DNA from: Acaryochloris marina S15 | Lineage (GTDB): Bacteria > Cyanobacteriota > Cyanobacteriia > Thermosynechococcales > Thermosynechococcaceae | Reading direction: 5' to 3' | Assembly: GCF_018336915.1 (NCBI RefSeq) | Contig: NZ_CP064927.1 | Location: 1 to 32,000 of the forward strand | DNA length: 32,000 bases | Part shown: piece by piece, positions 1 to 32,000 of the stretch | How positions within the stretch are numbered: position 1 is the first letter of the stretch | Layout of the letters: each line of letters opens with the position of its first letter | Program-made: the position numbers and the translations under genes | Notes under the pieces: model-generated | Database searches by the model: none | What the model was told of the DNA's origin: nothing | The model's input: only the letters and a program-made list of their open reading frames with translations

Positions 1-44
1 CCTGCTGGTACCCTGTTGGACCCTCTGTGGTACCCTGCTGGTAC
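1..44. repeat. Four tandem 11-bp units (consensus CCTGYTGGTAC) at the left window edge
   Basis: Read directly: 1-11 CCTGCTGGTAC, 12-22 CCTGTTGGACC, 23-33 CTCTGTGGTAC, 34-44 CCTGCTGGTAC. Units 1 and 4 are identical. The array touches the window edge and may continue upstream. Confidence 0.6.
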
Positions 45-199
45 CCAATCTGCAAGAAACCTATACGGGGAGCGGGTTCAAGAGGGCTTTTGGAGGCTTC
101 TGTGGGGAGACGTGTGGGGCATACACCTAACCACCACTACATGGGTTTGGACCAACTTTGAGGGTAAATGGGGTTTTTGCAGTTTTTTTGTCACACGTT

Positions 200-252
200 T
201 GAAACTTTTACACTACAGAGTTGTAGTGCGACTGAAACTTTTGTGCTACAAG
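200..252 (+). promoter_or_regulatory. Two ~20-bp direct repeats plus a small palindrome upstream of the protease-TPR gene (possible operator region)
   Basis: TGAAACTTTTACACTACAGA (200-219) and TGAAACTTTTGTGCTACAAGA (233-252) start 33 bp apart. CACTACA-gagt-TGTAGTG (211-228) is a 7-bp inverted repeat. The element lies about 105 bp upstream of the ATG at 357. Function is not demonstrated. Confidence 0.25.
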
Positions 253-356
253 ATTTTTTCATCTATTCCCAACCAGAAACTCCTGACAGCTTTTTTTCGA
301 CTGTGGCAAAGAGCTACAATAAATTCCAGGTTTTTATACTGTTGAAAACAATTTTG

Positions 357-2279
357 ATGAAATCACCCTATTTTCTGACACCAATAGTCTTGGGTGTAGC
401 GGCAATAGTGGCTACACCTTTTCAATCAGCCCAAGCATTGAGTGCTACTGAAGTAGGCACAATTGCCGAAGCAGTGACGGTTCGGATTGATGGTCAGAAC
501 TCTGGTTCAGGAGTGATTATTAAGCGTCAGGGCAAGGTCTATACAGTCCTCACAGCAGCCCATGTCGTAGCGACCGAGGATGGATATGATGTGGTCACGC
601 CTGATGGCCAGTTCCATGAGTTGGATTACAGCAAAGTCAAGAAGTTGCCCAATGTCGATTTGGCTCTAGTTGAGTTTACAAGTCCAAAAACTTATAAAGT
701 TGCTGATATCGGAGACTCTACAGCAGTTAAAGCTGGAGCATCAATCTATGTCTCTGGATTTCCATTGCCGACAGCAGCTATTACAGAATCTGTGTGGAAT
801 TTCTCAGAGGGAAAAGTAACGGCTAACTCCAAACGTCTGTTGGCAGATGGCTATGCATTGATATATAGCAATGACACACTACCTGGGATGAGTGGGGGAG
901 CAGTTCTAAACAGTGAGGGCAAACTCATTGCTATTCATGGTCGTGCCGATGCTGAACAAAGCGTTCAAAAAACAGAAACGGTATATCAGAAAACGGGGTT
1001 TAATCTAGGCATCCCTATCAATACATTTTTGAACTTAGCAGCAAATGTTAGCCCCAATCTAGGATTTGTAGGTAGGGCAACTGAATCAACAGGAACTACA
1101 TTAACGAAAGATGATTGGTTATTACAAGGAGTAGGCAAGTATAGAAAGGGTAATTACAAAGAGGCTATTAAAGATTTCGGGCAGGCCATTGCTATTGACC
1201 CCAAGGATGCAGCAGCCCACTTCAACCGGGGAAATGCCTACGATGAGTTAAATCAGTACAATTTGGCCCTTAAAGATTATTCTCAAGCGATCCAAATCAA
1301 TCCCGAATATTCAGCAGCCTACAATAATCGGGGAATTATTTACACAAACCTGAAGCAAAATGAGTTGGCTTTCAAAGACTATTCTCGGGCCATCCAACTC
1401 AATCCCGAATATGTAGAAGCCTACGCTAACCGAGGGAATATCTACAACACTCTGAAGCAGAATGAGTTGGCTCTCAAGGACTATTCTCGGGCCATCCAAC
1501 TCAATCCCGAATATATAGGAGCTTATATTAGCCGAGGGAATATCTACTATGACCTAAAGCAGAACGATCTAGCCCTCAGAGACTATTCTCGGGCCATCCA
1601 ACTCAATCCCGAATCTGCAATCGCCTACAACAACCGGGGGAAGATATTCAATGAACTGGAGCAGTACAATCAGGCTTTTAAAGACCTTAATCGGGCGATC
1701 CAACTCAATCCTGAATACGCAGCAGCCTACTTCAATCGGGGGAATAGATACTATGCTCTGAAGCAAAATGAGTTGGCTCTCAAAGACTATTCTCGGGCCA
1801 TCCAACTCAATCCTGAATATGAAAGATATTACTACAACCGAGGGAATGCCTATGAGGAATTGAAGCAGTATAATTTGGCCCTTAAAGATTATTCTCAAGC
1901 GATCCAAATCAATCCCGAATATTCAGAAGCTTACGTCAACAGAGGGATTACCTATAAAGCCTTAAATCAGTACAATTTGGCCCTCAAGGACTATTCTCGG
2001 GCCATCCAACTCAATCCTGAATATGCAAATGCCTACAATAACCGAGGTGTGATCTACCTTATCCTGAAGCAAAATGAGTTAGCCTTCAAAGACTATTCTC
2101 GGGTAATCCAAATCAATCCCGAATATGCAGCAGCTTATGTTAACAGAGGGATTACCCATAACCGAATGGGAAACAAACCTCAAGCCAAACAAGATTTAAA
2201 AACTGCGGCACGGCTTTTTCAACAGCAGAATAACCCAGAATTCTATCAAAAAGCGATGGAACTGTTACAAAGTTTTTGA
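357..2279 (+). CDS. Secreted trypsin-like (S1/Trypsin_2-type) serine protease fused to 11 tetratricopeptide repeats
   Basis: Same frame as ORF 168..2279. The ATG at 357 gives MKSPYFLTPIVLGVAAIVATPFQSAQA, which looks like a signal peptide. Catalytic-triad contexts are TAAHVV (His), DLALVEF (Asp) and GMSGGAV (Ser). Eleven 34-aa units follow, with the pattern AYxNRGxxY...A..DY..AI.(L/I)NPEY. Confidence 0.85.
   Translation: MKSPYFLTPIVLGVAAIVATPFQSAQALSATEVGTIAEAVTVRIDGQNSGSGVIIKRQGKVYTVLTAAHVVATEDGYDVVTPDGQFHELDYSKVKKLPNVDLALVEFTSPKTYKVADIGDSTAVKAGASIYVSGFPLPTAAITESVWNFSEGKVTANSKRLLADGYALIYSNDTLPGMSGGAVLNSEGKLIAIHGRADAEQSVQKTETVYQKTGFNLGIPINTFLNLAANVSPNLGFVGRATESTGTTLTKDDWLLQGVGKYRKGNYKEAIKDFGQAIAIDPKDAAAHFNRGNAYDELNQYNLALKDYSQAIQINPEYSAAYNNRGIIYTNLKQNELAFKDYSRAIQLNPEYVEAYANRGNIYNTLKQNELALKDYSRAIQLNPEYIGAYISRGNIYYDLKQNDLALRDYSRAIQLNPESAIAYNNRGKIFNELEQYNQAFKDLNRAIQLNPEYAAAYFNRGNRYYALKQNELALKDYSRAIQLNPEYERYYYNRGNAYEELKQYNLALKDYSQAIQINPEYSEAYVNRGITYKALNQYNLALKDYSRAIQLNPEYANAYNNRGVIYLILKQNELAFKDYSRVIQINPEYAAAYVNRGITHNRMGNKPQAKQDLKTAARLFQQQNNPEFYQKAMELLQSF
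1113..2200 (+). repeat. Intragenic tandem 102-bp (34-codon) TPR repeats with high DNA-level identity
   Basis: gactattctcgggccatccaactcaatcc(c/t)gaatat recurs about every 102 or 204 bp. The segments starting near 1255 and 1867 (612 bp, or 6 units, apart) are almost identical over about 65 nt (cagta(c/t)aatttggcccttaaagattattctcaagcgatccaaatcaatcccgaatattcag). Confidence 0.9.
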
Positions 2280-2373
2280 ATGTGAGCTGTGATCTAGATC
2301 AATCTATCCCAGTCATGGTACTGATTAAGTACTAGATGGCACCTCTGTAGACAAAGGAAAGTTTGATTGACCT

Positions 2374-2949
2374 ATGAAACACCATCAGATCAAATCCATG
2401 TTTGCGTTGTCTATCGTAACTAGTACAGCCCTGTTCATGAGTAGCCAGCCCGCCCAAGCGGATGAAGCTCGATTTAGCTGCGGCCAAAACAAAGGTCTTC
2501 CTACAACTCTGGCTAAAACCAAGCGAGGTCTTGTGCCAGTGATCCACTGGAAATCAAAAGATTTTGAAAAATCTGGCTGGACCCCAGAAGTCCGTTGTCA
2601 AAAAGTATCCAGGCTATTTGAACAATATTACCGAGAAGGTACTCTAGATTATCTAACTACTGCAAGAGATAAGAAGACAAGACAAAATGTTGTCTGTGTT
2701 GCTCCTGCGGAAGGTGCAAAATGTACTGGCATTTTATTCACTCTTAGGTCAGGGAGTAACCCAGGGCGAACACTTAAAAAGTTGATGGATTTACGAGTGA
2801 GGGCCACAAGTGATCCACTTAATGAAACATTGGAACGGGTTTATGTGAATATGGGTGATTTTTTGAAGTCAAGCCCTGTTGTCTCGGCAAGTTCCCCCAC
2901 TTCTCCAGAACCATCGTCAAACCAACCTGCTCCAGAAGATATGTGGTAA
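2374..2949 (+). CDS. Secreted COP23-like protein (circadian oscillating protein COP23 family, cyanobacterial)
   Basis: The N-terminal signal-like segment ends in AQA-DE. The pattern F-x-C..G.PTT.A.T.RG..PVI.W.S..F..SGWTPE.RC..VS.RF...........YLT......Q.VVC......C...LFTL matches my recollection of the COP23 family. The C-terminal tail is Pro/Ser-rich. Confidence 0.55.
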   Translation: MKHHQIKSMFALSIVTSTALFMSSQPAQADEARFSCGQNKGLPTTLAKTKRGLVPVIHWKSKDFEKSGWTPEVRCQKVSRLFEQYYREGTLDYLTTARDKKTRQNVVCVAPAEGAKCTGILFTLRSGSNPGRTLKKLMDLRVRATSDPLNETLERVYVNMGDFLKSSPVVSASSPTSPEPSSNQPAPEDMW

Positions 2950-3057
2950 CAAGCATATCCAAGCTTGATTAATCAGAAAATTGTGTTGGGAGGATGTTCA
3001 AAAGATCTTGAACTTTCCTGTGTAAAGAATGATAGTTATAGCAAGAAGGGTAAAGGG

Positions 3058-5355
3058 CTACTGAAGAATCCTCGGAGCTAACAAGGCCACCCGAAAACCG
3101 ACGAAGTTAATGCGGTGACTGGGAAGATACCCGCCGCGACTCGCAGAGCGACAGTGCCCCGGAGGTTCGATCCAAGAGCCACCGCGTGTAATACGCCTAG
3201 CCTCCTTATCATCTACCCAAGCACTTCCATCAGTGGGTGCTCCGGTATAGTTGTCATGCCAAGTGTCCTGACACCATTCCCAGATAGTCCCATGCATGTC
3301 ATACAGACCAAAGGTATTGGGAGGAAAGCTGCCTACATCAGTCGTCTGCTCTCTATATTCTCCCTTGGGACCAGAAGCGTAATTACCTGGTATAGTTTTT
3401 CCCAGAAAATCGAAGTCAGTACCTCTGTAGTTTGCCACGTCTGTAGTAATTGTTTCACCAAAATAAAATGGTGTGGTCGTTTCCCCTCGACAGGCATATT
3501 CCCATTCTGCTTCGCTAGGAAGGCGATAATCTTTTCCGTGTTTTTGAGAAAGCTTCTGGCAAAATTCCACCGCATCATTCCATGACACTTTCTCTACAGG
3601 ACGATTAGCCCCTTTGAACTTAGAGGGGTTGGACCCCATGATCGCCTCCCATTGAGCTTGGGTAACTGGATACTTACCCAGATACAGTAGGGAAAGGGTC
3701 ACTTCATGCTGTGGACCTTCATCATCATCCCTTTCGGGTTTGCCCTCTAATGAACCCATAGTGAAGGTGCCTCCTGGTATCTTCACCATTTCTAAGGTCG
3801 TGCTGCTGTCTAGCTCCTCCGCAAAAAACTGAGCTTGTTTCTGACTGCGATTACTAATGGCCCCTGTCTCATCAACACTTACCACTTCATACTCAAAGCT
3901 TTTTAAGCTCGATGCAGACTCAGATGACGGCGAAGGATCAGGGGATGGGCTTTCTGAAAGCGGTCCTAAATCCAGTGAAGGAGACTCAGAGGTGGTTAAA
4001 TCACGTTGAGAATTTTTAATAATCTCCCATACCAAGACACTACCTAAGCCTACGCTTCCAAATGCGGCGAGGGTCAAAAATTGACGACGATTCTTCTTTT
4101 GAAGAACAGGACTTAAGGGAGAAGGGGTTGGTGTTTGTTGGGCTTGTTTTCGTACTAACGCTTGCTGTTTAAGTTGCTCCTGTCGCTGGGTCTCAGCTTC
4201 TTGTCTGAGCTGTTCTTGTTGTCGAGCTTCGGTTTGTCGCTGGGCTTCTAATTGCTGTTTAAGCTGTTCTTGTCTATTTGCTTCAGCTTGTTTCAAAATA
4301 GGCTGCTCAATCCGAGCCACCTCTGCATCCAGCAATCCCAAAGACTGTTGTAATTGCTTAAGGCCTTCTCGCACATAGTCATCCAGTGGGTAGACGGATC
4401 GTATTGCTCTTCTAAGCTCTGCTTCATACTGCCGTAGATTTTCCGCAGAATCTGTCTCTGGGTCTGGATTCTTCGCTAGATCTGATAGAACTTCATTCGC
4501 AGTTTGATAACGATCTTCTGCCTTGATTTGGAGCAATTTATTGATAATTGCAGACAATTTAGAATCAATGGCATGAGGCAAATGTTCTTGCCAATTATTT
4601 ACCCAGCCATATCCCTGCATTGTCCATAGTTCACCCGGATATTGACCTGTCAGCAGATGAAACGATGTTGCTCCAATACTATATAAATCACTAGACCCCG
4701 TGGCCTTCCCTTCCGCAAACTGCTCCACTGAAAAATAGCCAGGAGAGCCTACTTTGGTTCCGGTGACGGTTAGCTGACTCATCGATATTTGACGAGCCAC
4801 TCCAAAGTCAATCAGCATCAATCGACCATCTTTTTTTCGCCGCATGATGTTCTCAGGCTTCAAATCTCGGTGAACTACACCTTTTTCATGGATAAAAGCC
4901 AACACGGGTAATAAATCTAGGAGAAGAGCTTCAATTTTTGCCTCACTAAGTGGTCCCTCTTGCTGCAATTCCTTCAGAAGATCTTGTCCATCTATATATT
5001 CCTGAACTAGATAGAGAAATCCGTCTTCCTCAAAATAGGCCAGTAAATCAGGGATTTGTTGGTTGGCTTTGAGCTGGTCTAACTGTTCTGCTTCACGCAT
5101 AAACAGCTGTACTATTTTCTGATTCGCATTGCTACTTTGGCCTTGATAGAACAGTTGTTTAACAACACAAGGTCTCTGTAGTTTGTCCGTATCTTCTGCC
5201 AGATAGGTCTTGCCAAACCCTCCTTGGCCCAAGGGTTTAACTATTTTATAGCGATGGCGAAGTAAGGAGATAAGCTCAGTTCCGCAAGACTGGCAGAACT
5301 TATCGGTCTCTTGATTAATTGGCTTCTCGCAATCAGGGTTCAGGCAGCAGAGCAT
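3058..5355 (-). CDS. Transmembrane Ser/Thr protein kinase with N-terminal 4-Cys zinc-ribbon prefix, coiled coil, TM helix and C-terminal FGE-sulfatase (SUMF1-like) domain
   Basis: The ATG at 5355 gives MLCCLNPDCEKPINQETDKFCQSCGTEL. The ORF-track start at 5376 is an upstream GTG. Kinase motifs are GQGGFGKT, VVKQ (Lys), HRDLKPENIM, DFG and SPGYFSVEQ. A Q/E/R-rich coiled coil is followed by the TM segment FLTLAAFGSVGLGSVLVW. FGE-type motifs are GGTFTMGS, YPVTQAQW, RLPSEAEWEYACRG, MHGTIWEWCQD, RGGSW and GFRVA. Confidence 0.9.
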   Translation of the reverse strand: MLCCLNPDCEKPINQETDKFCQSCGTELISLLRHRYKIVKPLGQGGFGKTYLAEDTDKLQRPCVVKQLFYQGQSSNANQKIVQLFMREAEQLDQLKANQQIPDLLAYFEEDGFLYLVQEYIDGQDLLKELQQEGPLSEAKIEALLLDLLPVLAFIHEKGVVHRDLKPENIMRRKKDGRLMLIDFGVARQISMSQLTVTGTKVGSPGYFSVEQFAEGKATGSSDLYSIGATSFHLLTGQYPGELWTMQGYGWVNNWQEHLPHAIDSKLSAIINKLLQIKAEDRYQTANEVLSDLAKNPDPETDSAENLRQYEAELRRAIRSVYPLDDYVREGLKQLQQSLGLLDAEVARIEQPILKQAEANRQEQLKQQLEAQRQTEARQQEQLRQEAETQRQEQLKQQALVRKQAQQTPTPSPLSPVLQKKNRRQFLTLAAFGSVGLGSVLVWEIIKNSQRDLTTSESPSLDLGPLSESPSPDPSPSSESASSLKSFEYEVVSVDETGAISNRSQKQAQFFAEELDSSTTLEMVKIPGGTFTMGSLEGKPERDDDEGPQHEVTLSLLYLGKYPVTQAQWEAIMGSNPSKFKGANRPVEKVSWNDAVEFCQKLSQKHGKDYRLPSEAEWEYACRGETTTPFYFGETITTDVANYRGTDFDFLGKTIPGNYASGPKGEYREQTTDVGSFPPNTFGLYDMHGTIWEWCQDTWHDNYTGAPTDGSAWVDDKEARRITRGGSWIEPPGHCRSASRGGYLPSHRINFVGFRVALLAPRILQ

Positions 5356-5454
5356 CGACTTCAAGCTATAGTACACTTCCCCGCATCGACCAGCATAACC
5401 TCAGGGCTATCCGTCACAGAATTATTTTAGTCACTCGCGTAAAAGAGTTAGTGA

Positions 5455-5486
5455 ATTTGGCCTATCCATAGCAATCTGCCTATGTT
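5455..5486 (+). promoter_or_regulatory. Copy F of the conserved 32-nt promoter/operator motif, upstream of the relaxase gene
   Basis: ATTTGGCCTATCCATAGCAATCTGCCTATGTT reads as -35-like TTGGCC, an 18-nt spacer and -10-like TATGTT. It ends 32 nt before the ATG at 5519. It aligns without gaps to five minus-strand copies. Confidence 0.6.
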
Positions 5487-5518
5487 CTACTTGAGAGCTT
5501 CATTTCAGGAATAGAACA

Positions 5519-8500
5519 ATGCTAGATATCGTCACCATCCACTCAGGCATTGAAAACGGCGAGAGATATTACACCGAAGAAGAGAGCTACTACAGCGAGG
5601 ATGAAGAAATCCAGGCCATCACCAAATCAGAATGGTTTGGCAACATGGCACCCAATGAACCCTATTCAGCAGAGCGGTTCACTGAATTGTTCTATGGCAA
5701 TCTCCCTAATGGTCAGCGGATGCGAGGCGATGTCTTAGGAGATGGCAAAGAACGGTTAGGCTTTGACCTTACATTCGCTGTCCCTGGTAAATCTTTGAGT
5801 ATGCAGATCCATGCCCCTGAAGGTGACAAGCGACTATGGCAAGCTCACATCGAGGCAGTCAAAGAGGTTATGGCTATTGCAGAAGAACGCTATGCCGCTT
5901 CGAGGGTGCAAGTCAGTGGTGATCGGAAAGTCATTAAGACTGGGAATATTGCAGCCTGCCTGGTCAATCACCATGAGAGTCGAGCAGGAGATCCCCATGT
6001 CCACACCCATGTGGTCTTATTCAATGGAACTCACTGCCCTGATGGAGAACACCGGGCCTTATACAAGGAGCTGCTGAGTAAGAGTGGCATTTTAGGAGAT
6101 ATCTATCATCAAAAGCTGGCCCTCAAGGTTCAGGCTTTGGGATATGAGATAGAGGAAACCAGAGAAGGCTTTGAACTTGCAGGAACAACGACAGATCAAA
6201 GAGAGTTGTTCTCTAAACGCTCCACTGAAATTGATGACTACTTAAAAGCGAAGGGCTGGGACAAGACCCCTCAGAATCGACAGAGAGCCGTCTTTGAGAC
6301 TCGGATGGCGAAGGATAAAAGCCAAACCCTAGAAGACAAGCAGGACCGATGGGGCAATGAAATGGCATCGGTGGGCTTCCATGGCATCACCCCTGCCCAT
6401 CACCCGATCACACCCCAGAACCAAGAGACTCCTAGAGAATTGCTTGATGCTGCAATCGGCCATCTCTCTGAACGTCAGTCATCCTTTAGCCACGAAGACA
6501 TTCAGCGATTCGTCTTCTCCCACCTCCGCAGCTTTGATGAAGAACCATTGAACCAAGAGATTGATACCCACCCCGATCTATTAGATGCCTGGGACGGACG
6601 ATACACCACTCAAACTGCAGTGGATCGGGATATCCGCATTATTGACAACTGGCTCCAGGGCAATGACAGGGTTCAACCCCTCAACCCCAATGCTGACTTT
6701 AGCCATACCATCCTCAATAGTGGTCAGTCTGAAGCGATGCAGCGACTGCTCAGCTCACCAGATCAATACCAAATCCTCAAAGGACTCGCAGGCACAGGCA
6801 AGACTACTGCCATGGGTATCGCCCGAGAGCAGCTACCCCCTGAAACCGTGATCAAAGTCTTTGCAGCTACCCACAACGCCAAGAATGCCATTGCGGAATC
6901 CTTTGATCTTGAAGGGGCAACCATTGCTCAACTGGCTGTTTCCGAACCCACCACTGAAGCTAACCAGCTTTGGATTCTCGATGAATCAGGCATGGTCGGC
7001 TCTGAAGACTTTGAGATGGTGATGAATAAAGCAACCAAAGTGAATGCACGGGTCTGGGCTGTAGGAGATACCGGGCAGAATGGAGCCATTGCCGCAGGGG
7101 CACCCGTGCGAATGCTGATGCATAGCGGGGCAACGGTCCATAAACTCAGTGACATCATTCGCCAGCAGAACAAAGACCAGAAAACGGCAGTAAAACTGAT
7201 TGCTGAAGGACATGGCATTGAAGCGCTCAATGTCCTAGAGAAGCATGGTCACATCCATGAAGTTGAAGATGCAGATACTAAAATCTCTGGGGCAGTCAAT
7301 CACTACATGTCATTGCCCCAAAGCCGACGCGATAAAACCTTGGTGGTGATCGGGACCAATGTGGAGAGAGAAGACTTCACGGATCAACTCAGGGGCCAAC
7401 TGATTGAAGAAGGAAGCCTAACCCAGAATACGGAATTTACTCAGCTCAAGAACCGCAATCTCACGAAGGTGCAAAAGAAAAGAGCGGAGAACTACAACAA
7501 GGGTGATTTACTCGTCCTCCATCAGAAACACCGTACCTATACCCAACTGCAAACCCATGTCTCCTATAAAGTCCTGGCAGTGGAAGGTCAGCATTTGCGA
7601 GTGGAGTCACCAGGGGGCAGGAAGTTCAAAATCAATCCAGCTCAGCATAAAAGAACGGAGGTCTATACCGCTAGGAAGAATCATATTGCTGTAGGGGATA
7701 AACTCAGGTTTACCTCAACGAATAAGAAGGCTGGGATTTATACCAATGCCTATCTGGAATGTACGGATATCCAAGACGGCATCGCTACGGTTAGAGGCAA
7801 TAAGGACCAACTACATCAGCTTGATCTGAGTAAGGCTCTACAGATTGATCATGACTGGGCGACGACGACCTATCGGGCACAAGGGGGGACCAATTCAGAG
7901 ACGATCTATATTGCCAGTCTCAATCCCACTTCTGCTAAGGAGTCATTCTATGTGGGTATCTCACGGAATCGAACCAAGCATCTCTCTGTGTTTACAGAAT
8001 CCCTAGAGAAGCTGAAAGGATGGGTGGGCACGTCTAATGCTCAAGAGAATGCCATTGAAACTTTGTTCGATCCCCTGGAAGGTTGGAAGCCTGACTATGC
8101 GGGAGTAGAGAAGCCTTGGCAGATTGATGCCGATACCTGGACGGAGATGAAGGGCAGTGGTGTTCATCCCAGTCTCTTAACCCCAGAGCATCTGAGAAGT
8201 GAGGCGGGGAGTTCTGAGCCTTCAATTCGAGACAACGTGTTAGTGGAGGCTTTGCTGGGAGCTGAGTTTACTAAATCCAAGTATGGCGCAGGCCAAGAAG
8301 TGACCAAAGAGATGAAGCGAAAGCTCAATGGCACTCACAAGGTCAAGGGTAAGTGGATCAATGATCCTGAACGAGCCTATACCCGCATTGCGGAAGGGGG
8401 AGGGTGGATTGGCTATGGGGGGACCGATTTACTCTCTATTGTTGAGGGCAATCCTCAACCCTCTCTCTACTGCCAGGTAAAACCCAAGACACCTCGAATC

Positions 8501-9448
8501 TTTGATGGGAAAGAGAATAAGTATGAAACTCCCAAGGGGGTGGATCAGCAAGTGTTCTTGCCTCATATCCCAGATAAGATTGCCGAGAAGATTTATCGTC
8601 GCAATGCCATCAATCCCACTCCAGAGGAACGGGCGAAAGGGGTCTGGTTTGTAGCGGATCAATATAATCTGCCGATTGTGCTGACGGAGGGGTTGAAAAA
8701 GACTTGGGCATCCCTGAGTCAGGGACATCTGACGGTGGGATTACCCGGTGTCACGGCTTTGTATCGAGCCAAGGATGAATACGATAATCGATTGCCCCAG
8801 AGAGAGTTTACGGACTATGGCAAGGCATTGGCTAAGTCAGGGAGACAGATCACCTTTGCTTTTGACAAGGACACGAGGGTATCGAGCATTATGAATGTCA
8901 GACGTGATCTAGTCCGTACCCTTGAGTTTATGCAGGCTGCGGGGGTGGTCTGTAAGATTGCCCAATGGGAGCCAAAGCTAGGGAAGGGATTGGATGACCT
9001 GATCGTGAAGGCGGGTCCACGAGCTTACAATGTTGCGATTGCCAATGCGGTTCCCCCAGAGGCTGAAATCAAACGGCATTATCGAGGTCAGTACAATGAC
9101 ATTTCTAAGAGGGTGCAGAAACGATTAGGGGAGGTGCCCAAGGAGCGGGTTGACCTGGAGGTTTACGCCTACTGCAAGCAGTATGCAGAGCTGGATGATG
9201 CTCATCGGTTTATCTCTGAGTCAGATCATATGAGGGCTGCGACTCCAGAGCAGAAACGATTGTATTTGCTGGCGATTCACAAAGTCTCACCGATCTATGA
9301 GGATTTGATGAACTCGGATAAGCCGATCAACTTCAATCAGCGGATGCCTGAGATGGTGCAGAATCGGGTCAAGTTGCAGATTGTCAAAGAAAAGCCCACT
9401 CCATTGCAGAGTGAGCAAACTAATTACGATGTAAGCCAATCGTACTAG
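5519..9448 (+). CDS. MOBF (TrwC/TraI-type) conjugative relaxase fused to a RecD-like helicase and a C-terminal Toprim/DUF3854-like domain
   Basis: The relaxase N-terminus has a Tyr cluster (ERYYTEEESYYSED), DLTFAVPGKSLS and the His-triad motif HHESRAGDPHVHTHVVLFN. The helicase has Walker A GLAGTGKTT, Walker B ILDESGMV and TTYRAQGGT. The C-terminal part has LTEGLKKTW..GLPGVTALY...FAFDKDT...GKGLDDLI, an acidic E / DxD pattern typical of Toprim folds that resembles DUF3854. Confidence 0.9.
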   Translation: MLDIVTIHSGIENGERYYTEEESYYSEDEEIQAITKSEWFGNMAPNEPYSAERFTELFYGNLPNGQRMRGDVLGDGKERLGFDLTFAVPGKSLSMQIHAPEGDKRLWQAHIEAVKEVMAIAEERYAASRVQVSGDRKVIKTGNIAACLVNHHESRAGDPHVHTHVVLFNGTHCPDGEHRALYKELLSKSGILGDIYHQKLALKVQALGYEIEETREGFELAGTTTDQRELFSKRSTEIDDYLKAKGWDKTPQNRQRAVFETRMAKDKSQTLEDKQDRWGNEMASVGFHGITPAHHPITPQNQETPRELLDAAIGHLSERQSSFSHEDIQRFVFSHLRSFDEEPLNQEIDTHPDLLDAWDGRYTTQTAVDRDIRIIDNWLQGNDRVQPLNPNADFSHTILNSGQSEAMQRLLSSPDQYQILKGLAGTGKTTAMGIAREQLPPETVIKVFAATHNAKNAIAESFDLEGATIAQLAVSEPTTEANQLWILDESGMVGSEDFEMVMNKATKVNARVWAVGDTGQNGAIAAGAPVRMLMHSGATVHKLSDIIRQQNKDQKTAVKLIAEGHGIEALNVLEKHGHIHEVEDADTKISGAVNHYMSLPQSRRDKTLVVIGTNVEREDFTDQLRGQLIEEGSLTQNTEFTQLKNRNLTKVQKKRAENYNKGDLLVLHQKHRTYTQLQTHVSYKVLAVEGQHLRVESPGGRKFKINPAQHKRTEVYTARKNHIAVGDKLRFTSTNKKAGIYTNAYLECTDIQDGIATVRGNKDQLHQLDLSKALQIDHDWATTTYRAQGGTNSETIYIASLNPTSAKESFYVGISRNRTKHLSVFTESLEKLKGWVGTSNAQENAIETLFDPLEGWKPDYAGVEKPWQIDADTWTEMKGSGVHPSLLTPEHLRSEAGSSEPSIRDNVLVEALLGAEFTKSKYGAGQEVTKEMKRKLNGTHKVKGKWINDPERAYTRIAEGGGWIGYGGTDLLSIVEGNPQPSLYCQVKPKTPRIFDGKENKYETPKGVDQQVFLPHIPDKIAEKIYRRNAINPTPEERAKGVWFVADQYNLPIVLTEGLKKTWASLSQGHLTVGLPGVTALYRAKDEYDNRLPQREFTDYGKALAKSGRQITFAFDKDTRVSSIMNVRRDLVRTLEFMQAAGVVCKIAQWEPKLGKGLDDLIVKAGPRAYNVAIANAVPPEAEIKRHYRGQYNDISKRVQKRLGEVPKERVDLEVYAYCKQYAELDDAHRFISESDHMRAATPEQKRLYLLAIHKVSPIYEDLMNSDKPINFNQRMPEMVQNRVKLQIVKEKPTPLQSEQTNYDVSQSY

Positions 9449-9513
9449 AAGCGAGATGAAATCTCTAAAAATCTTTTGACATTAACTAGTAAAAAAACTG
9501 CAACTTATAAATC

Positions 9514-9810
9514 TTAGAATTTTTGCAAGCTATTCATCACGATCTGATATGCTTCCTGATTCCCTTGCTCTTTGTAAAGCTTTGCAGCAATACTAAAGTC
9601 TTTTTTAGCTGCAGAGATATTATTTAAATATTCATTCATTCTTACTCGATTAACAGCTGATTTATTAAGTTTCTGAACTCCCCTAAAAACAAGGAGCTAT
9701 AAGATAAGCTTAATCGAACTTATAGTCGCTCTAATTATTATCAGATAAAGGATATAGACGTTTTAAGATTTACTTTATAAATCAGCTCTTATATAAGCTT
9801 CGGGAACGTG
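9514..9810 (-). pseudogene. Decayed fragment of a TPR-protein gene (C-terminal repeats and capping helix), paralogous to the 3' end of the 357..2279 gene
   Basis: Minus-strand translation of 9514-9669 is VNRVRMNEYLNNISAAKKDFSIAAKLYKEQGNQEAYQIVMNSLQKF*. It aligns without gaps to the last 46 aa of the TPR protease, VNRGITHNRMGNKPQAKQDLKTAARLFQQQNNPEFYQKAMELLQSF*, with 15/31 identical over the last 31 aa. An in-frame TAG lies upstream at 9700-9702. A further degenerate piece, HVPEAYIRADL* (about 9781-9810), sits in another frame. Confidence 0.55.
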
Positions 9811-9947
9811 TTACCTTTTTGAGAGAATATTCAGGCTATGCTCAAACCCATTTATTTGGTAGTAGTTGAGGCTTGTCAAACTAGGGAATTTGTTTTCTTC
9901 CCAAAAACACACGTTCCTTAGATGTACTTTAAAAAGTATCAGTAAAT

Positions 9948-10364
9948 ATGAATCAATCACAAAAGTATTTATTTTTATTCTTTACAGGAATAACATATCC
10001 GTTTTTCGTAAATTATGGAACAGGCGCAATATTAGACTTATTACTTGCAGATCAAGCAAAAGAACCTGAAGTCATTTTCTTCCTTTGTATAGTGCTCATC
10101 TACTGCTTGAGTATATTTTTCGTTAACGCTTCATTCATAAAGCTTAATTCCTTTATTTTAGGGATTTCAGAAATGATGGGGATGATTCTACTATATCTTG
10201 TAGCATTCTCAGTCTCTGCTTCTCAGTCAAACTTAAGTCTATTAGAAGTTATTGGGTATGCTTTCGCAGATTTAGCAGCTGTTTTAGTCATGTTATTTAC
10301 AATATTTATTCCAGTTGTTCTAGGTGTAATTATACATATACGGCAATGGTTTGCTAATGCATGA
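9948..10364 (+). CDS. Hypothetical multi-pass membrane protein (about 4 TM helices) in an AT-rich island
   Basis: ATG start with four long hydrophobic segments. I recognise no motif. The AT-rich codon usage differs from the neighbouring transfer genes. Confidence 0.45.
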   Translation: MNQSQKYLFLFFTGITYPFFVNYGTGAILDLLLADQAKEPEVIFFLCIVLIYCLSIFFVNASFIKLNSFILGISEMMGMILLYLVAFSVSASQSNLSLLEVIGYAFADLAAVLVMLFTIFIPVVLGVIIHIRQWFANA

Positions 10365-10627
10365 CAAGGATATCAAACCTTAACTCAGAAGGACTTCTAA
10401 GAGATTTCAATTAAAAATATCTAGGATACTATATTGCCAAAAGCATCATGCATTTATCGCTCTTTAAGAGAGCATTATCTACATATACTAGAGAGTCTTT
10501 TTTGTTGATACCTAAAACTTTATTTATACATAAAAAAAGAATCATGGGAAAATATGAGCTGATTGAAAAAAACCCATAGCCCCACAGAACATTCACTACA
10601 ATTATCGAGAGATGTTGGATTGAGTGC

Positions 10628-10885
10628 TTACAACCGTTCTTTATATTGATTCGGCTGACACTCAACCACCATATCCATAACCTTGGGTATCGTGATGATG
10701 AACCGCTTAATTCCTATATCTAATCGGGCAATCGCCTCAGCTTCTTGCATTAAGATCTCTGGTTCACGCAGAAGATGACAGTGGATATAGACCGTCTTTT
10801 CGTCAGGCTCATATCGCAACTGGCTACCCTTGCACCACGCGAATTGGTGGCACAAATAGTCTGATAACACATGGAAATAATTCAT
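10628..10885 (-). CDS. Hypothetical 85-aa protein, downstream partner of the DUF1830-like gene
   Basis: ATG start 19 nt after the stop of the upstream gene, with balanced composition and several Cys/His (CHQFAWC, HCH). I recognise no family. Confidence 0.45.
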   Translation of the reverse strand: MNYFHVLSDYLCHQFAWCKGSQLRYEPDEKTVYIHCHLLREPEILMQEAEAIARLDIGIKRFIITIPKVMDMVVECQPNQYKERL

Positions 10886-10904
10886 TCAGTATTCCTCAGA
10901 CAAT

Positions 10905-11156
10905 TTAGGCTGCTTTAACAGTCAACTGCTTACACGGAATGCAGTCCCCTTGAATGGCTGTAGCTATCTCACTGGTATGGATCTCAAGAGAGGCTGCTTG
11001 AGGAGCATTGAACATTAGATGCTGTTGAGGAAACACCACTCGTTCAAAGTACCAGTTTGGAATATTGGTGATTCGCACCACCTGAACGTGAGGCGAGCGA
11101 TTACGGTAGCTGCAAAAGATGAATTCTATCTGTTGAGGCTCAAGGGTTTGAATCAT
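10905..11156 (-). CDS. DUF1830-like small protein (cyanobacteria-restricted family of unknown function)
   Basis: The segment RITNIPNWYFERVVFPQQHLMFNAPQAASLEIHT matches my recollection of the DUF1830 signature (..ItNIpnWYFERVVFPgqrLlFeA...a.LEIht). Confidence 0.55.
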   Translation of the reverse strand: MIQTLEPQQIEFIFCSYRNRSPHVQVVRITNIPNWYFERVVFPQQHLMFNAPQAASLEIHTSEIATAIQGDCIPCKQLTVKAA

Positions 11157-11659
11157 AATTTATAGCAAGCCAGCCTTCAGATCTAAGATCCAAAGACTAG
11201 CTAAAAGAAAAATTAGATAGGTGGTTATAAACTCGCCAGAGGTTTTTATCAGCAAGGATTTCTCCCTTGCTAAATACTTTTTCCTACAGAGGAAAAGGTA
11301 ACGCCTAATTATTACAATTACATTAACTTGCTTATAGTTTCTTAACAATAAACTTTATAATATTTTTATAGTTCGATTTATCTATATCTACTGTAAGCTT
11401 CTGCACCAAAGTCAATTTCTGCTGATGGTGACTTGTTTTAGGAGATCGGCTCTTGGGTTTGTTATTAACCCATCTGGCTATCTATGGGGGTGACACACAG
11501 CCTTTCAGATTATTAGCAATAGCCCTATTCCTTACACTTCTTAACTTAATTCTCAGCTAGAGAAATTAGTTAGGACGGCTGAGTGTCCGAAATGGATAGC
11601 GAGTTCATCGATCTCCTATCCGCTAAATCCTGCTGCTGATAAATCTACCTTTTAAGCTC

Positions 11660-11833
11660 ATGACGCCGAAAATACCATCTCCGTCGAATCGATTGTTCAA
11701 GCTGATTGGGCTCTGTGTAATTCTGTCTAGCCTCATTTCAGGGCTGTATTTGAGTCTCTATGGCTTCATTCGTTGGCGATTTTGTCTGGATGAGTTGCTA
11801 TGTACCTTGCTCTTCCGCTCGATCCAGTTTTAG
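11660..11833 (+). CDS. Possible 57-aa single-TM small protein (below the ORF-track cutoff)
   Basis: ATG at 11660 and TAG at 11831-11833. The product is MTPKIPSPSNRLFKLIGLCVILSSLISGLYLSLYGFIRWRFCLDELLCTLLFRSIQF. It converges on the 11838..12104 gene. There is no other support. Confidence 0.2.
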   Translation: MTPKIPSPSNRLFKLIGLCVILSSLISGLYLSLYGFIRWRFCLDELLCTLLFRSIQF

Positions 11834-11837
11834 AGCA

Positions 11838-12104
11838 TCAACCCGCTAGTGGGCAATGATGTTGTTGTTGAGAGTCAGCGATATCTCGAATCAACATCAT
11901 GTGGTCATACAGATAGCCTTCAGCGGCTTCCCGTTCATCTGTTTTCATGGGTTGACGATTTTCTAGGTGAGACAATACCCAGCTCACCAAGCCTGAGTCA
12001 TCAAGTTTCCCCAAGGAGTGATAAGGAATCTCTTCAATCATTCGCCAAAGTTGGCGTAGAAGGGGAGTAGACATCACAGTAAAATCACCTAATATTTTTG
12101 GCAC
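11838..12104 (-). CDS. Hypothetical 88-aa (or 78-aa) soluble protein
   Basis: The ORF-track start at 12104 is a GTG. An in-frame ATG at 12074 (MSTPLLRQLW...) is preceded by GGTGA. The helical-looking, balanced composition makes this frame preferable to the opposite-strand ORF 11849..12070. Confidence 0.4.
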   Translation of the reverse strand: MPKILGDFTVMSTPLLRQLWRMIEEIPYHSLGKLDDSGLVSWVLSHLENRQPMKTDEREAAEGYLYDHMMLIRDIADSQQQHHCPLAG

Positions 12105-12256
12105 TTAAACATTGACCTTTATACATCTTAATTTAATATTTTCTTAAGGTGTGGGGTAATTTCGATTTTAAGGTCTGGTCTATAACTTTGGAGGTGAAGT
12201 ATAAACATCTTCACAGCAAAGCACCTAAGACTCCCTCAAGTAATACTTTTCATTGC

Positions 12257-12290
12257 AAAACCTCTCAACTGTTGTCTAATCGAGAGGCTT
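12257..12290 (-). terminator. Candidate intrinsic terminator after the 507-aa gene
   Basis: The minus-strand RNA reads AGCCUCUC-(15-nt loop)-GAGAGGUUUUGCAAU. The stem is CCUCUC/GAGAGG and is extendable by G:U and A:U pairs. It lies about 30 nt after the stop at 12319. The large loop lowers confidence. Confidence 0.4.
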
Positions 12291-12318
12291 TGGGAACTTA
12301 ATTTATGTATCAACTCAA

Positions 12319-13842
12319 CTAGAGGCTAGGGGCCATCGCTGCGGCCTGCTTCTGTTCCTCTTTTTGCTGTGCTTTCTGCTGGGGTCGCTGTTGCTGGGCC
12401 ACTCTAGCTTGAGCGGTCTTCACGGTACGGGCAATCACCTTCTCTGCCACTGATTCCCCTTTGTCTGCTTTCAGACCTTGGAAGTGAGCAGACTGACCCA
12501 ACATCGCCCGCACTTCCTTGGGCTTGAGGCCATCTTTTAAGGCGTTATCTGCAGCTAGCTTGACGCCTTTCAAGCCAGGTGAAACATTGGCCCCATACTT
12601 AGACCACAGACCCTCAGCAGGGTTATTGGGCACTGTGGCTTGTTTGGCCTCTGGCTTCTGCTGTTGAAGGTGTTCCTTCGTCTCTATTTCAGCACCCAGA
12701 GATTGCTTGGCTAAACCCAACGGATTGTGCAGTATCCGACCCTCCTTGATGTTCAGCAAGACTTTATTACCCTGCTTAATCACTAGATTCCCCCCAAAGG
12801 CTGCGGGGTCTTCCAAGGCTTGCTGCAAGGCGTCTTTTTGAGAGTCGGTAATCGAGGTGGACGGATCCGGGGCACCGTTCTTCATTTTAAAGATGTCAAT
12901 GCCATCCATCTTGATATACAGCCGATCCACGTTCATGTTGTTTGAGGCTAGCTTATCCACTAGTCCCAATGCATAATCTTCTGCCTCTTCAGAAGATTCT
13001 GAACGAATCGGATTGACCACATTAGCAGCCGTCTCCACTGCGGCCTCAAAGATGTTGGCCTGTGTACCCCGCTCTGAATGACCATTGCCGTTCTCTGAGG
13101 GCTGATAGTTAATCTGGGGCTGTGTGCCGTTGGATTCGACTTGAGGAACAGCAGTCGCCTGAGGGTTGGCCTCTACCTGGGGATTGGCTGATGCAGAAAC
13201 TGTTGACTGTTCTGGAGATTCAGAAGACTGAACGTTAGTGGTCTGTTCTTCATTGTTAGACAATTTTGCAAACTCCTGTTCTACAAATAATTCAGCCTGT
13301 ATCCCGACCTGACGGACATGACTGGCGGCACTCGTGAGAAATTCTTGAGAGCGCTCTAATGCCTGTTGACCGTTGGCGATCACCTCGTTAATGGTCATGG
13401 GTCGGATCTCCTGAAAGGCGACGACGGCAGAATTAGCCATTGTGCGGCCTAGCATCAGAGATGTGCCGACAGATCCCACGGCATGGGTGACCATATCCTG
13501 GCCTGCCAATATCACCTGAGAAGATTCTGATGAAATCCAATCAAAGCTGGTTTGAATCCCGCCAAAGGCTGGGAGTCCAGACATGACGGATTCCCCAAAG
13601 TTACTCATGGCCTGTTGGGCCAGGGTATGAGTACCAGACTGAAAGGCATCACTCCCCCACTGGATGGCGGTGCCTGCTAGGGGCGCAACAAAGGGGGTAT
13701 GGGTGGCCGCAGCAGCTACAACTAATGGCACCCCCACGTTTTGAATCCCACTTTTGACAAATCCCAGTGGGACGGGTGACACGGCAAAGGCGACATCCTC
13801 TGCCTCCTTTGCTGTGTTGTATAGGTCTTTGAATGTAGACAT
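12319..13842 (-). CDS. Hypothetical 507-aa protein of the transfer region (G/A-rich N-terminal half, acidic/Q-rich middle, Q/K-rich C-terminal tail)
   Basis: ATG start 29 nt downstream of conserved promoter copy A. I recognise no catalytic motif. The C-terminal about 80 aa weakly resembles the C-terminus of the 145-aa protein (15323..15760). Confidence 0.7.
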   Translation of the reverse strand: MSTFKDLYNTAKEAEDVAFAVSPVPLGFVKSGIQNVGVPLVVAAAATHTPFVAPLAGTAIQWGSDAFQSGTHTLAQQAMSNFGESVMSGLPAFGGIQTSFDWISSESSQVILAGQDMVTHAVGSVGTSLMLGRTMANSAVVAFQEIRPMTINEVIANGQQALERSQEFLTSAASHVRQVGIQAELFVEQEFAKLSNNEEQTTNVQSSESPEQSTVSASANPQVEANPQATAVPQVESNGTQPQINYQPSENGNGHSERGTQANIFEAAVETAANVVNPIRSESSEEAEDYALGLVDKLASNNMNVDRLYIKMDGIDIFKMKNGAPDPSTSITDSQKDALQQALEDPAAFGGNLVIKQGNKVLLNIKEGRILHNPLGLAKQSLGAEIETKEHLQQQKPEAKQATVPNNPAEGLWSKYGANVSPGLKGVKLAADNALKDGLKPKEVRAMLGQSAHFQGLKADKGESVAEKVIARTVKTAQARVAQQQRPQQKAQQKEEQKQAAAMAPSL

Positions 13843-13871
13843 TTCAACCCTCGCGAGAGGTTTACCTATGA

Positions 13872-13903
13872 AACATAGGCAGAATGACCTGGGAGGGGCA
13901 AAT
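13872..13903 (-). promoter_or_regulatory. Copy A of the conserved 32-nt promoter/operator motif
   Basis: In the sense orientation it reads ATTTGCCCCTCCCAGGTCATTCTGCCTATGTT. It ends 29 nt upstream of the ATG at 13842. Confidence 0.6.
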
Positions 13904-13964
13904 CGTTATTTGGAGATTGGGATTAGTTTGAGGGTATATGGCTATCGAGACAGATCTCACTGAT

Positions 13965-15086
13965 TTACCAGGAACCTGAGATTTCATGAGCAAAGTGACT
14001 TAGTGAAGTTGGATTGGTAATATTATTAATCGAAATATAAGCTAATTTACTTACTGATCGGTCAGTATCTTTTAATAGAATATGCTTGATACTATCAGAT
14101 GCACCAGGATTGCACGCTATACCACGACGGACTTTTTTGTCAGGATGATGAGCAAACATTACTAATAGAACTTCAGGCGTACTGCTGTTGCTAGATAAGC
14201 CTAAAATTACCTTGCCTAAATCACTTTTTTCATATGCAAAATTATCATATATCGCGAATAGCAATTCCTCTGAAATATTATTATTAGATGCTAAATTATG
14301 CCTGATTGCTTCATCTTCATTAGCTTCCTGGAACAGAGCTTCTAAGCAGTGTATAGGAGTATTAGAATTTCCCGCAACCAAACGACGGACTTCTATCTCG
14401 ATATCTTGAGCAAGGATTTCTAAACACTTTGCAGGAATATTTGGATTCCCCGCAACTGAACAACGAACTTTTACGTTTGAGTCTTGTGCAAGAGCTTCTA
14501 GATAGCTTGTGGACATATTTAGTACATTAACTGCAGATGCTACACGACAACGAACTTCTGCTTCAGCATCCATAGCTAGAGTCTCTAGGTAGTGCACAGA
14601 CGTAGTTTTATTTCTTGCTAAATCTATTCGGAGTATAATGCTCTCTGAAATCCAATTTAAGACCCATTGTGGTACTGGATCTAGTGTTAATAAAGCATTA
14701 ACTGTCGAGATGCGATCACTTGAGATATTAGATTCTTTTTCTAAATCTTCAAAGGCTTTATTGCTAGCTAACTCTTGCGGAAAGTCTTTCCCCAGTGTCC
14801 ATAAATCAAAAGAAGGAGTTTTTGGGTTAGCAGTTATTGCTTGCAGAACTTGAGGACAATATTTGGGGTTCGGAACAAATTCATCAAGATCATAATAGTC
14901 CCATCCTTGTTCCCAGTGACCCTTACAATATTGCTTGTTAAGCTCTTCTAGCAATTCTGGAGAAGCTTGGGGATTTTGAACCACTATGTAAGCAAGGTCA
15001 GCGCTCTGGAGAGCTAATTCTCGTAACCTTTCTGAACTAGTCTCTCTTGAGCCAGCTTCTAGCTTAAAGGCATTAACATTTTCCAT
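13965..15086 (-). CDS. Leucine-rich-variant (LRV)/HEAT-like repeat protein
   Basis: Repeated about 24-aa units of the type EVRxxVAxNPNxPxxxLExLAQD, for example AEVRCRVASAVNV...YLEALAQDSNVKVRCSVAGNPNIPAKCLEILAQDIEIEVRRLVAGNSNTPIHCLEALFQE and KKVRRGIACNPGAS. The gene is clearly more AT-rich than the flanking transfer genes. Confidence 0.7.
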   Translation of the reverse strand: MENVNAFKLEAGSRETSSERLRELALQSADLAYIVVQNPQASPELLEELNKQYCKGHWEQGWDYYDLDEFVPNPKYCPQVLQAITANPKTPSFDLWTLGKDFPQELASNKAFEDLEKESNISSDRISTVNALLTLDPVPQWVLNWISESIILRIDLARNKTTSVHYLETLAMDAEAEVRCRVASAVNVLNMSTSYLEALAQDSNVKVRCSVAGNPNIPAKCLEILAQDIEIEVRRLVAGNSNTPIHCLEALFQEANEDEAIRHNLASNNNISEELLFAIYDNFAYEKSDLGKVILGLSSNSSTPEVLLVMFAHHPDKKVRRGIACNPGASDSIKHILLKDTDRSVSKLAYISINNITNPTSLSHFAHEISGSW

Positions 15087-15186
15087 GAGAATGACAACTT
15101 AGCAATCTGAATACGACTATTGCCATCCATATCAGCGACAGGGGCAATCTACCAATCCACAACCTTTGTGTGAATGAATAATTATG

Positions 15187-15210
15187 GTTACACGATAGGT
15201 GTCGTGTAAC
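15187..15210 (-). terminator. 9-bp perfect hairpin between the 145-aa gene and the LRV gene (possible terminator or operator)
   Basis: GTTACACGA-taggtg-TCGTGTAAC read directly. The minus-strand tail CAUAAUUAUU is only moderately U-rich. Confidence 0.3.
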
Positions 15211-15322
15211 ACGCCAATAAAAAGATATTAAACGTAACTTCCCCTCTTGCAAAGAATTAGCTGCTATCCCTGTAAGTACAGATTTTTGAATCACAGCACC
15301 TCCCACTTTCATAGCTCCAGAT

Positions 15323-15760
15323 CTACATCCCCAAATCCTGAGACTGAGATTGCTTTTGACTCTGCTGCTGAGACTGCTTCGGTTGCTGGGATCGACGCTG
15401 TTCTACCTTGTCTCGATTGATCTCATGCTGTGCCCTGGACATTACCCGGTCCTCATACAGCTTCACTTTCTCAGGGGACTGGGTTTGCTTTGCCACTTCC
15501 TTGATCGAGTTGCCAGCTCTGACAATTTGCCTGAGCTGTGCCCCTTTCAGCCCTCCTTTCATCCCTGCTTTAACGTTGGCGATATCATCAGCCCGTGACT
15601 CAAATTTGATGGACACACGATTATTGAATTTAGCGAGTTGTGCCCTCAGAATTCGCAGGGTTTGAGCCGTGAGCTTGGCCCCTTTTTCTACGCCTTCCTG
15701 GGCCAGGTGCATTCCTTTATCAGCATCCCGCTCTAAGGTCTGGTCTTGACTAGGCTGCAT
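15323..15760 (-). CDS. Hypothetical 145-aa basic/Q-rich protein translationally coupled to the coupling-protein gene
   Basis: Its ATG at 15760 overlaps the T4CP stop (15750-15752) by 11 nt. The tail is SQQPKQSQQQSQKQSQSQ. I recognise no motif. It could be a relaxosome or DNA-binding accessory protein, but that is inference only. Confidence 0.65.
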   Translation of the reverse strand: MQPSQDQTLERDADKGMHLAQEGVEKGAKLTAQTLRILRAQLAKFNNRVSIKFESRADDIANVKAGMKGGLKGAQLRQIVRAGNSIKEVAKQTQSPEKVKLYEDRVMSRAQHEINRDKVEQRRSQQPKQSQQQSQKQSQSQDLGM

Positions 15761-17567
15761 CGCTCATATCCTCCTGTTCGTCTACATCAGTGGTTTTATC
15801 TGCCTGGGTATCATCAGTGCCTTCCTCTGCGTCAATTTCAGCGGCTTCTTGTTCGATGGCATAGTAGTCTTCTGGTGGTAGTAGATCCTCGGCGGCTGCG
15901 GCTCTATTCTCCATTGCCACTTGGATATTGATATCCCCAAAGTGCTTCTGATGTTCTTCTTGTAAGCTGGGCAGAATATCCTCTCGCCATGCGACTTCAC
16001 ACTGCTTCCGAATCTTGGCTTGGGGACTGTTCTCGTCATAGGGAAGCTGGGTCTTCTCGTAGATGATTGGGTGGCCGTTGGTGGAGGCATCGACGATGAT
16101 GCATTGCCCTGGTTTCTTCATGGCGTCTAGGCGATCTGCGGTCATCAAATCCACTTGCTGAAAGCTGTCGTTGCGACTTCTGGAATGGTTGGAACCAAAG
16201 GACTCGTTTTCTGTGGTGCTGATGATGGTTTTCTTGCCTAAGCGATTGGCGATGACTTGATTGCTTTTATAGGATCCTTGGTTCATATAGATCCGGGTTG
16301 GCAGGTTAGCGGCGATGCTTTCCCAGCGTTTCTCGCCATAGAGTTCCTGCATCTGTTCTTCTTGCTGATAAATCATCCACATCAAGAGACCATTTTGCCG
16401 TCCGAGGGCTGACCATTTCTTGGCATCAGGATAGAGGGTGAAACTGGCTTCTTCGATGATCACGCCGAGATTGTTCTGGCGTCTGCGGGTATAGCTGATG
16501 TTGCGCTTGATCAGCATATGTTGGGCAGCGGCTAAATAGGTCTTGGTGGCTTCTAGCTGGTCTTCGTTGATGCGGAAGAAGATGGCTTGTTTACCTGTGA
16601 GGTCTAAGGGAATGGTGGTCTTGGTCATGCATTTAGCAATCTCGGGGTCGAGGAATTGCACCCAGTTCTGGCTAGCGGTGGATTGAATGGTGGGGCCTGG
16701 GTTGGCACTGCTGGAGCTGTTGGCGACGGTTCTTAGTCCTCGACTCAGGTGAGTCATAAAGTAGGGAAGTCCTTTTCCCATTTTGTCGTTGTCTTTGGCT
16801 GCGGCTAGGCGTTCGGCGATGTTGTTGAGACCCATTAGTTCCCAGACCATGAGCATGTCGGCATATTCACTGCTTTTAGCTCCCAGCATCATGGACTGTT
16901 GCATAAGGTCAGACTGGGGACCAAAGTATTGATGTCTACGCTCATAGTTCTCGACGGCGTTGATGTTGATGCCTCGGGTCAGTTCAAGGGTGCCTGCAAG
17001 GTCTTCTTCACTCTCGATCAGGTCGAGGAGGTTGAGGCCACCGGAGAAGGGGAGCCTTTCTGCGGAGTATTTTGATTCTTCTTTGATGCCTGGGGCGAGA
17101 AAGTGGATGTCATAGCCCAGGTCGTGGAGATAGGCGGCTGTTTTCTCCATCAGTTCACCTTTGATGTCACCGATGACCATTGCGGCCCCATCTTCGGCTA
17201 GGGATTCGATCAGGCGAAGGGCAAAGTTTGCGGTCTTTCCACCACCGCTTTTACCTGAGACGAGGCCACCAGGGTTGACGGGTCCAAGGGTGATGCCTGT
17301 TTCTGGGTTGAGTTGGATCGCGGATTTTTCAATGTCGCCTTCAGCTCGGATCAGTTTGGCTTTGTTGGACCCTTCTTTGATTTCTTTGGGGGTGGCTTCT
17401 CTGGCGTTTGGCATTCCCTCGGGAATTTGAGTTCTGCGTTTGTTGAGGGTGCCCAGCCAGATGATAAAGACGAGGCTGAGGAAGCCTACGGTGAGCCAGC
17501 CGTAGTTGAGGGGGATGTTGTGGAACCCTCTGTAGTCTGATGAGGGTTGGGTGGTTTGTTGGGGCAT
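15750..17567 (-). CDS. Type IV coupling protein (VirD4/TraG/TraD-like conjugative ATPase)
   Basis: An N-terminal TM segment (WLTVGFLSLVFIIWLG) is followed by Walker A GKSGGGKT and a Walker-B-like GVIIEEASF. The size is about 600 aa and the strongly acidic C-terminal tail (EEGTDDTQADKTTDVDEQEDMSDAA) resembles T4CP tails. The gene sits next to a relaxase locus. Confidence 0.75.
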   Translation of the reverse strand: MPQQTTQPSSDYRGFHNIPLNYGWLTVGFLSLVFIIWLGTLNKRRTQIPEGMPNAREATPKEIKEGSNKAKLIRAEGDIEKSAIQLNPETGITLGPVNPGGLVSGKSGGGKTANFALRLIESLAEDGAAMVIGDIKGELMEKTAAYLHDLGYDIHFLAPGIKEESKYSAERLPFSGGLNLLDLIESEEDLAGTLELTRGININAVENYERRHQYFGPQSDLMQQSMMLGAKSSEYADMLMVWELMGLNNIAERLAAAKDNDKMGKGLPYFMTHLSRGLRTVANSSSSANPGPTIQSTASQNWVQFLDPEIAKCMTKTTIPLDLTGKQAIFFRINEDQLEATKTYLAAAQHMLIKRNISYTRRRQNNLGVIIEEASFTLYPDAKKWSALGRQNGLLMWMIYQQEEQMQELYGEKRWESIAANLPTRIYMNQGSYKSNQVIANRLGKKTIISTTENESFGSNHSRSRNDSFQQVDLMTADRLDAMKKPGQCIIVDASTNGHPIIYEKTQLPYDENSPQAKIRKQCEVAWREDILPSLQEEHQKHFGDINIQVAMENRAAAAEDLLPPEDYYAIEQEAAEIDAEEGTDDTQADKTTDVDEQEDMSDAA

Positions 17568-17601
17568 ACAAAAATCCCGCTAGAGAGCTAGTTCTAACGG
17601 G

Positions 17602-17633
17602 AACATAGGCAGATTGTATGGTGGGGTGCAAAT
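17602..17633 (-). promoter_or_regulatory. Copy B of the conserved 32-nt promoter/operator motif
   Basis: In the sense orientation it reads ATTTGCACCCCACCATACAATCTGCCTATGTT. It ends 34 nt upstream of the ATG at 17567 and is immediately followed by the palindrome CCCGcTAGA-N8-TCTAaCGGG (17576-17601). Confidence 0.6.
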
Positions 17634-17691
17634 TCTATTGATTACGGAAGGCTTGGATGAATTTATCGGTAATTTCTTTACCCAGAACTTT

Positions 17692-17955
17692 TTAGTAGTC
17701 TTGGAGAGTTGGTAGAAGGCCAGAAAGGTCTATGAAGACCAACTTACATAAATCTTGATCATTGGTGGTAACCAGTGTATCTGGCATCCCTTTGGGGATT
17801 TTGGTTTTAGACTTTGAGGCTGTAGTTGCATTAAAAACCAAAAACGCCAGCATTATCGCGCCCATGATCACAATGGTTTGGATAGACCAAAAAGACTGCC
17901 TGGGTTGCACAGGCTTAGGTGGGGGTGACGCTGGCTGTTCGATATGTTTTGACAT
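17692..17955 (-). CDS. Small 87-aa single-TM protein
   Basis: ATG start, a Pro-rich N-terminus and the TM segment IVIMGAIMLAFLVF. The post-TM motif KIPKGMPD resembles QIPEGMPN after the TM helix of the T4CP. Confidence 0.5.
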   Translation of the reverse strand: MSKHIEQPASPPPKPVQPRQSFWSIQTIVIMGAIMLAFLVFNATTASKSKTKIPKGMPDTLVTTNDQDLCKLVFIDLSGLLPTLQDY

Positions 17956-18004
17956 AAGCCGAGGTAGTATCTACGCGACACATATTTGGCCTATCGGTGG
18001 TATT

Positions 18005-18038
18005 AAAAAAAACCCCTGATGCCTCACCAAGGTTTTTT
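18005..18038 (-). terminator. Candidate (bidirectional) intrinsic terminator after the hydrolase/123-aa gene pair
   Basis: The plus strand reads AAAAAAAA-CCCCTGATGCCTCACCAAGG-TTTTTT. The minus RNA can form CCUUG/CAGGG (one G:U pair) plus outer A:U pairs, followed by a U8 run. It starts 5 nt after the stop at 18043. Confidence 0.45.
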
Positions 18039-18042
18039 AAAA

Positions 18043-18414
18043 TTAACGTTGCTGCTTGAAAGCTTCTGTTATCTTCCGGTTAACCTCGGGGCCTAGCTTT
18101 TCGTTGTATACGCGCTCGTCAGGGAAAGATCCCATTTGATAAGTCAGAAGCTTTTCACAGCCCCCGCTCGCATCCGTTCTGATGTAAACCATACCATCAG
18201 CTTCCATGTCCGGGCGAGGTGCAACGAATGTCTGTTTTATGGCGTGGTATTGACTGCCCGCATGATCGACGGTCACCAGCAAAGAAGCGCTTTCCGGTGC
18301 ATCCTCAGACCGCTTAAAAAGCGAGTTGATGCAAGCCTCCGCTGCGGGACTGGCCTTAGCGGGTAGGGCTGAGCTAAGGCCAAACAAAAGTAGAGTTGCA
18401 AAGAGTTTTTTCAT
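18043..18414 (-). CDS. Secreted 123-aa hypothetical protein
   Basis: Signal-like N-terminus MKKLFATLLLFGLSSALPAKA. It starts 5 nt after the stop of the 1100-aa hydrolase gene, so co-transcription is likely. Confidence 0.6.
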   Translation of the reverse strand: MKKLFATLLLFGLSSALPAKASPAAEACINSLFKRSEDAPESASLLVTVDHAGSQYHAIKQTFVAPRPDMEADGMVYIRTDASGGCEKLLTYQMGSFPDERVYNEKLGPEVNRKITEAFKQQR

Positions 18415-18419
18415 TGTGA

Positions 18420-21400
18420 TTACCGTGGAACGTTGTAAGTCTTAAGGGCTGGGAGGTTGATATGCTTCCGAGGGTTGACGACGGTGCCAGAGTCGCGATC
18501 ACCGGTAACATATCCCTCAATCACGCCAAGGTCAATATGGGGGCCGGTGGATAATCCAGTGCTGCCCACTTCGCCAATGAGCTGCCCTGGACTCACCGTA
18601 TCACCTGCTTTTACGTAGTTGACTTTATTGTGAGCATACCAAGTCGCCAGCCCGTTGCCGTGGTCAATTAAGATCCAGTTTCCGTAATTACCATTATAAA
18701 AGCTCTCGACAACCGTCCCTCCGTCTGCAGCCGCGAAGGGTGTCCCGGCATAGTGGGCTAAGTCAATCCCACTGTGGAAGCTATTGCCCCCGTTCTTGGG
18801 GTGAATCCGTGGCCCATAATTACTGCTTAGGAGATAATCATGCTTGGCTAATGGGTCCGACAGCCGACCGGATGCAACGCCAGATCCAGGCACAAAATTA
18901 CTGCTGTCTATATTGCCTGCACTTGCCAACAACGCAGGATTACACCGCTGTGCATTCGTATTGATCGCAGCCAACAATGGGTTCTGCCCTGCATCCCCAT
19001 TCGGACCATATTGAGCCAAGATTGCCGGGTCTTTCCATATGTCATGCTGTTCAGCTCCCCCCGGCAGGCTCGTAAACTGGCCGTATTTGGTTTTCCCAGG
19101 AACGGGCCGACCTAGCAGTAGATCAGCGGTGGCAAAGTCACCAGCCTCAATCAGGCCCATGATATCGGTCCCTATTTGACCCGAGAAGTCCTGAATCAAG
19201 GCCACTGCCGCCTGATCGCGTTCGGCTTTATTCGTTGACCAGGCATCTACCCCATACCGATCCAATATCGTCTTTCGTGTCTCAGGAATAAACTGATATT
19301 CCCCATACGCTCCGGTATCAGGATGGGCGTCAATATCCGTCCCCCCCGACGATTCACCCAAGGCAATGCGGGCGAGATACTGTCTGAGATTATGTTGAGG
19401 ATCAGATGGGGTTGAAGCTGTGCTTCCTTGTTGGCTGCTCACAGCCCCTGGTTGACCCGGTATACCCGTCAATTGTGGGGCACCACTTGAGCCATCAATC
19501 GGTTGAAGGACGCCATTGGATGACGCAGTAGTACCTTGATTCTGACTCCCAGCCGCATTCGCAAAGGTCTGTTGCGCCTGACTGGTCCCTACAAACCGCC
19601 AGTGCCAAGGCTCAAATATAACGCCTTGGCTATTCCCCTGGGGAAATGACAACTCAAACCCGTACTTCCCGGCATTGGCTTGCATCCAGGCATATTCAGG
19701 TGTCTGTGCCCAAGACTCATTCAGGCTGGCATTCTGGTTGTTGCCTACATCCACCGCTAGACCCGTGTGGTGCTCACTATATCCAGGTGGAGCAACTGAC
19801 TTGGCAACTTCTTCAGCAGATTGGTTCGCCAACTTTCTATCCCAATTAGCCTGCTGATGAGACACGGATCGGAAGCCTGAGACTGCTTTAATATCTAATC
19901 CCTGAGCAGCCGCATCTGCTCTCAGTTGCTCAAAGGCTTGGGCGGCTTCTGGGGCTAGGGTTTCCTGAACGCCATCGACGGAGGTCACGTTTTGAAGCTG
20001 TCCGGTCGTCTCTGCATAGGCTAAGTGACCATAGAGAGATTGATTATCCGGTGGAGGACTACTCTTGGCTGCGGTATTCCCCCCTAAGAAGTCAGGGGCT
20101 TGGCAGAAGTTAATGGTTCTCGCTTTCTCGTTAATCCCTGGAAAGTAGTCTTGGACTTTACGCCGAGCCAGGATCGGGAAGATGCCCCCGACTTTGACTT
20201 TCCACGGGGTTTTGAAGCTGAAGATATGAGCGGTGCAGTGCTTCTCAAATAGGATGGTGACGCAGATCTGAAAGTCTACCCATAGCCGAGCTTCTGCGGG
20301 TTTATCATCGTATTCGGTGATATTTCCCAGGCTGAATTTGGTGAGGGAGCCATTGCCAAAGGGCTTAATGCCTGCTCGTTCCTTATTGCCAAACAGGCAG
20401 AGAAAGCCTTTGCATCCGGGGACTTCCTGATCTCGACTCATCCACTCTTTTCCCAGAAGTGGATCACCGAGAATGGTGGTCCCTGGTTCTAGGGGTGCCA
20501 TCTCAAACCGGGGAAACCCTCTTTTGGGTCGCTTGCTTCTGCTAGTGGCACTCTTGATGCCATGCTCTGGTTTGAATTTTCCGTCAGGGGTGCCGCCACT
20601 GATGGGTCTTCCATAATGTTCTTCTGCTCCATCTTGACCACTATGGGCGATATCGAACCGACCAAAGATATCCCCGGCAAGGATATTGAAGATGATCGGG
20701 GCGACGATGGAGCCAAGGGCGGTATCACCGAGGCCAGGGACGGAGCTTAGGATCTTGTCTTCTATGCCGGGGAATCGCTCTAGGGCCAGGTCTGCGAGTT
20801 GGGGTAAGGCTTGGTCTAAGGGCTGATTGGCAATATGGACGATGCCACCGATGGGCACTTGCTTGAGTTCGGGGAATTCTTTGATGACTTCGTTGAGGGT
20901 GAAGTTTTGGATTTCATCAATGGCATAGGCTTGGGCGCGTTGCCGTGCGGATTCCCAGTTGCCTTCGATGACTTCGATGGTGAGAGAGCCAACGGGTAAT
21001 CGGTGCAGCTCTGGGGGAAGGTCATTGCCAATCTCTCGAAGTAAGACTTGTTCGCCTTCTTTGATGGCCCCTTTCCAGTCGCCATCTAGGAGGTCTTCAA
21101 AGGGAATATCTTTGAGGGCGGGATTCTTGTTCAGTTCGTTGATCAGGACTTTCTTGCCTGTACTCAGGGCATTGCGTTGAAGCTGTTTCTGGGCACCTGT
21201 GGGGTCGAGGACGACTCCAACGACGGCTTGGAATAGGGGAGCGGAGTCTTTGAGTTTGATATCGCCGTTGTTGTAAATGTCTTTGACCTGTTCAAGGTTA
21301 AGGCCATTGACTAGTTCAATCTGGCTGATGGGCACTCCTCCGATATCAGTACCAATAGCATTGTTAAAGTCTCTAAGACTGTGTTTAGTGAAGCCTGCAA

Positions 21401-21722
21401 ACTGAGGGTTTTGCTTTAAGTCTCCAAATTTGATGATTTTGTCTGGGGTGGCTCCTGCGGGCCAAGCTCGGTTGGGATCATAGTTGAGGTTAGGGTCATC
21501 GACGACGACCCAACCGGGAGAGTTGGCACCGGGGAGATGGGAGAAGGAAACCCCTTGGGCTTCAGGGGGTGGATCGTAGATTAGCCCAGGAACGTTGGCG
21601 AGTTCTGGGGCGGGATAGTACCCGACTGGCTGGGCTTGACTCCAGACGGGAAGGGTCTGGGAGGCTGCGATCACGATGGAGGCGATGAGGGTAGGACATC
21701 GCTTGAGAACATTGAGGGTCAC
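18420..21722 (-). CDS. Secreted 1100-aa multi-domain peptidoglycan hydrolase: unknown N-terminal half, then a VanY/M15B D-Ala-D-Ala carboxypeptidase-like domain, a lysozyme/lytic-transglycosylase-like domain and an M23 peptidase domain
   Basis: GTG start at 21722 and signal-like N-terminus (LIASIVIAASQTLPVWSQA). M15B-type motifs are SGFRSVSHQ, PGYSEHHTGLAVDV and FEPWHWRF. The transglycosylase-like part is IALGESSGGTDI...GAYGEYQF. M23 motifs are HSGIDLA, GTVV, ILIDHGNG..T.YAH and GSTGLSTGPHIDLGV. Confidence 0.85.
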   Translation of the reverse strand: MTLNVLKRCPTLIASIVIAASQTLPVWSQAQPVGYYPAPELANVPGLIYDPPPEAQGVSFSHLPGANSPGWVVVDDPNLNYDPNRAWPAGATPDKIIKFGDLKQNPQFAGFTKHSLRDFNNAIGTDIGGVPISQIELVNGLNLEQVKDIYNNGDIKLKDSAPLFQAVVGVVLDPTGAQKQLQRNALSTGKKVLINELNKNPALKDIPFEDLLDGDWKGAIKEGEQVLLREIGNDLPPELHRLPVGSLTIEVIEGNWESARQRAQAYAIDEIQNFTLNEVIKEFPELKQVPIGGIVHIANQPLDQALPQLADLALERFPGIEDKILSSVPGLGDTALGSIVAPIIFNILAGDIFGRFDIAHSGQDGAEEHYGRPISGGTPDGKFKPEHGIKSATSRSKRPKRGFPRFEMAPLEPGTTILGDPLLGKEWMSRDQEVPGCKGFLCLFGNKERAGIKPFGNGSLTKFSLGNITEYDDKPAEARLWVDFQICVTILFEKHCTAHIFSFKTPWKVKVGGIFPILARRKVQDYFPGINEKARTINFCQAPDFLGGNTAAKSSPPPDNQSLYGHLAYAETTGQLQNVTSVDGVQETLAPEAAQAFEQLRADAAAQGLDIKAVSGFRSVSHQQANWDRKLANQSAEEVAKSVAPPGYSEHHTGLAVDVGNNQNASLNESWAQTPEYAWMQANAGKYGFELSFPQGNSQGVIFEPWHWRFVGTSQAQQTFANAAGSQNQGTTASSNGVLQPIDGSSGAPQLTGIPGQPGAVSSQQGSTASTPSDPQHNLRQYLARIALGESSGGTDIDAHPDTGAYGEYQFIPETRKTILDRYGVDAWSTNKAERDQAAVALIQDFSGQIGTDIMGLIEAGDFATADLLLGRPVPGKTKYGQFTSLPGGAEQHDIWKDPAILAQYGPNGDAGQNPLLAAINTNAQRCNPALLASAGNIDSSNFVPGSGVASGRLSDPLAKHDYLLSSNYGPRIHPKNGGNSFHSGIDLAHYAGTPFAAADGGTVVESFYNGNYGNWILIDHGNGLATWYAHNKVNYVKAGDTVSPGQLIGEVGSTGLSTGPHIDLGVIEGYVTGDRDSGTVVNPRKHINLPALKTYNVPR

Positions 21723-21809
21723 TAACAGAAATCCCCTGTAGATGGGCTACAGAGGAAACATAGGCAGGATGGCCTTTGAGGTGCAAATTTGTTGGTATAT
21801 CAGGGGTTG
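21718..21809. repeat. Left copy of a 92-bp direct repeat (promoter copy C, leader and GTG start of the hydrolase gene)
   Basis: A gapless by-eye alignment to 23673-23764 gives 82/92 identical. The offset is 1955 bp. Confidence 0.9.
21757..21788 (-). promoter_or_regulatory. Copy C of the conserved 32-nt promoter/operator motif
   Basis: In the sense orientation it reads ATTTGCACCTCAAAGGCCATCCTGCCTATGTT. It ends 34 nt upstream of the GTG at 21722 and is followed by the palindrome CCCCTGTAG-atggg-CTACAGAGG (21733-21755). Confidence 0.6.
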
Positions 21810-21880
21810 ATAGACTACATCTTTCTATCAAGATTGGGAAATGACCCACCATTAATCCTGATAGAGAACAGTGAATCGAT

Positions 21881-22726
21881 TTAGCCAAATACTTGGACTT
21901 CCACGAGCACATTCACAAAATCATCAGTCGATTGAATGTCACTGAAGAACAAAGAATCTCTCCACACCAATCTGACATCATGTTGATTACTAAAAGCCAT
22001 GCGAAGCATTTCAAGAAGACTTTCTTCATCGGGAGAAGGCTGAAAAATGGGCAGGTACACATCCTCCGTTGAACCTTCTGTTCGCACTCTGACAAAGTGG
22101 AGCATCCGGTCTCTAACAATTTCGCTAATGGACCGGATTTGAGTACGATCTCCAACTCTTCTTGTGTCCTGGTTATTAGGAAATCGATTTTTCTCTAAAT
22201 TGTATAGTGCTCGCGTTGGATCAAGAGGATATGAATTTTCAGAATTACCAAGAAGTGGCACCACCATCTCTGGAAGCCATCTCATCTCAAAATGAAGATG
22301 TTCAGGAGCATCTAATGGCCCAACTTCTGCAATTTGTTCACCAGCCACAACAGTTTGATTAATATTAACCAGTGGGTTTCTTAGATGAAGATATCGACTA
22401 ATTATCCCGGAGGCTAAAGGGTCATGCTGAATTGCAATAATGGTTCCACCAGGGATATCATTTATCAAAATGACTCTACCATCTGCAACTGCAAATACGG
22501 GTTCACCTTCATCTGCCAGCAAATCTACACCTTCATGTATACGTGCTAATCCACCATCAGATAGACTTGCTCTCCGTACCCCAAATAAGCCTAAGCTATC
22601 ATTTGTTCGTAATCTCAACGGTAACGTACTAAATGGTTCTGGAGTTGTTGACCTATTGAGATCCATAGGAGGAGCAATCAGAATTTCAATAGGGCCAAAT
22701 GGTATTCCTACATTCATAATTTTCAT
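21881..22726 (-). CDS. M23 (LytM-type) metallopeptidase-domain protein without an obvious signal peptide, plus an unknown ~100-aa C-terminal domain
   Basis: HxxxD motif IHEGVDLLA, then PVFAVADGRV, IIAIQHD, YLHL, GEQIAEVG and the HxH motif EHLHFEM. The N-terminus MKIMNVGIPFGPIEILIAPPMD is not signal-like. The gene is AT-rich. Confidence 0.75.
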   Translation of the reverse strand: MKIMNVGIPFGPIEILIAPPMDLNRSTTPEPFSTLPLRLRTNDSLGLFGVRRASLSDGGLARIHEGVDLLADEGEPVFAVADGRVILINDIPGGTIIAIQHDPLASGIISRYLHLRNPLVNINQTVVAGEQIAEVGPLDAPEHLHFEMRWLPEMVVPLLGNSENSYPLDPTRALYNLEKNRFPNNQDTRRVGDRTQIRSISEIVRDRMLHFVRVRTEGSTEDVYLPIFQPSPDEESLLEMLRMAFSNQHDVRLVWRDSLFFSDIQSTDDFVNVLVEVQVFG

Positions 22727-22970
22727 TTATATAAAGCGTGTGTTGGGAAAACTAACTTATTGAGTTTTCTATTTATATTTCTGATTACTTCCCTAAATTT
22801 ATGTCTATTGAATAAAAAATTTACATTTTCAAAATATCCAAACAGTAATTACCTAAATATGGATACTTGAAATTATTTTGATCACATGAATATCTTTGGC
22901 AATATATGAATAGCACTAACAAAAGATTTTCAACCCAATTGACATTTAATTGCTTTGATATAGAACTAGT

Positions 22971-23005
22971 AATAAAATCCCTCCCATGTCATATGTTGGG
23001 AGGGA
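22971..23005 (-). terminator. Intrinsic terminator specific to the minus strand, inside the M23/SUKH divergent intergenic region
   Basis: The 9-bp stem is TCCCTCCCA (22978-22986) / TGGGAGGGA (22997-23005) with a 10-nt loop. In the minus-strand RNA the stem is followed by UUUUAUU (plus-strand aataaaa, 22971-22977). The plus strand has no T tail. Confidence 0.6.
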
Positions 23006-23131
23006 GAAGAATGCATAATCTTAGAATAAGTCGAAGAGTAGACAAACTCTTTAGTTTAGGCCGGTCAACTCACTAGCGCCAATACAACCTCACTACCAAA
23101 CCGCCATTACTGCGTTACGTTCCTATTGATC

Positions 23132-23671
23132 ATGCTTGTTGAAAAAGTTGAAGCCAAATTCCCGCCCGGTGTTTCGATGCCAAGGCCAATTCGCTGCTTA
23201 TGCAACTTCTTGGACAAGCACGGTTACCCGATCAGTGGCTGCTTCGAAATCAGTACGATTGGCGATGATGACATGGCAGCTTGGTTTCCAAACGACGAGA
23301 CGATGCAGCATCAGTTTGCCGTCTTCGGTCGTGGCTCTACGGGATCTGTTTATGCTCTTTGGCTTCGGGGGACTCAAGATGCTGAATCTGCCCCAGTCAT
23401 CGTTCTAGGATCTGAGGGAGAACTGCTTGTTCTTGCAGTAAATTCACTAGAATTCTGCCGTCTATTGGGCTGTGGATACAACGAATTAGAGTGGGATGAT
23501 CTCACCCAAGAATCATCGGAGTGGGACACTGCTCAACTGTTACGAGATTGGCTTACTGCTACTTTAAATGTCGAGTGTCCTACAAAGGGTGGCTCTATTG
23601 TCTCTACTGCTCAGAAACAATATTCTGACTTTCCTAGTTTTGTTCAGCAGTGGCAAAGCGCAAACCTGTGA
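23132..23671 (+). CDS. SMI1/KNR4 (SUKH-superfamily)-like protein, a possible immunity-type protein
   Basis: The ATG at 23132 gives MLVEKVEAKF. The ORF-track start at 23126 is a TTG. The pattern ...LCNFLDKHGYPISG....FAVFGRGSTGSVYALWL....APVIVLGSEGELLVLAVNSLEFCRLL resembles SUKH/SMI1_KNR4 domains as I remember them. There is no signal peptide. Confidence 0.5.
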   Translation: MLVEKVEAKFPPGVSMPRPIRCLCNFLDKHGYPISGCFEISTIGDDDMAAWFPNDETMQHQFAVFGRGSTGSVYALWLRGTQDAESAPVIVLGSEGELLVLAVNSLEFCRLLGCGYNELEWDDLTQESSEWDTAQLLRDWLTATLNVECPTKGGSIVSTAQKQYSDFPSFVQQWQSANL

Positions 23672-23672
23672 T

Positions 23673-23764
23673 GTCACAAACAAGAATCCTCTGTAGATGG
23701 GCTACTAAGGAAACATAGGAAGAATGGCCTGTGAGGTGCAAATTTGTTGGTAAATCAGGGGTTG
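23673..23764. repeat. Right copy of the 92-bp direct repeat (orphan promoter copy D, leader and retained GTG)
   Basis: See 21718-21809. It begins 2 nt after the TGA stop (23669-23671) of the SUKH-like gene. Confidence 0.9.
23712..23743 (-). promoter_or_regulatory. Copy D of the conserved motif, an orphan with no downstream same-strand gene that points antisense into the SUKH-like gene
   Basis: In the sense orientation it reads ATTTGCACCTCACAGGCCATTCTTCCTATGTT. No minus-strand ORF of 60 aa or more lies between it and the terminator at 22971-23005. Confidence 0.5.
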
Positions 23765-24197
23765 GGGCTGTTGTTTACATAGCTTAAAATGTTACTTTGC
23801 CAATCGGATTGATTGACAAGCACTTTACCTCTTTCAGAAGTCATTATTTACTTCCCCTCCTAGAAATTTGATTCGCTTTGCGTAAAAGAAAGGTATGAAG
23901 CCGATAAATCTCTAGGAATAAATAATTTTTGCCCAGATTACCAGTGACAAGAGCAATACCCCTTATAAGGCCAAGCTGACAAGGAAAATCTAGGGATAGA
24001 TGCGTGTATTTAGAAGATGAATCGATTGAGATATCTTCAATACGTTGATGAAAACCAGATTTTAAGCCTGAGGGGAAATTTGCCCATCATCTTAACCGCT
24101 CCCCATAGGGGTTCCAAACAACCCAATCTGGCCCCTGAGCAAAGTGATGTCAAGTCCATTAATCAATTTATTGTTCTCTAGCTAATGAGGAATCACG

Positions 24198-25130
24198 ATG
24201 GCAAAGAGTATTGAAGGCATATCTGGTCAGATCTGGGATGATTATTATGAAAAATTTGAAGCTTACTTCAGCCGTGATTTAGTGAGGGATGGCTGTCATC
24301 CCTTGATCTTTGAGCAAGTTGAACCCACCGATAAAGCGATTGTGTTGGTTCATGGATTGTCTGACTCTCCCTATTTTATGAGCGCGATTGGGGAGTATTT
24401 CTATCAAAAACTGGGGTACAACGTCTACTTGCCGCTTCTGCATTTTCATGGTTTGAAGGATCCCAAAGAGATGGAAGGAGTAGAGCTAGAAGAGTGGAAA
24501 GCGAACGTTAGATTTGCCATCAATGTGGCCGAAGACAATGCCGAGAAAGTTTCCATCGGAGGCTTATCGACGGGTGGTGCCCTGGGCTTTTATATGGCAG
24601 CAACTAGCCCAAGGATTGACGGCGCACTATACCTATTTTCTGCAGCACTTGATCTGGCGGGTGGTCGGCTTGGACTTATAGGTGAAGTAAAAGAACGTGT
24701 ACTGAGAACCTTTTGGCCTGATCTACTGAAACCTATTCTGAATAGAAATGCCCCTCCCTTAGTTGGAGACAATCCCTATGGATATAGCCATGTTGATCTA
24801 GATGGGGCTCAAGAACTCGCGAGGCTGATTAAGGAAACCGATATTCTACTGAAGGGATTTAGTCATAAAGCACGGTTTGCAAAGCGGGTCTTTGCTGCCC
24901 ACTCCGAGTCTGACACTACGGCTAGCTTAGAAGGGATTAGAGAGCTACAATCTGTGTCAGATCCGACTCTATTCCACCCCTATATCTTTCACAAGGATCT
25001 AGAAATTTCCCATGCTAGCCTTGTCCTCGAAGATACTATTGCGAATAATGAGGGGCAGATCATAAAGGACGCAAATCCCCAATTTGCCGAGATGATGACA
25101 GAAATTAAGCAGTTCCAAGATGGAAATTGA
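24198..25130 (+). CDS. Alpha/beta-hydrolase-fold esterase/lipase (carboxylesterase or monoacylglycerol-lipase-like)
   Basis: VLVHGLSDSPYFM is an oxyanion-region-like strand-loop, and the nucleophile elbow is GGLSTGG. Candidate catalytic Asp is in HSESD and His in EISHASL. There is no signal peptide. Confidence 0.75.
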   Translation: MAKSIEGISGQIWDDYYEKFEAYFSRDLVRDGCHPLIFEQVEPTDKAIVLVHGLSDSPYFMSAIGEYFYQKLGYNVYLPLLHFHGLKDPKEMEGVELEEWKANVRFAINVAEDNAEKVSIGGLSTGGALGFYMAATSPRIDGALYLFSAALDLAGGRLGLIGEVKERVLRTFWPDLLKPILNRNAPPLVGDNPYGYSHVDLDGAQELARLIKETDILLKGFSHKARFAKRVFAAHSESDTTASLEGIRELQSVSDPTLFHPYIFHKDLEISHASLVLEDTIANNEGQIIKDANPQFAEMMTEIKQFQDGN

Positions 25131-25520
25131 GTCGAAGTACTGAACCGAGAATTTTTGTCGTAGAGTAATCGATTAAGCGGTTTGTGGCATGAACTAGCTC
25201 TGATAGTGCTTGGACATAGAGGGTTTATTCAGGACGAATTGGCGCAATTGACTCCGATTTAGGCTTAGGCTGACTACCCAAGCAGTGAGCTTACAAGTCG
25301 CTTTAGCTTGCATCACATCCGTCAGGGGTGAGATTACGCTATCCATTTTGAGAAGTTGCATATTTTTTTTGCGAATAAGTGATGTCTAGTAGGACAGTCT
25401 GTGGATTCATCAAATCCTGCACAGATAATTTCGAGCTAATCCTTTTAGACTTGCAATATCTGAGGCATGGACTTTCTACTAAATGTTCATTAAAAGACTA
25501 ATTCAAGCAAGGAAATCAAT

Positions 25521-26354
25521 ATGTCGAAAGAGCTAGGATTGATTGCAATTCACGGAATGGGGGATACACCTATTGATTTCTCAGATGAGCTAGAACAAAT
25601 ATTAAGCCAACAAGTTGGTGGAGAACTTTGGAAAAAAATTCACTTTGAATCAGTATATTATCAGGGAATTCTTCAAAATAATGAACGGCGCGTCTGGAAT
25701 AACATGCAACTGTTATCTACTGAAAAACTTCGGTGGTCTTTACTGAGGAAGTTCATGCTATTTGGACTCGCAGATGCCTCCAGCCTAGAGCATAAAGCTG
25801 ATGCAGATAATAGTGTTTATAAACAAACTCAAAAAATTATTGCAGAAAGCTTACGTAAAACAAAAAGTCAATTAATTGATAAAGACCGTCCTGTAATTGT
25901 AATTGCTCAATCACTGGGTGGGCAGGTAATTTCTAACTACATTTGGGATTCCCAAACTGGAGGAAATGGTATTTGGAAGAATGGTACACCAGATTCACTA
26001 AATCCTAGTGCTGATGAAAAAGAGTTTCTGCAATTGAAAACGATGAGATCTCTCTATACAACAGGATGTAATATCCCCCTATTTGTAGCTGGATTTGATA
26101 AAATTTCAGCGTTTAATGGAGCAGTGATGCATCCTCAATTCCAATGGAAAAATTATTATGATCGAGATGATGTTCTAGGTTGGCCTCTCCAACCTTTATC
26201 TAATGACTATGACAAGCTAGTAAAAGATATAGAGATTAATGCTGGAAATATTGTTTCAGCTTTCACCCCATTCAGTCACAATGAATATTGGAGTGACCCT
26301 GATTTTACTAAGCCATTATCTCAAGAAATAGTAGGCATACTCAACAATCCTTAA
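25521..26354 (+). CDS. Second, unrelated alpha/beta-hydrolase-like (lipase-like) protein
   Basis: LIAIHGMGDT, the nucleophile elbow IAQSLGGQV, candidate Asp in YYDRDDVLGWP and candidate His in PFSHNEYW. There is no signal peptide. The gene is AT-rich. Confidence 0.55.
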   Translation: MSKELGLIAIHGMGDTPIDFSDELEQILSQQVGGELWKKIHFESVYYQGILQNNERRVWNNMQLLSTEKLRWSLLRKFMLFGLADASSLEHKADADNSVYKQTQKIIAESLRKTKSQLIDKDRPVIVIAQSLGGQVISNYIWDSQTGGNGIWKNGTPDSLNPSADEKEFLQLKTMRSLYTTGCNIPLFVAGFDKISAFNGAVMHPQFQWKNYYDRDDVLGWPLQPLSNDYDKLVKDIEINAGNIVSAFTPFSHNEYWSDPDFTKPLSQEIVGILNNP

Positions 26355-26499
26355 AATTCCGCATCATTAGGTATCTAACAAATTAAGGCACGAATATAAA
26401 AATACTGTCGCTAGTAGATTTGAAGATAGATTTGGTTTCTATCTCATGTAAATTTTTTAGTGTACGGTTTTTATTCAATTTGTGTCAGTCTGTTCAATC

Positions 26500-26542
26500 A
26501 CGATGAAGACAGTAATATGTTCTATAGAACTGTCTTCATCGT
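26500..26542. repeat. 14-bp perfect inverted repeat between convergent genes
   Basis: ACGATGAAGACAGT (26500-26513) / ACTGTCTTCATCGT (26529-26542) with a 15-nt spacer. The palindrome TTCTATAGAA (26520-26529) overlaps the junction of spacer and right arm. Neither side has a clear U-rich tail. Confidence 0.7.
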
Positions 26543-26595
26543 AATTCTTGGAATTTAGCTGTTGAATAATCAAGTAGAATGCAAAATTGATGAAA

Positions 26596-27981
26596 TCAGC
26601 CAATCGGCACAATCTCAACCTCACCATCAAACCGCCAGTACTGGGTGATCTCTTGCCCGCCTCGCTGTCGTTGGGGATTGGATACAAGCCGGGAAATGTG
26701 ATTCCCTCCCCGCACATCCGCTAACTGGTCCGTGGCGATCTCTCCCCCAATTGCAGCCACTGTCCCCATCACTCTATCCCCGAAAGATTCTCCTCCCTGG
26801 CGCTTCAGTTGCGCTCTCAGGTACTTAGTATTCTTGCGTCTGACCTCCATCGTCCCTGGCTCAATCTCTTGACCATTGATACTGACCACATGAGCCGTGA
26901 ACTGCAAGCCATTCATCTTTTGAATCTTGGCCTCAGCCATCTGACCTTTATGAGGTCCACTGGTGATTTTCAAAGGAATGACCACCTGTTGAGCCTCTTG
27001 AGGGGATAACCATTCCACATGATCAATTACCTTGGCCTTCATGGAGGTCCGGGTCGGTGGTGCTGCACCCTGGCCTGAACCATAGAACTCAGACTCAAAC
27101 TGATCCACCGTTTGAATCTCACCCGCCATAAAGTTGACCTGATAGTCAGGCTTTACTTTTGTCTGAGGTTTAGCTTTACTCCTATTGGCAAAGGCTAGCT
27201 TGACGGGTTTAGCCTGGGGCCGAGGGGTATAGGTGGGACGGGTGACTTTCGGGATTTTGCCTATCGAGGATGTTTGGGAGGATGACTGAGGCTTTTGACT
27301 GATCTGATAGCGGTTACAGCCTGGAACGTTCATACTCCGCTCCACATAGCCCACACATTCATTCAAGGAGGGGCCGCTAGGCTTAGACTTGGCAAGCAAG
27401 GAAGGGCTGGGCTTTGCTGGAGTATAGGTGCGTTTTGGAGTCGAGTTGCCATAGAGCCGACGAGGAACCCTGACGGTATTTTTTGGCTGGACGGGCTTAC
27501 CCCCTACCTGCAAGGGTTTTTTCTGTCCAGCCTGCTGGGCTTTCAGGGCTTTCTGCTTTTGGGCCTGCTGCTTGAGCCGCTTTTGTCGTTGATCAAACGG
27601 CTCTAAGTCTGCGGCTTGAGTTAATCCCATGTTGTCTTGGGCAAGCTGGGCTTTCTCCAGTTCAGACTGCTGAAGCTTTTCCGTCAGGCTGATAATCTGC
27701 TTATCCTTATCTCCCAAGGCCATCACCACCTGGGGCTTCGGTCCCCATAGCTTATAGCCCACGAACCCAGTGATAAGCAGAGGGACGGCGATGAAACCAA
27801 TCCTAAACCAGGGCTGCAGATAGTAGGGATGTTTGACCTTATCCCCTGGATCCACCATTTTCTCTAGATCGTTGATGGGACGACCCTCAGCCACCTTGTT
27901 CTCTTCTAAGAGTTCATTGAGTTCCGGGTCTTCCAACAATGTGGCTTTGGCTTCCTCGACCTGGCGTTTATCTGTCGGCAT
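26596..27981 (-). CDS. Bitopic transfer protein with VirB10/TrbI-like architecture (short cytoplasmic N-terminus, one TM, coiled coil, Pro/Lys-rich linker, C-terminal beta-rich domain)
   Basis: The TM segment is FRIGFIAVPLLITGFVGYKLW and the coiled coil is LTEKLQQSELEKAQLAQ. The long linker is K/P/Q-rich (KPVQPKNTVRVP...TPRPQAKPVKL). The C-terminal domain is about 190 aa. The assignment rests on architecture only; I recognise no diagnostic motif. Confidence 0.45.
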   Translation of the reverse strand: MPTDKRQVEEAKATLLEDPELNELLEENKVAEGRPINDLEKMVDPGDKVKHPYYLQPWFRIGFIAVPLLITGFVGYKLWGPKPQVVMALGDKDKQIISLTEKLQQSELEKAQLAQDNMGLTQAADLEPFDQRQKRLKQQAQKQKALKAQQAGQKKPLQVGGKPVQPKNTVRVPRRLYGNSTPKRTYTPAKPSPSLLAKSKPSGPSLNECVGYVERSMNVPGCNRYQISQKPQSSSQTSSIGKIPKVTRPTYTPRPQAKPVKLAFANRSKAKPQTKVKPDYQVNFMAGEIQTVDQFESEFYGSGQGAAPPTRTSMKAKVIDHVEWLSPQEAQQVVIPLKITSGPHKGQMAEAKIQKMNGLQFTAHVVSINGQEIEPGTMEVRRKNTKYLRAQLKRQGGESFGDRVMGTVAAIGGEIATDQLADVRGGNHISRLVSNPQRQRGGQEITQYWRFDGEVEIVPIG

Positions 27982-28014
27982 GTCTCGCTCCTTGTCTCTG
28001 TTCTCTGGGTTGTT

Positions 28015-28692
28015 CTAGGTGGGCAGGTCCACAATGTTGGTAATCAATAGCTCTGCATGGAGGGCATCATCAATCATGCGGCCCAGCTCTGTATCGGCAA
28101 TTTGCCAGTTGGGTCTAAAACCTTGGACGGCTCTCAAGGTCAAGATTTTGTTGATTTTAACGGGGTTATAGATCAGGTTGTTTTGACCATCAAAGCGGTA
28201 TTGGGTGGCGTATAGTCTGATATCCCATTCATGGGCTTCTGGATCTATGCGCTCAATCTTGGCTCCCGTGAGGGTGGTCTTTGTATGGTGGGATTTGCCC
28301 ACATAGTTGGTGAAGGGGTCTTTGGCTTTGGCATAGGCGATGTGCTGACGCCCCAACCACTCGGCCCGGATATCAGGATGGATCTTGAAGGCTTGGGTAT
28401 ACATGGGCAGGGGATAGATCACCTTGCCTTCACGGTGGCCTTCACCATTCATGGGCCAGGTATAGGCGACGGAGACAAATTCTTGGGCAAATCTCAGGAC
28501 CACATCATCACTGCGATAGAAGGGATCTACGGGCTGACCTTTGACGACTAACCCGGAGTCAGTCTGGATATACACCTGAGAGGGGGCTTGGGCTCTGGCT
28601 CCTTGGGTAAACCAGGAGAAGCACACGAGGATATTCAGCAAGAGAGCTGAAACTACCAGGAGGGGAAGGAATCGAGAGAGTTTCTTAGTCAT
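28015..28692 (-). CDS. Periplasmic or membrane-anchored 225-aa transfer protein (VirB8-like size and topology, unverified)
   Basis: The N-terminal hydrophobic segment ends in ARAQA and is followed by a soluble domain of about 190 aa. The gene is tightly packed in the operon, 6 nt after the upstream stop. Confidence 0.4.
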   Translation of the reverse strand: MTKKLSRFLPLLVVSALLLNILVCFSWFTQGARAQAPSQVYIQTDSGLVVKGQPVDPFYRSDDVVLRFAQEFVSVAYTWPMNGEGHREGKVIYPLPMYTQAFKIHPDIRAEWLGRQHIAYAKAKDPFTNYVGKSHHTKTTLTGAKIERIDPEAHEWDIRLYATQYRFDGQNNLIYNPVKINKILTLRAVQGFRPNWQIADTELGRMIDDALHAELLITNIVDLPT

Positions 28693-28698
28693 TGGCAG

Positions 28699-29175
28699 TT
28701 ACCACTCGTCGTAGATCGAATAATCAAACTCGGAATAAATATCGTCCAGGTCTCTCGTGCTTCTTCCATCACCTCCAGAGGTCGTTACCCCCAGTAGGAA
28801 TTGCACCAATAGAAAGAACAGGGTCAATCCCGACAGGAAGAACCAGACAAAGATGAAATGGTCAAAGGTCCAGCAGAAGGCGAAATAGAACAGCACGGTC
28901 ATCCCATAGATAAATCGGAAGTCTGACCACCAAAAGCGAAAGTCGGGGACAAAGAGCTGGCAAAATATGAGTCCACAGCCCAAGGTGAAAAAGGAGTCCA
29001 ACCCGGATAGCTGCTCTGCCCCAGCAAAGATGCGGTGGTAGCCTGCAAACAGGGTGAGGACGATGCAGGCCATTACCCCAGATAAGGGAGTCAGATCGGC
29101 AAAGCCCCCGTTGAGAGTGATCAACATCAGGGCAAAGACGATAAAGATAACGGCGATGGTTTGGTACAAGGGCAT
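28699..29175 (-). CDS. Polytopic 158-aa inner-membrane protein, first gene after promoter copy E
   Basis: It has four or more hydrophobic helices and an acidic C-terminal tail (DLDDIYSEFDYSIYDEW). AAGGGAG lies upstream of the ATG at 29175. Confidence 0.6.
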   Translation of the reverse strand: MPLYQTIAVIFIVFALMLITLNGGFADLTPLSGVMACIVLTLFAGYHRIFAGAEQLSGLDSFFTLGCGLIFCQLFVPDFRFWWSDFRFIYGMTVLFYFAFCWTFDHFIFVWFFLSGLTLFFLLVQFLLGVTTSGGDGRSTRDLDDIYSEFDYSIYDEW

Positions 29176-29205
29176 GATTTTCTCCCTTTAATCTTGGTTG
29201 TAATG

Positions 29206-29237
29206 AACATAGGCAAGATGGCTTTTGAGATGCAAAT
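29206..29237 (-). promoter_or_regulatory. Copy E of the conserved 32-nt promoter/operator motif
   Basis: In the sense orientation it reads ATTTGCATCTCAAAAGCCATCTTGCCTATGTT. It ends 30 nt upstream of the ATG at 29175 and lies in the 66-bp gap after the stop at 29242. Confidence 0.6.
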
Positions 29238-29241
29238 CGGC

Positions 29242-30501
29242 TTAATAGGCTTGCTCTCTACGGTTACGAGAGGCAATCATGGCCGAGCTGGCAATGCCCC
29301 CGGCAATCCCTCCAGCCGCACCCGCCATTCCTAATGCTCCCCCTCTAAAGCTGGACGCTGCTTTGAACCCGCCATAGAACATAGAGGCAGAGACGAGGGG
29401 AGCGAGGAGGCCATAGGTCAAGGGAAAGATATATCCCCCCAGCTCAACCAAGGTTGGTTTTTGCAGCATCAAGGCGACGATGCCGATGCAGAGGATATTG
29501 CCAAATTCGGCTAGGGAAAACATCATCAAGGCGAACAGATTTAGATCAAACAGAAAGTGTCGCTTGGTGGGCATCAGGGAAATGGCATAGGTAATGGGGG
29601 CAGCGACGGCGGTTAGGTAAAACCCCATGTTCAAAAAGGTGGTCCACACCCATTGGATGGCTCGGAAGATCAGGCGATAGGTTTCTTGGGAACCATGCTT
29701 GGCGGCATCTGAGGCCAGTTCTCCCATTTTTTGCAGGGGGATGACGAAGGTATCTAGGTTCTCGGTTACGAAACCGGGTAGGCCATCCACGCCATACTTT
29801 TTGAGGTCCGTGGCGACGGCAATATTGGTCCCCACACAGCCCTTTTCACATTCAGCCGCAACTTCTTCTTGCAGGCTTTGGATATAGGCGGTCATGGACT
29901 GAATGCACTGAAGCTTTTTGTAGTACTGACGCTGTTCATCCGTCAGGGGGGTATCGGGGTTGGTGGGTTCTTCTAGGGAGGGGATGGTGGTAATGGGGGT
30001 TTCAATCAGGTTGCATTGCTTGGTGCGGAAGGCGATACTTTCTCGGTATTTCTCCGTTAGGTAGGCATCTTTAATGGCACTGCGGAAGGTGGTGGCGAAT
30101 TCGGTCTGAACATAGGCTTCCCCTATGATGCCTAAGCGGACCTGATTGATAAATAGGCCGACGGCATGAACCCCGGCAAAGTTATTGGCTAAGAGGACGA
30201 GGATAACGACGACGGGGATAATGCTCTTGATGCTGAAGACGGTGCCTTTGGTGATGCTAGGGCCAGCCTGCATCATGCCTGAGCCGTAATGAAGGAGGAC
30301 GACGAAGAGGGCAAAGAGGGTGACCCACCGGACGACGGTGCCAACGGCTCCAAAGGCGATACGGTTGGTTTGACCGTCTAATCCTTTAGAGCGGTCAAAG
30401 GTGGCTTGCCACAGTTCATCCCAAAACCCGTCATGGGCGGCAGAGGGTTCGAGATCGCTAATCAGGTCTTCGGCAAAGTCGGCATGGGCATGGGTCGCCA
30501 T
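29242..30501 (-). CDS. Polytopic membrane protein with VirB6/TrbL-like architecture; start uncertain
   Basis: It has at least six hydrophobic helices and a Gly/Ala-rich C-terminus (GGALGMAGAAGGIAGGIASS). The ORF-track start at 30720 would overlap the upstream gene by 176 nt and adds a Ser/Thr/Cys/Pro-rich stretch that does not look like protein. The next ATG is at 30501 (MATHAHADF...). Confidence 0.55.
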   Translation of the reverse strand: MATHAHADFAEDLISDLEPSAAHDGFWDELWQATFDRSKGLDGQTNRIAFGAVGTVVRWVTLFALFVVLLHYGSGMMQAGPSITKGTVFSIKSIIPVVVILVLLANNFAGVHAVGLFINQVRLGIIGEAYVQTEFATTFRSAIKDAYLTEKYRESIAFRTKQCNLIETPITTIPSLEEPTNPDTPLTDEQRQYYKKLQCIQSMTAYIQSLQEEVAAECEKGCVGTNIAVATDLKKYGVDGLPGFVTENLDTFVIPLQKMGELASDAAKHGSQETYRLIFRAIQWVWTTFLNMGFYLTAVAAPITYAISLMPTKRHFLFDLNLFALMMFSLAEFGNILCIGIVALMLQKPTLVELGGYIFPLTYGLLAPLVSASMFYGGFKAASSFRGGALGMAGAAGGIAGGIASSAMIASRNRREQAY

Positions 30502-30544
30502 ATGCAGAACGATGAGGATGCCAAAGAGGAGGGCAAGGGCAATT

Positions 30545-31657
30545 CTACGGTTGCGTTTGGGCTGCAGCCAGAGGCTGAGGTTCCACCAAGCCTGGGAAAT
30601 GTAGGAGGTTACTGGTGTCGGATGCGGCCAGGTGCTGGTACATGTCCTTGAGCTTTTCATATTCATGCTGGTTATTGAGGGTGGTAAAGATTTGGCCTTG
30701 CTGGCGCAGTTGAGCGGCATCGAGGTATTGAGAGACGGTTTGCTTGTCTACGAGGATGGATTGGGTGGTGACGATGTTGCCTAGGGCTGAGGTGTTTCGC
30801 ACCATGGATTCGTTGACGGCATTGAGTTGAAAGGCATTGCCCGCCAAGATGTTGGCAATCTCGGTGTTTTGCTTTGTCTCAAGTTTGTTGACGGCTTGGG
30901 TGGATTTGGAGCTTTGGGCTGAGGTGCCATATTCACCAACGACGGTGCTGGCATAGATGCTCTGGTCTTTGACTTGGGTAGAGGCAAGGACGGATTCAAG
31001 TCCTCCTTGAGCGGCGGCAGCGGCGGCATCTCTGGCATCAGCGGCCACCTGATCTTGGACTTTGAGGATCTCTTGGGATTCTGGGGAGTAGATAAAGTCC
31101 CCGGTTTTCTGGATGGCGTTTTTGTAGACGATGTTTTCGTTTAAGGCTTTGGCCCGCCATTCATAGGGTTCTTGGGGGTCGAGCTTTAAGACTCCAACAG
31201 AGCCAGCCGTGGCGTAGGCAGGGCCTTGATTACCTTGACCGATGAGGATGGGAGTAGATCGATTAGAGGCTGTGTTGGCTTTCTGGGGGTCGATGATGCC
31301 GTACTGTTCGAGGATGTTGAAGACGCCATCGGTAATGCTGCTGGCATTCTTTCCAGTAATGCCGTCATAGACTTTTTTGACGTTCTTGTAGGTCTGCAAT
31401 CCTTGTTGGGCTTTGCCGAGGATGTCATAGAGCTTTAGGGTGCTTTGATGAAGGGGGCGTTTGTCGTTGCCCCCCAACAGGATGTCTTTGAGGAAGCTGG
31501 GTTTAGTGTCTTTGGCGTCTTGGTAGATATCATCGACTTCATAGATACCTTGGGAGTTATATCCATCAGTGGCATTAGAGAAGACTTGGGCTTTAGTGAG
31601 CTGGGGGCTAGAGAAGACGATGGCGATGGAGAAGATTAGGGCTTGAGGTTTAGGCAT
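30545..31657 (-). CDS. Secreted 370-aa hypothetical transfer-region protein
   Basis: Signal-like N-terminus MPKPQALIFSIAIVFSSPQLTKAQV. The mature part is Q/A/T-rich. The gene starts 3 nt after the upstream stop. I recognise no motif. Confidence 0.6.
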   Translation of the reverse strand: MPKPQALIFSIAIVFSSPQLTKAQVFSNATDGYNSQGIYEVDDIYQDAKDTKPSFLKDILLGGNDKRPLHQSTLKLYDILGKAQQGLQTYKNVKKVYDGITGKNASSITDGVFNILEQYGIIDPQKANTASNRSTPILIGQGNQGPAYATAGSVGVLKLDPQEPYEWRAKALNENIVYKNAIQKTGDFIYSPESQEILKVQDQVAADARDAAAAAAQGGLESVLASTQVKDQSIYASTVVGEYGTSAQSSKSTQAVNKLETKQNTEIANILAGNAFQLNAVNESMVRNTSALGNIVTTQSILVDKQTVSQYLDAAQLRQQGQIFTTLNNQHEYEKLKDMYQHLAASDTSNLLHFPGLVEPQPLAAAQTQP

Positions 31658-31660
31658 GGC

Positions 31661-32000
31661 TTAGACTCCGATATGAGACAGGGGCAGGTTGAGTTTGTAA
31701 GCCCGTTTCAGGAGATGCCCAAATTTGATATAGCCCTGGAGGGGGTTGTCAGGGTAGAGGGCTAAGATTCTATCTCTGGCTGCGGTTTCTTGGGGCTGGG
31801 TGCAGAGCAGGGCAATCATTAGGGCTGAGGTATAGAACAGGAGTTCAAAGTGCTGGTTGCCTTTGCGCAGATACCAGGAGGTACAGAGTTCCGCCAGGTT
31901 GGGAGCATATTCAGGACGGACATATTTGGAGAGGATGTCGGGCTTCAGGCGCAGATGTTTCGATGCATTCTCAACAGCGGTGGGATTGCAATGTCCATAG
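31661..32000 (-). CDS. 3' end of a gene that continues beyond the right window edge (hypothetical)
   Basis: My manual translation of the minus strand is open from 32000 to the TAA at 31661-31663. It reads ...NASKHLRLKPDILSKYVRPEYAPNLAELCTSWYLRKGNQHFELLFYTSALMIALLCTQPQETAARDRILALYPDNPLQGYIKFGHLLKRAYKLNLPLSHIGV*. It is absent from the ORF track because its start lies outside the window. Confidence 0.5.
   Translation of the reverse strand, partial: YGHCNPTAVENASKHLRLKPDILSKYVRPEYAPNLAELCTSWYLRKGNQHFELLFYTSALMIALLCTQPQETAARDRILALYPDNPLQGYIKFGHLLKRAYKLNLPLSHIGV

Follow-up and report, generated by a model that had tools for sequence, protein, structure and literature searches.

A 32-base motif, almost certainly a shared promoter, heads transfer gene blocks on sigma-bearing Acaryochloris plasmids

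Six motif copies and the genes behind them

The window analysed here, a 32,000-nt stretch, is Acaryochloris plasmid DNA. Pfam assignments confirmed a TrwC relaxase with AAA_30 and DUF3854 domains, a TraG/VirD4-type T4CP, a VanY + M23 peptidase, and LRV and M23 domains. A 32-nt motif occurs six times among these genes (P1 to P6; Table 1). Searching the window with ATTTG-N19-CCTATGTT and allowing up to one mismatch returned exactly six sites, each with zero mismatches, which bears out the six gapless copies described in an earlier note on this DNA. Shuffled sequences gave an expectation of 0.06 copies and reached six in 0 of 100 trials, and a repeat search independent of the pattern recovered the same family. 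A position weight matrix (PWM) scan of the window at a score of at least 14 found no copy beyond the six.

Table 1. Motif copies, promoter relic and strong stem-loops in the window.
Feature	Position	Strand	Context
P1 motif copy	5455..5486	+	32 nt before ATG of TrwC/MOBF relaxase gene (5519-9448)
P1 stem-loop	5483..5518	+	5' arm includes TGTT of the putative -10; 3' arm covers AGGA ribosome-binding site
P2 motif copy	13872..13903	-	29 nt before ATG of 507-aa ORF (13842-12319); then 88-aa ORF
P3 stem-loop	17575..17602	-	10-bp stem from last T of TATGTT
P3 motif copy	17602..17633	-	34 nt before ATG of T4CP gene (17567-15750); then 145-aa ORF
P4 stem-loop	21732..21756	-	10-bp stem starting 1 nt after TATGTT
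P4 motif copy	21757..21788	-	34 nt before GTG of 1100-aa VanY + M23 hydrolase gene (21722-18420)
P5 motif copy (orphan)	23712..23743	-	Inside duplicate of P4 region
Decayed P6-type promoter + leader relic	25450..25520	+	Ahead of 277-aa cargo ORF (25521-26354)
P6 motif copy	29206..29237	-	30 nt before ATG of 158-aa ORF (29175-28699)

Five copies end 29–34 nt before a start codon, just as the earlier note had it. P1 lies in a 142-nt intergenic region between divergent genes, and a promoter must therefore be located there. In the P4 block, the peptidoglycan hydrolase gene is followed by 123-aa and 87-aa ORFs. P6 starts 4 nt past the stop codon of a 492-aa ORF, and 225-aa and 461-aa ORFs lie downstream of its 158-aa ORF. 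The claim that the motif heads every transfer block stands for these five copies; the sixth, P5, is an orphan duplicate. Behind P5 there is only a GTG with 14 codons and a stop; beyond that point the sequence lies antisense to a 181-aa ORF. It sits within a 92-nt segment (23673-23764) that is an 89% duplicate of the P4 promoter region (21718-21809). Comparable duplicates of promoter plus gene stub are present on pREB7 and pREB8, with a stub also on pREC4.

The cargo genes were said to lack the motif. This holds for copies at or above the PWM threshold, but a decayed relic precedes the 277-aa ORF. The relic contains CTTGCA, a spacer that is too long, TAAATGTT and a leader that is 72% similar to the P6 leader; its indel-bearing motif portion (25450-25487) scores below 14. 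The 87-aa ORF of the window is 76% identical to the T4CP N-terminus from another plasmid type. The genes of the window follow the same order as those of an uninterrupted operon on pMB04, which has two motif copies only, both at its head. An ancestral single long T4SS operon may thus have been split by cargo insertions in the lineage of the window. Each block's motif copy would then restart transcription, and all blocks would still answer to one factor.

Promoter layout and adjacent hairpins

Judged by its sequence pattern, the 32-base motif is almost certainly the shared promoter of the plasmid transfer gene blocks. It reads as a -35 element TTGCAC, an 18-bp spacer and an extended -10 element CTGCC-TATGTT, and this layout of the sigma-70 family is found in all six window copies. 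The same promoter reading had been put forward in the earlier note and is supported by sharp conservation edges across nine plasmids whose flanking sequences diverge, by orientation towards genes and by TAnnnT variants. With TATGTT numbered -12 to -7, (AT)TTGCAC would supply the -35 element at -36 to -31, the invariant CA would fall at -21/-20 and the extended -10 would comprise T-16 G-15 C-14 C-13. The -10 would be of the TAnnnT type, and a start site predicted about 7 nt downstream of TATGTT would give leaders of 21–27 nt.

Across 45 distinct sites the motif holds 41.5 bits of information, whereas the preceding 30 nt hold 0.15 bits per position; the spacer positions 13–17 and the flanks are free to vary. 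T27, A28 and T32 are invariant in all 45 sites, while positions 29–31 vary in decayed copies; the last hexamer also occurs naturally as TACCCT, TATCCT, TACGTT and TATCTT, all of the form TAnnnT. Among the 45 sites in 10 loci, 36 are followed after 12–39 nt by the start of a same-strand ORF of 45 codons or more. A consensus promoter of the housekeeping (group 1) type was rejected, as the motif matches TTGACA/TATAAT at just 7 of 12 positions, and a sigma-70 consensus scan that needs 9 of 12 called none of the six window copies. No dyad in the motif consensus exceeds chance: the best one pairs at 6 of 12 positions. Our literature search found neither a start-site map for Acaryochloris plasmids nor a paper on the 32-nt motif.

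Stem-loops lie between the putative -10 and the ribosome-binding site at several copies. They are strong at three of the six (P1, P3 and P4), weak at P2 and P5 (z about -1) and absent at P6; roughly half of the promoter families lack them. Stems begin 0–1 nt after TATGTT or 2–3 nt inside it. The P1 stem-loop ends just before the relaxase ATG and is more stable than any of 200 shuffles (-12.9 kcal/mol, z -3.38). Those of P3 (GGGA in the 3' arm, then TTTTTGT; z -3.71) and P4 (AGGGGA ribosome-binding site in the 3' arm, then TTTCTGTT; z -2.46) are terminator-like and are the top two such matches. The T4CP hairpin at P3 has nine pairs across six plasmid copies, two of them with compensatory changes, and the P4 stem-loop is conserved in pMB06, pREB7, pREB8 and pREC4. 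Only transcripts that enter from upstream could fold into such a hairpin; those that begin at the motif could not. Read-through would then be terminated or silenced at the level of translation, and each block would stay dependent on its own promoter. The hairpin at P1, present despite the divergent upstream gene, counts against this role.

Distribution, a candidate sigma factor and rival explanations

The motif is confined to a small set of plasmids. A scan of one genome per species (185,579 species) yielded 45 stretches, of which about 29 are singletons in unrelated taxa, against an estimated 44 or so expected by chance. Multi-copy matches occurred only on the A. marina plasmids pREB7 (6) and pREB8 (4), and single copies on pREB2, pREB5 and contigs of Acaryochloris metagenome-assembled genomes (MAGs). 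For A. marina MBIC11017, the chromosome records among those listed hold no exact copy; all are on pREB2, pREB5, pREB7 and pREB8. The random scatter that the genome-wide search proposed earlier was to look for is therefore not seen, with exact MBIC11017 copies in the records listed restricted to four plasmids. A blastn search of PLSDB with a 45-nt motif copy matched 9 of 72,556 plasmids. These nine are the same nine that carry a full-length homologue of a sigma factor gene, here called sigma-1, and both motif and sigma-1 are missing from four further Acaryochloris plasmids, whose T4CP is only distantly related (24–29% identity). Several motif-bearing plasmids co-reside in one strain.

Within this set the motif keeps its orthologous positions in eight related plasmids, among them pMB06, pREB7, pREB8 and pREC4. 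P1 has orthologues ahead of the relaxase gene in pMB06, pREB7 and pREC4, and P2 in all four type A relatives. In relatives, the motif also precedes two parM-region operons and a 287-aa/VirB4 block. The regulon had been described as DNA processing plus mating pore; this fits the transfer blocks but is too narrow, as it leaves out the parM partition operons. The plasmid family in question is united by a CyRepA1 replication gene, a relaxase of the MOBF type and a single T4SS lineage. We put at roughly 55% the probability that the 32-nt motif serves as promoter throughout an Acaryochloris-specific plasmid backbone regulon and is read by a plasmid-encoded sigma factor.

The earlier suggestion of a dedicated sigma factor now has a concrete candidate in sigma-1, a genus-restricted gene of the sigma-70 family located on exactly the motif-bearing plasmids. 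The sigma-1 family is tiny and restricted to the genus in a search of 5.8 billion proteins. The protein has about 423 aa, with sigma regions 2, 3 and 4 confirmed, no region 1, and a conserved C-terminal tail of about 170 aa that contains one predicted membrane helix; it scores below the cut-off of every NCBIfam sigma family. Region 4.2 (GERIRQL) is like that of primary sigmas, which fits the TTG of the -35. Region 2.3/2.4 (YAVKPIRTEIRQ) is SigF-like and without the WW pair, which fits the non-standard upstream edge of the -10. In relatives the gene lies directly upstream of the CyRepA1 rep gene, divergent from a small repressor-like gene. This places it outside the 32-kb window, about 8–15 kb beyond the right end; the placement is taken from relatives, and the only contig found to match the window's own replicon is 9.5 kb long. 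Of the regulatory proteins recognised, sigma-1 alone occurs in each of the eight relatives examined. The ORFs of the window, some of them small and uncharacterised, showed no DNA-binding domain.

Together with the motif, these properties make RNA polymerase carrying sigma-1 the most likely reader. Some observations temper this view. Motif and sigma-1 occur together on nine plasmids that have the rep gene and the T4SS lineage in common as well, so that their association is confounded and amounts to one evolutionary association. In type B plasmids, a second sigma-like gene lies directly behind the motif, and the reader could therefore differ between lineages.

The predicted membrane helix invites a bolder proposal, which we consider rather unlikely: motif and sigma-1 may form a private, membrane-gated transcription circuit, with a second sigma that couples the state of the secretion apparatus to transcription. 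The C-terminal helix would hold sigma-1 at the membrane, and an envelope or mating cue would release or activate it, so that all backbone promoters would fire together. In sister plasmids, a membrane helix joins the second sigma to a periplasmic domain, whose homology to the protein encoded first in the T4SS operon would provide the direct coupling.

The alternative with the best, if still minority, chance of being right replaces the plasmid sigma with a host one. Host sigmas of group 1 or group 2 could recognise the TTG at -35 and the TAnnnT at -10 as well. A host primary or group 2 sigma would then use TTGCAC-18-TATGTT, with its generally sigma-70-like hexamers, while a plasmid-encoded repressor or activator co-regulates the operons through A1/T2, the CA at -21/-20 and the TGCC at -16 to -13. 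Many unassigned small backbone ORFs could bind DNA, and Par proteins are global regulators in other plasmid families, as KorB is in IncP. The sigma-1 orthologues, moreover, form two clades with differing region 2.4 sequences, and the motif is identical in both. However, the motif lacks the dyad or direct-repeat symmetry usual in most dimeric operators, and its conserved positions span all of -38 to -7, at places contacted by RNA polymerase holoenzyme. The recognisable small regulator divergent from sigma-1 varies in fold (HTH_26 in five plasmids, RHH_5 in two, unassigned in one), yet the motif stays the same. Despite its poor match to the housekeeping consensus, the motif has not drifted towards it.

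An improbable explanation is that an ordinary promoter without a dedicated factor was spread with gene 5' ends by duplication and recombination, during cargo insertion and module swapping, and that its apparent invariance reflects young or recombination-homogenised copies. The promoter-plus-stub duplicates at cargo junctions (the 92-nt P5/P4 pair, those of pREB7, pREB8 and pREC4, and the 87-aa ORF) and the co-residence of motif-bearing plasmids are in keeping with such spread. Yet conservation ends exactly at the motif edges, with flanks and spacer positions 13–17 varying. The motif is retained between plasmids whose orthologous proteins are just 38–57% identical, and within orthologous promoters whose upstream flanks have completely diverged. 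Decay products of the motif exist (PWM scores 18–31) and therefore indicate turnover, with intact copies under selection.

It is hardly credible that the motif acts as an RNA-level or single-strand DNA element (a processing or stability site, part of an intercistronic terminator, or a post-transfer priming or single-strand promoter signal), as some very short intercistronic gaps (P6) and the abutting terminator-like hairpins might suggest, since P1 has no co-directional upstream transcript and so requires a promoter, motif strand tracks gene direction (one +, five -) and not one transferred strand, the window has no Rfam match, and conservation resides in an unstructured 32-mer next to hairpins that vary in sequence.

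Implications and comparison with known systems

The confinement of the motif to nine sequenced sigma-bearing plasmids suggests that the transfer and maintenance genes of these plasmids have an on-switch of their own. Almost nothing is known of how cyanobacterial conjugative plasmids control transfer. The motif offers a testable regulatory logic: a 32-bp promoter, a candidate plasmid-specific sigma with a predicted membrane anchor, and a defined regulon that comprises the relaxase, coupling protein and cell-wall hydrolase genes together with the mating-pore blocks and the partition genes. All this applies to one genus only, a narrow scope, and whatever goes beyond the sequence pattern is inferred. 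If sigma-1 does read the motif, a sigma-driven mode would be added to repressor- and activator-based conjugation control, the coordination of transfer operons after splitting by cargo insertions would be explained, and an orthogonal promoter/sigma pair would be available for cyanobacterial engineering. A membrane-gated circuit would amount to sigma-based, one-component control of conjugation.

The plasmid regulators KorA/KorB, ArdK/StbA and AcaCD co-regulate operons on proteobacterial plasmids. In IncP-1 (KorA/KorB), in the IncW R388 repressor network and at the AcaCD/SetCD boxes of IncA/C and SXT, a short site likewise recurs at many backbone operons, and as in KorA/KorB-type regulons, transfer, DNA processing and partition operons would react jointly to a factor encoded on the element. 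The sites in those systems, which abut or overlap otherwise ordinary promoters, are palindromes or activator boxes. In the Acaryochloris plasmids, by contrast, the repeated unit is the asymmetric promoter itself (-38 to -7), without a dyad, the associated factor is a sigma, and no KorA, KorB or AcaCD homologue was seen. The analogy to IncP operators drawn in the earlier note thus holds for the recurrence of one site at several backbone operons and fails structurally.

Closer parallels are found among sigmas encoded by mobile elements. The phage sigmas T4 gp55 and SPO1 gp28/gp34 have their own promoter consensus and drive late genes. SigN of the Bacillus subtilis plasmid pBS32 also has its own promoter consensus, and drives a DNA-damage-induced cell-death programme rather than conjugation (PMC6751061). 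The nine motif-bearing Acaryochloris plasmids of PLSDB resemble these cases in combining an element-encoded protein of the sigma-70 family with near-identical promoters confined to the element. They differ in that the regulon would comprise conjugative transfer and partition, and in the long tail of sigma-1 with its predicted membrane helix.

Composite extended -10 promoters of group 3 sigmas, such as those of sigma-28 (TAAA-N15-GCCGATAA) and sigma-32 (CTTGAAA-N13-14-CCCCATnT), share C-rich bases directly upstream of the -10 core, in addition to a -35 element, and sigma-1 resembles group 3 sigmas in lacking region 1 and the WW pair. The 32-nt motif nevertheless has another consensus and an 18-bp spacer.

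The hairpins recall the fold-back inhibition that protects IS10 and IS50 against outside transcription. There, as at P1, P3 and P4, an inverted repeat has its 5' arm at or upstream of the native start (-10/+1 in the IS10-type geometry, with the start predicted in our case) and its 3' arm over the ribosome-binding site, and the structure would be formed by read-through transcripts only. Unlike those of IS10 and IS50, the Acaryochloris hairpins lie at promoters of plasmid transfer operons and not at a transposase gene, and some resemble intrinsic terminators.

Putative mobile promoters are homologous promoter segments upstream of non-homologous genes. The motif is similar in that one segment lies ahead of unrelated genes in one replicon, with signs of spread by duplication. 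In contrast to mobile promoters, its copies are confined to one functional module, keep a strict consensus over deep divergence and track a sigma gene.

The 32-nt motif and its probable promoter anatomy

The 32-nt motif of this Acaryochloris plasmid is best read as a shared promoter that would be recognised by the holoenzyme of sigma-1, a plasmid-encoded sigma-70-family protein of its relatives; we put the probability of this reading at about 0.55. A pattern search of the window (ATTTG-N19-CCTATGTT, at most one mismatch) returned six matches, each with 0 mismatches, against an expectation of 0.06 in shuffled sequence. These are exactly the six sites listed in the earlier note, and an independent repeat search also recovered the motif family (repeat families D2 plus I3). 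Five of the copies lie, as had been described, shortly 5' of a same-strand block, ending 32, 29, 34, 34 and 30 nt before its first start codon. By Pfam, the relaxase block encodes TrwC/MOBF relaxase, AAA_30 helicase and DUF3854 domains, the coupling-protein block is of TraG/VirD4 type and the hydrolase block specifies a VanY plus M23 cell-wall hydrolase of 1100 aa; the same search gave no family match for the 507-aa and 158-aa proteins. The sixth copy, P5, is followed only by a GTG, 14 codons and a stop, and is enclosed by a 92-nt duplicate of the hydrolase promoter region (D4, 89% identity). Position weight matrix scores of the six copies range from 33 to 49, where a mononucleotide-shuffled window usually peaks below 9, and no further copy in the window scored above 14. 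The claim that cargo genes lack the motif thus holds in the matrix scan, apart from one decayed, indel-bearing P6-like promoter and leader ahead of a 277-aa cargo ORF. This relic, possibly a degenerate seventh copy, retains CTTGCA, an over-long spacer and TAAATGTT, and its leader is 72% like that of P6.

Forty-five distinct sites from ten loci were aligned without gaps, anchored on the motif. Motif positions 1–32 hold 41.5 bits of information, and the flanks average 0.15 bits per position over 30 nt upstream and 0.33 over 40 nt downstream. Positions A1, T2–T4, G5, C9, C18, A19, T23, C25, C26, T27, A28 and T29 to T32 are invariant or nearly so, and positions 13–17 are free to vary. In partly decayed copies the last hexamer reads TACCCT, TATCCT, TACGTT or TATCTT, always keeping T, A and the final T, the three most important positions of a sigma-70-family -10 element. 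With TATGTT numbered -12 to -7, TTGCAC falls at -36 to -31, CA at -21/-20 and TGCC at -16 to -13. All three elements lie where holoenzyme contacts DNA: the -35 is bound by sigma region 4, the extended -10 by sigma region 3.0, and the spacer is contacted as well. Neither a dyad nor a direct repeat was found in the motif. A consensus promoter scan misses it because only 7 of 12 positions match TTGACA/TATAAT. Every copy faces its downstream gene, and 36 of the 45 are followed, 12–39 nt downstream, by the start of an ORF of 45 codons or more. P1 occupies a 142-nt intergenic region flanked by divergent genes, where a promoter has to be present. Because conserved edges, -10-type variants, contact-like positions, orientation, ORF distance and the P1 gap combine, the case for the proposed TTGCAC/TATGTT promoter is strong, and from this comparison of sites the motif is very probably a promoter.

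Immediately 3' of the motif, an inverted repeat is present in several promoter families. P1, P3 and P4 fold better than shuffles (z of -3.38, -3.71 and -2.46), the P2 and P5 hairpins are weak and P6 has none. Stems start 0–1 nt past TATGTT or 2–3 nt within it, and the 3' arms include Shine-Dalgarno-like AGGA, GGGA or AGGGGA. The top two terminator-like matches of the region are the P3 and P4 stems, and among six plasmid copies of the coupling-protein (T4CP) promoter, two of the nine stem pairs show compensatory changes. Transcription from a putative start ~7 nt after the -10 would cut off the 5' arm, so that the hairpin would fold only in read-through transcripts, terminating or translationally silencing those from upstream cargo. 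From this putative start we infer a read-through block, by the same logic as IS10 fold-back inhibition. Such a role does not account for the P1 hairpin, since the gene upstream of P1 is divergent.

Elsewhere in the window, nine tandem 102-nt repeats inside the gene of a 703-aa trypsin-like peptidase/TPR protein are TPR coding repeats of 34 aa each and bear no relation to the motif. As listed, the 492-aa and 370-aa ORFs have 176 nt in common; public annotation of a matching contig starts the downstream gene later, giving 419 aa, and the long overlap is therefore probably an artefact of picking the first possible start codon.

Coordinates of the motif copies and associated features (L numbers are labels for related plasmid sequences)
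Feature	Sequence	Positions	Strand
P1, relaxase	window	5455-5486	+
P2, 507-aa ORF	window	13872-13903	-
P3, T4CP	window	17602-17633	-
P4, VanY/M23 hydrolase	window	21757-21788	-
P5, orphan	window	23712-23743	-
P6, 158-aa ORF	window	29206-29237	-
Hydrolase promoter duplicate (D4); promoter plus 5' gene stub	window	23673-23764	
Promoter plus 5' gene stub; 87-aa ORF	window	17692-17955	
Promoter plus 5' gene stub	L004	20589-20620	
Promoter plus 5' gene stub	L002	18576-18607	
Promoter plus 5' gene stub	L003	29419-29450	
P6-like promoter and leader relic	window	25450-25520	+
TPR coding repeats	window	1106-2221	+
492-aa ORF	window	29242-30720	-
370-aa ORF	window	30545-31657	-
Sigma-1 of pREB8	L002	30452-31723	
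Sigma-1, among others	L003	45220-46491	
Sigma-1, among others	L052	12001-13356	
Sigma-1 leader	L002	about 30240-30450	
Second sigma-like protein, 566-568 aa, T4SS operon head (pMB04)	L054	30127-31833	
Second sigma-like protein, 566-568 aa, T4SS operon head (pMB08)	L053	30371-32071	
Weak half-motif match near control region	L054	41003-41034	+
Weak half-motif match near control region	L051	32043-32074	+
Weak half-motif match near control region	L004	45552-45583	+
Weak half-motif match near control region	L050	37251-37282	+

Distribution and plasmid architectures

The nearest PLSDB relatives of the window are pMB06 (93% identity), pREB7, pREB8 and pREC4, and all four carry the motif at orthologous positions. 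There it also precedes two parM partition-region operons and a block that begins with a 287-aa secreted protein and includes a VirB4-like ATPase. The motif does head the transfer blocks, as claimed, but not these alone; from the parM-region operons, the regulon as read from sequence is that of the plasmid backbone, transfer plus partition. An exact-pattern scan (ATTTGB-N11-CAHYHTD-CCTATGTT) of 185,579 species, one genome each, matched 45 stretches, 16 of them from Acaryochloris. Within A. marina MBIC11017 the matches fall on pREB7 (6 copies), pREB8 (4), pREB2 (1) and pREB5 (1), and its chromosome is absent among the records listed; other Acaryochloris matches are MAG contigs. Some 29 matches are singletons in unrelated taxa, most with low matrix scores, which agrees with the ~44 chance matches estimated. 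Blastn with a 45-nt copy against 72,556 plasmids returned nine records, exclusively Acaryochloris. Random scatter, the outcome that the earlier note had held to speak against its proposal, was not seen in either scan. A literature search found no paper on this motif, on Acaryochloris plasmid start sites or on sigma-controlled conjugation in cyanobacteria.

These plasmids have two architectures. In type B (pREB2, pREB5, pMB04 and pMB08) the T4SS genes form one unbroken operon, headed by just one motif copy or a tandem pair, a short ORF after each, and then a second sigma-like gene. In pMB04 and pMB08 a hydrophobic segment joins this second sigma to a domain that shares 33% identity with the type A 287-aa protein, which has a signal peptide and comes first in the VirB4 block; pREB5 and pREB2 have unfused second sigma-like genes in the same place. 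Type A comprises the window, pMB06, pREB7, pREB8 and pREC4. The gene order of the window is the same as in the pMB04 operon; cargo genes (LRV, M23, hydrolases) split it into blocks, and every block starts with a motif copy. This layout fits promoter propagation, whereby motif copies would keep what was once a single operon, now in pieces, under common control. Duplicates of a promoter plus a 5' gene stub are located at cargo junctions and show how copies spread. The 87-aa ORF shares 76% identity with the N-terminus of a coupling protein of the pMB04 type, which, together with the duplicated relics, suggests that co-resident plasmids recombined at or near the motif.

Sigma-1 as candidate reader and its alternatives

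Sigma-1 is annotated as a sigma-70-family factor beside the transfer region of pREB7, pREB8 and pREC4. It has ~423 aa with Pfam regions 2, 3 and 4, and scores below the cut-off of every NCBIfam family; in the PDB it is best matched by SigF and the primary sigmas, over residues 20–250. Its region 4.2, GERIRQL in these alignments, is like that of primary sigmas and consistent with a TTG -35. Region 2.3/2.4, YAVKPIRTEIRQ, is SigF-like and has no WW pair of primary sigmas, consistent with a -10 whose upstream edge differs. A conserved tail of ~170 aa ends in an invariant HPRPPN and contains a hydrophobic stretch at residues ~360–384 (Kyte-Doolittle 19-residue mean 2.0–2.1). AlphaFold models the sigma domains confidently and the tail with pLDDT below 50, except for a hydrophobic helix at 366–387. 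Since the conserved tail holds this strongly hydrophobic helix, sigma-1 is predicted, from hydropathy and a low-confidence model, to be membrane-anchored.

Full-length sigma-1 homologues occur in only nine PLSDB plasmids, the same nine that carry the motif. The 9/9 co-occurrence counts as one evolutionary association, because these plasmids have a rep gene and a T4SS lineage in common. Four other Acaryochloris plasmids, with a distant coupling protein (24–29% identity), have neither motif nor sigma-1. The family, ~20 clusters among 5.8 billion proteins, is confined to Acaryochloris, the source of all named clusters. In the window's own replicon sigma-1 would have to lie outside the window; among contigs encoding the window's right-most ORF only one, of 9.5 kb, was found.

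The main rival, which we consider doubtful, has a host sigma using the hexamers and a plasmid regulator reading the other positions. The generic TTG/TAnnnT layout would suit it, as would the single motif common to two sigma-1 clades; no co-variation of clade and motif was found, the motif being identical across clades. However, the motif has no symmetry and its conserved positions are distributed as for holoenzyme. In addition, the small regulator differs between plasmids. Sigma-1 lies directly upstream of the replication gene CyRepA1 and divergent from a small gene in 8 of 8 relatives examined, and the product of the latter is a Cro/C1-type HTH protein in five, a CopG-like ribbon-helix-helix (RHH) protein in two and an unassigned 50-aa protein in one. 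It is therefore an unlikely reader of a 32-mer that is the same in all, and sigma-1 is the sole recognisable regulatory protein common to all eight. An ordinary promoter propagated without a dedicated factor is improbable, given conservation edges that stay sharp at deep divergence. Least probable is an RNA-level or single-strand DNA element, which P1 in its divergent gap, a motif strand that follows the genes and the lack of any Rfam match in the window argue against; the last also dismisses known RNA families.

Other candidates were rejected. A -10 at CAWYYT (positions 18–23, start at the hairpin base) would have ATTTGCAC only 9 bp upstream, and the 45-site alignment has no conservation at the would-be -35. 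Sigma-54, NtcA, LexA and RpaB (HLR1) sites misfit the motif consensus in spacing and sequence on comparison by eye, and dyad or direct-repeat operators have no counterpart. Likeness to promoters of T7-like single-subunit RNA polymerases is limited to CTCAC; a TATA-like melting region is missing, and a polymerase of this type was not seen among the ORFs examined.

The ~200-nt leader of sigma-1, with equivalents in seven other plasmids (alignment A3, columns about 890–1085), contains a conserved element, CTCTAACCGC...AAACAACCAGAGRG, in two tandem copies, followed immediately 5' of the start codon by an AACCTTA...AAGGTT stem. These elements may form an RNA leader with a regulatory role, or else a repeat that binds a protein, beside the replication gene. 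A scan for sigma-1 autoregulation with the half-motif (positions 18–32) gave only marginal matches with chance-level scores, located 5' of the sigma-1 genes of pREC4 and pREB5. One match, TGCCTATCAT, precedes the small regulator gene (HTH or RHH); another, CATTCTGCCTAGATT, lies ~200 nt ahead of sigma-1; with scores near chance, such matches could reflect feedback within the sigma-1 module.

Comparison with known systems

In function, the motif regulon is comparable to those that coordinate backbone genes in IncP, IncW, IncA/C and SXT elements. In structure it is no operator network, and the suggested parallel with the global operators of IncP does not hold for a motif without a dyad. The extended -10 is like that of group 3 sigma promoters. 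The nearest mechanistic precedents are mobile-element sigmas with private promoters, such as phage late sigmas and SigN of pBS32 (PMC6751061).

Follow-up and report, generated by a model that had tools for sequence, protein, structure and literature searches.

Does a surplus copy of a plasmid transfer promoter, pointing back into a cargo gene from its downstream side, form a regulatory switch together with the terminator-like hairpin on the far side of that gene, or are both elements leftovers of plasmid recombination? We asked this of a locus in a 32,000-nt stretch of Acaryochloris DNA, the whole of which is referred to here as the window. A sequence-only reading of the window had proposed that the promoter copy, the antisense coverage of the whole gene and the terminator form a discrete cis-antisense RNA that is tied to the transfer regulon. 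The promoter motif, the terminator and the lack of a conserved ORF held up, but the idea of a regulatory device fared less well, since both ends of the predicted unit turned out to be relics. A recombination origin of the locus is near certain, and a selected regulatory role for the antisense unit appears doubtful.

A promoter-type motif ahead of the transfer genes

The window matched solely Acaryochloris plasmids, which were typed as conjugative (MOBF and MPF_T). Several of its backbone proteins carried no annotation. Its annotated genes include the following.

5519 to 9448: TrwC-type relaxase, a plasmid transfer gene
15750 to 17567: TraG/TraD-type coupling protein, a plasmid transfer gene
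18420 to 21722, minus strand: cell-wall hydrolase of 1100 aa (VanY and M23), served by promoter copy C

When at most one mismatch was allowed, the motif ATTTG-N12-CA-N3-T-N-CCTATGTT had six matches in the window, against 0.00 expected. Five of the six ended 29 to 34 nt before the same-strand start codon of a long gene, namely those of the relaxase (start at 5519), a 507-aa protein (13842), the coupling protein (17567), the hydrolase (21722) and a 158-aa protein (29175), and each of these five copies preceded the first gene of a co-directional set. The gene-proximal copies of the motif in the plasmids pREB7, pREB8 and pMB06 were found at an equally short distance from the start codon.

Read as a promoter, the motif consists of a -35-like TTGCAC, an 18-nt spacer and a -10-like TATGTT. 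The hexamer TTGCAC matches the sigma-70 consensus at three of six positions and TATGTT at four of six, and a standard sigma-70 promoter scan called none of the motif copies in the window, the match being under the scan threshold. An alignment of the copies further showed that the invariant positions reach beyond the two hexamers. It is reasonable, from the geometry and the conservation of the motif, to regard it as the promoter of a transfer regulon, and its activity may need some activator or sigma factor. In the B-type and C-type copies, a conserved hairpin with a U-run starts right at the -10. The transfer promoters may carry "self-blind" terminators, that is, hairpins that stop read-through from upstream but are unable to fold in RNAs whose own start lies within the hairpin.

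The orphan copy D

The sixth copy of the motif, the gene that it faces and the repeats to which it belongs are as follows.

23712 to 23743, minus strand: orphan motif copy D, ATTTGCAC (TTGCAC, -35-like), 18-nt spacer, TATGTT
23687 to 23711, minus strand: leader hairpin of copy D, beginning directly after TATGTT
23673 to 23764, minus strand: repeat copy D, with upstream element, motif, leader and hydrolase GTG
21718 to 21809, minus strand: repeat copy C, with the promoter and leader now serving the 1100-aa hydrolase
23132 to 23671, plus strand: 179-aa gene, a possible distant relative of SUKH/SMI1-KNR4 proteins

The sequence-only reading had described copy D as a leftward-pointing motif on the minus strand, and we found it there with zero mismatches to the core. 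The motif ends 34 nt ahead of a retained GTG at 23677. Judged by the geometry of the other five copies, D is a promoter-type motif oriented into the 3' end of the opposite-strand 179-aa gene.

Copies C and D form a 92-nt direct repeat and are 89% identical. Copy C continues into the hydrolase CDS, and the upstream flank of D matches the hydrolase promoter of pREB8 out to 23785, past the repeat boundary (window 23673 to 23785 versus L002 4217 to 4329, 85.8%). We therefore take D to be the ancestral copy in its ancestral upstream context. In pREB8 and pMB06 there is a single hydrolase promoter, which directly faces the cargo genes. From the arrangement of the repeats, the 1955 bp between them, with the M23 peptidase gene and the 179-aa gene, are judged to be an inserted block.

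The leader hairpin of D had a minimum free energy of -7.6 kcal/mol, versus -14.2 kcal/mol for that of C (41-nt context). Copy D carries four private substitutions, whereas the functional copies carry zero to two. None of the four is in the 17 core positions; they include leader positions 37 and 38 and a G-to-T change two bases upstream of TATGTT.

Copy D may be a silent scar that is inactive here, or the motif may be a binding site for a regulator; no discrete antisense RNA would then be made, and the terminator would be an unused relic. This seems unlikely to us in view of the 29- to 34-nt geometry, which is consistent in five of the six window copies and in the gene-proximal copies of the three other plasmids, even though the -35 match is poor and the motif was left uncalled by the consensus scan. 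The private substitutions of D, one of them beside the -10, also speak for silence, as do the hairpin and U-run at the -10 of the B-type and C-type copies, which are unusual for a simple promoter; however, C must drive the hydrolase, and D keeps more of the native upstream flank than C does. Because the motif core and the native upstream flank are both intact, firing of D together with the other five transfer promoters is the most likely outcome, and we hold promoter activity of D to be moderately probable.

Antisense coverage and coding potential of the interval

The interval from D to the hairpin had been said to be the antisense of the whole 179-aa gene and to contain no minus-strand ORF of at least 60 aa. 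Both points were confirmed. The interval covers the CDS from 23132 to 23671 in full, and the largest minus-strand ORFs between D and the M23 gene are 59, 51 and 39 aa. One short ORF begins at the retained start codon of the hydrolase.

23564 to 23677, minus strand: ORF of 37 codons from the retained hydrolase GTG, antisense to the 3' end of the 179-aa gene

Its size was as the sequence-only reading gave it, and the earlier view that it is probably not coding agreed with the comparison to pREB7, where some 13 hydrolase codons come after the retained GTG and a different sequence comes next. Since the sequence after the GTG differs between pREB7 and the window, no conserved peptide starts from the retained GTG, and the 37-codon ORF was rejected as a conserved small protein.

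An Rfam scan of positions 21000 to 25000 at E values up to 1 returned no family. In the literature, we found no antisense RNAs or transcription start maps for Acaryochloris plasmids; in a transcriptome paper, the small RNAs reported as differentially expressed are those of the chromosome, and neither pREB7 nor conjugation appears anywhere in the text. If motif D is active, it would plausibly give rise to a discrete antisense transcript some 735 nt long (about 23705 to about 22970), which would be co-regulated with the transfer genes.

The plus strand of cargo 1 in the window encodes a protein of 277 aa and an alpha/beta hydrolase. The standard scan found no plus-strand terminator between the 179-aa gene and the alpha/beta hydrolase gene, and sense transcription probably runs across D.

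The hairpin and the relic of a backbone gene

The other end of the predicted antisense unit, and the gene from which it appears to be derived, comprise the following features.

22970 to 23005, minus strand: predicted intrinsic terminator, with a 9-bp stem UCCCUCCCA/UGGGAGGGA at 22978 to 23005, a 10-nt loop and the U-tail UUUUAUUA at 22970 to 22977
23063 to 23125, minus strand: pseudogene relic, the last approximately 17 codons of a paralogue of the 461-aa gene, NVTQ*WRFGSEVVLALVS*
26496 to 26546: terminator of the intact 461-aa gene
26596 to 27981: intact 461-aa backbone gene, with the C-terminus ITQYWRFDGEVEIVPIG*

The 9-bp GC-rich hairpin at 22978 to 23005 was present as the sequence-only reading had it, and its U-tail exists on the minus strand only (UUUUAUUA after the stem, versus GAGAAGAA on the plus strand). 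The hairpin is located 127 nt beyond the start of the 179-aa gene, and its minimum free energy was -17.4 kcal/mol in an 81-nt context. The standard terminator scan missed it because the loop limit of that scan is 8. We also used a strict scan, for which a perfect stem of at least 8 bp, at least 5 GC pairs, a loop of at most 12 and at least 5 T in 8 were required. On both strands of the 32-kb window, the strict scan found two distinct sites, this hairpin among them; it gave three rows, the hairpin being listed under two stem/loop settings, versus a mean of 0.3 rows in 20 Markov simulations.

In the plasmid pREC4, the DNA that matches the relic sits inside the 3' end of an intact 458-aa CDS. In the window, the hairpin is 57 nt past the stop codon of the relic. 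In the related locus L007, an intact-looking C-terminus (GEVELVPVG*) is followed by the same hairpin about 40 nt on. The homology of the relic and the C-terminus, together with the hairpin after the gene end in L007, indicated that the 461-aa backbone gene has this hairpin as its native terminator, and the hairpin's place after an intact-looking gene end suggested that it behaves as a true terminator module. The hairpin, with a variable loop, is kept in the metagenomic contig L006, pREB7 (twice), pREB6 and L007, and relic and hairpin are found together as a module at two sites in pREB7 and at one in L006. The stem in L007 has lost one C and one G from opposite arms, a compensatory change by which pairing is preserved. 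Termination at 22978 to 23005 is predicted and, in our judgement, quite likely.

It could also be proposed that transcripts from D pass the hairpin and serve as a long-leader M23 mRNA, in the manner of an excludon, so that the M23 gene would be coupled to the regulon and the 179-aa gene opposed to it. The M23 gene does follow immediately past the hairpin on the same strand.

21881 to 22726, minus strand: M23 peptidase cargo gene of 281 aa, which accompanies the 179-aa gene in the block between repeats C and D
22875 to 22902, minus strand: sigma-70-like site TTGCCA, 16 nt, CAAAAT, past the terminator (consensus match only)

However, the sigma-70-like site, a candidate for the M23 gene's own promoter, stands between the hairpin and the gene. 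Since the hairpin of pREB6 and pREB7 is about 80 nt upstream of a same-strand 164-aa gene, it can sit in the upstream region of a gene, which would suit read-through; on the other hand, it is among the two strongest terminator-like sites of the window and follows an intact-looking gene end in L007. We regard read-through into the M23 gene as very improbable.

The 179-aa gene and its neighbors

The ATG at 23132 agrees with the N-terminus of 79 homologues, and the lengths also agree. The dN/dS ratio of the 179-aa gene was 0.09 to 0.15, which indicates purifying selection and hence that the plus-strand gene is real. The named homologues of the protein were from Planctomycetes (54 to 68% identity), and the family is mostly planctomycetal and, in that group, mostly chromosomal. 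Because the named homologues and the related loci are planctomycetal, horizontal acquisition of the gene is suggested. A metagenome scan for close relatives of the protein found none.

The label "SUKH/SMI1-like," which the gene had been given from its sequence, is weakly supported. Three weak signals agreed with it. The SMI1_KNR4 profile matched 9 of 40 homologues weakly (best E value, 0.0038). A tblastn search returned Streptomyces proteins, some of them annotated SMI1/KNR4, at 31 to 34% identity (E values of 1e-5 to 3e-4). An AlphaFold model of the protein had a pLDDT of 94, and in a Foldseek search against the PDB the Knr4 core-domain entries recurred weakly (TM about 0.32), with nothing at an E value of 0.001 or below. 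The window protein itself, however, had no Pfam match even at E values up to 1 and no NCBIfam match. Since the Foldseek matches were weak, a SUKH fold is not confirmed. A sequence search of the PDB with a 40-sequence profile gave nothing meaningful, and profile searches of the 179-aa protein found no DNA-binding or regulator domain.

In place of the M23 gene, pREB7 has an unrelated gene of 164 aa. Because the neighbor of the 179-aa gene thus differs between plasmids (M23 versus the 164-aa gene), a fixed toxin-immunity pairing is unsupported. The possibility that the M23 gene is a truncated copy of a second hydrolase gene was rejected as well; it is no recent copy of the M23 domain of the hydrolase (36% identity over 75 aa), and there was no plasmid relative.

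Orphan copies in related plasmids

The comparative set consisted of three architectures, namely that of the window and L006, that of pREB7 and that of L007. Two further sequences that encode 71% identical proteins, P0004 and P0007, are short contigs that have only part of the coding region in common with the window and no plasmid flanks, and they were therefore uninformative. The hydrolase-type leader pattern, when scanned for in metagenomes, gave no match.

A block composed of the orphan promoter, the gene, the relic and the hairpin was common to the window, L006 and pREB7, and the cargo on both sides of the block differed. In L006, the gene is 92% identical and the junction is of the window type, and each end of the contig falls within the repeat. 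In pREB7, the gene has 77% amino acid identity, and about 13 hydrolase codons and 52 extra nt are retained. On this plasmid (NC_009932.1, from A. marina MBIC11017), the orphan is at 75,289 to 75,320, the gene (AM1_RS36475) at 75,446 to 75,985 on the minus strand, the hairpin at 76,113 to 76,138 and the hydrolase gene at 77,211 to 80,411; the corresponding antisense RNA would extend on the plus strand from about 75,327 to about 76,145. The distance from the stop codon of the gene to the motif is 41 nt in the window versus 126 nt in pREB7; since the two junctions differ, the pairing of promoter and gene may have arisen twice. In L007, where the gene is 77% identical, a promoter-less hydrolase fragment is upstream, and no promoter copy was found downstream of the gene. 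A further orphan in pREB8 faces the 3' end of a lipase gene. Its two core mismatches and its GTG, now GTA, mark it as visibly decaying.

All 17 core positions were intact in window copy D and in the pREB7 orphan, as was the visible -10 portion in L006, and the pREB8 orphan was the sole orphan with lost core positions. The leader hairpins were weaker in all four orphans (-7.6, -10.8 and -11.7 kcal/mol, versus -14.2 and -14.8 kcal/mol in functional copies), and the L006 orphan leader had a mismatch and an 8-nt deletion that removes the U-run. Of 71 positions, 9 differed between window copies D and C, 12 between D and the pREB7 orphan and only 3 between the pREB7 orphan and window copy C. Since the pREB7 orphan is far closer to window copy C than to D, the orphans form no clade.

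Synonymous divergence between the window and pREB7 was 0.615 for the 179-aa gene and 0.51 for the hydrolase overall (0.33 for its first 150 codons). Over the same pair, the non-coding relic diverged by 34%, the orphan promoter and leader by 17% and the functional hydrolase promoter by 6%, a comparison of orphan and functional rates that is suggestive, underpowered and confounded by possible gene conversion. These rates fit relaxed constraint with occasional gene conversion and also fit weak selection on the promoter core, and the data do not separate the two.

The comparison bears on the proposal that D belongs to a dedicated cis-antisense regulator, in which an orphan promoter is kept by selection and the 179-aa gene goes down when the transfer regulon is on. 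The window, L006 and pREB7 all keep the block of promoter, gene and terminator despite differing flanking cargo, which would agree with such a role; however, L007 carries the gene without the promoter copy, and the decaying orphan of pREB8 faces unrelated genes. The differing gene-promoter junctions favor the proposal, as does the smaller divergence of the orphan promoter than of the adjacent non-coding DNA, but an appearance of conservation can also come from gene conversion between the numerous copies, and the orphans form no cluster of their own and change at a higher rate than the functional copies. While the core is intact in D and the pREB7 orphan and, where visible, in L006, the leader hairpin has decayed in every orphan. 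There is also no known functional link between the gene and transfer, and the M23 neighbor is not conserved. Taken together, a dedicated regulator of this kind is unlikely. A history in which the duplicated transfer promoter was recruited as an antisense switch, coupled to the regulon and silencing an immunity-like cargo gene at conjugation, is quite improbable.

A probable collapsed backbone joint

In the simple backbone of pREB8 and pMB06, the order on the minus strand is the 461-aa gene with its terminator, the cargo slot and the hydrolase gene preceded by its promoter. In the window, the order begins with the 461-aa gene and its terminator, cargo 1 and promoter D with the GTG, and it continues with the reversed 179-aa gene, the 461-aa relic with its terminator, the M23 gene (cargo 2), and promoter C with the hydrolase gene. 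Alignment of the plasmids established how the locus is built, that the repeat is a duplication and that both ends are relics. By that alignment, what looks like a unit is a collapsed backbone joint, which consists of the promoter/leader/GTG end of the hydrolase and the 3'-terminal segment of the 461-aa gene, terminator included.

Two cargo slots would thus be stacked in tandem, with the backbone between them collapsed to its two ends, and this may have come about when two related plasmids recombined and a large deletion followed. Such a history of stacked slots and deletion would explain why the promoter and the terminator have the order and the strand needed to bracket the gene. The view that the locus is a recombination joint, and that the antisense RNA is a tolerated by-product of the joint and no selected regulator, is evenly balanced in our judgement.

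For this recombination joint, we infer promoter activity, termination and an effect on the gene as follows. Transcription from D would begin near 23705, some 7 nt past TATGTT, cross the entire 179-aa gene in antisense and end at the relic terminator, around 22970. That terminator would shield the M23 gene on its far side, which has a promoter-like site of its own. The 179-aa gene would be damped somewhat by convergent transcription and by the RNA duplex whenever the transfer regulon is on.

Relation to known systems

Antisense transcription is pervasive in cyanobacteria, and long cis-antisense RNAs in these bacteria include IsrR over isiA, As1_flv4 and PsbA2R, as well as alpha-furA, which covers all of furA in Anabaena. 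The predicted antisense unit is of this known kind, with parts that appear to be left over from two other operons. Like the cyanobacterial RNAs, it would give an opposite-strand non-coding transcript over a coding gene, by which expression is lowered or modulated through pairing or transcriptional interference. Those RNAs were detected experimentally, whereas the RNA of the window is predicted; the promoter that would drive it, moreover, is a paralogue of a regulon promoter, and the terminator is taken from another gene.

The locus also resembles prgQ/prgX of pCF10 and FinP/traJ of F, in that promoters on a conjugative plasmid face each other and an antisense RNA is, or in the window would be, tied to the state of transfer. 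In those systems, however, transfer regulators are targeted through short overlaps, whereas the target in the window is a cargo gene and the overlap spans the whole gene. With the excludons of Listeria, the locus would share a long antisense transcript over one gene that is linked to the expression of a neighboring divergent gene. The transcript of an excludon runs on as the mRNA of the neighbor, whereas the window has a strong predicted terminator before the M23 gene.

The structure further recalls the direct-repeat scars left by recombination-mediated insertion or cointegrate resolution, since a segment of promoter, leader and start codon flanks the block and the copies keep the ancestral left or right context. 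Unlike such scars, the window block has no associated recombinase site or transposase, and the mechanism proposed here follows from structure only.

If the RNA is made, plasmid recombination would have created a complete antisense unit in one step from leftover operon ends, and a newly acquired cargo gene would have been coupled automatically to the transfer programme. The practical value of such a unit is modest, antisense transcription being common in cyanobacteria. The segment upstream of the hydrolase gene is a recurrent cargo-insertion site in Acaryochloris plasmids.

Hydrolase promoter copies and recombination scars

The orphan copy of the hydrolase promoter in the window has a counterpart in the related plasmid pREB8 (L002), in which a second, orphan hydrolase promoter copy was found at 7292-7446, together with about 105 nt of 5' coding sequence from the hydrolase gene. 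The pREB8 orphan has 2 core mismatches and a change of GTG to GTA, and it points at a lipase gene from the 3' side. Together with the functional hydrolase promoter copy, it forms a direct repeat flanking the cargo genes for the alpha/beta hydrolase and the lipase; thus, this type of hydrolase-promoter scar recurs.

At the related locus L007, the 179-aa gene and a methyltransferase gene have between them a 165-nt piece of the hydrolase 5' coding region (1095-1259), with neither promoter nor start codon. This makes three different arrangements in which the 179-aa gene is accompanied by hydrolase 5' fragments, a pattern suggestive of a recombination hot spot.

We also found that most hydrolase-type promoter copies share a conserved element immediately 5' of the -35.

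Element CAACCCCTGAyATAyCAAC in hydrolase-type promoter copies
21789-21809 of the window
23744-23764 of the window
Equivalents in pREB7 (L001), pREB8 and L007

The functional hydrolase promoters of pREB7 and pMB06 lack the element, so the hydrolase promoter can do without it.

Hairpins inside the transfer promoters

In the coupling-protein and hydrolase promoters, a hairpin starts at or within the TATGTT hexamer, with a U-run after it.

Promoter hairpins in the window and sites in relatives
17565-17602, minus strand: GC-rich hairpin and U-run in the coupling-protein promoter
21732-21757, minus strand: GC-rich hairpin and U-run in the hydrolase promoter
Relatives: L011 27907-27957; L002 608-658; L014 1136-1186

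The order of GC-rich stem and U-run makes these hairpins look like terminators. When four plasmids were compared, compensatory changes were seen in 2 of the 11 predicted pairs of the coupling-protein promoter hairpin. An RNA begun about 7 nt past TATGTT would contain little of the 5' arm, so that the hairpins might block the read-through from upstream without halting the transcripts of their own promoter.

Probable terminator beside the 461-aa gene

The convergent genes for the 277-aa protein (plus strand) and the 461-aa protein (minus strand) are separated by an almost perfect inverted repeat (26496-26546), whose arms are 23 nt long. The minimum free energy of the repeat was -28.7 kcal/mol on the minus strand (z-score -7.1) and -27.0 kcal/mol on the plus strand (z-score -4.3), and it is probably a bidirectional terminator. 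The repeat is unlike the terminator module of the 461-aa relic at 22978-23005.

Cargo genes and other reading frames

The 179-aa protein (23132-23671) belongs to a family mainly of Planctomycetes (Pirellulaceae, Thalassoglobus and Blastopirellula), whose homologues are 54-68% identical to the cyanobacterial plasmid protein. These relationships suggest a transfer of the gene across phyla. L006, the locus most closely related to the window block, has an additional gene for a 189-aa hydrophobic protein (262-831) between the M23 gene and the hydrolase promoter copy; the window has no such gene.

A hypothetical 164-aa gene is present in three copies.

Copies of the 164-aa gene
pREB7 4716-5210: CCCTCCC...GGGAGGG hairpin about 80 nt upstream, same strand
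pREB7 8783-9277: the hairpin is downstream
pREB6 (L012) 2434-2928: hairpin about 80 nt upstream, same strand

The hairpin and the gene appear to move together as a module.

The 116-aa ORF at 21562-21912 (minus strand), which runs across promoter copy C, the M23 gene end and the hydrolase gene start, matched no family and is probably spurious. The nine 102-nt tandem repeats at 1106-2221 match TPR repeats of a 703-aa trypsin-like/TPR protein (168-2279) and are ordinary.
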